DNA of 64,000 bases, taken from IMG/VR virus record IMGVR_UViG_2061766007_000442, one strand, 5' to 3'. The position numbers were made by a program, and so were the translations under genes. This DNA comes from an uncultured virus (IMG/VR IMGVR_UViG_2061766007_000442) (Duplodnaviria; Heunggongvirae; Uroviricota; Caudoviricetes). This document shows positions 1-64,000 of the stretch, one piece after another. The notes beneath the pieces were generated by a model. It was not told where the DNA came from, made no database searches, and saw nothing but the letters and a program-made list of their open reading frames with translations. Within the stretch, counting starts at the first letter, position 1; each line of letters starts with the position of its first letter.

Positions 1-222
1 GCTCTGCATGGTAAGCCGCTTAGCGGATAATTGCCACAACCGACAAAAATAAATCCGTAAGTCTTTGGGTGAGGTGTCACGGATGAGGGCACAAGAAACT
101 AAAGCAGGAGAAAAACCCGAAAAAAGTTCTTGACTGTCACTAGTTGACATGATATAATTTAGGTAAAGAAAAAGCTAAAGGGGCTTTTTCAAGATAGCCG
201 AAAGGCAGAAAGTAGGTGTACC

Positions 223-576
223 ATGACCAAGAAGAATTCGATGACCCGCGCTGAGGCTCTGCAGAACGCTATTGCACTGTTCCCGTCTGACGCGCCCGAG
301 GTTGAGGTGCTGGACAAGATGCTCCAGTCCATCACGAAGCCCCGCAAGAAGTCCGACGCCCCGAGCAAGGCAAGGGTCGAGAACGAGAAGCTGGCGCAGG
401 ACATGCGCGACGCTATCCAGCGCAACGGCTCGCCCGTCAATGCCAAGTGGATTACCGAGCATGTGCGCGGTATCATGACCACGCAGAAAGCGGCAGCGGT
501 CGCAAGGGTCGGCGTTGAGTTGGGTATCATCAACAAGATTGTTGACGGTCGCAACGTCTCGTACAACGTCTGCTAG
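223..576 (+). CDS. small basic phage protein, probable winged-helix DNA-binding (paralog of 6521..6904 and 8821..9156)
   Basis: RBS AGGTG, own TTGACT..TATAAT promoter (130-158), shared TKPR...EN..LA...AKW.TEHVRG..TTQKAAAV motif. Confidence 0.7.
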   Translation: MTKKNSMTRAEALQNAIALFPSDAPEVEVLDKMLQSITKPRKKSDAPSKARVENEKLAQDMRDAIQRNGSPVNAKWITEHVRGIMTTQKAAAVARVGVELGIINKIVDGRNVSYNVC

Positions 577-580
577 TCCT

Positions 581-630
581 TGCCCCGCCGGGCGGTGTAA
601 AAGCCGCCCGGCAAGGCGGGGCAAAAAAAA
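581..630 (+). terminator. GC-rich hairpin terminator
   Basis: TGCCCCGCC...GGCGGGGCA inverted repeat right after the stop codon, followed by an A-tract. Confidence 0.55.
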
Positions 631-719
631 TTTAAAAAAGTTTCAGAAAACCTCTTGACAAACTAGGGTCGAGGGGTTATTCTATTATTGTAAGGTAAGA
701 CAAAGAAAGGGGTTTACAA

Positions 720-899
720 ATGTTTGAAGTGTTCGCAGAATTCGACCTTTTGTGGTATGGTTTCGCAGAAGCCTACTATCAGGGCAAGAACTACGAAGAT
801 TGCAAGGCACAAGTCGTGCAAGCCTTGGAGACGTGCGGCGGGGGACATGCTGACATGTTTAACGCAGACGGGGAATTCATCGACGACGTGGAGGTGTAA
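720..899 (+). CDS. hypothetical 59 aa acidic protein (MFEVFAEFDLLWYG...)
   Basis: read by hand; AAGGGG RBS and TTGACA promoter upstream; TAA stop. Confidence 0.6.
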   Translation: MFEVFAEFDLLWYGFAEAYYQGKNYEDCKAQVVQALETCGGGHADMFNADGEFIDDVEV

Positions 900-1259
900 A
901 AAATTTTAAAAAATTTTCAAAAAAGCCCTTGCATTAGCAGGGGCTTTATGCTATTATTAAACCATAGAAAGAGGGATGCAGTCGAACCAAAGGCTGAGCA
1001 GGTTCACGAGGAGTCCGTTCAAAAAAAAAAAAAAAAAANNNNNNNNNNCTGCTGGATATTTGCGAGAAGTTCGCCGCCCTTGGCTTTGTTATCGGTGTCA
1101 TTAGCTGGACTGCCAAGAATGGCACAAAGGAATACAATAAAGCCGTTCGCGCCGCTAAAAGGGCTTGGCTCGATGCNNNNNNNNNNAAAAAGTACTTGAC
1201 ACACTCCAACAGATAGCCTACAATATCATTGTAAGGTTAAAGAAAGAAAGGGGCAAAAA

Positions 1260-1460
1260 ATGGCATTGTTCGTAACTGCAATTATCGTCATGGCTATGAC
1301 GGCTATTCCGGTCTACAACCTTATGGAGATTCCGTTTATGCGGCTTAGCAAGAAGCGCGGTCGTTACATTAAGACGGATATTCCCGTTTGGAAGTTCGCC
1401 GCCGTTCTGCTCATCGTCGCCGGTATCGTTGCCATTGTTCAGGCGTGGGCAATCTTCTAA
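1260..1460 (+). CDS. small membrane protein
   Basis: two hydrophobic segments, AAGGGG RBS, own promoter. Confidence 0.6.
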   Translation: MALFVTAIIVMAMTAIPVYNLMEIPFMRLSKKRGRYIKTDIPVWKFAAVLLIVAGIVAIVQAWAIF

Positions 1461-1551
1461 AAAAAGAATAAAGATTTTTCAAGAAAACCCCTTGCGAGGG
1501 GTTTTTCTTTGTGCTAAAATAGAAGTGTCAAGTTAAAGAAAGGGGTATCTA

Positions 1552-2022
1552 ATGAACGCGATTTATTTTGACATGGACGGGACTATTGCAGACCTTTACA
1601 ACGTCAATGGCTGGTTGGAGAAACTGCAAGCTAGCGACGTAACGCCCTATGAGGATGCTGCACCGCTGGTTGACATGCGGGAATTGCTGGACATTTGCGA
1701 GAAGTTCGCCGCCCTCGGCTTTGTTATCGGTGTCATTAGCTGGACTGCCAAGAATGGCACGAAGGAATACAATAAAGCCGTTCGCGCCGCTAAAAGGGCT
1801 TGGCTCGATGCTCATTTTCCGTGTGTTGACGAACTCCACGTAGTGAAGTATGGAACACCTAAGCACCGTACCGCCAAGATTAAAGGGGCTATTCTCGTTG
1901 ATGATAATGCGGACGTGCGCAAGGCTTGGGAAAGGTACACCGAAGAAAATTGCACGGTTGATGCAAGCGAACCTAAAAATCTTTTGGAAAATTTGCAAAA
2001 AGTACTTGACATGGTAGCGTAA
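1552..2022 (+). CDS. HAD-superfamily phosphatase (5'-nucleotidase-like)
   Basis: FDMDGT motif I, ILVDD motif IV; partial duplicate allele at 1049-1176. Confidence 0.75.
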   Translation: MNAIYFDMDGTIADLYNVNGWLEKLQASDVTPYEDAAPLVDMRELLDICEKFAALGFVIGVISWTAKNGTKEYNKAVRAAKRAWLDAHFPCVDELHVVKYGTPKHRTAKIKGAILVDDNADVRKAWERYTEENCTVDASEPKNLLENLQKVLDMVA

Positions 2023-2074
2023 ATGCGCTACCATGTTAATGTAAGATTAAACCTTAAAAAGAAAGGAAAACATC

Positions 2075-2320
2075 ATGAAGCGTTATTACACTATCCATTT
2101 CTTTTACTACCTGCCGGACGGCAAAATCGGGTTCATGCCCATGTATCAGCACGTCCGCACGACTGCCGTCGATGCGCTGGCACTCATGCAGGATGCCTAC
2201 TTCAATGACCCTACCGGCTACCCCATCGCAGGAGTGCAGATGTATCAGCAGCGCCGCCCCGGTGGGTATGTCAAACTGTTTTTCGGCGTCGGGGCTAACT
2301 CCTGCGACGTAGCACTGTAA
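2075..2320 (+). CDS. hypothetical protein
   Basis: AAGGA RBS, followed by terminator AAAGCCCGC-GCAA-GCGGGCTTTTT. Confidence 0.6.
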   Translation: MKRYYTIHFFYYLPDGKIGFMPMYQHVRTTAVDALALMQDAYFNDPTGYPIAGVQMYQQRRPGGYVKLFFGVGANSCDVAL

Positions 2321-2877
2321 AGCCCGCGCAAGCGGGCTTTTTCTTTTGCGTTAAAAAAGTTAACCTAGCCTAACTTGGCCGAAAAAATTTTACCACCACC
2401 ACAAGCAAATTTCAAGTTACTGTTGGTTTCATTATGAAACTATGAGTTGTGCCCAAAACGTAAGTTTTTTTCAAAAAGTAGTTGACATGCGCCCCCGTAT
2501 CCCTATAATTAGTAGTGTAAGAAAGATAAAGAAAGGGGCTTGCAAATGACCATCAAGACTAACAAGGGCAACAAGAAGCACATCAAGTTTGTCGAAAATC
2601 TCCAGCTTCTCGGCCTTGCCCTTACCATCATGGGACAGGTTCTCGTGCGTTTCGACCTCGCCCTTACCGCACAGACCATCTGGCTGGTTGCAAACATTAT
2701 CGCTCTCGGTAGGGACTTCTACCTCGAAAGGCCGTGGGCGGACAAAATCAAGAACGCCGCATTGACCGGTATTACTCTTGCNNNNNNNNNNCTAAGTTTT
2801 TTTCAAAAAGTAGTTGACACACGCCCCCGTATCACTATAATTAGTAGTGTAAGAAAGATAAAGAAAGGGGTTCACAA

Positions 2878-3144
2878 ATGACCATCAAGACCAACAAGGG
2901 CGACAAGAAGCACATCAAGTTCGTCGAAAATCTCCAGCTTCTCGGCCTCGCCCTTACCATCATGGGACAGGTTCTCGTGCGTTTCGACCTCGCCCTCACC
3001 GCACAGACCATTTGGCTGGTTGCCAACATTATCGCCCTCGGTAGGGACTTCTACCTCGAACGCCCGTGGGCGGACAAAATCAAGAACGCCGCATTGACCG
3101 GTATTACTCTTGCTCTTATTATTAGCCTTATTGTTATGGGTTAG
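2878..3144 (+). CDS. small membrane protein (second allele at 2546-2781)
   Basis: three hydrophobic segments; near-identical copy before a 10-N gap. Confidence 0.6.
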   Translation: MTIKTNKGDKKHIKFVENLQLLGLALTIMGQVLVRFDLALTAQTIWLVANIIALGRDFYLERPWADKIKNAALTGITLALIISLIVMG

Positions 3145-3156
3145 GAGGTGTTACAA

Positions 3157-3321
3157 ATGTATGTGTATTTGATTTCCTATCTGCTAAATGCAGAAACCTA
3201 CTACGGTGACCCAGTGCGCGGATATTATGGAATGGTTTTTAGCACTAAAGCAAAAGCACAAAAGGTAGCCGAAGCTAACAATCTCGAAGATTACAAAATC
3301 GTTGCCAAGAAAGTACATTAA
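3157..3321 (+). CDS. hypothetical 54 aa protein
   Basis: GGAGGTG RBS, followed by a hairpin terminator (3325-3355). Confidence 0.55.
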   Translation: MYVYLISYLLNAETYYGDPVRGYYGMVFSTKAKAQKVAEANNLEDYKIVAKKVH

Positions 3322-3439
3322 AAGAAAAACCCGCCACGCAGGCGGGTTTTTTCTTGCCCCTTATTATCCTCAAAAAAGAATAAAAAAATTCTCACAAAAA
3401 CCCTTGCATTGCACTTTAAAACATGCTACAATGAAAGGG

Positions 3440-3900
3440 GACGACTATGGCCGAAAAATTTTGTTAGCCTAGGTTAACTTTTTTCACTTTAGCACAGTAG
3501 AGTGATAGAGTGCGGTCGAAAATTTCCTACTAAGCAGGTGGGTATTATTTTCACTTTAGCGCAGTAGAGTATTAGAGTTGTGGAGATTTTGTGAACCTAT
3601 TGACTTGCGTCGCATACTATGGTATTTTGGTATCGGGGGATACTGCCAACCGAACAAATGTTCGATAGTTGTTCGAGAATAATTTAATCCTACTAACCTA
3701 GTAGGTAGGGCACTTTAGCGCAGTAGAGTATTAGAGCATTAAAGCGATGCCCGCACAGAATAATGTTATGCCGTTTTGGAATAACTATTATGCACTTTTG
3801 GAATAGCATCATTCCAAGAGAATAAACAACCTATGCTTTCACAATGCAACCTAAAGTATCACAACTATTTTCTGTATTTTCTTGACGTGCGGGCGGTACT
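3440..3900. promoter_or_regulatory. non-coding operator tract 1 (GTTAGCCTAGGTTAAC, LexA box 3651-3664, other palindromes and repeats)
   Basis: no credible ORF; dense palindromes that recur in tracts 2 and 3. Confidence 0.6.
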
Positions 3901-4425
3901 ACTGTANNNNNNNNNNTTTATTATCCTCAAAAAAGAATAAAAAAAATCTCACAAAAACCCTTGCATTACACTTTAAAACATGCTACAATGGAAGGGGACG
4001 ACTATGGCCGAAAAATTTTGTTAGCCTAGGTTAACTTTTTTNNNNNNNNNNNNNNNNNNNNNNNNNNNNNNNNNNNNNNNNNNNNNNNNNNNNNNTAATG
4101 TTATGCCGTTTTGAAATAGCTGTTATGCACTTTTGGAATAACATCATTCCAAGAGAATAAACAACCTATGCTTTCACAATGCAACCCAAAGTATCACGAC
4201 TATTTTCTGTATTTTCTTGACGTGCGGGCAGTACTACTGTACTATTTANNNNNNNNNNATAGCTGTTATGCACTTTTGGAATAGCATCATTCCAAGAGAA
4301 GAAACAACCTATGCTTTCACAATGCAACCCAAATTATCACAACTATTTTCTGTATTTTCTTGACGTGCGGGCGGTACTACTGTACTATTTAAGGTGTAAA
4401 GTTCAACTATTGAAAGGGGTTTTAA

Positions 4426-5466
4426 ATGGCTAAGCGTTATTACATGATTCTGGACTGCGAGACGATTACCGACGCGCGGGTGCCTTATGACGTGGCATTT
4501 GTCCTTATCGACCGTGCGGGTAACGTCATCGAGCGGTTCAACGCATTGACCGCCGAGGTTATGAACGATGCAACGCTGCGCTACATCCTCAAGAAAGACC
4601 GCTACACCGCGCACAAGGCTGGATTCTACCTCACGAACACGCCCGCCGAGGTTATGCCCTTCACGCAAATTGCCGCGCATGTGTGGGCGGTTATCCGCGC
4701 GTTTGATGCGGTCGTTGTCGCTTACAACGTGGCATTCGACCGTGGCGCGCTCAACGCCTACAGTCGCACGATTGACGGCTGCGACTTTTTCCCCGAGGAN
4801 NNNNNNNNNACACAAAGCAGGGTTCTACCTCACGAACACGCCCGCCGAGGTTATGCCCTTTACCCAAATCGCCGCGCATGTGTGGGCGGTTATCCGTGCA
4901 TTTGATGCGGTCGTTGTTGCTTATAACGTGGCGTTCGACCGTGGCGCGCTCAACGCCTACAGCCGCACGATTGACGGCTGCGACTTTTTCCCCGAGGATT
5001 GCATCATCTGGGACATGTGGACGATGGCATTGTACACCGTTTGCGCTAGCCGCAACTATGCCAACTACTGCGACACTCACGGGATGCACACGGACAAGGG
5101 CAACCGTAAAAGCGGCGCGGAAGCCGTTTACTCCTACCTCGTGGGCAATCCCGAGTTCGAGGAAGCGNNNNNNNNNNCATGTGGACGATGGCGCTCTACA
5201 CCGTTTGCGCTAGCCGCAACTATGCCAACTACTGCGATGCTCACGGGATGCACACGGACAAGGGCAACCGCAAAAGCGGCGCGGAAGCCGTTTACTCCTA
5301 CCTCGTGAATAATCCCGAATTTGAGGAAGCGCATACCGCCCTCGCCGACTGCGAGATTGAGGTGCAAATTTTCCTCGCCATTCTCGCCCGCAAAAAGAAG
5401 CTGCACACCGATGAGTGCGGGGGCGTGAGGTATCGCAAGCCGTGGCGCGAATATCTGCAAGTCTAA
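4426..5466 (+). CDS. DEDDh 3'-5' exonuclease (DnaQ-like); one gene split into overlapping allelic pieces by gaps
   Basis: ExoI LDCET, ExoII AYNVAFD, ExoIII HTALAD motifs. Confidence 0.8.
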
Positions 5467-5499
5467 AGACAAAAGCCCGCCGCTAAGGCGGGCTTTTTG

Positions 5500-6420
5500 T
5501 TTGTCTAGGCACTTTAACGCTTTAGTGTGCTAAAGCGCCGTCTGAGGTCGAAAAAAAGTTAACCACGGCTAACATTTTCAAAACGTCTGATAAAACATCT
5601 TATGTAAAGTAATGAAATGCCCAAAACACAACATCTAGTATTATTCTCGCTCCAGGACACACTACATCTTGTGGTCGGCCGCACAATTCCAGATAAAACA
5701 TCTTATGTAAAGTAATATCAGGCACTCCACCGCAGTAGAGTGCTGTAGTGGGTCGAAAAAAAGTTAACCGTGGCTAACAAATTTCGATGCAACTAACGGT
5801 TTCACTATTCAACCGATATTACACGCCTAAAACCTTGCAATAATTTTGCAACCTGCTAGAATGGGTATCGGGGGGTCTAAATTCTTTATTCTCGNNNNNN
5901 NNNNTTTTCCAGATAAAACATCTTATGTAAAGTAATGGAGTTATGCAACCGATGGTTTCATCATGCAACTAATATTACCTTGCAATAATTTTGTAACCTG
6001 CTAGAATGGGTATCGGGGGGTCTAAATTCTTTATTCTCAGACAAGAATAATCTCGTTTGAGAATAATACTCCAGCGCACTAAAGTGCGATAGTGGAACAT
6101 ATGAACACACGTTCACATGAAAAATTTTCACAGTTTTTCCACAGGGGTGTGAATAATTCACGTTTTTGCATATTCACGGTTTTGCATATTTTCTTTATTC
6201 TCAAAATAGATGTAAGATTCTCAAAAAAAATTTTTTTTGCATAGAAAACTTCGTTTAATCGCTCAAATGAATAANNNNNNNNNNTTCTCAAAATAGATGA
6301 AAGATTCTCGAAAAAATTTTTTTTGCATAGAAAACTTCGTTTAATCGCTCAAATGAATAAAATGCGCCCGGCTAAAAGTCCGGATTGCATAAACGCACCT
6401 ATTTCATGCAGTTTCGCACG
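5500..6420. promoter_or_regulatory. non-coding operator tract 2 (dif-like sites, NrdR box pair, DnaA boxes, GTTAAC-N5-CTAAC)
   Basis: dif-like 5583-5610, 5686-5713, 5906-5933; NrdR-like 5626-5641 and 5659-5674; DnaA-like 6135-6143 and 6148-6156. Confidence 0.65.
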
Positions 6421-6520
6421 GTTGCAATATCCCCCCGTTATGGTACTCTAATATTGTCGAAGGGGGGTTCCCCAAGGGGCGCAAGGGCGCCCGCCCGCCC
6501 GCGACAGGAAGGGGCTTGCC

Positions 6521-6904
6521 ATGACCAAGACCACCGCCATCACCCGTGCCGACGCTCTCGCCATCGCTGTGGAGTTCATCCTCAGGGATAACTACTTCGA
6601 CGATGCGGGCAACGACCGCACCAACGAGGTCGTGGACGTGCTCACCAAGATGCACACGGCCATCACCAAGCCGCGCACCAAGCGCGAGGGCCCGACCAAG
6701 GCCCGCACGGAAAACGAGCGGCTCGCCCGCGAGCTTGCCGCCGTCATCCCGGACGGTGGCGAGGTTACCGCCAAGTGGGTGACCGAGCACGTCCGTGGCG
6801 TGCTCACGACCCAGAAGGCCGCCGCCGTTGCCCGTGTGGGTATCGACCTCGGTATCATCGCCAAGGTCGTGGACGGTCGCAAGGTGACCTACCGCCGCGC
6901 CTAG
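6521..6904 (+). CDS. small basic DNA-binding-like phage protein (paralog of 223..576)
   Basis: high similarity to 223..576; very GC3-rich codons; GGGGGGG-CGAAAG-CCCCCCC hairpin downstream. Confidence 0.7.
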   Translation: MTKTTAITRADALAIAVEFILRDNYFDDAGNDRTNEVVDVLTKMHTAITKPRTKREGPTKARTENERLARELAAVIPDGGEVTAKWVTEHVRGVLTTQKAAAVARVGIDLGIIAKVVDGRKVTYRRA

Positions 6905-6949
6905 TGCGCAGGGGGGGCGAAAGCCCCCCCGACCACCCACCGGAAGGGG

Positions 6950-7645
6950 CGAACATTTGTTCGCCCCTTTCCTTATTCTCGTTTGAGGATATCGAACAAA
7001 TGTTCGACTGAGGTCGAAATTTTACCACAAACTCGCACAAAAAACAAGTCTCCATCGGTGAACGGTAGGAAAACGTCGGTGAACGGTTCCCAAAAAACGG
7101 CTGATAAAATATCTTATGTAAAGTAATGTTATGCAGTACCGCCGCATATTTACCCGTTTTTATTCATTCTATTGAATATTATCGACNNNNNNNNNNATGC
7201 AAGAATATCGAACAAATGTTCGACTGAGGTCGAAATTTTACCACAAACTCGCACAAAAACAATCCCCTAGCCGGTGAACGGTAGGAAAACGTCGGTGAAC
7301 GGTTCCCAAAAAAACGGCTGATAAAATATCTTATGTAAAGTAATGTTATGCACTACCGCCGCATATTTACCCGTTTTTATTCGTTCTGTTGGATATTATC
7401 GAGGTTTTATGCATTTATCGTGACAAAGTCACGATAAAGCATCTTATGTAAACTAGTGTACTCTACTGTGCTAAAGCGTAAGTTAGACACGGCTAACTTT
7501 TGCGTGTGCANNNNNNNNNNCTTTTATGCATTTATCGTGACGAAGTCACGATAAAGCATCTTATGTAAACTAGTGCGCTCTACTGTGCTAAAGCGATGAC
7601 GTGTGCAATCGAACAAATGTTCGATATCGAACAGATGTTCGCCCC
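6950..7645. promoter_or_regulatory. non-coding operator tract 3 (LexA boxes, dif-like sites)
   Basis: CGAAC-N4-GTTCG at 6950, 6993, 7610, 7628; dif-like at 7097-7124 and 7427-7454 (plus allelic duplicates). Confidence 0.65.
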
Positions 7646-7945
7646 GGACGGCCGCGATCTGGACGCGCGCCTATACGCCCCTTTTTCCGAGATCTGCGGG
7701 CTATACGCGATTTTGCTGTAATTTTCCCAAAACTGGACAATTTATAAATTTCCCCTTGACAGAACACAGATTTTATGATATAATTTAATTAGTATATTTT
7801 TTTTTAAAAAAAAATTTTTTTCTATACGGCGCGTTTTCCTATTTTTCAAGCGCATAAAAAAAGAGGACGTCCTATACAGGACGCCCTCCGAGAAAGGGGC
7901 TGGGGCGTGCCATGACTCACGCCCCATATGAAAGGGGTAACTCAC

Positions 7946-8712
7946 CTAAGCCTTCGGCTTACGCTTCTTGCTCAGGGTAAGCTCGTACTTGTCCTCTCCG
8001 ATGGAGAAGGCAATCATACGCTCGATGTTGGTCACTTCCACACTGTGGATATTGTTCAGTACGGTATCACCGTGACCAAACTCGTCAAGCGTCTCCTTGA
8101 ACATCTGAATCAATGCACGCTTAACCTCGTCCGGCTTGCGGGTCGGCTTCTTGCGCGTGGTGCCCTTCGCACGGACGCCCGCACCATTAGCNNNNNNNNN
8201 NNNNNNNNNNNNNNNNNNNNNNNNNNNNNNNNNNNNNNNNNNNNNNNNNNNNNNCTTGCGGCCCTGCACGAACACGCTGTCGGGGATGTTAATGGTCTTC
8301 TCAGAACCGTTCTCAGTGGTGAAGGTATANNNNNNNNNNCACGGTATCACCGTGACCAAACTCGTCAAGCGTCTCCTTGAACATCTGAATCAGTGCACGC
8401 TTGACCTCGTCCGGCTTGCGAGTCGGCTTCTTGCGCGTGGTGCCCTTCGCACGGACGCCCGCACCATTAGCNNNNNNNNNNACGGGTCGGCTTCTTACGC
8501 GTGGTGCCCTTCGCACGGACGCCCGCACCATTAGCCTTAGCCTTCTGGGTCAGCTCTGCCACGGTAGGATCAATAATATAACCCTCATCACTAAGATAAC
8601 GCTCGATCGTCTCGCGGTTGCTCAGGCCCTCTTTGCGGCCCTGCGCGAACACGCTATCGGGGATGTTAATGGTCTTCTCAGAACCGTTCTCAGTGGTGAA
8701 GGTATACTTCAT
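7946..8712 (-). CDS. hypothetical basic protein (~140 aa), fragmented and duplicated by gaps
   Basis: pieces join as MKYTFTTENG...KKPTRKPDEVKRALIQ...LSKKRKPKA; GGAG RBS. Confidence 0.6.
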
Positions 8713-8820
8713 AATGTCTTACTCCTTGTCATGGCTAGCACTGTTCAGTATATGCGTGGTGGGGAGTGTCCCTAGCCACTCCCCGCACCCTCTTAACCGC
8801 TAGGGCGGTGTTGCCTATTG

Positions 8821-9156
8821 CTAGGCGATGACGAACGTCGCCGGGTCGTTCTTGCCCTCACCCTCGGTGCGGATGACGATGCCCTCACCAACGAGCCAGC
8901 GGAGAGCCGCGGCCATCTTCTGGTGGGAGACACCCAGAGCACCGGAGAGCTCCTTGTTGGTCATCGGACCCTCAGCGTCGGACAGGTAGGTCGCGACGGC
9001 ACCGCGGAACTCCACGACCTCGGGCTTGGTCTTGTGGACGCGGGGCTTGCTCAGCTGCTTGATGTACTTCTCGCACATCTCGACAACCTGCGGGTCGTCG
9101 TTCATCGTCTCGGCGATGCGGTGGAACAGGTCCTTGCGGGTGATCTTCTCAGCCAT
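8821..9156 (-). CDS. small winged-helix/HTH DNA-binding-like protein
   Basis: MTNKELSGALGVSHQKMAAALRWL HTH-like segment; distant paralog of 223..576. Confidence 0.6.
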   Translation of the reverse strand: MAEKITRKDLFHRIAETMNDDPQVVEMCEKYIKQLSKPRVHKTKPEVVEFRGAVATYLSDAEGPMTNKELSGALGVSHQKMAAALRWLVGEGIVIRTEGEGKNDPATFVIA

Positions 9157-9808
9157 TTTCTTTCTCCTTTTCTGCCCCTTTTTGAGGCTCCTTATTTTCA
9201 GGGGAGGCCATCCCCCATTTACCAAATTTAGAACTTCCTTAACCTTATATATATATTATAGCTTAAAATTTTTGTTTTGTCTATTATTATTTTCAAGATG
9301 CCTTGTTTAAGAATTTCAAGAGATATGTATTGCTTTTGTTTTCTCTCTCTTTCTTATATATATATTATATCATATAATTTTTGATTTGAAAATGATTTTT
9401 TTTAAATGATTCTTTTTTATTTTAACCCAAAACGAGTTGAAAATGAAAATTTTTTTTCAAGAATGAACTTAAAAATGAAAATTTTTTTTCAAAAATGAAA
9501 ATTTTTCTCAAAGAATCTTCAAGAATTTTTCGCTTTGTTATTCTTTTTTCAAAGTTCTCNNNNNNNNNNNNNNNNNNNNNNNNNNNNNNNNNNNNNNNNN
9601 NNNNNNNNNNNNNNNNNNNNNNNNNNNNNNNNNNNNNNNNNNNNNNNNNNNNNNNNNNNNNNNNNNNNTAAAAATTGGGAATGAAAGTTAAGTAAAAAAA
9701 TCCTTTTTACGGTATCGGATGCGGCGTCGAGCACAAAAATTTTGCCTTGTCATGACATGCCCACCCCAGTTCCACTGGGTAATACAATTTTATGCAACTT
9801 ATATAATT

Positions 9809-10093
9809 TTATATACTATCATCCCAATCACTTCATTCCCCAGTAGCATCATCATATATTTTATTCAATTCCCATCTAGGTCTATCATGATGACGTTCAT
9901 CCCAAGGTATCCTACGACACTCTTTATAAAATCTAGGACATTGTGCATTATAAGCAGCTATATCATCTTTATGCTCTATCACTATATGCGGTTCATACAC
10001 AGTTTGATGTGTAGCAAATGTTTCATTAATCCATACTTCTTCATATTCTACTTTCTCTATAAGTTCACCACCACAATACTTACACTTCATCAT
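9809..10093 (-). CDS. hypothetical Zn-ribbon protein (TGA read as Trp near the C-terminus)
   Basis: CKYCG start; TGA at 9833-9835 continues as GE[W]SDWDDSI-TAA; boundaries approximate. Confidence 0.5.
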
Positions 10094-10859
10094 ACTTCTC
10101 CTTATATGCTTCAAGATACCCTTTGGGTAAACTTTGCATATCATACGCTCCAGACTCCAACCACGCCTTAGCTACCTCCGCATCAGGTAAAACTAAATCA
10201 TCTATTATATCTTCATTAACTTCATATTTATTTTCAAGATAAGTTTTAGCAGCTTTAATTTGAACAGGAGCAATTTGATTTACACTATACAGTTCATGAT
10301 AAGTACCATGTTTACCCGGTCTACCTTGTGCTTCATGTCCATAATTAATAAAACCTAATTCTTCCAATGTAGTTAATGCTTGTTGTAACATATTCATATT
10401 TACTGTACTATTACTATAACCTATATCACTTAACAATTCTTTATAAGAAAAGAAATAATTTTCAAAATGCCTATAAGTTATATGCATATTATACTTATTT
10501 AACATATAACAATATACTTTAAAACAAAAATCACTAAGATTGTTTATACAATATTTTGCAGTAGGAACTACCAATTTCAAAAAATTACTACTAACAGGAT
10601 TAATATAATAATATTTATTATCTTCCTCTATAATATTTAAATCTATAAATGTTTGTATTATAATTTTACATTTATATTTACTTAATTTTAAAACTTGTTT
10701 TAATTGTCCTAAAAATTCTTGTTTTTCAATTACTCTTTGATTAGTAGCTAAATCTACAGTACCTAAAAAATTACTTAAAGCCATACCTCTTAAATTATAA
10801 TTTTTTTCTTTCATGTTATCAGGATGAATATCCACCATGATATAATCTTCTTTAACCAT
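10080..10859 (-). CDS. putative replication initiator / winged-helix protein
   Basis: FKVYCYML and ALTTLEELGFINY wHTH-like segments; lies directly beside the iteron array. Confidence 0.5.
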   Translation of the reverse strand: MVKEDYIMVDIHPDNMKEKNYNLRGMALSNFLGTVDLATNQRVIEKQEFLGQLKQVLKLSKYKCKIIIQTFIDLNIIEEDNKYYYINPVSSNFLKLVVPTAKYCINNLSDFCFKVYCYMLNKYNMHITYRHFENYFFSYKELLSDIGYSNSTVNMNMLQQALTTLEELGFINYGHEAQGRPGKHGTYHELYSVNQIAPVQIKAAKTYLENKYEVNEDIIDDLVLPDAEVAKAWLESGAYDMQSLPKGYLEAYKEKYDEV

Positions 10860-10991
10860 ATTTCAACTCCAATTTTCAAAATTAACTATAAAATCGCTAG
10901 CGATTAGCCGAAGGCTAATCGGCTAGCCTTTTTTCTGTCGNNNNNNNNNNNNNNNNNNNNNNNNNNNNNNNNNNNNNNNNNNNNNNNNNNG

Positions 10992-11252
10992 AGCAGACAT
11001 TTTTTTATACTTTAGCAGACATTTTTTTATAGGTTAGCAGACATTTTTTTAATATTAGCAGACATTTTTTGCAGTTGTTATACTTTTCTATACGCCCATA
11101 TCCAAAATTCCCGCCAACCTCAACATATTAGCAGACATTTTTTTACACTTTAGCAGACATTTTTTATATTATCAGACATTTTTTATATAGTTAGCAGACA
11201 AATTTTATATAGTTAGCAGACATTTTTTTACAGGTTAGCAGACATTTTTTGC
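10992..11252. repeat. iteron-like direct repeats, about 10 x TTAGCAGACATTTTTT (period ~21-22 bp); probable origin of replication
   Basis: two blocks of copies (10992-11075 and 11128-11252); palindrome at 10897-10928. Confidence 0.7.
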
Positions 11253-12590
11253 ACCTTACACATAAAACACAAAACCAACCATGCGGCCGTCCATCCAATT
11301 CGATGTCCTCTATCTGAACAATATACTATACCCACTATAATTATTATACCATAAAAAAAGAAAATAGTAAAGCTCCCTTACGGGAGCTTTGTATGCCAAT
11401 CTTTCATATTTCCAAATTCATTTTTAGCTATAAACCATGAAGAAAACATGCAAGCTAAATAATCATCAATTTGAGCTAACTTGCGGTAGCCGCACTCGGA
11501 ACATGTCACAGTCAATATATGTCTAGGAGGTATATCCTTTTGGTTATAGATTTCCCAATGAAAATCCTCCAAGAGTTCCGAAGTATACCCACAATTAGGN
11601 NNNNNNNNNCTCATCAATTTGAGCTAACTTGCGGTAGCCGCACTCGGAACATGTAACAGTCAATATATGTCTAGGAGGTATATCCTTTTGGTTATATATT
11701 TCCCAATGAAAATCCTCCAAGAGTTCCGAAGTATACCCACAATTAGGNNNNNNNNNNTTGCGGGGTTATGCAGGCTCACGGACATTCAATATAGCACTCT
11801 AGTACACGTTCACTAGCAAAAGTCATAGGACAATACATTATTTAACCTCACAATAATTCTTGACTTNNNNNNNNNNACACTTCATCTTCTACTTCCTCTT
11901 CCTGTTCTAACATTTCTTCAGGTAAAACTTCAAGATTAATACCTACATTATTAGCTTCACCACGAATAGCATTAAATGCTACAGAACATCCATAGCCCTG
12001 CGGGGTTATACAGGCTCACGGACATTCGATATAGCACTCTAGTACACGTTCACTAACAAAAGTCATAGGACAATACATTATTTAACCTCACAATAATTCT
12101 TGACTTTTGGACTGAAATCGCCATACTCGATGCTGCGGTAGCCACAGTCAAAACATACGATGCGGCGCATCCAAATGTCATGCTTAATTCCCTTATCCTT
12201 ACTGTAGTAACGACCAACCTTCACTTCAACGTTATGGCTGCCGCANNNNNNNNNNNNNNNNNNNNNNNNNNNNNNNNNNNNNNNNNNNNNNNNNNNNNNN
12301 NNNNCTTCATCATCATAGTCGGGATCACGCGACAATGCGGGCATACACTCAAGGAAGCCGCCCTGCCAGCCATAAGACATACCCTCGATAAAGATAACCG
12401 AGCACGACTCGCCAAACTTGTTGGTAAACTTGGTGCGCTGGAAGTGCGTACCAAACTGATAGACACTGTCATCATACCATCTGATTCCAGCCTTGTCCAG
12501 CATCTTACGCAGCTTCACCATTTCATAAGTCATTTTTGAACCCCTTTCTCTTTATATAATTATTATACTATAAAAGAGAAGTTTAGTCAA

Positions 12591-12899
12591 TTAGTTTTTA
12601 AAAGCAGACTTCCATTTACAATATTTGGTTCCAATAGTATCAGTAATGTATCTAATTTTCTCTGCCCCAATCATTACTTTAGTACCAGTAGTATAATCAT
12701 ATTTAAGGCGTCCCTTATAAGCGTAACATTCATTATTGTAACCCAAATATCTACAATTATAACAATGACGATTATTATGCCGCATTTTTAGAAGTCGAAT
12801 TCTACGAACGGGACTCCATGCTCCTGTAGACCAACAATAGGCTAAAATATAGCATAGAATAATCAACATGAACATTAAAATAACAAACCATACATTCAT
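12591..12899 (-). CDS. hypothetical membrane-anchored Cys-rich protein
   Basis: N-terminal TM segment, CxxC motif. Confidence 0.5.
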   Translation of the reverse strand: MNVWFVILMFMLIILCYILAYCWSTGAWSPVRRIRLLKMRHNNRHCYNCRYLGYNNECYAYKGRLKYDYTTGTKVMIGAEKIRYITDTIGTKYCKWKSAFKN

Positions 12900-12913
12900 T
12901 AAGTATCACCTGA

Positions 12914-13309
12914 TTAACTAATATTGAGTTCATATAAAGTAGGGTCAAAATAAACACCTAATTTATCATTATCACCCATAGAACCATAATCATGCTTTAT
13001 ACGTTGCGGGATAGCCAAAAAATCAATTTCTTGTTCTATATAAGGTTTGCGGGGAAGCTGCCTCCGCACCCACCACTCGCTACCATCATATCCATACCGC
13101 TCAAACCAAGAACCATCTTTAAATACTATTATAAGGTCAATGGCAACTTCTGCGGAACCATATCCCGAATTATATTCCGTAATAGCTGCAATCTCTCGAA
13201 AATTATCAACTGAAATTGAAAAATCTTTACATGCTATAAAGTCCACATCTTCCCAATGTAGACCATAATAGCTCATTTTTCCTTCTGTTTCAAGTAAAAG
13301 ATTAGTCAT
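12914..13309 (-). CDS. hypothetical phage protein
   Basis: Y.SGYG...DL.IVF.DG.W..R..YDGSEWW pattern seen in phage proteins. Confidence 0.6.
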   Translation of the reverse strand: MTNLLLETEGKMSYYGLHWEDVDFIACKDFSISVDNFREIAAITEYNSGYGSAEVAIDLIIVFKDGSWFERYGYDGSEWWVRRQLPRKPYIEQEIDFLAIPQRIKHDYGSMGDNDKLGVYFDPTLYELNIS

Positions 13310-13649
13310 TGTAACCAAAAAACCTTTTCAGAGTCTTTACATCTTCTTTATCCAGATGACTGATAATATCTTCTTCTTCAATATCATCATCGTCATCACA
13401 CCATTTGCGGAGTTCCTCTACATAAATATTAGTATCCTCATACAGCTTCTTCGCCATAGCTGCGAGTAAACCCTTTTCCTGATCATACCGCTCGCCTTCG
13501 GCGCACCGTACCCTAGTATGCGAACCATCCTTCCATTTGACAACTGTGACAGGGCCGCTAAAGATTACGTTATCTATAAGACCTCGAAGTCGAGAATTGC
13601 GTTTCTGAATTGCTTTTAATTCTCTTTCAGCTTGACGCTTCTCTTCCAT
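13302..13649 (-). CDS. hypothetical phage protein
   Basis: VIF.GP.TVV.W.DG..T.V.C...YD.EKGL motif. Confidence 0.6.
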   Translation of the reverse strand: MEEKRQAERELKAIQKRNSRLRGLIDNVIFSGPVTVVKWKDGSHTRVRCAEGERYDQEKGLLAAMAKKLYEDTNIYVEELRKWCDDDDDIEEEDIISHLDKEDVKTLKRFFGYND

Positions 13650-14101
13650 TTCTTTTACACAATCAAATTTATCAACAATTTGCTTGATAACCGCATCATC
13701 AAGTTGTCCGTTAATAGAAACTACATAATCAGTATATATTTTACTTCCAGTTGTAGAAGTAGTGCTAGTAGTTCAGGTATAAGGTTGTTTATATGTAATA
13801 TCATAGTTGATACTGTTAGTATATTTATCGGTCATTAGCGTATCCACTCTCCTTTAGAGCTTTCTCATATTCAACAATAAAATCTTGGAGTGCGGCGGTA
13901 GCGTTATCGCACTCAATACCAAACTCGGCTGCGCACTCCTTAATCAACGTAATAGTACGAGTAAGTTCAACAACATTGAACTCCTCTTCGATAATGACGC
14001 GCTCCATTTCGTCTGCAACATCAAGAGCATCATAATATGCATCTTCCTGAAAGTAGAAGTACTCGTCATTAATATCGTCAACATCAGGCATATAATACTG
14101 T

Positions 14102-14551
14102 TTAACGAACCCCATTGTTTTCACCCCACCAATCTTTAGCAAGTTCAAGAGCTCTGTCACGACCAAGATGCTTCGCATATTCATCGACAATGGTGTTGCG
14201 GGCTTCAAGTTCCCACTCACCATAGGCTTCCATACCCATATCCTCGATAAGCCAATTTTCCATCTCTTGAGAGAGCTCAACATTACTATCAATGCGGAAA
14301 GACTTAATGAAACCATCAATGATGCACCATTTCATCCAACTAAGTTCTCGATCAATGATGCGGTTCATTTCTTCAATGGCACCTTCCTTAACCTTAGGAA
14401 GAGCACCTTCGCCAAGTTCTCCAGCCATATAGAGCATAGCTTCTTGGTCTTCAAAGAACTTCCAGTTGAGCCGGTCGCAGAAACGATTAAACCAATCTTT
14501 GGCAAGAAGGTCATCATCAAAATAATTAAATTTTTCGTTCCAGTCAGTCAT
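14102..14551 (-). CDS. hypothetical acidic protein
   Basis: GGGGT RBS, own promoter. Confidence 0.55.
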   Translation of the reverse strand: MTDWNEKFNYFDDDLLAKDWFNRFCDRLNWKFFEDQEAMLYMAGELGEGALPKVKEGAIEEMNRIIDRELSWMKWCIIDGFIKSFRIDSNVELSQEMENWLIEDMGMEAYGEWELEARNTIVDEYAKHLGRDRALELAKDWWGENNGVR

Positions 14552-14613
14552 TTTTACCCCCTTCTTTTTCTTTCTATATATATTATATCAAAAAAAAATA
14601 GGGCTGACAAGAA

Positions 14614-15198
14614 TTATTTTTCTTGTACAGCCCTAAGCATATTATATTGTTTGGTATATTCATACATAATAACCGTGGCGGCCGATGCAACATTCAAACT
14701 CCGCACCGAACCATATTGTCGAATATAAACCATTCTATCACACATTTGTATATGTTCTTCAGATAAGCCGTCACCTTCTTCGCCATACACAAATGCAGAT
14801 TTAATAGGTAGTTCTACATCCATTATATTTTCAGGATTGAATTTTTTAATATTATCTACGGCAAAAATTGTATATCCTTCAGAATGAAGTTTATCTATGA
14901 CTTCCCGCAGATTATCAGCATGAAACACATTTTCAAAATGAAAAGTCCCAACGGTACCCCGCACATCATATTTGCGGCGACCTACAATATAAACTTCTTT
15001 TCCCAAAAATGCGTTGTGACTCCGAATTGCCGAACCTTTATTGAAGTCTCCCGAAAGGTTAATAAAAATATTTACGCATTGACTTCTATTCTTTTGGAGG
15101 TCAGCACGAATTTCATCATTCAACCAATGTTTATATTTATCTGCAACATTTCTATTAGTACCATTATAATCTTGTCCAAAAGAATAAGAAGTAATCAT
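14614..15198 (-). CDS. TrmH/SpoU (SPOUT) RNA 2'-O-methyltransferase
   Basis: N.GSAIRS, G.EGDGLS and YI...GSVRSLNVASAA motifs. Confidence 0.85.
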   Translation of the reverse strand: MITSYSFGQDYNGTNRNVADKYKHWLNDEIRADLQKNRSQCVNIFINLSGDFNKGSAIRSHNAFLGKEVYIVGRRKYDVRGTVGTFHFENVFHADNLREVIDKLHSEGYTIFAVDNIKKFNPENIMDVELPIKSAFVYGEEGDGLSEEHIQMCDRMVYIRQYGSVRSLNVASAATVIMYEYTKQYNMLRAVQEK

Positions 15199-15199
15199 T

Positions 15200-15475
15200 T
15201 TATCTTTCCATTACATTTTGAATCGCAGCAATCAAATATTCCAATTTAGGAATTTCAGCTCTTTTATTCCATGCCCTAGTTAGAACGAGTAAATCATCAC
15301 ATGCCCAGATATTTCCCAAACATCCTGGAGTGTTGCATCCCACATGTCGATATACCTTTTCTCTTGGGTCATGAATATCTATGTGAGCTTCTTCCCCACA
15401 ATAAGGACAATTATACATCAATTTTACTGAATGTTCAATCATTATTAATCCTTCGGTTTTATTTGTGTTGCCCAT
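15200..15475 (-). CDS. Lar-like (restriction alleviation) Zn-ribbon protein
   Basis: CPYCG...C...C...AWNKR pattern. Confidence 0.55.
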   Translation of the reverse strand: MGNTNKTEGLIMIEHSVKLMYNCPYCGEEAHIDIHDPREKVYRHVGCNTPGCLGNIWACDDLLVLTRAWNKRAEIPKLEYLIAAIQNVMER

Positions 15476-16587
15476 ATAAATCCATCCCTACCACAACTGG
15501 GACATTTCCTATCATTATCTTTTGTCTTATAATAGAATATATCACAATTGCGGCAATAGATTTGATAACTCATTTTTGTTTTTTGTTTCCTTTTTCCAAA
15601 CATATCTACTTACCGCCCTTAAACCACTTANNNNNNNNNNAGCAATCTCCCAGCTATTATTATAACGCTTGTAAGCGCTACCACTGGGAATATTACGACA
15701 ACGCTGCGAGCGACGAAGTCGACGATTAAACAACTTCTTCATCGACTTGTCACCCGCAGTCTTGAAAACATAATTATGTCGATAACTGCGAGACATTATA
15801 CTAAATCCCTTTTCACACATCCATACCACTTGCCATCCATATAAATATCAATGGTTTTAATGAAGTGGTAATGTTCCATCTTCCATTTTACAAACTCTAT
15901 CATTTCAAGAGCAGTACCACAGTCCCAATTAGTACCATAGTTTTCTGTCTGATCACAATGAAACTCCAAGTACCAGCTGTGCGGCTGGTGCGTGGGGCAA
16001 TAAATAGTATAGTCTGGCATTACATCCTCCTAATCACGTTCAATATCGCCCCACCATTTAGTAGTAGCATCTTCAGTTTTCCAAATGAAAATTCGAGAAA
16101 CGTCGCAGTAGCACTCCATTTCTCCATAAACTGCTTGTAGAATCTCTGTAGCAGTATAGTGCGTCATTGGGCGCACGAAATAATCGTCACCATCATCCAG
16201 TATGATTTCAAGCTCCCAATCATAGTGTTCGAAATTGTCCAGGTCAAGCGGACAACGCAGAGTGTAAGCCATTGTGGTTCTCCTATCCGCAGTCAGGACC
16301 ATAGTAGTACAGGTCAAGTGCCGCGTCCTCGATGAAGGTCTCGTCCAAGTCAAACTTATCAGCGTAATAGGCGATAGCCTCTTCGTACTCATCGTATAGC
16401 TCATCCTCATAGAAAGTAGCGATGCGGGCGACAGCCTTGTCGAAACGCTCGTCCTCGATGCAGTTATCAACTATGTTCAGCTTAACCTTTGCCATTTTTT
16501 CTTCTCCCCTCTCTTTATATTAATATTATAACATAAAAAAAAAGAGCAGACAAGCACTAATTTTAGCTTTCCTACTCTAGTGTTTGC

Positions 16588-16677
16588 TGGCCGAGCGCTG
16601 ACGTGTCGATCGCCATACCGTATACGGGTACCAACTGTTTTCTAGACAGTGCCAGAGGCCGCTCTGGTTAACGCTCG
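16588..16677 (-). tRNA. non-canonical tRNA, 8/4 allo-tRNA-like, anticodon AGA (Ser)
   Basis: 8-bp acceptor, 6-bp D stem with 4-nt loop, long V arm, 4-bp T stem, G73-CCA. Confidence 0.7.
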
Positions 16678-16681
16678 TATA

Positions 16682-16904
16682 TGGCGGAGAGTGTGAGATT
16701 TGAACTCACGAAACGATGCAATCGTTTACTCGCTTAGCAGGCGAGCGCTTTCANNNNNNNNNNATATGAAAATATTCATCTATATATCCTATATCATCTT
16801 GATACATCCATTCTNNNNNNNNNNGCCACTCAGCCAACTCTCCATTAAAAAACCAAATTATCCATTAAACATTCTNNNNNNNNNNACCACTCAGCCAACT
16901 CTCC
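16682..16904 (-). tRNA. tRNA-Ser(GCT), interrupted by assembly gaps and duplications
   Basis: 3' part 16682-16753 (CTCGC-CTGCTAA-GCGAG, long V arm, CCA); 5' part GGAGAGTTGGCTGAGTGG at 16887-16904. Confidence 0.8.
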
Positions 16905-16905
16905 A

Positions 16906-17130
16906 TTAAAAAACCAAATTATCCATTAAACATTCTATATCGCGTTTTTCTATAGGAGTATGAAAATATTCATCTATATATCCTATATCATCTTGATACA
17001 TCCATTCTAATATACCAATAGGAACCCAAATATTTTCATCTTTTTGTTCCATTTTTTCAATTTCACGAACAACACGACGAAAGTTTAATCGACTGAATTT
17101 CATATATCTTATCCTTAAACAAATGTCCAT
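16906..17130 (-). CDS. hypothetical protein
   Basis: ORF coupled to the upstream endonuclease gene. Confidence 0.4.
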   Translation of the reverse strand: MDICLRIRYMKFSRLNFRRVVREIEKMEQKDENIWVPIGILEWMYQDDIGYIDEYFHTPIEKRDIECLMDNLVF

Positions 17131-17755
17131 TCATACCCATATGCTGTTTTACGTTCTTTTTTCGCGGCTCTTCCAATTAATGCCCCTACCGAACGTAATT
17201 TACCTTGACTTTTATCATTATCAATAATTCATTGTGCGGCATCTTCTATTTTAATAAAAGTATATAATACTTCTCCAGTATTTTTATCTATCATTTGTAA
17301 AGATTTACTATTTCGTAAACGTTGATTTGATTGAGTATCTTTAATTCCAGAGTTTATTAATGCTTTTCGTACAGTATCAGTATCACACTCAAATTCTTCT
17401 GCGATTTCTTTTATTAATTTACCTTCTAAATAAGCATTAACTAATTCTTGGTAATTATATCGAACAGTACCGTCACCACCTAAAGTTGCATTATAGCCTT
17501 TGCTATAACTAGAATAATAATTAATTCAATATTGTTCTTGTTGAGACAATAAGCTAACATCACACTGTTCTAATAATTCAATATAAAAATGTTCGACACC
17601 ATATTTGTGCATAGCGTTATATAATGGTCTATGTTGTCTATNNNNNNNNNNNNNNNNNNNNNNNNNNNNNGTTCTTCTATACTAGGTAATAAAGTTTTAC
17701 CTATATAAACTTTATCATTAATATCATTTTTTATTATATAAATATAACCGTACAT
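17115..17755 (-). CDS. GIY-YIG free-standing homing endonuclease with HTH/NUMOD C-terminus (2 TGA=Trp, one gap)
   Basis: GYIY..KVYIG, LYNAMHKYG, EQY[TGA]I, GYN.T.GGDG, KTAYGYEW. Confidence 0.8.
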
Positions 17756-18168
17756 TTTGTCCTACTTTCTGTCATTTTCTTCTATATTATATAAGAAATG
17801 ACAGATATTATTTATACAAATCTGCCAAAAATGACAGAAAAAATTTATTTTGGCAGGCNNNNNNNNNNTACGAAAAATATTATCAACTTTAAATCTAGGC
17901 AATGTAGTATTAGTAGCCCAATTATTATAATTAATAAAACTAAAATCATCAATGCGGCCGCAATGAATACAGTAAGTACCTTTGACTATCCAATGGCCAT
18001 CATCTAACAAACATGGTTTATACTCATGTTTATGTTTAGATTTCTTAACTTTTTTCTTTGCGGACTTTTTCTTATGAGGATTATCCTCGTATCCATACCA
18101 TAAATCATCCATTTTATCCCTCCATTTTTATTATACTACAAAATCAAAATGGAGTCAAGTAATTCTTT

Positions 18169-19324
18169 TTAATTGCCATAAGTGACATAAATCATATCAC
18201 TAGGTACATTACTTTCAATTACACCTACACCATAAGTAGAAGAGTGAACCATTTTCCCATTACCAACGTAAATTCCAGTATGATGACCATTTACACAAAC
18301 GTCTCCTGGTTGCGGGTTAGATGTTCTATTTCACCCAGAAAAAGTTCCAGTGGTTCCTAATCTAGTACCTTCTTGTCCAGTAAGACAATAAGAAACAAAA
18401 CCAGAACAATCGAAACCAGCAGATGTAGTGCCACCCCAAGAGTAAGGACAACCTATTTTACTATAGGCACGTTCCACTACACTAGAATCTCCATCATAAG
18501 AATAGGAATATGCGGCCGTGCTTGCGTCTGCATTTGAATAGTCTGGAATATAAACTTCTTCGCTATATGTGTATGCGGCAGCAAGCTCCGCATCAATTTC
18601 CATATATCTATTTTCTAGGTCNNNNNNNNNNTACTACACTAGAATCTCCATCATAAGAATAAGAGTACGCGGCCGTGCTTGCGTCTGCATTTGAATAATC
18701 TGGAATATAAACTTCTTCGCTATATGTATATGCGGCAGCAAGCTCCGCATCAATTTCCATATATCTATTTTCTAGGTCTACAATTGTAGCATTAGCTTCA
18801 TCCATCGCTTCTTGTGCGGCAGTTGCTGCTTCTTCAGCTTCTTTTTTAAGTTGTTGCTGTTCTTTTATATCTGTTTGTAATTGAGATTTTAAATTCTGTT
18901 GCTCCGCAATTAAATCATTTGTTTGATTTACAAATGAATTTGAATATTTAAGATTGGTAACAAAAGAATCGAAACTTTGAGTATTTAATAATACTTCAGT
19001 ATAAGGAATATCTCCATGTTTGTAAATATTAATTGCTTGTGTTTTTAGTTTACCTTGGTTGGAAATGATTTTTTGTTCTGTAACCTTGATTTCTTTTTGA
19101 AGTTTTGAAATTTGTTTTTCAGCTTCTTCACCTTTTAATATAGCTTCATTATAGTCATTGGATAATTCATCTAATTTTACTTGATATTGCTCAATCTCGG
19201 CTAAGATTTGTTGTTGCTCTTCAGTAGGATAAGCGTGTGCGGGCGTTGCAAAAATACAAGTTAATATAAAAACCAAGATAAGTGTTATAGAGAAAATGAT
19301 TAATTTCGTCTTTGATTGGCTCAT
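18169..19324 (-). CDS. secreted coiled-coil + NlpC/P60 (C40) peptidoglycan peptidase (TGA=Trp at 18331; duplicated segment at a gap)
   Basis: signal peptide, coiled coil, GCPYSWGG...FDCSGF; after the TGA comes PGD...HTGIYVG..KMVH. Confidence 0.85.
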
Positions 19325-19421
19325 TGATTCCTCCTTTCATTTCTCTATATAAAAGGAAAAAGCCGTTCATGGAACGGCTTTTAAGGTATCTTTATATATG
19401 GTTTTTATAATTCGAAATTTA

Positions 19422-19592
19422 TTATCGGTAGCCCAATTCCTTGCGCCACGACTTGTCCTTGCGGTTATAAGCCTTCTTAGACTTGTGCGGCCCATGACCG
19501 CACCCAAAACCGTTGAACTGGGTCTTCTGCGCATCAAAAATCTGCATCGACGTGATAACGCCGCACGAAATCTTGTTCTTCTTCTTAGCCAT
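19422..19592 (-). CDS. small basic hypothetical protein
   Basis: MAKKKNKI... with GGGAG RBS and own promoter. Confidence 0.5.
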   Translation of the reverse strand: MAKKKNKISCGVITSMQIFDAQKTQFNGFGCGHGPHKSKKAYNRKDKSWRKELGYR

Positions 19593-19631
19593 GATTATCT
19601 CCCTTTCTCTCACTATAATTATTATATAATA

Positions 19632-19672
19632 AAAAAAACGGGCTGTCAAAAGAAAATTTTGACAACCCGATA
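19632..19672 (-). terminator. intrinsic terminator of the large ncRNA
   Basis: CGGGTTGTCAAAA...TTTTGACAGCCCG followed by a T-tract on the - strand. Confidence 0.7.
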
Positions 19673-20880
19673 TACTTTGTCCTCTAACAAGGCTACATCA
19701 AAAACTATGAGAGACTTTCGCCTTACTCTTGTGTAATGCCCCAATATTCAGCCACGTAGGAGATAAGTCTGAACCATAGGGAGCGACCCCATAGCTTCTT
19801 ACCCCAGCATAATTGCCAGCTCTACCGCGGGATTGCTTACCCGCAACTTTCACCCACTATTCAGAAGATTACATATTTCCAAATATTAAAATACTCATCT
19901 GTTAAAATCGTTGCAGATTTGGGCTACTCGCACACCGACCTTGTCTTATAGGCAACTTACGTCACCGCAACTGCAAACTTCCTTGTTGGTATTCCGAGCT
20001 TTCTCCTACTCGGCACCACCCGGTTAGGTGTTCTCGGTTCTTCCCCACAGGGGCGTCTATTATGGAAGCGACAAGACGTTGCTTTTTGATTGCAAAACAC
20101 TCAAGCGCCATTCTGTTTTCTGTTGGAGTCATTTAACTCCTTCTGCGGATTGGTTACCTACCTCCGCAAAGTCTAAACTTGAAGTATCCCACAAGCCTGT
20201 ATCCGACTCAAGTGACAGAAGCACATGACCGTATAGCCTTACGCATACACATGTTTCACAGAGTTTTTGATATAACCTTGTCAAAGAGCAAATTGAAGGT
20301 TTCACGTTCAACCAGTGCCAACACCTACAAAGCGTCTGGAGCCGCGTATATTTAATGTGCGGAGCGACTTTCCAGCACAGTGCCCGAAGTTTTGCTTGGC
20401 GCGCTACCCAAGGTTCGCATGTACTTATTTTACGAGTCTCACATGCGAGGAAAGTCTCGGGGCATGTTCAAGTACACACCCAAACTATTTCACATTTGCG
20501 GGAACCACCCGCTATATGGGGAACGCAACCTCCCAAAGCCTTTCTACGTGGCTCAATTCGGATGGTTTTTGCCTTCTAGGATAACCAACAACCGCAGCTT
20601 TCCTCTCGTCTCAGCTACGACCCACGCCTCGTGTCGGTGAGTAGACCCAGTATTTTGTCCCGCATACCAGGGGCAGTATTCCCAGGGCTTGCATCCTGTA
20701 TCCACTTGCGGTTACGAGCAGGATATTTCTCGTAGGGAATGAAATTCCCTTTTTGAGACTTCTAACATAAGTTTCTCTCGGTTTGCCGAGTTTTTCTTAT
20801 GAAAGAATGAATCTGGGCACTTGCCGTACTGGATTACCTTATCCATCCCTGAAGTCTCAAAGAGAAAATTTCTTTCTCCT
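19673..20880 (-). ncRNA. large structured ncRNA, GOLLD-like (~1.2 kb)
   Basis: ORF-free GC-elevated tract between a TTGACT..TATAAT promoter (~20895-20930) and a terminator, next to tRNAs; 3' half has TTCTGAATAGTGGGTGAAAG, GGGGTCGCTCCC and GTGGCTGAATATT segments I recall from GOLLD. Confidence 0.7.
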
Positions 20881-20957
20881 TTAACCTTACAATATATATT
20901 ATATCAAAAATTTTTTGTTCAGTCAAGAAATTTTTTTGGCTAAACATAATTTTTTTT

Positions 20958-21032
20958 TGGTAGCTCGTCAGAGATTTGAACTCTGCTCTACGCCTTGAAA
21001 GGGCGTAATCCTAACCACTAGACGAACGAGCC
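20958..21032 (-). tRNA. tRNA-Glu(TTC)
   Basis: cloverleaf, ACGCC-CTTTCAA-GGCGT, CCA. Confidence 0.9.
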
Positions 21033-21033
21033 G

Positions 21034-21108
21034 TGGTGGCGGAGACGGGATTCGAACCCGCATTTAACAGGTTATGAGCCTGTTGAGTCACCATTACTCT
21101 ACTCCGCA
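21034..21108 (-). tRNA. tRNA-Met(CAT), 1:72 mismatch (initiator-like)
   Basis: ACAGG-CTCATAA-CCTGT, CCA. Confidence 0.85.
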
Positions 21109-21198
21109 ATGTCTTTGTATTTAATTTTCAAATTTCTTAACTCTCAATAATATTATTATACCCAAAATTTTTTATTTTGTCTATAAAAATTTTTAACT

Positions 21199-21274
21199 TG
21201 GCTAGTTTGCTTGGACTCGAACCAAGACCTGATGGAACCAGAATCCACCGCTCTACCAATTAAGCTACAAACTA
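21199..21274 (-). tRNA. tRNA-Gln(CTG)
   Basis: GTGGA-TTCTGGT-TCCAT, CCA. Confidence 0.9.
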
Positions 21275-21277
21275 ATA

Positions 21278-21352
21278 TGGCTTCCCGCCTACGACTCGAA
21301 CGTAGAATAAGAGAACCAAAATCTCTTGTGTTGCCAATTACACCAACGGGAA
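21278..21352 (-). tRNA. tRNA-Gln(TTG)
   Basis: AGAGA-TTTTGGT-TCTCT, CCA. Confidence 0.9.
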
Positions 21353-21353
21353 A

Positions 21354-22082
21354 TTATTTACCTTGATGTTGTTGTACAATATTTCTATGACTTTTAAGAA
21401 CTTCGTCTCATGACATATTACGATATTTTTTTACAGAAGGTTTATTAATTCATTTTGGTCTTGGGACTCCTGCATAATGTCTAATTACTGGAGTTATACC
21501 CGTTTTATCAGTAAAAGCAGTACTATTAAAACGTGCAGGCATTTTATGAATGTATCCTTGACATAAACAATTACATACATCTTGTTCTACATAATTAAAT
21601 TTACGTTCGTTTAAAAGTTTAATACATTCATCAGCCTTACCGTTACGTAATTTTTTCAAATTATAATATACAACACCAAAATTACAATAAATTAAACCAT
21701 ACCCGGTACGATGTTGTTCTGGAGTTGATGAAAAATAATAATCAGTTAAATCTATATCCCAAATTTCAGTAGCATCTCGCTCTACTATAAGGTCTGAATC
21801 CAATAGTAATGCAGTATTATAAGGAAGTAGGTGACACATTGCTATGCGGAGCATAGCCATATATGTGAAATTACTTTTCATATTTGGAGTCCCAGCTTTA
21901 AAATATGTTTGGTCACTTACATTGTGACAAATAATCATGTCTGGTAATTCTACTCCCATATCATCATCTTCAATAAAAAAATGGACTTCATCAACCGCAC
22001 TATTAGCTATAAGAGATTTAGCAGATAATATCATATCTTTATATATGTTGCGGGTGCCCGTGTATGCGGCGACTCTTTTCAT
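21354..22082 (-). CDS. GT8-family glycosyltransferase (2 TGA=Trp)
   Basis: LLLDSDL DxD motif, N.GV...NL, EQD; C-terminus aligns with its paralog only if TGA=W. Confidence 0.75.
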
Positions 22083-22084
22083 GA

Positions 22085-22816
22085 CTATTCAACCTTCGCA
22101 TACTGTTCTACTAGCGCATTATGTCTTTCCATAACTTTATCCCAACTCATTTCACGCCATTTAGAAACAACGCCTTTATTTACCCAATTCTTATAAGCAG
22201 TATTAGGGAATGAAATAATAGGCGGTGCATATCTATTTTGAGTAGTGAAACGAGTTGTATTAAACTTAGAAGACATTTCATGTATATAGCCTTGACATAG
22301 ATAATTGCATACATCTTGATGTTTACACGGAAAAAATGCATGATTTAAGACTTCTATACATTCGTCTGCTTTACCTTCCCGCAACTTAGCAAGATTAAAA
22401 TATACAACACTAAAATCACAGTATAAAGCATTATAAGTGCTACGACGTATAATCGGAACACTAGAGAAATAGTAATCTTCTAAATCAATATCTCAAATTT
22501 CTGTGCAATCTTCTTGCGGGATAGCATTATAAGTTAATGCTAATACACTATCTTCTGATAGTTCATGGCATAAAGCCATATACATCATTTGCATATAATC
22601 GTCGTCATCTAACATATTTGGAGTTTCAGGTTGAAAATATGTTTGATTACTGACATTATGAAAAACGATAATATCAGGTGTTTCCTCCCCAATATCATCA
22701 TCTTCAATAAATATATGCACTGTATCAACGGCACTGTTGGCAATTAAAGCCTTGGCAGATGTTAATACGTCTCCGTATATACTACGAGTGCCACAATAAG
22801 CTGCAATTCTATTCAT
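22085..22816 (-). CDS. GT8-like glycosyltransferase paralog lacking the DxD motif (TGA=Trp at 22493)
   Basis: collinear with 21354..22082 across the TGA (TEI[W]DIDL). Confidence 0.7.
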
Positions 22817-22838
22817 ATATTATCCTTAAAAATCTATA

Positions 22839-22914
22839 TGGTGGGCCTGCTCAGACTCGAACTGAGAACCGAAGGATTATGAGTCCTTTGCGCTAACCAT
22901 TGCGCCACAAGCCC
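22839..22914 (-). tRNA. tRNA-Met/Ile2(CAT)
   Basis: AAGGA-CTCATAA-TCCTT, CCA. Confidence 0.85.
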
Positions 22915-22923
22915 TTTATTATT

Positions 22924-23008
22924 TGGTACGGGCGGAGGGATTCGAACCCTCATGCCTTGCGGCGGCAGATTTTGAGTCTGCAGTGTATGCCAATTCCACC
23001 ACGCCCGC
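22924..23008 (-). tRNA. tRNA-Leu(CAA)
   Basis: GCAGA-CTCAAAA-TCTGC, V arm, CCA. Confidence 0.9.
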
Positions 23009-23013
23009 CTATG

Positions 23014-23107
23014 TGGTACCTCGACCTGGACTCGAACCAGGATTGTGCACTAATCTGGTGCTCATACAGCTTATAAGGCTGCCGTTCTGCCATTGAACTA
23101 TCGAGGT
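23014..23107 (-). tRNA. tRNA-Ile(TAT) with long variable arm
   Basis: GCAGC-CTTATAA-GCTGT plus GCAC..GTGC V-arm hairpin, CCA. Confidence 0.8.
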
Positions 23108-23109
23108 TC

Positions 23110-23270
23110 ATGCCATGAAATTACTGCTTGAAGATAGGGGCTCCCTCCGGAAGAAAACCCTTTGCGACTTCCGCAGTTCCCGCACCGGCCGATGCAGGAA
23201 GTCAATTATAATCACAGTGCTCGCAAGCCTGTGACTTACACGGTGAATTAATCCGGTCACCGTGTCCAAT
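23110..23270 (-). ncRNA. candidate multi-hairpin ncRNA of unknown family
   Basis: four consecutive hairpins and complementary loop segments; GC-elevated, no ORF. Confidence 0.45.
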
Positions 23271-23272
23271 AC

Positions 23273-23452
23273 CTAAAGTATCTCGTCCTCGTCGTGAATT
23301 ACAACGGCACGATACTTGTAAAGTTCATCATAGTGCCAAGAAGGAATGTTAAAATTAATTCCCTCAACAAAACTACGAACCTCTTTGCGATTATCAAAGG
23401 CCTTGATACAATATCCCGCAGGATGATAAACCTTATACACAACCCTAGTCAT
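23273..23452 (-). CDS. hypothetical 59 aa protein
   Basis: read by hand, MTRVVYKVYHPAG...; own promoter and AAGGG RBS. Confidence 0.55.
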   Translation of the reverse strand: MTRVVYKVYHPAGYCIKAFDNRKEVRSFVEGINFNIPSWHYDELYKYRAVVIHDEDEIL

Positions 23453-23538
23453 ATCAAAACCCTTTCTTCCTCAACCTTATATATATATTATATATTAAAA
23501 ATTGAGTTTTGTCTATAAGAATTCTTTATAAAGATATG

Positions 23539-24015
23539 TTATTCAGGAACATTAGTGCAGAAATAAACGCTTTCGTGGTTTTCAAAAACATCTTCTGCAA
23601 TATCTTGATAAAGAGTAGAACGAACGCCATGAGCATCACTTAGGTCATCATTAAAATACTGCACTACTTCATTCGCAAAAACAACATAGTGAATCGGATT
23701 CGTAAAAATACCTTCCGCACTTGCAGTATAATTAAACGCACCATTGCCTTCAAATGCTGTACGAAATAGTTGAATTTTAGAAGCACCTTCCTTATTTGCA
23801 GGAATTACAGTAACAGTAATTGTAATGTTACCAAATGTACGCTCTACAGGAAGAAGCTGCGCAAGTGCATCTGCCTTAGCAAGATTATCAACATAAAGTT
23901 TTACATCATTCTTTTCTTCGTCATAAACAACTTTAACCTCTGGGTCTTTGGCAAAAAGTGCTTCAAGTTCTCTATAGAAATTAACTCACGGGGATGATAG
24001 ACCTAGCTTACTCAT
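23539..24015 (-). CDS. hypothetical phage protein (TGA=Trp at codon 10), missed by the ORF track
   Basis: MSKLGLSSP[W]VNFYRELEALF..., 158 aa open only under code 4; GAGG RBS. Confidence 0.7.
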
Positions 24016-24054
24016 ATTATATCCTCTTTTCAAATCAAAATTCAAATTTAGGAG

Positions 24055-24129
24055 TGGTGCCGTTGGAGGGACTCGAACCCCCAACCACCCGCTTACAAGG
24101 CGGACGCGCTACCATTGCGCCACAACGGC
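24055..24129 (-). tRNA. tRNA-Thr(TGT)
   Basis: TCCGC-CTTGTAA-GCGGG, CCA. Confidence 0.9.
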
Positions 24130-24269
24130 ATAAAACAAAATTCTCCATATAAAACACTTACAAGTGTTCTATATGGAAAATGCTGGTTTTTATTTTATTC
24201 TCTAGTCCAGCCCCTAGAGTTGGTAGTGCTAGACGTCTCTGCTTTAACCTACCTTAATGTGCGGGACAC

Positions 24270-24412
24270 GTGCTCAACCTACGCACGCATCCAATATACT
24301 TCCTCAGCCTTAAACCAGCTCAGCCACGCATCCCAGGCTTGGGAAAGGTGGGATTCGAACCCACGTCCTCTTACGAGGTTTGGAAGTGTATCTTGTTCTG
24401 TTCGGAGAGCAC
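24270..24412 (-). ncRNA. YrlA-type bacterial Y RNA (circularly permuted tRNA mimic)
   Basis: order is V arm, T arm, closed acceptor hairpin, D arm, inside a long terminal stem with TCCGAA on the 5' strand; Ro60 gene in the same genome. Confidence 0.7.
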
Positions 24413-24513
24413 AAGATTAAGCTCATACAGGATAGAGGAAACTATCCTTTTTAACTTACAATTATATTATATCTTAAAAATTTTGTTTTGTCTACTAAAT
24501 TTATAAACGAATT

Positions 24514-24759
24514 TTAATAAATCGTATCGTACGCCCATTCAAAAATACTATAATCTTCAGCATCAATCTCATATTTAATTAGATTTTCAATAATCTTATC
24601 CCATGAACCAGCTTGATATCCCATAATACGAGTCATATTAACAAATTTAGCAAATACATCGGTAAGTGTTGCATCATCATCAAGATAATATTCAACTACT
24701 AAACCATTATTATCTTTATATTTTATCATTAAAGTATGTTCCATTTTTAATCCCTTCAT
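24514..24759 (-). CDS. hypothetical protein
   Basis: ORF with promoter upstream. Confidence 0.5.
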   Translation of the reverse strand: MKGLKMEHTLMIKYKDNNGLVVEYYLDDDATLTDVFAKFVNMTRIMGYQAGSWDKIIENLIKYEIDAEDYSIFEWAYDTIY

Positions 24760-24845
24760 TTTTCATCTTAATAAAATTATACCACAAAAAAAATAAAGAG
24801 TCAAAAAAAACGGCTATAGACTGTAAAGCCTATAGCCGTTCATGG

Positions 24846-26404
24846 TTATTCTTGTTCTTCCTTTAGTCTTTTGCGACTAGTACATTTTAATATAATACCT
24901 AGTACACAAATAACAATCATCCAAATTGTCCAAGAGTCAACCAATACCATTGGTAGCCAAATATTCTCTGTTAAAATAAATAGGATAACTGAAACTAAAG
25001 CACAGATGACTAAGAAAATATTGTTTCTATAGAACCTCTTAGTTTGGAAACGATTTTTGCGCCTAGGAATTATTATTAACAGAAGAATATTGATAACCAT
25101 GCAAATTAAATTCACCAGTGCCCAAGAACCATTAGATGCGGCCGCTAGCGGGTTACTATCGTCAATGATAGTCTCTGGTGTGTCCGCATAAGCTACGGAC
25201 ATTCTTGTAAAGCTCGGTAAAGCACCATAATTATCAGTATTATTATTGTCAGGATTAATAACTTCAGATAGATAATCCATATGAGTTAAAAACGTTGGTT
25301 TATTTGGATAAGTAAATAGTTCACCTTTTACAGGAGTGCTGGGTAGAACAGGAACATTAGCATACTCCGCATGGTCACGTAGTAGGTATAAGGGCGACCA
25401 AGTGTAATAGTAAAACATTTCTATACATTCAAAATTCCAATATAAATCTTGGTCTTTNNNNNNNNNNATTTGTACTAAGATAAGACCATGCGTTACTCCA
25501 TATACCTTGTGTATGAGCACTATCAGTATTATAGAAGAATAAACAACTATCGCCAATCGCAGTACCAACCAACGGAGCTATACCAACAAAAGTAATAGTA
25601 TCTTTAGTATTAATTCTAAATTCAGTTTTATAACTTATATCAGTACCTAAAAATATATGTTCTATATATACTGGAATTGTATCTTCAGATTGAATTTCAC
25701 CTTTTGAAATTGTATAAGTATCTTCGATACCATTGATGCGGGGAGCATTAGTGTTGCTTTGAACAGCACCGGCCGCGATTTCATTTGTTACGCCCATNNN
25801 NNNNNNNGTAATTTATATCAGTGCCTAAAAATATATGTTCTACATATACTGGAATTGTATCGTCAGATTGAATTTCACCTTTTGAAATTGTATAAGTATC
25901 TTTAATACCACTGATGCGGGGAGCGTTAGTGTTGCTTTGAACAGCACCGGCCGCGATTTCATTTGTTACGCCCATTTTTTCATGATAGTCTGTAATTGAA
26001 TCATTATAAGCATCTATTTTGGTATTGTATTGCGAAACTGCTTCATTATATTGTTCTATACTATCATATCTTGGGTCTGCAACAACTCTTTCTTCAAATG
26101 CTTTATCTTTTTCATATTGAGCATAATCTTTATCATATTGCTCTTGGTCTGCCGCATACTGTTGTTCAACTTGATTATTATGTTCGTCTACTTCTTTAAT
26201 AGCATTTTCATAATTTTGTTGTAATTGATTATTATATTCGTCTACTTGATTATTATAATCACTAATCAATTGATTTGCCTGTTCTATTGGAATATTATTC
26301 ACAACAGGCTTTTGCGGCGGAGATAATTCATCCGCATACACAACCCCCGCAGAAAAGATAAAGCATAAGGTTGAGATAAATAACCATAATGAGATTTTTT
26401 TCAT
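24846..26404 (-). CDS. exported surface/membrane protein with C-terminal TM helices (fragmented by gaps)
   Basis: signal peptide, coiled coil, IDDSNPLAA..SWALVNL linker then three TM segments. Confidence 0.6.
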
Positions 26405-26561
26405 TTTTTATCCTATCTATTTTTTCTTACATCTTATCTTTATATATTTATTATAACATAAAATTAATGAAAAATCGTCCCATATTACAAAATTGGTTAT
26501 TTTTAGGGTCTAAATGTAAAAATACCCTAAACTAATATATAGTTTAGGGTATTGTATTTTA

Positions 26562-26638
26562 TGGCGGGATATACGAGACTTGAACTCGCGCCCTCTGGTT
26601 TGACAGACCAGCGCTCTAACCAACTGAGCTAATACCCC
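26562..26638 (-). tRNA. tRNA-Asp(GTC)
   Basis: CTGGT-CTGTCAA-ACCAG, CCA. Confidence 0.9.
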
Positions 26639-26639
26639 G

Positions 26640-26716
26640 TGGTGCGTTTGGTTGGACTTGAACCAACGCTCTCTCCCTTATCAGGGGAGTGCTTTAACCA
26701 ACTAAGCCACAAACGC
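26640..26716 (-). tRNA. tRNA-Ile(GAT)
   Basis: CTCCC-CTGATAA-GGGAG, CCA. Confidence 0.9.
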
Positions 26717-26717
26717 A

Positions 26718-26803
26718 TGGTGGCAGCTCTGAGTAACGCTCTCAGCCAGCTTCAAAGCAACGGTTTTACAGACCGCCCCGTGTCTTTAACGGAATACGCT
26801 GCC
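26718..26803 (-). tRNA. tRNA-Tyr(GTA) with non-canonical T and D loops
   Basis: GCGGT-CTGTAAA-ACCGT, V arm, T loop AGCGTTA, CCA. Confidence 0.75.
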
Positions 26804-26805
26804 AT

Positions 26806-26882
26806 TGGTCTACCTGGAGTGATTCGAACACTCGACATCTTGCTCCCAAGGCAAGTGCGCTACCAAGCTGCGCTACAGGTAG
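26806..26882 (-). tRNA. tRNA-Pro(TGG)
   Basis: CTTGC-CTTGGGA-GCAAG, CCA. Confidence 0.9.
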
Positions 26883-26883
26883 A

Positions 26884-27208
26884 TGGTGGAGATGCGGAGA
26901 ATCGAACTCCGGTCCAAATAACAATTCTCATAACNNNNNNNNNNNNNNNNNNNNNNNNNNNNNNNNNNNNNNAAACTATACAAAATCTATTTGTATAAAT
27001 CTTAATTTTATATTCTACAAAATAATATAAAATGCAGCTCTTTACTCGAAAAAGATTATAAAACCCAAGAGCAAGATTAAATAATCAAACGGCTAAGCCG
27101 CTAATGCGTATTCAAATTCGCCAATTAAAGTTTAAAATTACCTGATTTACGTGCGGCAGCACGATTCGCAATTATTACAATTGTTATATGTCGAAACCAG
27201 TCATCCCC
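26884..27208 (-). ncRNA. ssrA: tmRNA
   Basis: 5' GGGGATGACTGGTTTCGAC, 3' GGAGTTCGATTCTCCGCATCTCCACCA, tag frame GEFEYALAA-TAG. Confidence 0.9.
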
Positions 27209-27220
27209 AGTTTATTTTAA

Positions 27221-27296
27221 TGGCGCCCCTGATAGGACTCGAACCTATAACCTATTGATTAGAAGTCAATTGCGCTATCCGTTGCGCCACAGAGGC
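27221..27296 (-). tRNA. tRNA-Arg(TCT)
   Basis: ATTGA-CTTCTAA-TCAAT, CCA. Confidence 0.9.
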
Positions 27297-27299
27297 AAT

Positions 27300-27375
27300 T
27301 GGTACCCGTAGAAGGATTCGAACCCTCGACACCAACGTCCGTAGCGTCGTGCTCTGTCCACTGAGCTATACGGGT
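27300..27375 (-). tRNA. tRNA-Arg(ACG)
   Basis: CGACG-CTACGGA-CGTTG, CCA. Confidence 0.9.
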
Positions 27376-27383
27376 TTATTTAC

Positions 27384-27459
27384 TGGTACACCCTGTGAGA
27401 TTCGAACTCACGGTCTTAGGATTAAGAGTCCTCTGCTTTACCAGCTAAGCTAAGGGTGT
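27384..27459 (-). tRNA. tRNA-Lys(CTT), allele A
   Basis: loop CTCTTAA, canonical T loop, CCA. Confidence 0.9.
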
Positions 27460-27460
27460 A

Positions 27461-27536
27461 TGGTGCGCCCGCAGGGGATCGAACCCTGGACCCACAGATT
27501 AAAAGTCTGCAACTCTACCAGCTGAGTTACGAGCGC
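27461..27536 (-). tRNA. tRNA-Lys(TTT), allele A
   Basis: GCAGA-CTTTTAA-TCTGT, CCA. Confidence 0.9.
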
Positions 27537-27540
27537 ATAA

Positions 27541-27716
27541 TTATATTATCAATAATTAAATCTTCTGCATTATGATATTTTTTTTGACCGTTTTTAGGCG
27601 GTATCCAACGTATGGTAATACTACTCATATTGCCAGTATTTTTAATTAAATATATTTCGTCTCTAATAATATTATAGCAAGCAAAAAAATCTACTTCATC
27701 AGTAGTATATTTATGT
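27541..27716 (-). CDS. C-terminal fragment of a PD-(D/E)XK homing-type endonuclease (I-Ssp6803I-like), truncated by a gap
   Basis: translates KYTTDEVDFFACYN...YLI...IRWIPPKNGQKKYHNAEDL. Confidence 0.55.
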
Positions 27717-27762
27717 NNNNNNNNNNTGTGCTCTGTCCACTGAGCTATACGGGTTTATTTAC

Positions 27763-27836
27763 TGGTACCGCCTGTAGGTGCTGCCCCTACGTCTGGAGGT
27801 TAAGAGCCAACTGCTCTACTGTTGAGCTAAGGCGGT
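27763..27836 (-). tRNA. tRNA-Lys(CTT), allele B, non-canonical T loop
   Basis: loop CTCTTAA, T loop GGCAGCA, weak anticodon stem, CCA. Confidence 0.7.
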
Positions 27837-27837
27837 T

Positions 27838-27913
27838 TGGTGCGTCCGGTGGGGCTCGAACCCACGACCTTGAGATTAAAAGTCTCCTACTCTGCCAACT
27901 GAGTTACAGACGC
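27838..27913 (-). tRNA. tRNA-Lys(TTT), allele B
   Basis: loop CTTTTAA, CCA. Confidence 0.85.
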
Positions 27914-27914
27914 A

Positions 27915-27989
27915 TGGCTCCAGCGGAAGGATTCGAACCTTCAACCCAGCGGTTAACAGCCGCTTGCGCTGCCTTTGCGCCACGCTGGA
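27915..27989 (-). tRNA. tRNA-Asn(GTT)
   Basis: AGCGG-CTGTTAA-CCGCT, CCA. Confidence 0.9.
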
Positions 27990-28041
27990 ATCATTATATA
28001 AATATTATATATCAAAAAATGAATTTTGTCTATAAGAATTA

Positions 28042-28353
28042 TTAAGCATAGAACTCGCAGGCTTTTAGAAATCTATCCGCATATTGCGCCTTAGTCCCGC
28101 CCTTACCAGTAGCGAGTTCATCCGCCAAATTCTGTATCTCACAAATAAGATCGTTACGCAATTCATATTCTCTTGCACTTTCGTGTTCCCATTCTTTCGC
28201 TTCATTTTCCCAAAACTTTACTGTCCTAGTAGCATATTGTTCACTCAATAGTTCGGTCAATTCTTCAACATCAATTTTATCCATACCAAGAGAACAAAGA
28301 AAGTCTATAGCAGTACGACTATCATAAATATAAGTGTCGTTAATAATAATCAT
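28042..28353 (-). CDS. hypothetical protein
   Basis: GGAGG RBS, own promoter. Confidence 0.55.
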   Translation of the reverse strand: MIIINDTYIYDSRTAIDFLCSLGMDKIDVEELTELLSEQYATRTVKFWENEAKEWEHESAREYELRNDLICEIQNLADELATGKGGTKAQYADRFLKACEFYA

Positions 28354-28470
28354 AACTTTCCTCCTTTATATATTATATTATATAATAAAAAGAAAGTTTT
28401 GTCTATAAATAAAATAAACGCGGCATCCGTCGTCAGACAGACACCGCGTCTAAAAAATAATGATTTTTAA

Positions 28471-28974
28471 TTATCCTAGAAAACTTTTTAAGAAAGCATC
28501 AAGAGCATCATTTAAATCATATTCATCCAAAAGAGCTGAAAGATAATCGTCATTTTTCTTTTCTATAGGAACTTCTTTTGTAGGTTGTTTAGGTTGAGTG
28601 TTTAGATTATCTTTAACACGCTTATTGAGAATTTCATTATCAAGTTTTAGAGATTGATTTTCTTCTTTTGCTTCCTTTAGTTCTCGTTGAAGTCGTTCAA
28701 TAATTTCACTATAATTTTCCGTTTTGTTGTCTGCCTTTTTCTTTTCATTAAGAATTTTCCTCTGTTTAGCTTTATTAATAGCGGCAGTTTGCTTTTGCAT
28801 TTCATTAACTACATCGTAACATAGCTTGCTAAGCAAGTCATCTTCTTTCTTGCCAGTATAGTGCTTATCAATATTAACACCATCACTGTCATTATAACGA
28901 AAACCAATTTCTTTCTGACCCTTTTCGTCAGTTACCATAGAATAATTAATTGTCATACCTTGAGCACTACTCAT
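28471..28974 (-). CDS. hypothetical coiled-coil protein
   Basis: GGAG RBS, terminator downstream. Confidence 0.55.
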   Translation of the reverse strand: MSSAQGMTINYSMVTDEKGQKEIGFRYNDSDGVNIDKHYTGKKEDDLLSKLCYDVVNEMQKQTAAINKAKQRKILNEKKKADNKTENYSEIIERLQRELKEAKEENQSLKLDNEILNKRVKDNLNTQPKQPTKEVPIEKKNDDYLSALLDEYDLNDALDAFLKSFLG

Positions 28975-28983
28975 TTTATCTCC

Positions 28984-29948
28984 TTAGTAATTCGTATATA
29001 TGTCTATTGTACCACTGTCGCATCCATCATCATATACTTTACCTTCACCAAATGGTGTATCTACAACACTACCTTTGCCGTGGTCACTAGATGCAACAAC
29101 AACATANNNNNNNNNNTGGTGTATCTACGACACTACCTTTGCCGTGGTCACTAGATGCAACAACAACATATCCATCACTATCATAAATTAAATCATTATC
29201 ACCAACATGCCTACCGGGAATGTTTAATCCACCACCGGGCAACACATTTTGGCTATACCATGTATATCGTGTGCCTCCATCATATATAACGCCTTGACTC
29301 TTAAATGATGAGGGGTCACCATTATAAGACGAACCACCACCGCTATAAGAGCTATCGCTATAACTTGATTGAGAATAATATGATTGCTGTGCGGCCCATG
29401 CAGCCTCAGCTTCTTCTTTAGCTGTTTGAATTTCTTCAACTATAGCTTCAAATGATTTAATCGCTTCTTTTTGTTTATTTACGCTGGTTGAATTTAGAAT
29501 TTGATTTTCTAATTCTCCCATCTGTTTTTCTTGNNNNNNNNNNGGCTTCAGCTTCTTCTTTGGCTGTTTGAATTTCTTCAACTATAGCCTCAAATGATTT
29601 AATCGCTTCTTTTTGTTTATTTACACTGGTTGAATTTAGAATTTGATTTTCTAATTCTCCCATCTGTTTTTCTTGTTCTTCGGTAACGTAGTCACCATAT
29701 TCTTCTTTAACACTTGCTGTGCGGCCGTCATAATCTTCTTTATTCTTTGTATACGCCGCATACCACTTTTCCAGCGTGTCATACCCTTCTAAATCTATGT
29801 GCCGTTCCTTTACGTTCTCAACTGTTAGTTCTGAAGGATATTTTATATCTGTGTCTGCGGTTATAAAGAAATAAGTAATTCCAATTACACCAACAACTAA
29901 AATCGCAATTAGTATTGCTAAAACTTTTTTCATAGATATATACTCCAT
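28984..29948 (-). CDS. membrane-anchored protein with C-terminal 3D-like (lytic transglycosylase-type) domain; fragmented by gaps
   Basis: N-terminal TM, Ser-rich linker, VVVAS...GSVVDTPFG.GKVYD.G...GTIDIY. Confidence 0.6.
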
Positions 29949-29996
29949 TTCTTTGTTATATTTATCTAGTTTTATTTCAGTTTTATTAATACTTAA

Positions 29997-30884
29997 TTAT
30001 TGTTTTTCGCCCTGCTTAATATAAACATCATCATCATAAAGTAGTTCTGCTAATTCCATTACTACTTCACATTTATGACATTTATCACTATAAGCACACT
30101 TGCGGCCGCAGTTGGTTTTACGCTCAATAAAAAGTGGCATCTCCTGCCGCACAGGATAAAAGAAATTAATGTCTTTGTTAATTTCTCTTAAATCATTATA
30201 CCAATCATGTTTTATAAACCAAGATTTGAATAATACATTAAAAATATTCCAATTATATGCATCAGATTCTGAATCATAAAAACAATCAAATTCAGCTACA
30301 TCAATATATTCATTTAATACATTGAAATGTCTCGGCGTAAAAATAGGACTATGAATATCTGTATCTGCATTTGGGGTAGTAGCTGGGATGCGATTAAGAA
30401 TTAATCTAATTTGAACATTATCTTTCTTACATCTATTGGATACGTTTTCTAAGTTATAGCATAAATCATCAGCTATATATACATCTGATACACCCATTTT
30501 AATTAATTCATCCAAAAGAATAAAAGTAGATACAGGAACAGTACTATTAAAGAAAAATTTAATTCCTTTGTTTTTAAATTCAGTAGCATATCTTTGCTGA
30601 TAAATATTTAATTTTACATAAATATTATCATGTAACTTATTTAATGTAACTAAATGGCTAACCGGAATATTATTATCTGTAATTGCAATATTAATTCTCT
30701 TATTTGGATATTGTTCTACAAAAGTAATAAGTTTATCAAACAGCATCTGACTTTCTTCTTTTTTATTAGCAGTTTGATTTAACTTATCAGTTTTTGTATA
30801 TTTATATGGGTCATAATTAATATTCCATTCGTCAATTACATCTTCATAGTCACAATGTAATTGAAAAGGAGTAGCTAACTTCAA
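29997..30884 (-). CDS. phage protein, tentatively U32-peptidase-like with C-terminal Cys cluster
   Basis: GVSDVYIADDL, RxxCGRKC...CxKC. Confidence 0.45.
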   Translation of the reverse strand: MKLATPFQLHCDYEDVIDEWNINYDPYKYTKTDKLNQTANKKEESQMLFDKLITFVEQYPNKRINIAITDNNIPVSHLVTLNKLHDNIYVKLNIYQQRYATEFKNKGIKFFFNSTVPVSTFILLDELIKMGVSDVYIADDLCYNLENVSNRCKKDNVQIRLILNRIPATTPNADTDIHSPIFTPRHFNVLNEYIDVAEFDCFYDSESDAYNWNIFNVLFKSWFIKHDWYNDLREINKDINFFYPVRQEMPLFIERKTNCGRKCAYSDKCHKCEVVMELAELLYDDDVYIKQGEKQ

Positions 30885-31271
30885 AGTCTTTCCTTTCTAA
30901 TGACATTCAAATGAATTATCAATTTTATCTTTCAAATATTGCGGCAGCCCCACGTAATCAATATCACGTGCGGCTAGTTGGTCATCTATAATAGAGCTTG
31001 AAATAAAGTAACCATAATTAGCACGAATAAAGTCTATCATATCAATTACTTTTTGTTCAAGCATTGTTTCTTCAATTAAGCCCAATGTCATCATATCTCC
31101 CGGAACTAGCGGGTCAAGGTTCCAATCGAAAATTCTACTTGTATCAAACATGATTCTTCCTTTCATCATAATAATATTATATCAAAATGAAAATTTTCTG
31201 TCAACTATAAATAAACGAAAGACCGAGTGGCGGCTCGGTCTTTCAACAAGAAAGGAAGTTAATGTAAATGA

Positions 31272-33150
31272 CTAATAATCATAAACATTATTTATATAAT
31301 CCACAATGCTCTCTCCTTGGCTAAGAAGATTAATCATCTTAAAGGTCTTTTCTGAAAGGGAGGTTAGAAGATGAACATTGGGGTTACCACTGTATGCGAT
31401 TTGAGAATGATAATTTCCCAAATCAAAGCTATAAAGATGCGGGTTGCAGTTATAACCATCACAATAAGCGTGGTAGTTATCAAAATTACTACGATAACCT
31501 TGCGGATAATATCTCGTTGGATCCATGATTTGCATATCGCTAATTAGGAAAATGCTATCATAAACCCTATCCATCAAATCAAATGCGGGCGCGATGTCAG
31601 TCCCATAACCACACCCATCATTACTCATCATTCTGTCGATAATATAAAACACATTATCGTTCATATGGAATTGACATTTCTTAGCTGTGCTGCCAAACTT
31701 NNNNNNNNNNGTCAAATGCGGGTGCGATGTCAGTCCCATAACCACACCCATCGTTACTCATCATTCTGTCGATAATATAAAATACATTATCGTTCATATG
31801 GAATTGACATTTCTTAGCTGTGCTGCCAAACTTGATAAAATCAATATGCGGATTAGCCAGCATCAAAGCTGCTGCATAAACAGCTCCAGCTTCTTTGATA
31901 GAAATGTTAGAACGTGCGCTGATAGGATACTCCATAGACCCAGACACGTCTAGAATAATGGCAACATTGCCATCAATAACAGGCATATTTGCAACTGAAA
32001 TTTTGAAAGCAATATTCAATGCTAGCTCAACAAAAGGATTGTGAATATCACAATTCTTTGCGGCACTGTAAATTTGATATGGAAATACCAGTGAATTTTC
32101 AATGCTAGTGCGATTTGTGATTTGGGGCACAAGGAAGTCTGCAATCCACCTATCAGAAGCAAACCTGCACTCACAAATATTGCGAAGATTGCGGAGCAGC
32201 GCAAGATAGCCCAGCTTATGATGCTCGACCAGACGCTTCCACTCTGCTTCTTTTTCACTCTGAGACTGTGCACCACTAATAGCAGTTTCCCAAGTGTCAA
32301 CTACTTCCAGCTTACCCTTCTGATATGCATCAATATGCTCAGAAAAAGCATGAGTACGATTAATAATATCATGCATGTTCCAAGTCTTGCCCTTCATTTG
32401 ATACTTACCAATAGAGTAAGCAGAAAGAGTTGAGAGAAAATCGCCNNNNNNNNNNTAGTGCAAGATAGCCCAGCTTATGATGCTCGACTAGACGCTTCCA
32501 CTCTGCTTCTTTTTCATCCTGAGACTGTGCACCACTAATAGCAGTCTCCCAAGTGTCAACTACTTCCAGCTTACCCTTTTGATATGCATCAATATGCTCA
32601 GAAAAAGCATGAGTACGATTAATAATATCNNNNNNNNNNGAAACCACGATTTAGTGCATGGCTATACTTCTGTCCAAGCAGTTCCAGGGCAGCAAAAATC
32701 TCCGCAACATCATCAGGACGACGNNNNNNNNNNAAAACCGCGATTTAGAGCATGGCTATATTTCTGCCCAAGCAGTTCCAGGGCAGCAAAAATCTCCGCA
32801 ACATCATCAGGACGACGAGGGAATGAGCGGAAGAAGCGACGCTTACCGTCAAATTGCTTATCATTAAGCCATGCGGCGGTCAGTTGTGCAATAGACCGCA
32901 TACCAAGTTCCTGGCGTGCAAAAATTGCACATTTAGCAACGAAATCATACCCATATTTATCTGCGACTTGCTCGGTCAGCTCAATAAAACGCTTGCGCTG
33001 AACCTCCGCAGTCTCATAATATGCGTCCTCAACATAGCTAGAGAACAAAAAATTAAGCCACTCTTCGATAGGGGACTTTGCATACACGCGTCCACCTTCG
33101 TAAGAAGTGGTTTTATAAGGAAGAGTGTCGTTATGGTTGAACTTGGACAT
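31272..33150 (-). CDS. rsr: Ro60/Rsr TROVE-domain RNA-binding protein with vWA domain (fragmented and duplicated by gaps)
   Basis: EGG..Y, FARQELGMRS, RPDD, TWET.IS, W..L....LGYLALLRNLRNI, DVSGSM MIDAS motif, ISDMQ. Confidence 0.85.
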
Positions 33151-33342
33151 ATACATCCTTTCATGGAANNNNNNNNNNTCTCCGCAGTCTCATAATATGC
33201 GTCCTCAACATAGCTAGAGAACAAAAAATTAAGCCACTCTTCGACAGGGGACTTTGTATACACACGTCCACCTTCGTAAGAAGTGGTCTTATAGGGAAGA
33301 GTGTCGTTATGGTTGAACTTGGACATATACATCCTTTCATGG

Positions 33343-33412
33343 AAATAGTAGTAACAGTTCTATGGAAAATAAATTTGCACTTTTATTTGAAGTAACTGTT
33401 ACTTCGTCACAC
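33343..33412 (-). ncRNA. candidate minimal Y-RNA-like hairpin upstream of rsr
   Basis: GTGACGAAGTAACAGTTACTTC...AACTGTTACTACTATTTCC: GNCGAAG motif plus AGTAACAGTT/AACTGTTACT stem. Confidence 0.5.
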
Positions 33413-34064
33413 GAAATATATNNNNNNNNNNNNNNNNNNNNNNNNNNNNNNNNNNNNNNNNNNNNNNNNNNNNNNNNNNNNNNNNNNNNNNNNNNNNCAA
33501 AATTTTTTGTTTAGTCAATTAAATTTTTTTACTAAATGTTATTTCAGGCATATCATCAACAATATGATAGACATATATTGTACCACCACCAAAATAATGA
33601 ACAACACCAGCATATTGGTCTAGAAATGAAATTACTTGGTCATTATTTAGCAATGTATCAGAATAAAAATGAGCACCGGTTGTACAAATACCAACGATAA
33701 TATAATAATCGTTTTTCATACTTACTCCTACGAATCAAAATTGCTGTAATCAATAATTACCAATTTATCATCATCAGTAAATCCAAGATTTGCGCCATGC
33801 AAATCATCAATCCCTGCATCAATGATAAAATTTAGCAATTCATTTACTTCATTTTCTGGATACTGGTCATAAAACAAAGAAATAGCATAATGACCAAGTC
33901 CACCAATATATCCATAAGCATTACGAATTTCATCTGCTTTATGCTTAGAATTATCAGATGCTTCTAGAAATCGACTGTTATGTAGAGTCCTATCAATCTT
34001 TTCTGCAGCATAAATAGGTACACCATGACTATTNNNNNNNNNNTAAAATTTTTTGTTTAGTCAA

Positions 34065-34265
34065 TTAAATTTTTTTACTAAATGTCATTTCAGGCACACT
34101 GTCAACAATATGATAGACATATACTGTGCCGCCACCAAAATAATGAACAACACCCGCATACTGGTCTAGAAATGCAATTACTTTATCATTATTTGGCAAC
34201 ATATCAGAATAAAAACGAGCACCGCTTGTACAAATACCAACGATAGTATAAAAATCATTTTTCAT
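34065..34265 (-). CDS. hypothetical protein (allele at 33519..33719)
   Basis: two diverged copies separated by a 10-N gap. Confidence 0.55.
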   Translation of the reverse strand: MKNDFYTIVGICTSGARFYSDMLPNNDKVIAFLDQYAGVVHYFGGGTVYVYHIVDSVPEMTFSKKI

Positions 34266-34273
34266 ACTTACTC

Positions 34274-34981
34274 CTACGAATCAAAATTGCTGTAGTCAAT
34301 AATTACCAATTTACCATCATTGGTCAATCCAAGATTTGCGCCATGCAAATCATCAATCCCCGCGTCAATAATAAAATTTAGTAGTTCATTTACATCATTC
34401 TCTGGATACTGGTCATAGAACAAGGAAATTGCATAGTGACCAAGTCCACCAATATACCCATAAGCATTGCGAATTTCATCTGCTTTATGCTTAGAATTAT
34501 CAGATGTCTCTAGAAACCACGTATTATGGAGAGTCCTATCAATCTTTTCTGCAGCATAAATAGGTACACCATGACTATTTGAATCAAGATAAAACACCGC
34601 AGCAAAAAATTTCGCCAAATGAGGATTATGAGTCTTTATATAATTATAAATAGACTCTTCGGCTGCACAATAATCCCAATCTTCATAATCACTCTTGGTA
34701 TCTAAGGAAAAATGTGCACCAGTATAGTCTCGATAATCTTCATTGAAACTATCATAATCACCCATAATAGGAATTTTAATTACATAATCACTGAGTTCAT
34801 CAAACCAAAATACAGCTTTAGATGCGCCATAATTAACATTATCAGCGTGAACTCGTTCCATAATATCATCCCAGTATATGTCTCCTTCAATCCCATCAGG
34901 AGAATCTTCCTGGTCATACAAATCACTTAGGTAAATTGATTCAAACTGATTGACAATTTTTTTAAAATTATCCTGAGACAT
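34274..34981 (-). CDS. protein kinase-like fold protein
   Basis: GASKAV, VIKIP, DLHGANLG catalytic loop, IIDY. Confidence 0.7.
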   Translation of the reverse strand: MSQDNFKKIVNQFESIYLSDLYDQEDSPDGIEGDIYWDDIMERVHADNVNYGASKAVFWFDELSDYVIKIPIMGDYDSFNEDYRDYTGAHFSLDTKSDYEDWDYCAAEESIYNYIKTHNPHLAKFFAAVFYLDSNSHGVPIYAAEKIDRTLHNTWFLETSDNSKHKADEIRNAYGYIGGLGHYAISLFYDQYPENDVNELLNFIIDAGIDDLHGANLGLTNDGKLVIIDYSNFDS

Positions 34982-36030
34982 AAATCACTCCCTTTTCTTT
35001 CTTACTATATATATTATATAATAAAAAAGAAAATTAGTCTATATGNNNNNNNNNNNNNNNNNNNNNNNNNNNNNNNNNNNNNNNNNNNNNNNNNNNNNNN
35101 NNNNNNNNNNNNNNNNNNNNNNNNNNNNNNNNNNNNNNNNNNNNNNNNNNNNNNNNNNNNNNNNNNNNNNNNNNNNNNNNNNNNNNNNNNNNNNNNNNNN
35201 NNNNNNNNNNNNNNNNNNNNNNNNNNNNNNNNNNNNNNNNNNNNNNNNNNNNNNNNNNNNNNNNNNNNNNNNNNNNNNNNNNNNNNNNNNNNNNNNNNNN
35301 NNNNNNNNNNNNNNNNNNNNNNNNNNNNNNNNNNNNNNNNNNNNNNNNNNNNNNNNNNNNNNNNNNNNNNNNNNNNNNNNNNNNNNNNNNNNNNNNNNNN
35401 NNNNNNNNNNNNNNNNNNNNNNNNNNNNNNNNNNNNNNNNNNNNNNNNNNNNNNNNNNNNNNNNNNNNNNNNNNNNNNNNNNNNNNNNNNNNNNNNNNNN
35501 NNNNNNNNNNNNNNNNNNNNNNNNNNNNNNNNNNNNNNNNNNNNNNNNNNNNNNNNNNNNNNNNNNNNNNNNNNNNNNNNNNNNNNNNNNNNNNNNNNNN
35601 NNNNNNNNNNNNNNNNNNNNNNNNNNNNNNNNNNNNNNNNNNNNNNNNNNNNNNNNNNNNNNNNNNNNNNNNNNNNNNNNNNNNNNNNNNNNNNNNNNNN
35701 NNNNNNNNNNNNNNNNNNNNNNNNNNNNNNNNNNNNNNNNNNNNNNNNNNNNNNNNNNNNNNNNNNNNNNNNNNNNNNNNNNNNNNNNNNNNNNNNNNNN
35801 NNNNNNNNNNNNNNNNNNNNNNNNNNNNNNNNNNNNNNNNNNNNNNNNNNNNNNNNNNNNNNNNNNNNNNNNNNNNNNNNNNNNNNNNNNNNNNNNNNNN
35901 NNNNNNNNNNNNNNNNNNNNNNNNNNNNNNNNNNNNNNNNNNNNNNNNNNNNNNNNNNNNNNNNNNNNNNNNNNNNNNNNNNNNNNNNNNNNNNNNNNNN
36001 NNNNNNNNNNNNNNNNNNNNNNNNNNNNNN

Positions 36031-36246
36031 GAGTACCCGCAAAGCAACATCTATATCATGCTTAAATTTATGATATTGTTCACGACAATAGTTGCGGGTA
36101 TCCTCATTCTCTGCGCGGAATTCGTTTTCCCAATAATGTCTTAATATACTGTCCCAACGGTTTAACAGATTTAAGATATTATCTTGCATTTCTTTTGGAA
36201 GTGAAAATACAAATTCGTTTTCATATTTGAAATAATCTATTGACAT
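36031..36246 (-). CDS. hypothetical protein, N-terminal part only (runs into a gap)
   Basis: 72 readable codons after GGAG RBS. Confidence 0.45.
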
Positions 36247-36247
36247 G

Positions 36248-36775
36248 TTATATCTCCGCTAGTAAATCAAATATATCTGTAATCTTGGGTTGAGATTGAC
36301 TCATACCTAAGCAAGTATCTTTATTAATAAAAATTAAGTTATCAAAAGGTTCATATTCTTTAGGCGATACAGCATACTTAAAAATTTCTTTAATAATATA
36401 TGGGTCTATATATTCTTCTGGAGTGCGGGTATCATTATAAGACAATGCACTCTTCAAAGCACTCTCTATCCATACACCGATAACTTTAACATTTTTCAAA
36501 TTCAAATTATCAAAAACTCTGGTACGTCCTTCAAGAGTTGTTTGTGTATCATCTGCCACTACCACTTGATAATTTTTTAGAGCTTGATTAATTTGTTCAC
36601 AATATATATTATTCAGTTCTGGAGAGAGAATATTATATTGTGGATAAAACTGCAATAGTTTAGATTTAGTTATAATCTTGCAATCTTTATGGGTGTCTTT
36701 GATATGTTTAGCAACGACCGTTTTTCCTACGCAGGGCGGTGCCATTAACATAACAAGTTTACTGGACATATTCAC
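36248..36775 (-). CDS. P-loop kinase (AAA_33 / polynucleotide-kinase-like)
   Basis: APPCVGKT Walker A, VVADDT...R. Confidence 0.7.
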   Translation of the reverse strand: MNMSSKLVMLMAPPCVGKTVVAKHIKDTHKDCKIITKSKLLQFYPQYNILSPELNNIYCEQINQALKNYQVVVADDTQTTLEGRTRVFDNLNLKNVKVIGVWIESALKSALSYNDTRTPEEYIDPYIIKEIFKYAVSPKEYEPFDNLIFINKDTCLGMSQSQPKITDIFDLLAEI

Positions 36776-37562
36776 CCATCCTTTCTTGATTCTTATAATA
36801 CATATTTATTACATCATCATAAGATAATGTTTGTTCATAAATACCTAAAGTATTGTGATAATAATTATCTAACCATTTATGCAAATGTCCATGCAACCAC
36901 ATTTTATATTCAATTTTTTTAGACAATTCTGCCAAAAAGATTTGTTCATCATTAGGCAAAAAACTTGTTTGATATGCGGGTGCTTGATGAGATAAAATCA
37001 AATCAACTTTATCCAGACCATTATCTAAAATATTTTTAATTATGTCAATTTTGATTGCTTCTTGCTCCCACCATGTAACATGACTAACCCGCATTTGTTT
37101 ATTCAAAGACATAGCAGTTTTCCATAGCTGTGTCCAATTAGGGTCATTACCATCTATAATGCCATCAGCAATATCATGGCTATGCGCACCCGGTATAATG
37201 AAACATTTTTTAGATTCCAAATTTAGAATAGTAGGTGTATCTATATACACAATATTTTTATAAACTTTACCCTGATATACACATTGCCGTGCAACACCAC
37301 CACAAAATTCTATTTGCGGCATCTGCTCTACCAAGTCATAATTATCGTGATTACCCATAATAAAGATAAACTTATAAACTTGACCATTTAGCCAATTCAA
37401 AGCATAAATATCTTCATTAATTGTTGCATCATTCCAAGGTACGCCACAATCTCCCAAAACTATCATGGTGTCATTTGTAGTAAGCTGCCGCATTTCAGGA
37501 TGCTTTTTAAATGAAAAATATTTAATAGGATTCCCGTGTATGTCACCGTGAAAATAAAGCAC
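36759..37562 (-). CDS. calcineurin-like metallophosphoesterase
   Basis: GDIHG, LGDCG, GNHD, SHQAP, HGHLH. Confidence 0.85.
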   Translation of the reverse strand: MLYFHGDIHGNPIKYFSFKKHPEMRQLTTNDTMIVLGDCGVPWNDATINEDIYALNWLNGQVYKFIFIMGNHDNYDLVEQMPQIEFCGGVARQCVYQGKVYKNIVYIDTPTILNLESKKCFIIPGAHSHDIADGIIDGNDPNWTQLWKTAMSLNKQMRVSHVTWWEQEAIKIDIIKNILDNGLDKVDLILSHQAPAYQTSFLPNDEQIFLAELSKKIEYKMWLHGHLHKWLDNYYHNTLGIYEQTLSYDDVINMYYKNQERMGEYVQ

Positions 37563-37693
37563 ATTTACCCCTAATTATATTTGTAATCCTTTCTTTTATA
37601 AGTATTATATCATTCTTTTTTTGTTTAGTCAACTTATTTTTTATTGACTTAACTTTTTTTCTATAGTATAATTATTATAGTGAAAGGAGTAAA

Positions 37694-38137
37694 ATGCCAG
37701 CGATTACTAAATTTGATTATAAAATGTTTGCTAAAGCGCGTCAAGTTGCAGAGACTTCAGATTTTGGGTCTTTTCATCTTGGGTGTGTAATTGTATATAA
37801 ACATAAAATTTTGGCTTCTGCATCTAATAGCACAAAAACACATCCTATGCAGAAAAAATATAATCGAAAATATAGAAACTTTAAACATGGAGAAAAACCT
37901 ATTGTAGATTCTCTCCATGCAGAGATAGCTGCGCTTAGTTCTATTCCTTATCCAATAGCACAACAAATACAGTGGAAAGATGTCTCTGTATATGTATATA
38001 GAATTTGCAAAGGTAAACCGCTAGGTCATGGTATGGCACGTCCTTGCAAAGCTTGCCGCAATGCCTTGCGGGATATGGGTATTAATCATCTTTATTACAC
38101 AGGTGAGGATAGTTTTATATATGAAAGATTACTCTAG
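37694..38137 (+). CDS. cytidine/dCMP deaminase-fold protein
   Basis: HAE and PCKAC zinc motifs. Confidence 0.8.
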   Translation: MPAITKFDYKMFAKARQVAETSDFGSFHLGCVIVYKHKILASASNSTKTHPMQKKYNRKYRNFKHGEKPIVDSLHAEIAALSSIPYPIAQQIQWKDVSVYVYRICKGKPLGHGMARPCKACRNALRDMGINHLYYTGEDSFIYERLL

Positions 38138-38512
38138 ACCATTAATATTTGCTACATGGATTTTTGGTATAGTTATACTTTGTATATTTATAGCAAATTG
38201 TATATTATATAATCAACCATTATTTAATAGTGAACATTTTAGTGTGCCTACTTATGTAGAAGTGCAAAAAGTGTTTGATGTTGATACTGGTGTATNNNNN
38301 NNNNNNNNNNNNNNNNNNNNNNNNNNNNNNNNNNNNNNNNNNNNNNNNNNNNNNNNNNNNNNNNNNNNNNNNNNNNNNNNNNNNNNNNNTATGTTATTTA
38401 ACATTTATCCTGCTATTGGATGGGATGGGCATGAGCAAGAATATTTTTTCCCGACCAGAGAAGATTGTGAAAAGCAAGAGTCATTAATTAAAAATTATTT
38501 AGAGGGCGAATA

Positions 38513-38764
38513 ATGACAGAAGAAAAACCTATTGAGGAAAAAGTAGAACCTAGTATAGATTATTTTCCCGGTGCTAGTCATGAAGGTAAAATTTTTAATG
38601 TTAGCGGTATATTATGGTTAGTGCGGGAGCATGTAAAAGTTATTACTGAAGATAAAGAAGAGTATGGATGACCTGCGAATAATTTAATGGCTAATGGAAC
38701 ATATCATTTTTTTACAGAGTCAGAGATAAAAGAAAATCATTTAGTAATTCAGGAGTTTGCATAA
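38513..38764 (+). CDS. hypothetical protein (TGA=Trp)
   Basis: 83 aa under code 4; start and stop overlap the neighbouring genes. Confidence 0.55.
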
Positions 38765-38991
38765 TGAGCGAATGGTTGATATACGGGAAACGCACAAAGC
38801 CTTGGAAAGACAAGAACGGCCGCACCCAACAGCCGGATAAAACATTCCGTGCTTTGGATAGCTATGGCCGCAGGGTAACTAGTCTTGATGATGCATTTTC
38901 TTATGCTACTAAAGAAGATGCACAAGAAAGAATTGATAAAGCCCATCCTAATATTGAAGGCGTGGTGTTTGAGATACGAAAAGCTAAGTAG
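38764..38991 (+). CDS. hypothetical protein
   Basis: coupled ORF with GGAG RBS. Confidence 0.55.
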   Translation: MSEWLIYGKRTKPWKDKNGRTQQPDKTFRALDSYGRRVTSLDDAFSYATKEDAQERIDKAHPNIEGVVFEIRKAK

Positions 38992-39503
38992 TGGAAGATG
39001 CTTGTTATATAAAATTACGTTGTAATCAGTGTGAGAATAATACATGTAAGTATTGTCCGCTAGGAACTTATGTCCTTTTTACTAGTAAGCAAGGTTGCGT
39101 GCGGGAAGTTGATGAAGAGACTGCCGCACGCTTTATTCATTATATAGAAGAAGAAATGCCCTTTTGACGTACTCATTCTTTAGAATATATGCAACGTTCT
39201 TATCGAGAGATTAATAATTTTCTTTTTGAAAAAATATATACAGCTAAAATTATTCATCTTTTGGATAAACATGGAAAAATCAATGATAAAAAATTGCATA
39301 TAGACTAATTTTCTTTTTTATTATANNNNNNNNNNCGCCTACTTATGTAGAAGTGCAAAAAGTGTTTGATGTTGATACTGGTGTATATTATTATATTACT
39401 TCAACTGGCGATATTGAAGTTGCAGTTGATATTTATGGACGTCCGCTAATCGTAGATGGTGGAGACGGTACTGCGGTTGACCCAATGCGTAAGGCTATTC
39501 CTG

Positions 39504-39691
39504 ATGCCACACAGCAGTAAACCAATTGTCTGTATATGCGGCAGCGACAATATTGACTATATAGATTTAGATAAATATATTGACCCATCACATGTGGGTG
39601 AAGTTATTTCTGGTGAATCTTTTGGAATAGACAATATCGCTAGAGACTGGGCATTTAAAAATAAAATTGAATATGTAGAATTCAAACCCAA
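39504..39691 (+). CDS. SLOG/YspA-like (DUF2493) protein, N-terminal part
   Basis: ICGS...EVISG...GID..A..WA....I....F.P. Confidence 0.55.
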
Positions 39692-40146
39692 NNNNNNNNN
39701 NNNNNNNNNNNNNNNNNNNNNNNNNNNNNNNNNNNNNNNNNNNNNNNNNNNNNNNNNNNNNNNNNNNNNNNNNNNNNNNNNNNNNNNNNNNNNNNNNNNN
39801 NNNNNNNNNNNNNNNNNNNNNNNNNNNNNNNNNNNNNNNNNNNNNNNNNNNNNNNNNNNNNNNNNNNNNNNNNNNNNNNNNNNNNNNNNNNNNNNNNNNN
39901 NNNNNNNNNNNNNNNNNNNNNNNNNNNNNNNNNNNNNNNNNNNNNNNNNNNNNNNNNNNNNNNNNNNNNNNNNNNNNNNNNACTTGCGGAGGAACCAAAA
40001 CCTAAGCGCCGCAGAAAAGGAAAGCAGTTTAATTGTCGTCGTTGTAATACAATTATGACAAAAGTATATGGTACTAACATTATGTTTTGTGAAAAATGCG
40101 GGCAGTATTATCTGTTTGATGATGTAATGAATTAATTGGAGGAACA

Positions 40147-40401
40147 ATGGATTATCCTTATGATTATGAGGATGAATATGCAGAGTATGACGAAGAAGAG
40201 CAGTTCCAAAAGATAAAGAAAAAGAATCACAAACCAACTAAAACAGTAAATCACAAAGCTCAAATTCGACAGTCACGCCGAGAAAAAAATAAGAATAAAG
40301 AAGATATACAACGTAACGCTACTAAACTTGTAAAAGAAATTTTTAAAGCACAGGAAGAGTTTGAATATTACGAAGATGATTACAAGGATGACTGGGAATA
40401 G
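40147..40401 (+). CDS. hypothetical charged protein
   Basis: GGAGG RBS. Confidence 0.5.
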   Translation: MDYPYDYEDEYAEYDEEEQFQKIKKKNHKPTKTVNHKAQIRQSRREKNKNKEDIQRNATKLVKEIFKAQEEFEYYEDDYKDDWE

Positions 40402-40674
40402 TCATCCTTTTATTTGACTAAAAACTTTTTTTATTTTATAATTAATAAAAAGTATTATGAGATATTAAGGTTGGTGATTATGGGTACTTGTAAGTATAAG
40501 GTTGAACAGGATGGACTATTTTTAGGGCATCACTCTGGGAACAACCTACAAAAAGTTGTGCAAAAAGCAGTAGAAAAGTACGGTCGGTTCTATAATATTG
40601 ATACAAACAAGCCTTTTACACTAACCCGCGGTTTTAAGATTTATCAAGTTAATCTTGACCAATAGGAGTTAAAA

Positions 40675-41103
40675 ATGAAAGGTAAAATTCTAGATGCTTG
40701 GTATGAAGAAACCGATGATGAATTAAATGAAAGCTGCATTTGTAAAGAAACCAAGTATGGTACTTTTACAGGATATGCTCGTCCCGCAGAACAAGATAAA
40801 GATATTGCGAACTCTTGGGATGGCTTTCGTTTTGCAGAAACAAAGTGTGATATTCAAGCATATAAAGCTAGAGCTAAGGTTATGAAAGAGCGTGCAAATG
40901 GTATTAGTCATGCTCTTAGAGTAGTGTTAACAGGTAATCCAGACTACGCGGCCGACCCCGCAATTGAAAAATTAATCAAGCAGGAAGCAGTAGCTTGGAA
41001 AAATTATAGGCAAGCTAAAGAGCAGTATGAAATTATGCGGGATAGCTATAGTGGTTTCTGTGAGCAAATCATAAAGCAGCGTAGAAAAATTCGAGATAAG
41101 TAG
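40675..41103 (+). CDS. hypothetical protein
   Basis: GGAG RBS, TAG stop. Confidence 0.55.
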   Translation: MKGKILDAWYEETDDELNESCICKETKYGTFTGYARPAEQDKDIANSWDGFRFAETKCDIQAYKARAKVMKERANGISHALRVVLTGNPDYAADPAIEKLIKQEAVAWKNYRQAKEQYEIMRDSYSGFCEQIIKQRRKIRDK

Positions 41104-41220
41104 TTGAATTTACACACGATAATGTCAAAACCTTACCATTTTTGGTAAGGTTTTGGTTTATATTGACAAAATTTGTTTATTATGTTATAATATATTGAGA
41201 ATGAAAAATTATTTTTAAAA

Positions 41221-43128
41221 TTGGAGGCGAGAGTGAGCAATTTTTATACAGATGAATCTATTGAATCACTCGCACCATTAGAGCATGTTCGTTTGCGGCC
41301 GGGTATGTATATCGGTGACAATAGTACACCGATGCAGCTTGCTTTGGAAATCTTAGCAAACGCTATTGATGAACATAATATTGGACACGGTAATCAAATT
41401 AACGTTAATGTGGCAGATAATGGTGTAATTTGGATTGAAGATGAAGGACAAGGATTCCCAATCAATGTAATGCGCGAAGATGGTAAAACAGTTCTTCAAG
41501 CATCATTTGATGAAATGAACACATCTGGTAAGTTTTCTTCAGACGGTGTATATGAGGGTAGCGCTCTCGGTCTACATGGTCAGGGAAGTAAACTTACTAA
41601 CTTTTTGTCTAATTGGTTAGAGGTAATTTCTCATAAAGCTACTGGTGAGTATGAACACCTATGGTTTAAAGAAGGTGTGTTTGATAAAAGAGAAACAGGC
41701 AAAGGTTTTAATTGGTCTGGTACAACTGTAACCTTTAAGCCTAGCGCAGAGTTCTTTGATACTCCTTTTGTTGATATTAAGAAGCTCAAAGATTTTTGTG
41801 ATGATATTACTTGTTTCTGTCCTAAACTTACTATTAGATTAAATAATGAACAAATTCAACACCCTAACGGCATTTCAGATTTTCTAAAAAAGAAAACCGA
41901 AAATGATATTGAGATTATCAATAACCCTTTAATCATTCAAAAAAGTGAGGGTAAACAAAAACTTGACCTAGGATTAACATATACTTCCAAAAGTAATAGT
42001 AATTTTATTGTCTATGTAAATTGTGGTGCGACATCACAAGGCCCGCACATTACAAGTATTAAATCTACTATTACTCGTATTATGAATAAGTGGGCTAAAG
42101 AACAGGGTATTCTCAAAGAAAAAGAGAAGAACCTAGACGGTAGCTCACTTCAAGAAGGTTTGGTACTTGTTTGCAATATCACCGCGGAAAATGTAAGTTA
42201 TAATGCACAGGTTAAATCTACTGTTACTAAGATAGATACTTCATTCATTTCTTCTACTCTTGGACAACAACTAGAAATCTGGCTAGATAATAATCCAACA
42301 GACGGTAGAAACATTATTGAAAAAGCACTATTAGCAAGACGTGCGGCCGAGGCAGCGAAAAAGGCTCGTGCGGCAGTTAAAGCAAAAGTAAAAACAGAAC
42401 CGAAAAAGAAATCTCTAAACCTACCTTCAAAATTGGCTGATTGTTATGGTCAAGATAGAAGCAAGTGTGAAATCTATATTACAGAGGGTGATTCTGCTGG
42501 TGGTAATCTAAAGCAAGTACGCAATAATGAATACCAGGCGGTTCTTCCTGTACGCGGCAAGATTTTGAATACACAAAAAGCAAGTCTTGAAAAGATTATG
42601 AAGAACGCTGAAATCGTAGATATGATTAATGCATTTGGGTTGAAAGTTAGCCAAGACGGTAAGCGTCTTACATATGATAAATCTGCTATTCGTTATGGTA
42701 AGATTATTATTATGAGCGACGCTGACGTTGATGGTGCGCACATTAAAAATTTGTTCTATACGTTTATATGGAATTTTGCGCCAGAACTAATACAAGATGG
42801 TTTTGTATATGCGGGCGTTCCACCACTATTCAGACTTAAGAATAATCGTGAGATTATTTATATCAAAGATGACGAAGAACTAGCGCAATTTAAAGAAACA
42901 CATGATATTAGTAAGTATCAAGTTAGTCGTTTAAAGGGTTTGGGAGAAATGTCACCAGAAGAGACAGAAGAAGCATTAGTAAATCCCGAAACCAGAATTA
43001 TAAAACAAATTACCATTGAAGATTTTGGTAAAGCAGATATACTTTTTGAACAACTAATGGGTAAAGACGCAGAAAAGCGTAAAGTATATATTCGAGACAA
43101 CAGTGAAAGGGCAACAATATATGTCTAG
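41221..43128 (+). CDS. gyrB: type IIA topoisomerase subunit B (GyrB/ParE-like)
   Basis: EHVRLRPGMYIG, EGDSAGG, PVRGKILN, DADVDG, RLKGLGEM. Confidence 0.95.
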   Translation: MEARVSNFYTDESIESLAPLEHVRLRPGMYIGDNSTPMQLALEILANAIDEHNIGHGNQINVNVADNGVIWIEDEGQGFPINVMREDGKTVLQASFDEMNTSGKFSSDGVYEGSALGLHGQGSKLTNFLSNWLEVISHKATGEYEHLWFKEGVFDKRETGKGFNWSGTTVTFKPSAEFFDTPFVDIKKLKDFCDDITCFCPKLTIRLNNEQIQHPNGISDFLKKKTENDIEIINNPLIIQKSEGKQKLDLGLTYTSKSNSNFIVYVNCGATSQGPHITSIKSTITRIMNKWAKEQGILKEKEKNLDGSSLQEGLVLVCNITAENVSYNAQVKSTVTKIDTSFISSTLGQQLEIWLDNNPTDGRNIIEKALLARRAAEAAKKARAAVKAKVKTEPKKKSLNLPSKLADCYGQDRSKCEIYITEGDSAGGNLKQVRNNEYQAVLPVRGKILNTQKASLEKIMKNAEIVDMINAFGLKVSQDGKRLTYDKSAIRYGKIIIMSDADVDGAHIKNLFYTFIWNFAPELIQDGFVYAGVPPLFRLKNNREIIYIKDDEELAQFKETHDISKYQVSRLKGLGEMSPEETEEALVNPETRIIKQITIEDFGKADILFEQLMGKDAEKRKVYIRDNSERATIYV

Positions 43129-45344
43129 TTATGATGTTTGTAAAGAGCTAGGCCAAAATTTTATTGATTATGCCTATGCTGTAAATACTGATAGGGCTAT
43201 ACCAAATGCGGCGGACGGTTTGAAACCAGTCGCACGCCGCATCCTTTGGTCAATGGCTCAAGAAAAGTTTGTACATAATAAATCATATGTAAAATGTGCT
43301 CGTGTTGTTGGTGATGTTATCGGTAAGTATCACCCGCATGGAGATACATCTGTATATGATGCAATGACACGTTTGGCGCAGGAATGGAACATGCGCTATC
43401 CTATTATTGATTGGCATGGCAATAAGGGTAACATTGGTGGCGATGGTGCGGCTGCGATGCGTTATACAGAGTGTCGTCTTACCCGCCTAGCGGAAGAAAG
43501 TTTCTTGGGTAGTATCAATAAAAAAGTTGTTGATATGCAGCCGAACTATTCAGAAGATATTGAAGAGCCTGTACTTCTTCCCGCGCTTTTTCCAAATCTA
43601 CTATGTAATCAAACAAGTGGTATTGGCGTAGCGCTTGCATGTAACTGGCTCCCGCACAATCTCAATGATATAGTAAATCATGCTATTATTCCATATCTAT
43701 TGGGTGAAGAAGTTAATATAGATAAAATCTATCCTGATTTTCCAACAGGTGGTACAATTGTAAATCAAAAAGATATTAGTTCTATTTACAAAACTGGTAA
43801 AGGTAAAGTTATTGTTGAAGGTAACTATGTCGAAGAACAACGTAATGGTAAAAATCTTCTAGTATTTACAGAAATTCCTTATGGCACAAAGATTGAATAT
43901 AGTGAGCAAGGTAAATCTAAGGGTATTATCCCGCAACTAAGAGAAGCCATCCAAAAGGAAAAGATTGATGGTATAGAGGATGTGCGGGATGAAAGTGCCA
44001 AACAGATTCGTATAGTGTTGGAACTTTCGCCTGAAGCAAATATAGATACAGTGTTAGCACAAGTGTTTATGGAAACAGACTTGCGGCAGACGTATAATGC
44101 TAATCAAATTGCTTTGGTTGGAAAAACTCCAAAACTACTTACTCTAGCAAATGTACTTGAAATTTATAAACAGCATACTCTGTCTTGTTTGAAACGAGAA
44201 TTTGAATTTGATTATCAAAAATACACTGATAGAATTGAAATTCTTGAAGGATTGATTTTTGCCACGCAAAGAATTGACAATGTTATTAGGGTTATTCGTG
44301 GCGAAGCTACTACATCAAACCTACAGACAGTATATCCAGAATTAACTAATAGACAAGTTAATGCTATTTTGGATATGAAACTTGGTAGACTTTCTAAACT
44401 TGAAGAAGAAAAGCTAATTAAAGAGAAAGAGCAGAAGGAAGAACTAGCTGCTTGGTGCAAGTCTGTCATTGAGTCTGAACAACTACAAATTGATGAACTT
44501 ATTAAAAGACTTAAAGATATGCGGGACAGCTATGGCGACAACCGCCGCACTAAAGTAACTCAAAAACAAATTATTAAGCCAACTGCAAAGAAAACTATTA
44601 AGCAAATCATCCCGCAAGATGTAATTGTTACTTACAATAGTCTTGGATATATTCAGAGTATTCCAGTTAAAGTTTATCGCGCAGTNNNNNNNNNNTAATA
44701 GTCTTGGATATATTCAGAGTATTCCAGTTAAAGTTTATCGCGCAGTTAAGAATGATTTTATCGTTAATCATTTTAAAACTCAAACTACAGATATGATACT
44801 CCTATTTTCTTCTTTTGGAAAAGTATATCGTATCAATGTTAGTAGTATTGCAGAGTGCGGAGTAAAAGACAAGGGCACCGCGGTTGGGTCATTAATTAGT
44901 CTAGAAAATGGAGAGAAGATACTTAACATTTTCTCTATGAATATTGATGAAAAACACCCATACATAGTTGGCTTTACAAAGTCTGGTTTGGTTAAGAAAT
45001 CTGATAAGACTATTTATCTTGGTGAAACACAGAATAAGCGAGGATTAAAAGCTGCTGGACTTAATGATAATGATGAATTTATTTCATGGTTTGAATGTAA
45101 TGGAGATTATGCGGTACTAATATCTCACGACGATTATATTATTCAATTTGAACTTGAAAAAGTCAATCCTGTTGGTAAAACCGCCAAGGGAGTAAAAGGT
45201 ATTTCACTTGCGGAAGGCGATTATGTAATAAAAGCTATCGTTTGTAATCCCGCAGTTGACAGAATAGAATATAAAAAGTATAATAAAGTTATACATGGAA
45301 TTAAAGTACAAAGTCGTGCGGGGAAAGGTAAGAAATATGTCTAA
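43121..45344 (+). CDS. gyrA: type IIA topoisomerase subunit A (GyrA/ParC-like; small duplication at a gap)
   Basis: DGLKPVARR, YHPHGD, AAMRYTE, PHNL, PDFPTGG, beta-pinwheel tail. Confidence 0.95.
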
Positions 45345-46990
45345 TCTATACCCTGGGTCACACCAGGTTCCTGCAATGCGTTATCATAATAAACTATCAG
45401 ATAGTTTAATTGATGCCGCGTTTACAAATGGAGAGTGGGTCGCTCAAGAAAAAGTTGATGGCGCTTGGTATATGCTAGAAAAGATAGACAATAATCATGT
45501 TTATCTTTTTGGTAGAACAAAGTCTAAGAAAACTGGAGAGCTAACAGAAAAATCTGAAAACGTCCCGCACATTATTGATTGGGCTAAGCACGAACTTCCA
45601 GATGATACAGTTATTATTGGTGAAATATACGTTCCAAATGGTAAGTCTAATGATGTAACNNNNNNNNNNGAAATCTGAAAACGTCCCGCACATTATTGAT
45701 TGGGCTAAGCACGAACTTCCAGATGATACGGTTATTATTGGTGAAATATACGTTCCAAATGGTAAGTCTAATGATGTAACAAAAATTATGGGTTGTACTC
45801 CTGCGAACGCTATTAAGCGTCAGACTCAAACGTTTGAATATGGAGGGCCAATTCATTATTATGTTTTTGACTGTATAAGGTACAATGGTAAAGATTTGTG
45901 TGATAAGGGTTTTCTCACCAGATATTCCATGCTAAAAAACTTTGTATATGGCATACATGTNNNNNNNNNNCAATAAGGGCTTTCTCACCAGATATTCCAT
46001 GCTAAAAAACTTTGTATATGGCATACATGTCGAGCTTAGCCAAGTTTACGATTCAAATTTTGAGTCCATACTTTCAGAAATTTTTATGGAAGGGGGAGAA
46101 GGTATGGTTTTCAAACGTAAAGATTCTAAGTATGAACCTGATAAGCGTCCTACAACTTGTTTTAAACTAAAAGAGCATGTAGATAGTGTAGACTTGATTT
46201 GTATGGAACTTTTGGAACCAGAAAAAGAATATACCGGCACAGAAGANNNNNNNNNNGTTAAAAGAACATGTAGATAGTGTAGACTTAATTTGTATGGAAC
46301 TTTTGGAACCAGAAAAAGAATATACCGGCACAGAAGAAGATACATGGCGCTATTGGTATAGCAGTAGTATGGATAAAACTTATTTATATGAAAAAGATGT
46401 AAATAATTTATGTTCTGCGAGAGATTATTTTGCTGATATAGAAGATATTGAGCCAGTTACAAAGCATTGNNNNNNNNNNATATGGATAAAACTTATCTAT
46501 ATGAAAAAGATGTAAATAATTTATGCTCTGCAAGAGATTATTTTGCTGATATAGAAGATATTGAGCCAGTTACAAAGCATTGGTTTTATGGGTGGAAAAA
46601 TGCTATGCGGTTAGGCGCATATGATAATGGAAGAATCGTTGAAGTTGGACGTGTTGCTTCTGGTTTATCAGATGATTTGCGAGCAGATATGGCAGAAAAT
46701 CCTGAAAGGTATCTAAATCAGGTTGTACAAGTGTCATGTATGTCCCTTAACAAGAAAGATAAAACGATTCGCCATCCTGTCTTTNNNNNNNNNNCGGAAG
46801 AATCGTTGAAGTTGGGCGTGTTGCTTCTGGTTTATCAGATGATTTGCGGGCAGATATGGCAGAAAATCCTGAAAGGTATCTAAATCAGGTTGTACAGGTG
46901 TCATGTATGTCTCTCAACAAGAAAGATAAAACCATTCGTCATCCTGTCTTTGAGTCAATGCGTTATGATAAAGACATAAATGATTGTAAN
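45337..46990 (+). CDS. ATP-dependent DNA ligase (fragmented by gaps)
   Basis: EKVDG, GEIY, VFD, EGMVFK, FKLK, IRHPVF...RYDK. Confidence 0.85.
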
Positions 46991-47273
46991 NNNNNNNNNN
47001 NNNNNNNNNNNNNNNNNNNNNNNNNNNNNNNNNNNNNNNNNNNNNNNNNNNNNNNNNNNNNNNNNNNNNNNNNNNNNNNNNNNNNNNNNNNNNNNNNNGA
47101 AGAAGGGTCTAACCGAGCGCGTCGAGGTCGAGGGCATCGAGAAGAAGGTCATCCGTCTTACCCCTGCTGGCGAGCAGGCCGATCCGGATGCTGAGAAGCC
47201 CGTTGCTGAGTAATCTAACTTAGCAAACGACAGAAAGGGCGGAGGTAGGCAACTACCTCCGTTTTTTTTTAAT

Positions 47274-48802
47274 ATGGAGATACTAGTAATTATTTTATTC
47301 GTTCTCTGTATTATAAGTTTTTTTGTTGGTCGTAAATTTGCTTCAAAACCAATAGATGATAAAAACGAAGAAATAAAACAAAAAAATGAAGAATTACATC
47401 AACAAGAATTAAAATTAGAATCTAGAATTATTAATTTAGACACAGATATAAAATGAAAAGAACAACAATTAGGTGCGGCAGATGAAAAAATTCAATTAAT
47501 TCAAAAGCAATATGAAGAAAAATTAAAAGTAATTGAAAATACTAAACAACTTGCTGATGAAGAATTAAAACAACGTAAAAAAGTATTAGAAAATGAATTT
47601 GAAAACTATAAATCAGAACAAACAATAATTAAAGGTCAAATTGAAAATCAAATTTGGCAATTACAATCTGATTTAGAATCTTTAAAATCTACTAAAGCTG
47701 CCGCGATTGAAGCTGCAAGAAAAGAACAAGAAATACAAGAGAACAAAGAGTTCTATACTTTACAAATTCCAAGAGAAGAAAAAAGAGATATAGAAATTCT
47801 TGAAGATACTAAAATGAGAATTTCAAAACCTCGTGCAATTGCAATGGTAATATGAACTGCATACTATCAACAGATAGCTAAAACCAAATTTCCTAAAATC
47901 TTAGGTAAACAAGATGTGTGCGGCATCTATAAAATNNNNNNNNNNAATAGCTAAAACCAAGTTTCCTAAAATCTTAGGTAAACAAGATGTGTGCGGCATC
48001 TATAAAATTACAAACCTTGTCACTGGCGAATGTTACATAGGACAGAGCAAGGACGTTCGCAAGCGTTGGTATGAACACATGAAAGCTGCGATAGGTATTG
48101 ATACACCAGTTGGCAATAAATTATATGCGGCAATGCAAGCACAGGGTATTGATAATTTTACATTTGAACTTTTAGAAGAGTGTCAGCCGCAAGANNNNNN
48201 NNNNNNNNNNNNNNNNNNNNNNNNNNNNNNNNNNNNNNNNNNNNNNNNNNNNNNNNNNNNNNNNNNNNNNNNNNNNNNNNNNNNNNNNNNNNNNNNNNNN
48301 NNNNNNNNNNNNNNNNNNNNNNNNNNNNNNNNNNNNNNAGTTACTATTGGAGATAATGATATTGATTTAGCTAAGCGATTATGAAAAGCTGGAACAGAAC
48401 ATCGTAAATATTTGCGTATGATACAAGTATGAGTTGATATNNNNNNNNNNCGCATACTATCAACAGATAGCTAAAACTAAATTTCCTAAAATCTTAGGTA
48501 AACAAGATGTGTGCGGCATCTATAAAATTACGAACCTTGTCACTGGTGAATGTTACATAGGACAAAGCAAGGACGTCCGCAAGCGTTGATATGAACACAT
48601 GAAAGCTGCGATAGGTATTGATACACCGGTTGGTAATAAATTATATGCGGCAATGCAAGCACAAGGTATTGATAATTTTACATTTGAACTTTTAGAAGAG
48701 TGTCAGCCGCAAGATTTAGACAAAAAAGAAAAGTATTTTATAGAGTTATATCATTCTGATTCTCTTGGATATAATGGTAATGCAGGGAAAGGAACTCGAT
48801 AG
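47274..48802 (+). CDS. N-terminal TM + coiled coil + GIY-YIG nuclease (TGA=Trp; allelic duplicates inside)
   Basis: TM segment, long coiled coil read through TGA at 47454, CGIYKITN...YIGQS...RW..H. Confidence 0.7.
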
Positions 48803-49434
48803 TGAAATTTCAAACTATAGATGTTCAAGGATTTTATCCTGCTATGCGGGGTATGCGTAATCCTTTAAAATCTTACAGTAAAGCTGATACTTATCAATAT
48901 CCTGTGGTTACTATTGGAGATAATGATATTGATTTAGCTAAGCGATTATGAAAAGCGGGAACAGAACATCGTAAATATTTGCGTATGATACAAGTATGAG
49001 TTGATATTTGAGCACCTAGATATTTTTGAAGTGAATTTGATACTTATAAAATAGGAACAGTTGCTAATTCAGAATCTACAATGCACAAAATTTTAGAAGA
49101 AGATTTTGATGAAGAAAATTTTGAGTGACCAGATTTTGATTTATTAGATTCAGATATAGAAGAAGTATATCGAGATTATATTGATGTATTGCGTACTATT
49201 AAAAATAGATACCAAGAACATCCCGAATCTCGAAATCATTTTTTAAAAATCTTAAAAGGCATGTTACCAGAATCTTTTATACAAAAGCGTACTATTTGTG
49301 TAAATTATGAAACATTGGCAAATATGTATCATCAAAGAAAACATCATAGGTTGCCGCAATGGTCTAGAGATTTTGTAGATTGAATATATACTTTACCTTA
49401 TAATGAATTAATTACAGGAGATTTTTATGAATAA
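48802..49434 (+). CDS. phage ThyX-like (flavin-dependent thymidylate synthase-like) protein, 6 in-frame TGA=Trp
   Basis: AMRGMRNPL.S, EHRKYLRMIQV[W]VDI[W]APRYF[W]SEFDTYK, NSESTMH, R.HHRLPQW. Confidence 0.75.
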
Positions 49435-49561
49435 CGAAGAATATATTTGATGTTGCGTTTGAATTAATACATTATTGGAGCAGTTAGGATGATTTGACGA
49501 AGAATAAAAAATTTGTTATAATATTATTATAATAGCAGAATGAATAGAAAGTAGGAATTAG

Positions 49562-50494
49562 ATGAAGAGTAATTGGACGAATAATGCACATGTTGAAGGA
49601 TATATTTTTTCTCATAGTCTACAGGCTCGTGTAACGGGAGAGCAGTCAAAGAATCCTGGAACTCCGTTCATTCAGGGTATTCTTAATGTTGCCACCGATG
49701 ATAAGGGTATGAATGTAGTCCCCGTTTCGTTTACTTATGTTACAGAGTATTATTCTCGTAGTGGCAAGGAGAACGCAACTTATAAGGTTCTACAGCAGAT
49801 TATTAATGGTCAGCAGAATACTTATGAGCAGGTAGGTGCATCTGCGCTTAAGGTTCGTATTGATGGTGACGTTGAGATTAATGACTTCCTTGGACGTGAT
49901 GGCAATATGGTAGCTGCCAAGCGTGTACGTGGTAGCTTCTGTCACATTGTTAATGATGTTAATTTTGGTGCAACTTTTGAGACTGATATGCTTATCGCAG
50001 ATGCATCAATGCAGGAAGTCGAAGATGGCGATGACTACATGAATGTTCGTGGTTATGCGTTCAACTTCCGTGGTGACCTACTTCCTGTTACTTATACTAT
50101 TGATAATCCCGATGGTATCAAGTATTTTGAGAATTGTGATATTAGCAACAACAATCCTCTACTTACTCGTGTTTGGGGTAATATTGTTTCCACCACAATC
50201 GAGACAAAGAACGAGGTTGAGTCTGCATTTGGTGGCCCGCAAGTTAATATCACAACTCGTACACTTCGTTCTTGGAAGATTGACGGTTGTGCGGCAGAGC
50301 CTTATGAGTTTGATGATGAGTCAACTCTCACTCGTGATGAGCTAAAGCAGAAGCTCGATGAGCGTGAAGAGCGTGTCGCGGCCGAGAAGAAGCGTGCTGA
50401 AGATTATCAGGCTTCTCGCAACGCTAGCGGTAATGCTTTTGCGGCTCCTGCGAGCAAGGCTTCTGATACTTCCGCAAGCGACTTCAAGTTTTAA
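49562..50494 (+). CDS. putative single-stranded DNA-binding protein
   Basis: position in replication cluster, beta-rich, acidic-aromatic tail (SDFKF). Confidence 0.55.
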   Translation: MKSNWTNNAHVEGYIFSHSLQARVTGEQSKNPGTPFIQGILNVATDDKGMNVVPVSFTYVTEYYSRSGKENATYKVLQQIINGQQNTYEQVGASALKVRIDGDVEINDFLGRDGNMVAAKRVRGSFCHIVNDVNFGATFETDMLIADASMQEVEDGDDYMNVRGYAFNFRGDLLPVTYTIDNPDGIKYFENCDISNNNPLLTRVWGNIVSTTIETKNEVESAFGGPQVNITTRTLRSWKIDGCAAEPYEFDDESTLTRDELKQKLDEREERVAAEKKRAEDYQASRNASGNAFAAPASKASDTSASDFKF

Positions 50495-50506
50495 TAAAAG
50501 GGGGTA

Positions 50507-51595
50507 ATGAAAGTGGCTATTGATCTTCTTTCCATTACCCCGCATGAAGTTAGTCGTGATTTATGCGGATACACGGTAATGTTTTATGGTGAACCCAAAA
50601 CGGGCAAAACCACAATTGCATCTCAATTTCCTAAAGCATTACTCCTAGCCTTTGAAACAGGTTATCTTGCTATTCCCGGTATTATGGCTCAGCCCATTAA
50701 TAAGTGGTCAGAATTTAAGCAAGTTCTAAAGCAACTTAAAGAAGAAGAAGTGCATAAGCAATTCTCTAATATTGTTGTTGATACTGTTGATATTGCATAC
50801 GACCTTTGTGAAAAGTTTATATGCAATCAAGCTGGAGTTAGTGCAATCAATGAAATTCCTTATGGTCAGGGATGGTCTAAGGCTAGTAAAGAGTTTGATG
50901 AAGCTCTGCGCAGCATCCCGCAAATGGGATATGGTTTAATTATGATTAGTCACTCTCAAGATAAGTCATTTGTAGATGAAAATGGTAGAGAGTACAATCA
51001 GATTGTACCTACTCTTGCTAATCGTCCGCGTCTCATTGTAGACCGCATGAGTGATATTATTGGTTTTGCTCATTTCTCGCAGGATGAAGATGAAACCGCT
51101 CATACCACTCTCTATATGCGTGGTACTCCACGTTTCGTAGCNNNNNNNNNNCTCTTTTTCCGCATATTCTTCTTAAATCTATTATAGCATAAAAAAATAG
51201 AGCTGTCAAATAAAAGACCTCCGCAAAGGAGGTCTTTGTCAGAAAAAGTATATAGTTTTTATGACATTAAATTCCCATACCCATTGCATCAACTAAGTCG
51301 TCAACAATAAGAGCAAGTTGCTCNNNNNNNNNNCACAGATAAGCGTACCGAAGCGCATACGCCGCAGCCAGAACTTGATTTTGATGTTCTAATGAAGCAG
51401 TTTAATGATGCGGTTGCTAAGCTTCAAGAAGTCTCTGGTGGAGAGTTTGGTACTAAATGGGCTCCCCGCATTGTTGAGATTACAACAAAGCATTTAGGTG
51501 CCGGTAAAAAGGTTAGTGATATGACTCGTTCTCAAACAGAGCAACTTGCTCTTATTGTTGACGACTTAGTTGATGCAATGGGTATGGGCATTTAA
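50507..51595 (+). CDS. AAA_24/Sak4-like ATPase (locally scrambled by assembly)
   Basis: GEPKTGKT, VVDTVD, ISHSQ. Confidence 0.75.
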
Positions 51596-52028
51596 ATCTT
51601 TTTACATATATCTTACAAAAGACCTCCTTTGCGGAGGTCTTTTATTTGACAGCTCTATTTTTTTATGNNNNNNNNNNTGTATGTGCTTCGGTGCGCTTGT
51701 CTGTAATAAACTTACCTTGTGTCTCTTGAGCCTGCTTATCAATTGCGTCTCCAATAGCATCAACTAAATTTTGATATGTAAATTCAATCGAATCTGGCGT
51801 ATACTTAAAACGAGAACCAGCTACGAAACGTGGAGTGCCACGCATATAAAGAGTGGTATGGGCGGTTTCATCTTCATCCTGCGAGAAATGAGCGAAACCA
51901 ATAATATCACTCATGCGGTCTACAATAAGACGCGGACGATTAGCAAGAGTAGGTACAATCTGATTGTACTCTCTACCNNNNNNNNNNCTTTCCTCATGTT
52001 TATGCTGATTATATCCAAGAGAAGAACA

Positions 52029-52478
52029 AAAAGAATCANNNNNNNNNNATTTTATAGAGAAGATGAAGAATATATACAAGTAGGTAGAAGATATGCTCAC
52101 AAAGAATGTGGCGAGATAAAAGATAAAATACATCAGTTGATGAAAGAAAAATGTGGAGAAAGTTATTCTAAAAATAAAATTGATAGCCAGATAGCAAAGT
52201 TTACAAAAGATGGATATAAGTTAACAGATATTTGGGAAACTATTAATTGGTGGTTCGGAATTAAGAATGAGGATGCAAGTAAAGCAAATGGCGGTATAGG
52301 AATTTTTCCTCATGTTTATGCTGATTATATCCAAGAGAAGAATAAAAAGAATCGGTATAAAGATACACTAGCGGGTCAAAAAATTAGTGATTATATAGAC
52401 GAACCACGCAAACCTGTTACAGTAAGTAGAAAATATTTAAAAAAACCAAAAAGAGTAAAATTGTTTGATTTGAAGTAA
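52029..52478 (+). CDS. hypothetical protein upstream of the helicase (start lost in a gap)
   Basis: RYAHKEC, GIGIFPHVY. Confidence 0.5.
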   Translation, partial: KRIXXXXFYREDEEYIQVGRRYAHKECGEIKDKIHQLMKEKCGESYSKNKIDSQIAKFTKDGYKLTDIWETINWWFGIKNEDASKANGGIGIFPHVYADYIQEKNKKNRYKDTLAGQKISDYIDEPRKPVTVSRKYLKKPKRVKLFDLK

Positions 52479-52490
52479 TGGAGGACTATA

Positions 52491-54023
52491 TTGAGTAAAA
52501 GTAAATATATAGATTCTCCATCTGCGGTACAAGTAATTGGTTGCATCATGCGGCAACCATCTTTAATGAATGACGATGGAAAATATTTCTTTAATGAAGA
52601 TGATTTTCCAAATGATTTTCATAAAACTGTTTTTGGAGCAATTTTTAATTTGCATCAGATGGGTGCAACTGGAATAACGATTAGAACAATTGAAGATTAT
52701 TTGTCTAGTAGACCAGAATCATTAGCAGTTTATAAAACTGGTAAAGGTTCTGAATGGTTGAAGAATGTCTCAAACAGTGCAGATGTTGCAAATTTTGATT
52801 ATTATTATAATAGAATCAAAAAAATGACACTTCTGCGGGAGTACGATAATATTGGGTTAGATGTCAGATGGATATATGACCCAGATAATTTATTTGATGT
52901 AAAAAAGAAACAACAACAAGAAAACTATCTCGATAATTTGTCATTGAATGAAATGGCAAATATGATTGAAGATAGAATTGATAATATCCGCCGCACTTAT
53001 ATAGATAATAGTACAGATGATTCTATTGAAGTTGGAAATGGAATTTTAGAACTCATTGAAGAACTTCAACAGGAACCAGAAATGGGTGCGCCGTTATATG
53101 GACCTTTTATTAACACCGCAGTTAGAGGGATGCGGGAAGGTAAGTTTTATTTAAGGTCAGCCGCAACTGGTGTGGGTAAAACTCGTACCATGATAGCAGA
53201 TGCATGTAACTGTGCATGTGATAAGATATGGATTAATGGACAATGGCACGATAACGGGCCGAAAAGACCAAGTCTTTTTATTAGTACAGAGCTTGAATTA
53301 GATGAAATTCAAACTATGTGTTTAGCATTTTTAGCAAATGTAGACGAAGAACATATCTTGATAGGCGATTATGATTTCGGAGAAAAAGATAGAGTTATTG
53401 AAGCTGCAAAAATTTTGGCAGAGTCGCCTTTATATATTGAAGAGATACCAGATTTCAATTTGAGAGATATTGAAAATATAATCAAAAGAAATATTAGGAT
53501 GCATGGTTGTAAATATATCTTTTATGATTATATTCATACATCTATGAAGATTTTAGAAGAAATATCTCAACGGTCTGGTGGAGTAAGATTAAGAGAAGAT
53601 AATATCTTGTTTTTGCTTAGTGTAAAATTAAAAGATATATGTAATCAATTTGGAGTGTTTATTTTAAGTAGTACACAGTTAAATCAAGATTGGAAATCAT
53701 CAGATATACCAGACCAGAATTTGCTTCGTGGTGCGAAGTCAATGGCAGATAAAATTGATGTTGGTATGATTTTATTAGATGTAACTGAAGATGACAAAGA
53801 AGCATTAGAACCACTGTGTATGGAATCTGGTTTTGCAATGCCCAACGTTAAACTTTCTATTTATAAGAATCGTAGAGGGTCTTATAATAAATGTTATCTT
53901 TGGATGAACGCAGATAAGTCAACTTGTAGATTTAGAGCAGCATTTTGTACAAGTTACAAGTATCAGTTGATTCATATTGCAGACCAACCATTCAATAGTA
54001 TGACTGGAGAAATATATTACTAG
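52491..54023 (+). CDS. dnaB: DnaB-like replicative helicase
   Basis: AATGVGKT, FISTEL, FYDYI, TQLN, LRGAKS.ADK.D, KNRRG. Confidence 0.9.
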   Translation: MSKSKYIDSPSAVQVIGCIMRQPSLMNDDGKYFFNEDDFPNDFHKTVFGAIFNLHQMGATGITIRTIEDYLSSRPESLAVYKTGKGSEWLKNVSNSADVANFDYYYNRIKKMTLLREYDNIGLDVRWIYDPDNLFDVKKKQQQENYLDNLSLNEMANMIEDRIDNIRRTYIDNSTDDSIEVGNGILELIEELQQEPEMGAPLYGPFINTAVRGMREGKFYLRSAATGVGKTRTMIADACNCACDKIWINGQWHDNGPKRPSLFISTELELDEIQTMCLAFLANVDEEHILIGDYDFGEKDRVIEAAKILAESPLYIEEIPDFNLRDIENIIKRNIRMHGCKYIFYDYIHTSMKILEEISQRSGGVRLREDNILFLLSVKLKDICNQFGVFILSSTQLNQDWKSSDIPDQNLLRGAKSMADKIDVGMILLDVTEDDKEALEPLCMESGFAMPNVKLSIYKNRRGSYNKCYLWMNADKSTCRFRAAFCTSYKYQLIHIADQPFNSMTGEIYY

Positions 54024-54031
54024 GAGAATAA

Positions 54032-55105
54032 ATGTCTTACTCAAAAGAACTTGTGAAAGATAATCTTGAGTTAGAAGATATTTATTCTCTCCTAGATTAT
54101 TTTCACGCTGAACCAGAAATGTATAGTAACTATATTGTTGCAAGAACTGTGTGTCATGGTGGAGATTCACATAAGTTATATTATTATGAAAACACTCAAT
54201 TGTTTAAGTGTTATACAGGTTCTTGCGGCACTTTTGATATATTTGAATTAGTTGAAAAAATACAAAATATTAATGATTTAAATAAAGCAATTTATTTTGT
54301 TGTTAATTTTTTCAATCTTCAAAGTCAAATTGATGAAACAGATGACGATTTTTCAATTGAAGATTGGAAAATCTTTAGTCGCTATGAAAAAATTAATGAT
54401 ATAGAGATTGATAATGAAAAAATAGAATTGCCATTATATGATGAATTAATGTTACGATTCTTCCCGCAACCTTTAATTATTCCTTGGGTAAAGGAAGGAA
54501 TAAAGAAAGAAGTTTGTGATTATATGGGAATTAGATATAATCCTGAAAATGGAGTTATATTAATCCCGCACAAAGATGAAAACGGAAGATTGGTTGGTAT
54601 AAGACAACGCACACTTGTCCAAGAGGATGAAAAATATGGTAAATATCGTCCTACGAAATTGCAAAACAAACTTTGTAATCATCCATTGGCGTTTAATCTG
54701 TACGGATTAGATAAAGCAAAAGATAATATAAAAAATATGGGTGCGGCGCTTGTTGTGGAATCTGAAAAGTCTGTCTTGCAATTTATGAGTTATTTTGGTA
54801 CAGCCGCGAATATTTGCGTTGCGGTGTGCGGCAGTTCGTTATCAAAATATCAATTTCAACTACTGTTGGATATAGGTGTAAGAGAAATTATTATAGGTTT
54901 TGATAAAGACTTTGACGAAATAGGAACAGAAGAGTATAATAAAGTTATAGATAAATTACAAAAGATTTATGATAAATATAGTCCTTATGTTAATATTAGT
55001 TTTTTGTTCGACCAAGAAAATAATCAATTAGGATATAAGGATTCTCCGCTTGACTGTGGCAAAGATAAATTCTTATATTTGTTTAGAAATAGGATAGTGT
55101 TATAG
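54032..55105 (+). CDS. dnaG: DnaG-like primase
   Basis: CH..C..C Zn finger, IPH.D..GRLVGIR.R, VESEK, FDKD Toprim motif. Confidence 0.85.
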   Translation: MSYSKELVKDNLELEDIYSLLDYFHAEPEMYSNYIVARTVCHGGDSHKLYYYENTQLFKCYTGSCGTFDIFELVEKIQNINDLNKAIYFVVNFFNLQSQIDETDDDFSIEDWKIFSRYEKINDIEIDNEKIELPLYDELMLRFFPQPLIIPWVKEGIKKEVCDYMGIRYNPENGVILIPHKDENGRLVGIRQRTLVQEDEKYGKYRPTKLQNKLCNHPLAFNLYGLDKAKDNIKNMGAALVVESEKSVLQFMSYFGTAANICVAVCGSSLSKYQFQLLLDIGVREIIIGFDKDFDEIGTEEYNKVIDKLQKIYDKYSPYVNISFLFDQENNQLGYKDSPLDCGKDKFLYLFRNRIVL

Positions 55106-56883
55106 TGATTTACAAACTTTTTAATGAACCAAAATATTCCGGCCTTACGCAAATTTTAATTAATCGTGGGCTATTATATGATGAATTAGATACTTGGATG
55201 TACGCAGATGGACGGCAAATATATGACGAAGATTTATTTGGGCGAGAAATGGTTGATAAACTCGTTCAAAGAGTAATTCAAGCATATAAAAATAAAGATA
55301 ATATTACTGTTATTGTAGATAGTGATGCCGATGGTTTTACTTCTGCCGCGATTTTTATTAATTACCTATACGCTCAATGGCCCGAATATGCAAGTACACA
55401 TATAGATTATATTCTCCATACGGGCAAACAACATGGCTTGGCAGATTGCTATGAAGATATTTTAAAAGACCATTGGACTAATTTGGTTGTTATTCCTGAC
55501 GCTGGTACAAATGATGTTGAAGAAATGCAAGCTCTTTTAGATAATGGTATAGATGTTATTTGCATGGATCACCATCATTCTGACGTTTGGAATAAAAATG
55601 CAATTATAATCAATAATCAGATTTGCGACTATCCCAATAAGAGTTTAAGTGGCGCAGGTGTAACTTGGCATATGTGTCGTGCAATAGATTCTTATCTCTC
55701 TAATGGAGGAAGATATTTTGAAGTTAAATGTCATTCTGTTGATCTATTAGATTTAGCTGCTCTTGGAAACCTATCTGATATGATGGATTATCGTTCATTA
55801 GAAACTAGAGCTATTATTAATTTAGGTTTAAAAAATATTAAGAACCCATTTTTCTATTATATGTGTGAGAAAAATAAATTTAGCATTGATAAAATGGGCG
55901 GCATTAATTATATGTCAATTGCATTTTATGTTACACCTTTTATTAATGCAATTGTTCGTTCTGGCACGCCAGATGAAAAAGATATGATTTTTAAATCATT
56001 TTTACAAATGTATGCCTTTGAAGAAATTCCTAGCGGTAAACGTGGTCATAAGGGAGAGTTAGTTCCTAGAGTAGAAGAAGCAGTAAGGATAGCTACAAAT
56101 GTCAAAGCAAGACAAACAAAACTTCAAGACACTACAATGGCTTTACTCGAACAAAAGATTAATCAAAATAATTTGTTGGACAATGCTATTCTTATTTTAC
56201 AATGCGAACCCGGAGAAGTAGAAAAGAATCTCGCAGGACTTGTAGCAAACAAAATTCAGGCTAAATATCAGCGTCCTTGTTTAGTTTTAATTAAAACAAA
56301 AACTAAAGATGATAATGAGATATTTTATCGTGGTAGCGCCCGCAATTATAATATGTCTGAAATTCAAGATATGCGGCAGTTATGTGAAGATACTGGATTA
56401 GTAGAATATGCACAAGGACATGAATCTGCTTTTGGTATTTCAATTCCAGAATCAAAATTTGAGGAGTTTATAGAAAACACAAATGAAAAGTATAAAAATG
56501 TTCCTAATAGTCCCATTTATTGGGTGGATTTTATTTGGACTTTGAATAGCATGGACAAGAACACAATATTAACAATAGCAGACTCAAAAGATTATTGAGG
56601 ACAAGAAATTAGTGAACCTTACGTTTGTATTGAAAACTTAGACATGAACCAGGTCCAGATTCAAGGATTGTCAATGGATAAACATCCTACCATTAAAATT
56701 CATTTGAATAATGGAGTAGATATTATGAAGTTTAAATCTTCACAAGAAGAATTAGAAGAATTTGAACAGAAAAATAAAATTTTAACAGCTATTTGTCGTT
56801 GCAATAAAAATGAATGGATGGGTAATGTAACGCCGCAGCTAATCATTGAAGATTATATACTTAGAGAGGAATGGGTTTTTTAA
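55105..56883 (+). CDS. recJ: RecJ-like DHH exonuclease (TGA=Trp at 56596)
   Basis: DSDADG, DHH, GSAR, GHESAFG; continues Y[W]GQ..SEP. Confidence 0.9.
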
Positions 56884-57122
56884 TGGATTATGATGAAATG
56901 TATCAGCCTTTAATTGATTTTATTGCTGAAAAAAACGCCAGCGTTCTTTTTCTACAAGGAGAAGCGGACGAATCTAATCAAGTTATGTTTTATCTTCCCA
57001 GAAAGGTAGAAGGAGATAAGGATACTCAAACTCTATATGTAGAATTTGATTTACCCAATGCTATGATTGATAAAGTAATTGAAAATCAACAAAAACTGCA
57101 TGAACTCTGTGCTTCTTTCTAA
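56883..57122 (+). CDS. hypothetical protein
   Basis: coupled ORF. Confidence 0.5.
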   Translation: MDYDEMYQPLIDFIAEKNASVLFLQGEADESNQVMFYLPRKVEGDKDTQTLYVEFDLPNAMIDKVIENQQKLHELCASF

Positions 57123-57124
57123 TT

Positions 57125-57829
57125 ATGAAGTTAGAACTATATAATATAGAATCGTCTTTAGAGTTTATTAATCAATTAATAAGTGAAAATGAAAAATGTG
57201 TTATTATTTCTGACCCACCTTATAATGTAAAGTATCATTATAAAGATTATCATGATAATAAACCATTAGCACAATATGTCCAAGAGACTAGTGAAATATT
57301 GATTCGAGACGATATTCCATGCGTGGTATTAGCATATCCTGAAATTGTATATCAATTTTCTATATATAGACAAAAAACTCCTACAAAAATTTGTACGTGG
57401 GTATATAATGCCAATACTGCGCATCAACATAGAAATATAGCATATTATAATATTAAACCAAATTTCAATTTAGTGCGGCAGCCTTATAAAAATCCTAACG
57501 ATGCCCGCATCAAAAAATTAATAGCAGAGGGTAGTAAAGGTGCAAAACTTTATGATTGGTGAGAATTCCAACAAGTTAAAAATGTTTCTGCAGAAAAAAC
57601 TGCACATCCATGTCAAATACCTGAAAAGGTTATGCGAAATGTATGTGGAATCATACCCGACACAGGATGAACTGTAATTGACCCATTCTGCGGCGCAGGT
57701 TCAACAGCGATAGGATGCTTAAAAGCTAATGAAGATAGAGAAGAAGAAGTTTTTGTTAAATTTATCGGTATAGATATTACACAAGAATATTTAGATATTA
57801 CAACAGATAGAGTTCAAAAGTATAATTAA
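57125..57829 (+). CDS. beta-class N6-A/N4-C DNA methyltransferase (2 TGA=Trp)
   Basis: SDPPY; after the TGA come HPCQIP and IDPFCGAGST (motif I). Confidence 0.85.
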
Positions 57830-57908
57830 GGGCTGTCGATTGACAGCTCTATTTTTTTATGCTATAATATTAGTATAAATGGAAAAATAGGTTTGAAAGA
57901 AGATTAAC

Positions 57909-60900
57909 TTGGCTAGATTTGAGTGTCACGCGCATACACATTTTAGCAATATTAGACTTTTAGATTCCATCAACTTTCCAGAAAAGTTGATTGATAAAGC
58001 TATTGAATTAAATCTTGCAGGTGTCGTCATTACAGATCATGAAAGTCTTGGCGGTCATGTTGTTGTAGATAAGTATAGACAACAAATTATGGAAGAGCAT
58101 CCTGATTTTAAGGTTGCACTTGGTAATGAGATATATCTTGTTGATGACAGAGAGACTGGTCAAAAGTATTATCACTTTATTTTGATTGCAAAAAATGCAA
58201 CTGGTCATAAAATGTTAAGAGAATTATCTTCAACAGCGTGGATTAATAGTTATTATGATAGAGGTCTTGAAAGAGTACCGACTCTTAAGTCTGAACTTGC
58301 GGGTATAGTGAGAAAATATGGAAAAGGTAATTTGATTGCATCTTCCGCATGTCTTGGTTCAGAATTGGATTATTGTATCCTGGAAATGCACACCGCAGAA
58401 CATCTTGGAAATATAGATGGTAAGCGCAAATATTATAATCAGATTTTAGATTTTGTATCTTGGTGCAAAGATATATTTGACGATGATTATTATTTTGAAG
58501 TGCAGCCAGCAAAAAGCAGAGAGCAAATGGTAGTCAACAGCCGCATGAAAGCTCTCGCAGAATATTTTAATGTTAAGATTATTGTAACAACAGATGCTCA
58601 TTATCTTTCAAAAGAAGATAGAGAAGTTCATAAAGCATATTTGAATTCTAAAAATGGCGAACGAGAAGTTGATGCTTTTTATGAGTATGCTTATCTTCAG
58701 TCTACAGAAGATGTAATTGAAAATCTTAAAGGCACTGGATTAGATTATTATGAACTTGAAGCAAACACTTTAGAAATATATAATAAAATTGAAAATTATA
58801 GTCTTGCGCACAAACAGCAGGTGCCGCAAGTCGAAGTTAAAAATTATCCTAAGATTGTATCGTCTCTTGGATATGAAACTTTAGATTATTTGTATCAAAG
58901 TGATGAAATTCAGGAACGATATTGGGTTAATTATTGTATTAATAAACTCAAAGAATTAGGTTTATATAATGATGTTTATCTTCAGCGTCTTGAAGAAGAA
59001 GCAGATATTCAAAAGACAATTGGAGATAAATTAGGTACTTGTATGTTTAGTTATCCTGTATTCCTTCAGCATTATATTAATTTGTTTTGGGAGTGCGGCA
59101 GTACAGTTGGCGCAGGTCGAGGTTCTGCGTGTGCAGGATTGAATCATTATCTTTTGGGTATTACGCAGCTTGACCCGATTAAATATGAACTTCCATATTG
59201 GCGTTTCTTGAATAAAGATCGTGTAGAGCTTCCTGATATTGATATTGATATTTGTCCGTCAAAGCGCGAAGAAATTTTTAGCAAGATTCGTGAAGAGCGT
59301 GGAGCACTTGGATGTGTACAGGTATGCACATATGGAACAGAATCAACTAGGTCAGCAATTGCAACCGCGTGTCGAGGATATAGAAGTAAAGATTTTCCAA
59401 ATGGAATTGATAATGATGTTGCGCAGTATATGACCAGTTTAGCTCCAAGTGAGCGTGGTTTTGTGTGGCCGATACATGATTTGGTATATGGTAATAATGA
59501 AACTGACCGCAAGCCAGTCAAAAATTTTGTTAACGAAGTAAACAAGTATCCAGGATTGTTGGACATTATTGAAAACATTGAAGGATTGATTAACCATCGA
59601 GGTATTCATGCATCTGGTGTAAACTTTTATGATAAAGACCCATATACAACTGCATGTTTTATGAAAGCAACAAGTGGAGCAATTGTAACTCAATATTCAC
59701 TTCATGATGCGGAATATGTAGGTGATGTAAAATATGATTTCTTGGTAACAGAAATTCAGGATGTAATTGTTCAATGTATTAGTATGTTGCAAGAGTATGG
59801 AGAAATTGAACCAGAATTAAGTTTGCATGAAGTATATAATAAGTATATTCATCCTGATGTTCTTCCAATAGAAGATGANNNNNNNNNNCGCAGAATATGT
59901 GGGTGATGTAAAGTATGATTTCTTGGTAACAGAAATTCAGGATGTAATTGTTCAATGTATTAGTATGCTGCAAGAGTATGGAGAAATTGAACCAGAATTA
60001 AGTTTGCACGAAGTATATAATAAGTATATTCATCCTGATGTTCTTCCAATAGAAGATGATAAGATGTGGGATGAACTCGCCGCAGGTAATGTATTGAAGT
60101 TGTTCCAGTTTGATTCACAAGTTGGAAGTCAAACTGTAAAAATGTTGCGGCCGCGCACGCCGAAGGAAATGGCAAACAGTAATAGTTGTATGCGGCTGAT
60201 GGCAACAGAGAAGGGTGGAGAGACACCAACAGAACGATATAAAAGAATGATGAATAATATGCATCTTTGGTATGAAGAATTAAAAAGATGGCATATTAGT
60301 CAGTATGAAACAGAAGTGTTAGAGAAGTATTATCTTCCCACTTATGCGACGCCCGCACAGCAGGAAGATATGATGATGATTTTGATGGATAAAGATATTT
60401 GCGGGTTTACATTAAAAGAAGCTAATGATGCACGAAAGATTTGTGCGAAGAAGCAAATGAATCGTATTGAAGAATTGCATCAAAAAGTTTTAAAGCAAGC
60501 GACTTCTCCGAATATCGGCCCTTATATTTGGGAAACCGCGATTAAGCCGCAGATGGGTTATTCATTTAGTTTAATTCATAGTTTGGCATATAGTTTTGTT
60601 GGTTTGCAAACAATTTATCTTGCTACTTATTTTAATCCTGTCTATTGGAATACTGCATGTTTAAGGGTAGATAGTGGACTTGAAGAAGAAGCAAGTACGA
60701 ACTATGGTAAAATTGCCAAAGCGGTAGGTAATATTATTAATCGTGGTATTGATATGTCATTGATTGATATTAATAAGTCTGGTTATATGTTTGAACCAGA
60801 TGTAGTTAGTGATAGTATTATTTATGGAATGAAAGCATTAAACGGTGTAGGTGGCGAGATTATTCAACAAATTATTGCAGGTCGTCCATACGCAAGTTTA

Positions 60901-61902
60901 CAAGACTTTCAAAATAAGGTAAAATGTAATAAGACGGTTATGGTTTCTTTGATTAAGAGCGGAGCATTTGATTCATTCGGTCAAAGAGAAGATATTATGC
61001 GGCAGTATATATGGAGTGTTTGTGAACCAAAGAAAAGAATTACACTTCAAAATTTTAATGGTTTAATGGAGAGAGGTTTGATTCCAGAATCATTAGACTT
61101 TCAAAAGAGATTGTTTGTATTTAATAAAGCATTAAAAGCAAATTGTAAGATAGATAAATATTTTAAGTTGCCAGACAATTATTATGAATTTTATGAAGAA
61201 TTCTTTGATGTTGATTCGGTAAGTATATTTGATGGATTTTTGGTAATAGAACAGACTGTGTGGAAGAAACAGTATGATAAAGGTATGGATGCCGCCCGCA
61301 CATATTTTAAACAACATCAGGATGAATTATTGAATAAACTTAATGATAGTTTATTCCAAGAAATGTGGGATAAATATGCAACTGGTAGTTTGTCAGATTG
61401 GGAAATGGATTCATTAGGATTTTATTATCACGACCATCCATTGAAAAATATTGATAAAGCTATGTATAATATTAGTGAATATAATTATTTATCCGAAGTG
61501 CCAGCGGTTGACTATAAATTTAAGCGTAATGGTATTGATATTCCGATTTTTAAAACTTTAAGAATTGTAGGAACAGTTATTGCAAAAGATGATAATAAGT
61601 CTAATATTAGTATTCTTACAAATGAAAGTGGAGTAGTAACTGTTAAATTTAGTCGTGATTATTATGCAAAGTATAATCGCCGCATCAGTGAAGTACAGAT
61701 AGATGGAACAAAAAAAGTTAAAGAACAGGGATGGTTTACTCGTGGAACTAAAGTTATGTTAAATGGTTTTAGACGAGGAAATATGTTCTTTACAAAAGCA
61801 TATAAGAAAACTAATAGTCATCAATTATATAAGATTACTCAAATTAATGATGACGGTACAATTGAATTTACAAATAAACGCTATGGAGAGGAAGATGAAT
61901 AA
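57909..61902 (+). CDS. dnaE: DNA polymerase III alpha subunit (duplicated segment at the 59879 gap)
   Basis: PHP domain (HAHT, TDHE, TTDAHY), GRGSA, PDIDID, HASG, GYSFS..HS.AY. Confidence 0.95.
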
Positions 61903-62512
61903 ACCAATATTAATAGCTATATGCGGCAAGTCCGCCGCAGGTAAGGATAGTCTTGCTAAAGAATTAACAAGAGTATTACTTTACCATAATATTCGTTGTA
62001 AGCGATTGATAAGTGATACAACACGTCCTCGACGTATTAATGAAGTGCAAGATATAGATTATCATTTTATTACAGAATATGAATTTAAACATAACATTGC
62101 TTTAGAGCGATATATTGAGTTTAGTTATTTTCATCGTTGGTATTATGGTATTAATAAATTTCAGATTCATCCTGACGTTATTAATGTTGGAGTATTTAAT
62201 CCAATAGGTATTAGACAATTAGATGAACTACAAAATCTATACAATATTATAGTTGTATATATTGATATGGATTTTAAAGAAAGGATGCGGCGGTCGATAG
62301 CGAGAGAAAATAAATTTAGAATTGAATTTTTAAGACGAGCATTTGCCGACCATCAAGATTTTAATAATATTGAATCTTATATTCAAGATAGTTTTAGACA
62401 TAATATTATCTTTAAAAATAGAAAAAATATAGTATTAATGGCTTACTCGATTTATTTTGATATTAGAAATAAACTTGATATAACTAGTGTGAGCATGGGC
62501 AAAAAAGTATAA
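61895..62512 (+). CDS. gmk: guanylate kinase-like
   Basis: GKSAAGKD, TTRPRR.NE....DYHF, WYYG. Confidence 0.8.
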   Translation: MNKPILIAICGKSAAGKDSLAKELTRVLLYHNIRCKRLISDTTRPRRINEVQDIDYHFITEYEFKHNIALERYIEFSYFHRWYYGINKFQIHPDVINVGVFNPIGIRQLDELQNLYNIIVVYIDMDFKERMRRSIARENKFRIEFLRRAFADHQDFNNIESYIQDSFRHNIIFKNRKNIVLMAYSIYFDIRNKLDITSVSMGKKV

Positions 62513-62552
62513 TCTGTATTTTGTGGTTTTTAAATATTATGTTATACAAAAA

Positions 62553-62568
62553 ATACAAAATATAGTGG
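62553..62568 (+). promoter_or_regulatory. NrdR-box-like operator upstream of nrdD
   Basis: ATACAAAATATAGTGG immediately before the nrdD RBS. Confidence 0.5.
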
Positions 62569-62575
62569 GGTGATT

Positions 62576-64000
62576 ATGAGAATTAAAGTTATTAAGCGAG
62601 ACGGTACAAAAGTTAAATATAATCCTGAAAAAATCGCTATCGCTATATCTGGAGCTTTTCAAGATTTAGGTAAAGAATTTGACGATGTGGTTGTTTTAGA
62701 AGATATTGAAGCTGCTATTAAAAATCTACATCAAAAAAATATTGATATAGAGAAAATTCAAGATATTGTAGAAGATGCATTAATTGATAATGGATATATT
62801 GAAGAGGCTAAGGCTTACATTCGATATAGACACGAGCGTGAACTAATTAGAAAAAAGAAATTAGAACTTAGTGTTACTGAAAAACTACTAGCCTCTAATG
62901 TTCAAAATCAAAATGCTAATGTAGATGAATATTCCTTTGGCGGCCGCAAAGGCGAAGTAGATAATGTTATTATGAAACAATATGCATTAGAACATATTGT
63001 TTCTAAGATGGCTAGAGAGAATCATCTGAATAATGAAATTTATATTCACGATTTAGATTCTTATGCAGTAGGTATGCACAATTGTCTATCTATTCCTTTT
63101 GATGATTTGCTTGCTAATGGTTTTAATACAAGACAAACTGATGTGCGGCCTGCTAATAGTATTAATACAGCTATGCAGCTTGTTGCAGTTATCTTTCAGT
63201 TACAATCTCTACAACAATTTGGTGGAGTTGCCGCGACGCACATTGATTGGACAATGGTGCCTTATGTGCGGAAGTCCTTCTACAAACATTTCTTAGACGG
63301 ATTAAAATATTGCGAAGCTGGTATCTCTGCCAATGTAAATAATGAAATGTCAGTTATGGATGAAAATTATAAAATGCATCCGGCTGCTTATAAATATGCA
63401 ATTGATATGACAGAGAAAGAAACATATCAAGCAGTAGAAGGTATGTATCATAATTTAAATACTTTACAAAGTAGAAGTGGTAATCAACTACCTTTTACTT
63501 CTATTAATTATGGTACATGCACAAGTCCAGAAGGACGTTTAGTAACTAAGGCTTTGCTTGATGTAAGTATTAAAGGTCTTGGTAAGTTACATAAAACAAG
63601 CATCTTCCCGTGTGGAATCTTTCAGTGTATGGAAGGTGTCAACCGCAAACCTGGTGACCCAAATTATGATTTATTTAGACTAGCCCTTAAATCAACAGCA
63701 CAAAGACTATATCCAAATTATGCTAATGTTGATTGGTCTGGTAATGCTGGGTATGATATTAATGACCCCCGCACATATTTTAGTACAATGGGTTGCCGCA
63801 CAGCTAACGGTTGGGATATTAATGGTTTTGGACAATTAAAGGATGGCCGTGGGAATATCTGTCCTGTTACTATTATTCTTCCTACTTTGGCTATGGAAGC
63901 TAAAGGGAATGTTGATACGTTTTTTGACCTATTGGATATTAAAATTCAAGAAGCGAAAGACATGCTTATAGAAAGATTTGAATGGATTTGTAGTCAAGAC
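62576..64000 (+). CDS. nrdD: anaerobic ribonucleoside-triphosphate reductase (runs off the window)
   Basis: ATP cone (VIKRDG), IYIHDLD, HNC, QFGG, QLPFTSINYG, YPNY, TMGCRT, GRGN. Confidence 0.95.
   Translation, partial: MRIKVIKRDGTKVKYNPEKIAIAISGAFQDLGKEFDDVVVLEDIEAAIKNLHQKNIDIEKIQDIVEDALIDNGYIEEAKAYIRYRHERELIRKKKLELSVTEKLLASNVQNQNANVDEYSFGGRKGEVDNVIMKQYALEHIVSKMARENHLNNEIYIHDLDSYAVGMHNCLSIPFDDLLANGFNTRQTDVRPANSINTAMQLVAVIFQLQSLQQFGGVAATHIDWTMVPYVRKSFYKHFLDGLKYCEAGISANVNNEMSVMDENYKMHPAAYKYAIDMTEKETYQAVEGMYHNLNTLQSRSGNQLPFTSINYGTCTSPEGRLVTKALLDVSIKGLGKLHKTSIFPCGIFQCMEGVNRKPGDPNYDLFRLALKSTAQRLYPNYANVDWSGNAGYDINDPRTYFSTMGCRTANGWDINGFGQLKDGRGNICPVTIILPTLAMEAKGNVDTFFDLLDIKIQEAKDMLIERFEWICSQD

Follow-up and report, generated by a model that had tools for sequence, protein, structure and literature searches.

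Non-coding tracts among the early genes of a large gut phage: candidate control DNA for host LexA and phage winged-helix proteins

The first ~9.3 kb of a 64,000-nucleotide stretch of DNA (the window) from an undescribed large gut phage consist of small GC-rich genes, each with a sigma-70-type promoter, a strong ribosome-binding site and a hairpin terminator, and among them lie three tracts free of open reading frames (ORFs) that hold many motifs resembling operators of host proteins. What are these tracts for? Our preferred reading, which we hold as an even bet, is that they are the control DNA of an immediate-early module that is read by the host polymerase and bound by host LexA and by the module's own winged-helix proteins. 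The host is probably a member of the Bacillota, judging only from expression signals and the nearest cultured-phage polymerases.

The window is a gap-ridden scaffold with 61 runs of N, and its 10-N gaps are flanked by unmerged overlaps that are 91-100% identical. Such overlaps occur at 6 of the 10 gaps within 2350-7650 and, in the rest of the window, at many gaps that include some in coding regions; the pieces at the other gaps within 2350-7650 likewise repeat sequence from close by, with 81-98% identity over what aligns and without abutting the gap, one of them being an indel variant. Because second copies account for 1567 of the 5301 bases of this region (144 bases are N), much of what a first-pass annotation had described as a shuffled mosaic of the same motifs is redundancy; about 30% of the mosaic repetition comes from the assembly. 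The motif families themselves are real: most exceed shuffled expectation and they are kept but rearranged among relatives. As a clean version of the tracts we used a contiguous, near-identical relative (L009), in which they measure 596, 638 and 784 bp at 38-44% GC. When 68 frames of the tracts were translated, relatives matched them in every frame and on either strand (real ORFs, as controls, match 6-73 loci), so the conservation is at the DNA level rather than coding and the ORF-free tracts are real. In the window, the true part of tract A spans 3322-3906 (L009 1406-2001) and is followed by redundant overlaps at 3917-4041, 4096-4248 and 4259-4391; tract B spans 5467-6520 with redundant copies at 5905-6038 and 6285-6360, and tract C spans 6905-7945 with redundant copies at 7197-7402 and 7521-7595. 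Every exact motif copy is confined to 2.3-7.7 kb of the 64-kb window.

The commonest tract box, CGAAC-N4-GTTCG, is identical to the LexA box published for Bacillus and Staphylococcus among the Bacillota (PMC9578287), as had been claimed. It occurs 6 times in the window against 0.01 expected from window shuffles, and its 10 specified bases are perfect both in the 5 boxes that are unique once duplicates are removed and in 114 distinct sites in relatives. One box (CGAACAAATGTTCG, 3651-3664) lies at about +16 to +30 of an orphan sigma-70-like promoter (TTGACT-17-TATTTT with TG, 3600-3628, plus strand) whose predicted transcript would start near ATCGGGGG at 3632. A terminator hairpin holds another (6950-6963) and is followed by a further box at 6993-7006 (the whole feature spanning 6942-7006), and a tandem pair (7610-7623 and 7628-7641) is followed by CTATACGC repeats within 7606-7720. 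In an alignment of 8 sequences, 7606-7720 is the most conserved non-coding block, with no RNA covariation in it, and the central four bases of the tandem boxes are nearly fixed (AAAT in 8/8 for the first, AGAT in 5/8 for the second); this counts against LexA, since LexA alone would not require fixed centres. We infer that host LexA binds these boxes; given the invariant recognition helix of the winged-helix family encoded in the block, a phage binder would fit just as well. In a 130.6-kb relative (G001), a LexA domain, a tyrosine recombinase and ParB were looked for and none was detectable, which makes host proteins plausible binders.

The dif-like core ATAA-N6-TTATGTAAA is present 7 times in the window (4 unique) against 0.02 expected from shuffles. 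Two direct 28-mers on the plus strand (5583-5610 and 5686-5713) share 20/28 and 19/28 bases, by hand count, with the B. subtilis dif given in PMC3025954, and two more plus-strand 28-mers lie at 7097-7124 and 7427-7454. The match to XerCD sites proposed earlier is borne out by the right arms, where dif-like sites agree with this dif at 10-11/11 bases (PMC3025954); that of 7427-7454, TTATGTAAACT, agrees at 11/11. The first two 28-mers flank an NrdR-box-like pair (5626-5641 and 5659-5674, plus strand), with 15/16 positions matched in each box, a 17-bp spacer and 0.03 pairs per shuffle; NrdR box pairs are binding-competent at spacers of 14-17 bp (PMC12051234). Other host proteins may act through this pair and through the dif-like sites.

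GTTAAC-type palindromes, of the form GTTAR-N6-CTAAC, give 7 matches at 6 places (5 unique) against 0.33 expected from window shuffles. One lies just after the terminator at 2319-2340 (2359-2374), one is followed by a T run (3463-3478) although the RNA hairpin there is weak (-7.7 kcal/mol, z 0.44), and two lie at 5558-5573 and 5763-5778, the latter within a module (5719-5790) that some natural variants have and others lack. Direct repeats on the plus strand comprise three copies of CTTTAGCRCAGTAGAG (3487, 3554 and 3713, spanning 3487-3728) and two copies of GGTGAACGGT 21 bp apart (7057-7087), the family of the latter being found in 36 of 70 related loci. DnaA boxes, by contrast, have to be struck from the list of array motifs: TTWTNCACA occurs 8 times in the window versus 9.16 in shuffles, and three DnaA-box-like 9-mers, of which one has a mismatch, form a small cluster at 6124-6156 that is conserved only in 4 close loci.

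The first-pass annotation held that most motifs had no cognate gene or promoter nearby. The NrdR-like pair is indeed far from any nrd gene, but promoters are plentiful: positions 1-9600 contain 32 sigma-70-like sites (duplicates included) versus 11.3 +/- 3.2 in shuffles, several of them within the tracts. A promoter matching the consensus at 12/12 positions (2482-2509, plus strand; its copy at 2814-2841 is an assembly duplicate) belongs to a small membrane-protein cassette. Besides that at 3600, orphan plus-strand promoters include an extended -10 promoter (TTGCAT-17-TGcTACAAT, 3404-3432) that has no ORF behind it and is the same in L009, and TTGCAA-16-TAGAAT with TG (5835-5862, duplicated at 5980-6007); a 12/12 consensus promoter with TG (7756-7784, plus strand) points into the end of a leftward operon and is inverted in G001. 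Between cassettes lie four promoters that have no gene behind them and stacked promoter-upstream regions, the latter composed of short palindromes and repeats that are restricted to this block and kept even in distant relatives.

The block is a GC-rich stretch of roughly 10 kb in a phage of about 130 kb whose remaining DNA is AT-rich and which has a sigma factor, replisome genes and tRNAs of its own; GC3 is 0.53-0.92 in 9 module ORFs versus 0.14-0.36 in 9 others. The same GC-rich/AT-rich junction recurs in G001 and in L014, L029, L030, L038 and L058, five of the 8 other loci mapped, which argues that the early block is real and not chimeric; L009, L044 and L075 lack it, and L051 has its AT-rich part on the opposite side. 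At least three winged-helix proteins are encoded by the module. One (127 aa, 6521-6904, plus strand) belongs to a virus-only family with an invariant TTQKAAAVxR helix in the alignment; its AF2 model has a pLDDT of 87, and its Foldseek matches are the winged helices of ArsR, TubR and AspA (E 0.02-0.09). An aligned paralogue (117 aa, 223-576, plus strand) matches both G001 ends, and a MarR/GntR-like winged-helix protein (134 aa, 8821-9225) is encoded in the leftward operon (7946-9225, minus strand) together with a conserved 140-aa protein of unknown fold. The remaining genes include a 5'-deoxyribonucleotidase-like gene (156 aa, 1552-2022, plus strand; phrog_2643, E 5e-10; Pfam NT5C at 20.7 bits, below the 24.8 cut-off) and a DEDD-like exonuclease gene (4426-5466, plus strand; phrog_20187, E 9e-17) laid out with duplicated overlaps at 4810-4998 and 5178-5331, of which L009 holds the intact 225-aa form at 2002-2679.

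Conservation and rearrangement of the motifs in relatives, which the first-pass annotation had proposed as a check, were both found: LexA-type boxes are present in 52/70, GTTAAC palindromes in 58/70 and GGTGARCGGT in 36/70 related metagenome loci. In G001, all 4 LexA-type boxes and all 8 GTTAAC palindromes fall in the two contig ends, which together make up the same early block. Across 58 non-redundant loci, we counted motif centres located 30-110 bp upstream of a strict -35 and found 60/175 GTTAAC palindromes versus 20 for random positions, 26/119 LexA-type boxes versus 11 and 30/68 GGTGARCGGT sites versus 6; dif-like sites showed no promoter association in these loci (1/31 versus 4). In at least 4 of 17 upstream regions (L058, L069, L070 and L075), and in further promoter units, a terminator is followed by a single or double GTTAAC palindrome and by GCCGGC; next come a LexA-type box, which only some units have, TGTGGAGG-type repeats and finally the promoter. 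These fixed places of the palindromes upstream of promoters point to cis-regulation rather than a free-standing decoy. Host LexA would bind the CGAAC-N4-GTTCG boxes, the module's winged-helix proteins would bind GTTAAC-N4-GTTAAC palindromes and other phage-specific repeats, the NrdR-like pair and dif-like sites may add host inputs, and together the bound sites would make early transcription depend on host state, by timing it, gating it or shutting it off. Against this reading, the promoter association is only partial, with about two-thirds of GTTAAC sites and three-quarters of LexA-type boxes outside 30-110 bp of a strictly defined promoter, and a LexA-type box centred about 50-60 bp upstream of -35 is at a position from which LexA repression is not usual.

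The decoy panel put forward at first, in which rising genome copies titrate host LexA, NrdR, DnaA and Xer off the chromosome and derepress SOS and ribonucleotide reductase genes, is less likely than early control and, on its own terms, distinctly improbable. The perfection of the LexA-type boxes, the position of some of them away from any promoter (the terminator box at 6950, the tandem pair at 7610 and 7628), the remoteness of the NrdR-like pair from nrd genes and the lack of a detectable phage LexA, recombinase or ParB in G001 would all suit it, but the palindromes are fixed parts of promoter-upstream regions in relatives, DnaA boxes are not enriched, and a genome with only about 5 LexA boxes would achieve titration late in infection, when derepression would be of little help. 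A combined-term literature search found no paper on phage operator decoys titrating LexA. Rather unlikely, though somewhat less so, is a T5-like DNA-entry, terminus or packaging element, in which the block is a terminal repeat or the first-entering DNA and the dif-like pairs and CTATACGC block act in injection pausing, in recognition of the ends or as binding sites of terminase. Besides dmp, A1 and A2, the T5 terminal repeat contains three untranslated repeat regions that are conserved and hold DnaA boxes (10.1101/866236), and the likeness drawn earlier to T5 is apt: in both phages non-coding regions of several hundred bp to kb, rich in palindromes and in direct and inverted repeats, lie among small pre-early genes that include a deoxyribonucleotidase; these regions contain sites for a host DNA-binding protein and show stronger conservation than the ORFs next to them (10.1101/866236, for the left terminal repeat, first-step-transfer and iss of T5). 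The G001 block also adjoins sigma factor, terminase and portal genes and contains both contig ends, and the distant phAss-1 has a homologous nucleotidase and about 25 consensus promoters at its PhageTerm-chosen record end. Yet G001 is classed by IMG/VR as linear without end repeats, the block is internal in several long contigs, no A1 or A2 homologue was found, and repeats and strain variation alone may make contigs end in the block. T5 differs further in that its motifs are DnaA boxes in fixed order, whereas LexA-type, dif-like and NrdR-like sites and unknown palindromes occur here in varying order, in a block with GC3 strikingly unlike the rest of the genome and with a Gram-positive-type host.

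A quiescent episome or spore entrapment in the style of phi29 or GIL01, with host LexA silencing early promoters, host Xer resolving multimers at the dif-like sites and host ParB segregating copies, we consider unlikely. LexA, dif-like and, in relatives, parS-like sites match the toolkit of plasmids and plasmid-prophages, parS-like TTTCACGTGAAA being present at 8 sites in 4 sources (one 16/16 with the consensus), and G001 has no integrase; phi29 (PMC2731898) and GIL01 (PMC6182141) provide precedents. However, a search of 185,579 species genomes turned up no relative, parS-like sites are absent from the window itself, ParA and a tubulin partition NTPase were not found in G001, and a phage-borne replisome, sigma factor and tRNAs are typical of virulent phages. 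Direct dif-like repeats 100-330 bp apart also count against active Xer, because recombination would delete the DNA between them. A replication origin built of iterons and DnaA boxes in AT-rich DNA is very improbable: the tracts are AT-rich, with direct repeats and the DnaA-like cluster at 6124-6156, but DnaA boxes show no enrichment, the turning point of cumulative GC skew lies at about 37-38 kb, at a gene-orientation switch beside replication genes, and promoters and terminators crowd the tracts.

For early control by host and module proteins, the closest analogues are the untranslated regions of the T5 terminal repeat, with their DnaA boxes, the host-protein sites of phi29 (parS and 0A) and the LexA boxes of GIL01; phages whose DNA carries sites for host DNA-binding proteins have thus been described before. 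The lytic Bacillota phages phi29 and Nf carry sites for two host proteins, Spo0A (0A boxes) and Spo0J (parS), near early promoters and DNA ends, which couples infection to host state (PMC2731898). They differ in the proteins and motifs used (the 0A box TGTCGAA is not enriched here, with 29 on both strands in 379 kb versus about 46 by 7-mer arithmetic), and phi29 is 19 kb without separate non-coding arrays. In GIL01, Bacillota-type LexA boxes, some tandem as here, control phage promoters through host LexA acting with gp7, and gp6 is a phage LexA homologue (PMC6182141). The GIL01 boxes, by contrast, lie within the promoters of a temperate linear plasmid prophage of 15 kb; the present phage is about 130 kb, most of its boxes lie either upstream of promoters or apart from them, and a LexA-domain protein was looked for in G001 without being detected. 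The host-takeover module in the terminal redundancy of SPO1 is organised similarly: its small early genes are clustered, and each of them comes with a terminator, a ribosome-binding site and a strong promoter of host type; arrays of host-type operators are not known there. Multiple dif-like 28-mers on a mobile replicon are familiar from plasmid Xer sites (cer, psi and the pdif modules of Acinetobacter), and as in those the 28-mers here adjoin modules whose presence varies between relatives. Cassette gain and loss among relatives ends at terminators, not at dif-like sites, and, unlike in the plasmid systems, every dif-like copy here is in direct orientation and inside non-coding DNA.

The window contains 61 N runs, and self-overlaps of 91-100% identity flank many of its 10-N gaps, including six of the ten within 2350-7650 and others in coding DNA (gaps with unmerged overlaps lie, for example, at 2782-2791, 4800-4809, 29534-29543 and 59879-59888). 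Second copies account for 1567 of the 5301 bases in 2350-7650, and N for 144. These overlaps are contig ends from slightly different strains that the scaffolder placed side by side without merging; because they are unmerged, the exonuclease and DNA polymerase genes appear partly duplicated and ORF calls that run over gaps are unreliable. The true layout is given by L009, a contiguous near-identical relative of 5.8 kb whose winged-helix protein is 77-80% identical to that of the window. A chimeric scaffold could be ruled out, as the junction of GC-rich and AT-rich DNA recurs in G001, a 130.6-kb relative, and in five of eight other mapped loci.

The three ORF-free tracts described in the first-pass annotation survive duplicate removal. 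In the window they span 3322-3906, 5467-6520 and 6905-7945 (tracts A, B and C, with redundant copies included in B and C), and in L009 they measure 596, 638 and 784 bp. Translated in whichever frame, of either strand, they match relatives, indicating that what is conserved is DNA and not protein, and hidden small genes within the tracts were ruled out on the same ground. Nothing reached the family gathering score of Rfam in window 1-10 kb, in L009 or in the G001 loci L001 and L007, and the region has no tRNA. A8T8-type palindromes are present in tract B (6225-6240) and tract C (7796-7820).

Comparison of motif counts with window-wide shuffles (mononucleotide shuffles for NrdR pairs) upheld most of the proposed panel of host-type sites. 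The 14-bp palindrome CGAACN4GTTCG, hereafter the LexA-type box, occurs in six exact copies where 0.01 is expected, five of them unique after duplicate removal; the dif-like core ATAA-N6-TTATGTAAA was found seven times against 0.02 (four unique), and GTTAR-N6-CTAAC gave seven matches at six places against 0.33 (five unique). An NrdR-like pair, expected in shuffles at 0.03 pairs per window, is likewise far above chance. The DnaA box TTWTNCACA, by contrast, was found eight times against 9.16 expected in the window, so the suggested DnaA boxes are not enriched; the sole DnaA-like feature is a trio at 6124-6156 that is kept in four close loci only. Further repeat families in the tracts are CTTTAGCRCAGTAGAG, GGTGAACGGT (two copies), GGYCGAAAA, TTATGCA and CTATACGC, and every exact motif copy lies within 2.3-7.7 kb of the window. 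One metagenome scan yielded 70 loci with the winged-helix gene, and recurrence of the motifs in related phages, on which the original proposal depended, is evident there: the 142 LexA-type boxes in 368 kb are spread over 52 of the 70; 58 loci have the GTTAAC-type palindrome, 36 have GGTGARCGGT and 18 the dif-like core.

The commonest family was correctly matched to LexA sites, being identical to the box published for Bacillus subtilis and Staphylococcus aureus (PMC9578287). Its consensus over 114 distinct sites is aatCGAACa..tGTTCGatt. In G001, all four LexA-type boxes and all eight GTTAAC palindromes fall inside the GC-rich small-gene block that occupies the start of the window. Searches of G001, which CheckV estimates to be 90% complete, found no tyrosine recombinase (PF00589), LexA DNA-binding domain, ParB_N, tubulin or ParA-like NTPase. 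Since the phage is thus without a LexA domain of its own, host LexA would be the simplest binder for so perfect and deeply conserved a Bacillota SOS box. No non-coding piece is more conserved than window 7606-7720, where two LexA-type boxes stand in tandem ahead of CTATACGC repeats; near-fixed central bases of the tandem boxes across the aligned sequences hint at constraint beyond LexA, and RNA structure was not indicated for this piece (covariation term +0.92, with 1 of 18 pairs compensatory).

The sites had been described as mostly lacking a nearby promoter, a view that must be abandoned because the tracts do contain promoters. By our own reading, four of about ten sigma-70-like promoters in L009 have no ORF behind them. 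Short RNAs from such orphan promoters were rejected, since of six candidate transcripts only one had a more stable fold than shuffled sequence (z -4.1), z for the rest ranging from -0.9 to +0.44. In distant relatives a stereotyped unit precedes each early gene, in the order terminator, a single GTTAAC palindrome or a pair spaced by 36 bp, GCCGGC, often a LexA-type box, two TGTGGAGG-type repeats, TTGACA-17-TATTAT, a leader starting GTCARRGGGG and a ribosome-binding site in a hairpin loop. In this phage group the unit might be used to mark early genes. In the leaders of three loci (L058 4560-4600, L069 and L075) a GGAGG site occupies the loop of the short hairpin GGTAC-TAGGAG-GTACC, just 5' of the start codon. 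Positions were counted over 58 non-redundant loci, 12 of the 70 having been dropped for having more than half of their 21-mers in common with a longer locus. Motif centres lay 30-110 bp upstream of a strict -35 for 60 of 175 GTTAAC palindromes (random positions, 20), 26 of 119 LexA-type boxes (random, 11), 30 of 68 GGTGARCGGT motifs (random, 6) and 1 of 31 dif-like sites (random, 4). Many sites are not close to any strictly defined promoter, and the linkage of motifs to promoters is partial but clear. A box through which LexA represses would overlap a promoter or come shortly after it. In the window, box 3651 sits at about +16 to +30 of the promoter at 3600, and the rest lie inside a terminator, ahead of promoters or away from them. 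A box some 50-60 bp upstream of the -35 is in an unusual place for repression by LexA.

The dif-like sites are 28 bp long with two 11-bp arms, ATAA-N6-TTAT inner symmetry and a 6-bp centre, a form shared by the four unique sites, and by hand comparison they have 19-20 of 28 bases, and 10-11 of 11 in the right arm, in common with B. subtilis dif (sequence from PMC3025954). Across relatives the centre and inner left arm are conserved together in an asymmetric block, TGATAAARYATCTTATGTAAAGTA, that keeps to a single strand and is mostly paired; the exact motif was not found in the viral contigs searched. A chromosomal dif is present in a single copy per replicon and is served by a cognate tyrosine recombinase. 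The phage sites instead occur as two to four direct copies per genome, and PF00589 was absent from G001, so the asserted match to XerCD sites holds for overall form and right arm but not for copy number or a recombinase of the phage's own.

In the NrdR-like pair at 5626 and 5659 in tract B, each box agrees at 15 of 16 positions with the NrdR consensus, and the 17-bp spacer lies within the 14-17 bp range of box pairs bound by NrdR proteins (PMC12051234). The pair is 57 kb from nrdD and so not in a ribonucleotide reductase operon promoter, in agreement with the claim that most motifs have no cognate gene nearby; ahead of nrdD there is only one box, at 62553 (14 of 16). NrdR-like pairs are found in 7 of the 70 loci. 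CIRCE, the HrcA operator (9-bp inverted arms, 9-bp gap), had no match at up to three mismatches in the 70 loci and the window, nor at up to four in the window, and parS, the 16-bp palindrome of ParB/Spo0J, none at up to three in the window. Palindromes resembling parS, with the core TTTCACGTGAAA, occur in relatives only, at eight sites from four sources (among them L001 644, 1292 and 1776, L011 2736 and 3220, and L016 58); one agrees with the parS consensus at 16 of 16 positions and one lies within the exonuclease gene. Boxes for 0A are not enriched (29 matches against, by our own arithmetic, about 46 expected).

From position 1 to about 9300 the window is made up of small genes of high GC content; every one has its own sigma-70-type promoter, strong ribosome-binding site and hairpin terminator. 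Recognizable in this block are a nucleotidase-like ORF (phrog_2643, E 5e-10) and a DEDD-like exonuclease gene, along with a MarR/GntR-like protein (8821-9225 -; in G001, L001 4396-4734 -) and a 117-127-aa winged-helix family present in two copies (223-576 + and 6521-6904 +). The winged-helix family was found in viruses only, and its alignment shows an invariant TTQKAAAVxR at the start of the recognition helix. The 127-aa protein gives a confident model (pLDDT 87) whose N-terminal part is helical and whose C-terminal part is a winged helix, with structural neighbours, weak yet consistent, among ArsR/SmtB, TubR and AspA (E 0.02-0.09); it has no sequence relative in the PDB and no Pfam match. As the MarR-like protein of the leftward operon (7946-9225 -) has the same layout, ITR...PEVVE...KPR...winged helix, the block encodes at least three members of one winged-helix superfamily. 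A conserved 140-aa protein had no Pfam match and received no assignment (AF2 pLDDT 74.7, top structural match Z 4.7).

From 9.7 kb to 64000 the window is that of an AT-rich large phage, with topoisomerase II, DnaB-like helicase, primase, RecJ, PolIII-alpha-type polymerase and NrdD; the closest polymerases of cultured phages, at about 41% identity, are from Enterococcus, Geobacillus, Staphylococcus and Bacillus phages. Nine block ORFs have a GC3 of 0.53-0.92, as against 0.14-0.36 for nine ORFs elsewhere, and all 17 tRNAs are in the AT-rich part. Early genes may perhaps be matched to a GC-richer host, with later genes reliant on phage tRNAs, which would make the split an unusually clean example of codon use divided by infection phase, host-like early and AT-rich with a phage tRNA set for the remainder. 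A putative tmRNA (ARAGORN, 26884-27208, tag GEFEYALAA) lies within the tRNA array, its call crossing the N run 26935-26972. G001 (loci L001, L007 and L008) shares the block and its junction to AT-rich DNA, the block there being both contig ends together. The far side of the block borders on genes for a phage sigma factor and the portal, and on a terminase that homing endonucleases interrupt. These endonucleases are of the GIY-YIG and HNH types (L007 8854-12965), and TTGAAAATGAAAATTTTTTTT repeats mark the junction in the window (9380-9520), with junction repeats in G001 too.

The motifs are confined to the block, they are conserved, and several winged-helix genes are present beside them. We regard it as an even call that the tracts are the control DNA of an immediate-early module transcribed by the host polymerase. 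Host LexA would bind the CGAAC-N4-GTTCG boxes, the winged-helix family with its invariant recognition helix would be the natural candidate binder of the GTTAAC palindromes, and binding would set the timing or shut-off of early transcription and couple it to host state. The original proposal, a decoy whose sites titrate host regulators, is quite unlikely in our judgement, since it leaves the fixed promoter-upstream positions unexplained and DnaA boxes are not enriched. Location of a replication origin in the tracts is also unlikely, given that the GC-skew turn and the replication genes of the window are near 38 kb.

Known phages suggest other roles. T5 carries non-coding repeat regions with host-protein sites in its early, terminal DNA, and the conserved untranslated repeat regions among early genes seen here resemble its first-step-transfer region, which in T5 lies in a long terminal repeat and is the first to enter; an entry, terminus or packaging role of this kind would be in keeping with where the block lies, with its nucleotidase gene and with non-coding DNA that is conserved while the ORFs around it vary (10.1101/866236). 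The T5 region has dmp, A1 and A2 in that order, for which the counterpart noted here is the nucleotidase-like ORF, and a tblastn search with that ORF against 50,697 phage records matched three, none of them T5-like. An entry, terminus or packaging role seems improbable to us. Host-factor sites near early promoters are also reported for the Bacillota phages phi29 (PMC2731898) and GIL01 (PMC6182141), and quiescence or maintenance as in these phages would account for the set of LexA, dif-like and, in some relatives, parS-like sites. We rate it somewhat lower still, because a search of 185,579 species genomes for relatives in isolates came up empty and the gene content looks like that of a virulent phage.

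A broader reading is, as a whole, improbable: that widespread uncultured phages of about 130 kb, infecting ruminant-gut Bacillota, pack consensus sites for several host chromosome proteins into the non-coding DNA of a codon-distinct early module, and that this panel (LexA and, by lineage, NrdR, Xer, ParB and DnaA) reads or hijacks the SOS state, nucleotide supply and chromosome cycle of the host, whether by titrating these proteins or by recruiting them to the first-expressed DNA. If host LexA and other regulators do bind, a large lytic-type phage would tie its very first transcription to several stress and cell-cycle sensors, going beyond phi29, GIL01 and T5 with their one or two known host factors and offering a sequence-defined handle on host takeover by uncultured rumen phages. 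The open literature we searched yielded no description of this phage group or its stereotyped promoter unit, of dense perfect LexA-type boxes in a large lytic-type phage, or of the GC3 split or the combination of LexA-type, NrdR-like and dif-like sites.

Close DNA relatives were absent from the 50,697 phage records, and phAss-1 (L079) is the only named phage with a module gene in common. Its record end, set with PhageTerm, is a similar early block (121-136 kb) with about 25 near-consensus promoters TTGACAA...TGTGGTACAAT in 12 kb; unlike the window block it has one GTTAAC palindrome only and no LexA-type box. The words promoter, early and terminal repeat are absent from the searched text of the phAss-1 paper (PMC10607447), and L007 gave no clear sign of stop-codon recoding of the phAss-1 kind.

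A near-identical stretch is present in contigs from 24 runs of 17 studies, mostly labelled cattle, sheep, goat or rumen, a few just metagenome or with coded organism names. Contigs from four runs of different studies show natural variation. One whole cassette is either there or missing, its ends falling at terminators; two of the runs have the module at window 5719-5790 as an insertion, and other blocks are replaced. The reshuffling noted in the first-pass annotation is therefore real at the population level, although much of the repetition in the window that had suggested a shuffled mosaic is assembly redundancy. A segment of about 75 bp with a perfect TTGACA-17-TATAAT promoter (window 7746-7817; L001 3700-3760) has one orientation in the window and L009 and the opposite one in G001, pointing antisense into the leftward operon in the window and across the tandem LexA-type boxes in G001. 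Its borders are only AAATTT, and a promoter switch was dropped in favour of one evolutionary inversion. In L009 a 110-bp insert with 22-bp inverted repeats at its ends (4213-4322) replaces the LexA-box-containing terminator of the window, and other runs differ again at this place.

Follow-up and report, generated by a model that had tools for sequence, protein, structure and literature searches.

The codon TGA encodes tryptophan in this phage and is not used for termination, and its use is gene-specific. It is sparse in gyrase, DnaB, primase, PolIIIα, the presumed-origin block and the small genes of the GC-richer left 10 kb. It is concentrated in homing endonucleases, a methylase, a ThyX-fold gene, GT8 genes and a lysin, less so in RecJ, and in the full-length relatives also in tail genes, other late genes and a sigma factor. 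The host is probably (about 0.7) a Gram-positive bacterium of the Bacillota type using the standard code, with the code switch driven by the phage.

The window, namely the whole stretch of 64,000 nucleotides analysed here (IMG/VR IMGVR_UViG_2061766007_000442), has a GC content of 35%. It is collinear with G001, an IMG/VR phage contig of 130.6 kb (CheckV 90%), at 70–85% nucleotide identity. It is about half, the non-structural half, of a low-GC virulent-type phage genome of ~130 kb. A near-identical contig was not found; the top match was RecJ, with 90% amino acid identity on a 26 kb contig. A set of 40 window genes or fragments was curated, composed of 13 replication/nucleotide genes and 27 others. 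The features are collected in Table 1.

Table 1. Features of the window with their tryptophan codons
Feature	Position	Strand	Observation
Hypothetical ORF	9809..10144	-	TGA 9835, 7 codons ahead of TAA
GIY-YIG homing endonuclease fragment	17115..17612	-	PHROG homing endonuclease; TGA 17528, 17231
Lysin candidate, PcsB-type coiled coil + NlpC/P60	18169..19537	-	Pfam; TGA 18333
18 tRNA genes + tmRNA array	20958..27989	-	ARAGORN, Rfam, relaxed ARAGORN; no UCA or CCA anticodon
Two GT8-like paralogs	21354..22816	-	TGA 21452, 21410, 22495
Hypothetical gene	23539..24084	-	TGA 23988; site is W in G005 ortholog
Eight genes incl. TROVE/Ro60-like, metallophosphoesterase	28042..37562	-	0 TGA, 24 TGG
Hypothetical gene	38991..39308	+	One TGA common to G001, conserved protein downstream
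GyrB + GyrA	41221..45344	+	0 TGA, 13 TGG
Coiled coil + GIY-YIG homing endonuclease	47274..48802	+	Pfam; TGA 47454, 47853, 48587
ThyX-fold gene (phrog_6721)	48802..49434	+	6 in-frame TGA (48949, 48997, 49009, 49027, 49126, 49381), 1 TGG
phrog_2367 gene, AAA_24, hypothetical, DnaB, primase	49562..55105	+	0 TGA, 16 TGG
RecJ-like exonuclease	55105..56883	+	Pfam DHH, DHHA1, RecJ_OB; 1 TGA, 9 TGG
N6/N4 DNA methyltransferase	57125..57829	+	Pfam; TGA 57560 (aa146), 57668 (aa182)
DNA polymerase III alpha	57909..61902	+	0 TGA, 16 TGG in true frames

TGA as a tryptophan codon

All of the TGA contexts quoted in the earlier note were located in ORFs of real genes. Matches to Pfam and PHROG families span the TGAs (phrog_6721, 2-206 of 210 aa; RecJ_OB, 494-583; N6_N4_Mtase, 90-226; NlpC_P60, 51-133). 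The full-length domains require read-through, and therefore TGA is a sense codon. Several window TGAs are also present in G001, with the protein conserved downstream. The reading as Trp (code 4) was borne out by W or TGG at the aligned sites in relatives and paralogs. The proposal that the TGAs stand at conserved Trp positions was correct for one part of the sites. All three TGAs of the GT8 paralogs are opposite TGG of the paralog or of the G001 orthologs, and aa29 of the GIY-YIG fragment (EQY[TGA]I at 17528) faces W in G005, a standard-code relative. At aa498 of RecJ (56596, Y[TGA]GQ), 28 aligned loci carry TGG in 24 cases and TGA in 4. The ThyX-like sites aa66, 76 and 194 are TGG in 10, 12 and 15 of 18-19 aligned loci, and aa146 of the methylase is opposite the conserved W of the D/N-V-W motif in PDB 9c3u, 8urk and 1eg2. 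In contrast, ThyX-like aa50, 70 and 109, methylase aa182 (TGA 57668, immediately before DPFCGAGS) and the NlpC/P60 site lie in variable columns. The last one, TGA 18333, is upstream of the NGHH motif, and PDB alignments cross it into the catalytic His region.

Decoding of TGA as another residue (Gly as in code 25, Cys or selenocysteine), or its bypass, is hardly credible. One RecJ column pairs TGA of relatives with GGA of the window (12 loci), and the tRNA(UCA) of G002, one of the two closest full-length relatives together with G001, was assigned as 'SeC' in the ARAGORN output, and its variable arm is long. Against this, the residues opposite TGA match the TGG profile, W first and then Y/F. 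W was found opposite TGA at 5 of the 5 window sites alignable to G005, at 21/44 sites in G001 and at 25/62 in G002; the values opposite TGG were 58/93 and 56/104. Among the RecJ TGAs of relatives, 89 of 140 face W. Single genes contain as many as 25 TGAs, which is also incompatible with selenocysteine.

Runs of N interrupt the window 61 times; their flanks are duplicated, and the reading frames break at them. Some apparent TGAs are post-gap junk (ORF tails at 59904/59916, 45676/45697 and 25783), as would be expected if the in-frame TGAs came from sequencing or assembly errors, or from pseudogenes, of a poor scaffold. That explanation has next to no probability, since the sequence is uninterrupted at the curated TGAs, these occupy conserved Trp columns, and many of them match codon for codon in independent contigs (G001, L001/L002 and others).

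Termination gave the same picture. In the earlier note, the intact genes checked ended in TAA or TAG. The same holds for every one of the 21 TGA-free genes of the curated set that have natural ends, and no curated gene needs a TGA stop. In G005, TGA accounts for 26 of 110 stops (24%), which gives P ~0.003 for the 21/21 of the window. Coding density under code 4 and code 11, a check suggested beforehand, was not discriminating in the window but was so in the clean relatives. A crude test of the window gave 0.755 for code 11, 0.867 for code 4, 0.858 for TAG as sense and 0.889 for TAA as sense, in a stretch with N gaps and mostly TGA-poor genes. From code 11 to code 4, the density rose from 0.72 to 0.90 in G001 and from 0.69 to 0.89 in G002, and stayed at 0.89 in G005. 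The number of G001 ORFs of at least 300 aa increased from 17 to 37 under code 4.

Uneven use of TGA among the genes

TGG is still common, as had been claimed: the 40 curated genes or fragments contain 118 TGG and 22 TGA among 140 Trp codons. The earlier title of genome-wide recoding was right about Trp, but the recoding is uneven. The 13 replication/nucleotide genes (GyrB, GyrA, DnaB, primase, PolIIIα, AAA_24, NrdD, GK and others; 5550 codons) have 1 TGA, in RecJ, vs 59 TGG. The other 27 genes have 21 TGA vs 59 TGG (Fisher p = 3e-5). Within the replication block, TGA otherwise occurs in genes of an accessory or mobile nature (GIY-YIG homing endonuclease, methylase, ThyX-fold). The origin-proximal minus-strand block at 28042..37562, which adjoins the GC-skew switch (minimum near 38 kb of the window), differs from the genes beyond the tRNA array (0 TGA/24 TGG vs 9/27; Fisher p 0.008).

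About 50 relatives show the same distribution of TGA among genes. Clade-wide TGA/TGG counts, in which the loci are phylogenetically non-independent and p-values nominal, are 3/580 for PolIIIα, 0/94 for h49562, 7/179 for DnaB and 140/301 for RecJ (52 orthologs), where TGA is most concentrated within the replication block. Relatives do carry TGA in RecJ, in GK and in part of their primase and DnaB orthologs; the standard code prevails strongly among replication genes, with exceptions. In the structural blocks of G001 and G002, TGA makes up 62-69% of the Trp codons vs 27-30% elsewhere. The TGA-rich genes in the replication half of G001 are GIY-YIG/HNH homing endonucleases.

Some individual carriers need comment. 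The ThyX-fold gene is the most TGA-biased of the window genes (6/7 Trp codons). Its AlphaFold model (pLDDT 77) has ThyX 3ah5 as the top Foldseek match (E 5e-7, TM 0.65), and its score against Pfam Thy1 (17 bits) is under the cut-off. Three N gaps break the GIY-YIG gene at 47274..48802 and duplicate parts of it, as seen in its duplicated translations; its G001 ortholog (86744-87676, 310 aa) has 3 TGAs in common with it, and aa52 of its GIY-YIG part is W in G005. In the lysin candidate, an N gap separates two pieces, and the sequence on its sides is duplicated. A methylase ortholog was not found at the corresponding place in G001. TGA 9835 could be sense or a true stop, and its ORF has no real similarity to the neighbouring G001 ORF. 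DNA polymerase III alpha lies in two frames with an N gap at 59879-59888 between them; ORF 57909-59963 has two TGAs in its tail, which were rejected as out-of-frame junk past an N gap.

Decoding parts and the code of the host

No tRNA(UCA) or tRNA-Trp was detected in the window with ARAGORN, relaxed ARAGORN or Rfam, and a Pfam scan of 48 window ORFs gave no release-factor domain, in agreement with the earlier note. A suppressor tRNA, a release factor or TrpRS was found neither in the window nor in G001 (the closest relative, 90% complete). The tRNA array of G002 includes a 97-nt tRNA(UCA), of which a degenerate remnant survives in G001.

It had been suggested that recoded replication genes point to a host that itself reads UGA as Trp. 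This was not sustained, as TGA is gene-specific and RecJ is its only carrier in the replication set. A code-4 host, whose code the phage would have adopted with no switch required, is improbable. It would suit the lack of decoding genes in the window and G001, and TGA is never required as a stop. Of the 80 lysin-domain matches kept, one is an uncultured 'Tenericutes' gut MAG (43% identity); the top genome matches (35-44% identity) are otherwise spread over Bacillota and Actinomycetota. However, a phage adapted to code 4 should carry TGA throughout the gene classes, and here TGA is only 22/140 of the Trp codons and 1/60 in the replication block, despite the low GC content. High percentages of recoded genes were reported only in code-25 phages on code-25 hosts, in the available part of the preprint (bioRxiv 10.1101/2021.08.26.457843). 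The clade is also mixed: TGA-recoded and standard-code members coexist, 13 of 33 IMG/VR loci have no in-frame TGA, and the standard-code relatives (G005 and others) have gene order and the type of host-related genes in common with the window phage. The classical code-4 Mollicutes have no cell wall, and this phage has a peptidoglycan hydrolase (NlpC/P60). The preserved gene-specific pattern, the hydrolase, the standard-code relatives and the tRNA(UCA) encoded by G002 itself therefore point to a Bacillota host that uses the standard code. DnaB matched 161 phage records, every one of a Bacillota phage.

With such a host, the genes needed earliest, as judged from gene function and position, would be written to be readable by a standard-code ribosome. 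Early in infection, RF2 would terminate at TGA and leave truncated products of the TGA-bearing genes. As suppressor activity supplied by the phage accumulates, TGA would be read as Trp and these genes would be made full-length. The suppressor may be a tRNA(UCA) like that in the array of G002, or alternatively a non-canonical agent not yet recognised.

TGA may instead have no regulatory role with the same kind of host and a suppressor. TGG would drift to TGA under AT pressure where incomplete read-through is tolerated, in accessory, mobile and low-demand genes, and TGA would be purged from genes needed early or in quantity. This is rather unlikely. At homologous sites of the window and G001, ~14 TGAs are common and 8 window TGAs are opposite G001 TGG, in a tally by hand from per-gene rows that includes a few spurious or paralogous ORFs. 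The TGA load varies widely by lineage (0 to 12 in RecJ), and G001 has no TGA in its late portal and capsid-like block, which suits avoidance of TGA in highly expressed genes better than pure timing. On the other hand, many lineages agree in which genes are spared TGA and which are loaded with it. A sigma factor of G001 with 7 TGA and 2 TGG, and tail genes in which TGA exceeds TGG two to three fold, go beyond mere tolerance. A statistically supported preference for TGA in an intron endonuclease, a tail protein and a lysis-cassette membrane protein, given in the available part of Borges et al. (bioRxiv 10.1101/2021.08.26.457843), also speaks against drift. The flips between window and G001 and the mixed-code clade make the recent reassignment proposed earlier plausible; however, many TGAs are common to both phages, and thus the recoding predates their split.

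Relation to known recoded phages

The existence of code-4 gut phages, taken as established in the earlier note, agrees with known TGA-recoded phages. The accessible text of the preprint predicts that the hosts use the standard code and gives a detectable tRNA(UCA) for only 35% of code-4 phages (bioRxiv 10.1101/2021.08.26.457843). Jade phages also change TGA to Trp in Firmicutes phages, and they carry a code-change module of tRNA(UCA), TrpRS and RF1 written in the standard code (bioRxiv 10.1101/2021.08.26.457843). They differ in size (~200 kb), as described there, and TrpRS and RF1 were found neither in the window nor in five relatives. The TAG-recoded crAss-like and Lak phages (code 15) likewise recode a stop preferentially in late genes on standard-code hosts, but they read TAG as Gln and their host phylum is Bacteroidota. 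TAG as sense gave the window a density close to that of code 4, whereas code 4 was far better in G001 (0.90 vs 0.77) and G002 (0.89 vs 0.75). Viruses of Mycoplasma and Spiroplasma and the code-25 Absconditabacteria phages also read in-frame TGA as an amino acid; they share the code of their host, and recoding is expected over their whole genomes. In the window phage, TGA encodes Trp, not Gly; it is the less frequent Trp codon and gene-specific, and a peptidoglycan hydrolase is present.

The closest likeness is to the Agate phages, as far as the available text describes them. Their size is ~127 kb (bioRxiv 10.1101/2021.08.26.457843) and the relatives here are 125-134 kb. In both, TGA is changed to Trp, code-4 and standard-code members occur together, structural and lysis genes are recoded with the replication machinery essentially in the standard code, and a suppressor tRNA is found in some members only. 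Both have a TGA-rich homing (intron) endonuclease amid early genes, and that of Agate is preferentially TGA (bioRxiv 10.1101/2021.08.26.457843). GC skew suggests bidirectional replication in Agate and in this phage. RecJ, guanylate kinase and the ThyX-fold gene are recurrent TGA carriers within the replication block here and are not mentioned for Agate in that text. The TGA share of stops is 2.7% in the close relative of Agate (bioRxiv 10.1101/2021.08.26.457843) and 24% in G005; loss of TGA stops, the published route, is therefore not visible in G005. The phage probably belongs to the published TGA-recoded Agate phages or sits next to them, the terminase of the Agate tree being outside the window. 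A phage reading TGA as Trp is an already known kind of system, and this recoding is a habit of some gut phages.

TGA as a tryptophan codon

All of the in-frame TGA positions and contexts listed in the earlier note are present in the sequence. The Pfam, PHROG and PDB matches of the window genes extend across these codons, and many of them are shared by orthologs in G001, a TGA-recoded full-length relative from IMG/VR, in which conservation continues downstream (for example in the ORF 38991-39308). Therefore, TGA is a sense codon in these genes. Tryptophan stood opposite all five window TGA sites that could be aligned to G005, a relative using the standard code. At aa498 of RecJ (55105-56883), 24 of 28 aligned loci carry TGG and four carry TGA. 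In the ThyX-like gene (48802-49434), aa66, aa76 and aa194 lie opposite TGG in 10, 12 and 15 loci, respectively, with one non-Trp codon each. Residue aa146 of the N6/N4 methylase (57125-57829) corresponds to the tryptophan of a D/N-V-W conserved in three solved methyltransferases (three PDB chains). The TGAs of the two GT8 paralogs, said to align with TGG, do so in 3/3 cases, either in the other copy or in G001. The claim that TGA occupies conserved tryptophan positions fails for the TGA of the NlpC/P60 gene, for methylase aa182 and for three of the six TGAs of the ThyX-like gene, because those five columns are variable.

Two recoded relatives gave a comparable picture. The G005 residue facing TGA was W in 21/44 cases for G001 and in 25/62 for G002, the second TGA-recoded full-length relative, followed by Y, F and L. 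The profile facing TGG was similar, with W in 58/93 and 56/104 cases. Reading of TGA as glycine (code 25) was rejected since W dominates the TGA columns and Gly appears at a single RecJ column only. The TGA at 9835 (ORF 9809-10144) may be a real stop, and several TGAs in ORF tails following N gaps are junk. With these site-level caveats, the assignment of code 4 is right.

Forty genes and gene fragments of the window were curated, with their frames anchored on G001 orthologs and family hits. Of the curated genes, 21 are free of TGA and have natural ends; each of them stops at TAA or TAG, in agreement with the earlier note, and one ORF (9809-10144) is ambiguous. TGA ends 26 of 110 ORFs in G005, and at that rate the 21/21 non-TGA stops of the window have a probability of about 0.003. 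A crude comparison of ORF density in the window (0.755 for code 11, 0.867 for code 4, 0.858 when TAG is read as sense and 0.889 when TAA is) does not discriminate, owing to the 61 N gaps and the higher GC of the left 10 kb; ortholog-anchored codon counts were used in its place. Under code 4, the density rises from 0.72 to 0.90 in G001, where ORFs of at least 300 aa increase from 17 to 37, and from 0.69 to 0.89 in G002, and that of G005 stays at 0.89. Code 11 cuts short the lysin, both GT8 genes, RecJ, the methylase and the ThyX-fold gene. Therefore, annotation of this contig and its relatives calls for code 4.

The label of the ThyX-like gene was supported in part. Its product matches phrog_6721 (function not known) over the full length. 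The Pfam Thy1 score is 17.1 bits, below the cut-off of 24.8, and weak matches were obtained for three of nine family members. The canonical ThyX motif is of the RHR type, and none was seen among the invariants of the family alignment. An AlphaFold model (pLDDT 77) gave 132 Foldseek matches in the PDB at E <=0.001. The best 30 of the 132 are all ThyX/FDTS, with 3ah5 at the top (E 5e-7, TM 0.65). The modelled protein therefore has the ThyX fold, whereas the Thy1 gathering score and the canonical motif do not bear the name out.

Layout of the window and its relatives

The window of 64 kb has 35% GC and 61 N runs totalling 2580 bases. Duplicated sequence lies beside many of these runs (e.g. 18622-18631, 27717-27726, 47936-48450 and 59879-59888). 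For instance, the 5' half of the tRNA-Arg(ACG) gene (27349-27377) recurs at 27727-27756, and the 47.9-48.8 kb region carries overlapping copies of the GIY-YIG gene. The duplicated flanks indicate a scaffold with unmerged joins, whose frames are broken at gaps. The splits and frameshifts of the lysin, the GIY-YIG endonuclease, GyrA and PolIIIα are assembly joins and not biology.

Two arms diverge near 38 kb, where the GC skew changes sign. The window is collinear with one half of G001 (130.6 kb, CheckV 90%) at 70-85% nucleotide identity. Near-identical contigs were found neither in IMG/VR, where RecJ reached at best 83% in a partial alignment and 78% at full length, nor in the JGI metagenomes (best match 90%, on a 26 kb contig). 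Positions 1-9800 have a GC content of 42-47%, against 30-38% elsewhere, with many duplicated stretches around N gaps. This part contains at least four small ORFs that are paralogs and have a common C-terminal motif. TAG terminates each of the four small wHTH-type paralogs of the left 10 kb, with evident GC-rich hairpins downstream of two or more. For the small genes of this GC-richer part, code 11 gives clean reading frames.

The terminase, PolIIIα, RecJ and GyrA/GyrB genes of G001 are interrupted or separated by GIY-YIG/HNH homing endonuclease genes. RecJ and gyrase of the window are uninterrupted, unlike those of G001, so the endonuclease content varies between close relatives. The window lysin has no ortholog in G001, where a different Trp-rich gene takes the same place; this suggests that the lysis gene has been exchanged between close relatives. 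The region separating the lysin from the tRNA array holds a full-length ROOL RNA and is conserved in G001 (74% nucleotide identity). A tmRNA inside the array is broken by an N gap. Near the TROVE/Ro60-like gene, a search for a Y RNA partner returned only sub-threshold YrlA-like matches (23 bits) that overlap tRNAs.

Positions of features in the window and in three relatives
Feature	Genome	Position	Strand	Content or evidence
Replication block	window	41-64 kb	+	GyrB, GyrA, ligase fragments, coiled-coil/GIY-YIG endonuclease, phrog_6721 gene, AAA_24, DnaB, primase, RecJ, N6/N4 methylase, PolIIIα, guanylate kinase, NrdD (Pfam, PHROGs)
Minus-strand arm	window	9.8-37.6 kb	-	SpoU, GIY-YIG fragment, PcsB-coiled-coil/NlpC-P60 lysin, two GT8 paralogs, 18 tRNAs and tmRNA, TROVE/Ro60-like gene, metallophosphoesterase
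Paralogous small ORFs	window	223-576, 6521-6904, 7946-8368, 8821-9225		common C-terminal motif
HAD-type nucleotidase-like ORF	window	1552-2022		
Exonuclease-like ORF	window	4426-		
Lysin	window	18169-19537		
Trp-rich gene in place of lysin	G001	113486-114595		369 aa
ROOL RNA	window	19693-20278	-	Rfam RF03087, 342 bits vs gathering score 99
tmRNA	window	26884-27208	-	Rfam 82 bits; ARAGORN tag GEFEYALAA; 38-N gap at 26935-26972
TROVE/Ro60-like gene	window	31681-32463	-	Pfam TROVE 5e-12, weak Ro60 vWA
GIY-YIG/HNH homing endonuclease genes	G001	10458-11240, 71923-72768, 78137-78973, 91811-92527, 94420-95211		
tRNA(UCA)	G002	76722-76818		97 nt; ARAGORN label SeC
tRNA(UCA) remnant	G001	115350-115436		3' half only, degenerate
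tRNA-like element	window	27766-27836	-	Rfam 41.7 bits; missed by ARAGORN
tRNA-like element	G001	107098-107171		
tRNA-like element	G002	79494-79567		
tRNA(UAU), long form	window	23014-23107	-	
tRNA(UAU), long form	G001	109341-109432		
tRNA(UAU), long form	G002	76023-76113		
tRNA(UAU), ordinary	G005	122694-122770		77 nt

Distribution of TGA among genes

TGG is still common, as had been noted before, with 118 TGG against 22 TGA in the curated window genes. The codons are not evenly distributed. The 13 genes of the replication and nucleotide block (5550 codons) contain 59 TGG and one TGA, which lies in RecJ. In the remaining 27 genes (4965 codons) there are 59 TGG and 21 TGA (Fisher p = 3e-5 against the replication block), and TGA makes up six of the seven Trp codons of the ThyX-fold gene. 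On the minus strand, the eight genes adjoining the skew switch (28.0-37.6 kb) have no TGA and 24 TGG, and beyond the tRNA array, twelve genes (9.8-24.1 kb), the lysin and GT8 among them, carry 9 TGA and 27 TGG (p = 0.008).

In the full-length relatives G001 and G002, TGA accounts for 62-69% of the Trp codons in structural blocks and for 27-30% elsewhere, the latter figure being inflated by spurious ORFs in the greedy ORF set. The TGA/TGG counts of the tape-measure and large tail genes of G001 are 19/11, 25/9, 13/4 and 11/3, and that of its sigma factor is 7/2. Its portal and capsid-like block has zero TGA. The TGA-rich genes in the replication half of G001 are the GIY-YIG and HNH homing endonucleases.

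Clade-wide counts were made with distinct orthologs in 77 fetched loci. TGA is nearly absent from PolIIIα (3 TGA/580 TGG) and absent from the phrog_2367 gene starting at 49562 (0/94). It is found at 7/179 in DnaB, 12/115 in primase and 27/30 in guanylate kinase. RecJ is a TGA hotspot, with 140 TGA and 301 TGG in 52 distinct orthologs (loci L001-L033 and L170-L213) and up to 12 TGAs per gene, in contrast to its nearly TGA-free neighbour PolIIIα. Because the sequences are related, the nominal clade-wide p-value overstates their independence. This contrast between adjacent genes may merit a specialist's look.

TGA-recoded phages of the Agate clade have been described by Borges et al. (bioRxiv 10.1101/2021.08.26.457843, preprint). 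In the sections of the preprint used here, in-frame TGA is found in their structural and lysis genes, the standard code is kept in the machinery for DNA replication, and TGA is preferred by a group I intron endonuclease located within an early gene. Clades of mixed genetic code are also reported there, the predicted hosts are standard-code Firmicutes or Bacteroidetes, and a tRNA(UCA) is detectable in just 35% of code-4 phages. The Agate genome size is about 127 kb, against 130.6 kb for G001 and 125.5 kb for G002. Structural blocks are likewise loaded with TGA in G001 and G002, the replication block of the window is almost free of it, and the GIY-YIG/HNH endonucleases are TGA-rich. By this comparison, the window and its relatives would fit the Agate description in those sections point by point.

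The host and the decoding agent

Recoding of replication genes had been taken in the earlier note as a sign that the host itself reads UGA as Trp. That inference is unsupported because the replication core, with 1 TGA against 59 TGG, is exactly what is spared. In a phage adapted to a code-4 host, TGA would be found across all gene classes, typically as the major Trp codon; such use was not seen among the 22 TGA and 118 TGG codons of the curated genes. TGA is avoided gene by gene, in a pattern kept throughout the clade. Most likely, the phage infects a Gram-positive host with the standard code and would switch decoding during the infection. The NlpC/P60 hydrolase, the DnaB matches and the nucleotide-level matches support a walled host of the Bacillota type. 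Every one of the 161 phage records matched by DnaB (below 40% identity) belongs to a Bacillota phage, and at the nucleotide level the window matches phages of Enterococcus, Staphylococcus, Bacillus and Enterocloster. The NlpC/P60 domain searched against 185,579 species genomes gave only 35-44% matches over many Gram-positive genera and pointed to no host.

The earlier report that the window lacks a suppressor tRNA was confirmed, as neither a UCA nor a CCA anticodon was found among its tRNAs. The same was true of G001, the 90%-complete relative. At relaxed ARAGORN thresholds, UCA, CUA, UUA and CCA anticodons were all missing from the window, G001 and G005, and neither an RF-1 domain nor a class Ib synthetase gene was found in five relatives. 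A tRNA(UCA) with a long variable arm is present in the tRNA array of G002, beside tRNA-Glu and tRNA-Met. It carries the pair A1-U72 and the discriminator G73, both of which serve as identity elements for TrpRS in E. coli. G001 retains a remnant of this gene, yet it has hundreds of in-frame TGAs. The corresponding position of the window is occupied by a homing endonuclease.

The tRNA array contains two odd, highly conserved tRNA-like elements. A degenerate tRNA-like element at 27766-27836 has a mismatched anticodon stem and no T-loop consensus. The window copy is identical to that of G001 at 73 of 74 positions in genomes only 70-85% identical, and G002 has a similar element. Considered as a possible suppressor, it showed an anticodon loop of the CUU type. 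The tRNA(UAU) is 91-94 nt long in the three TGA-recoded genomes, with an insertion of about 20 nt in the variable region that forms its own hairpin; the standard-code relative has the ordinary form. A search of the long form for a hidden UCA anticodon found none. The half tRNA at 27727-27756 was also discarded, being the duplicate of the tRNA-Arg(ACG) 5' half beside an N gap.

The agent that decodes UGA may be encoded in the other half of the genome, may be non-canonical, or may work through host factors. It is rather unlikely that the lineage of the window and G001 reads hundreds of UGA codons as Trp with no canonical suppressor tRNA, release factor or TrpRS of its own, through an unrecognised agent combined with gene-level gating. 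Such an agent could be a non-canonical tRNA-like gene or else a phage factor disabling host RF2 so that the host's tRNA-Trp(CCA) reads UGA. The missing suppressor in a 90%-complete relative may merit a specialist's look. With gating, the TGA-loaded RecJ, guanylate kinase and ThyX-fold enzyme would be set between TGA-free PolIIIα and primase, and this, if true, would be a translational timer within one operon. On the most likely reading, that of a Gram-positive host, the window is one more example of the published pattern in which a stop codon is recoded and the early replication core stays readable, and the host of the recoding phage is presumably standard-code.
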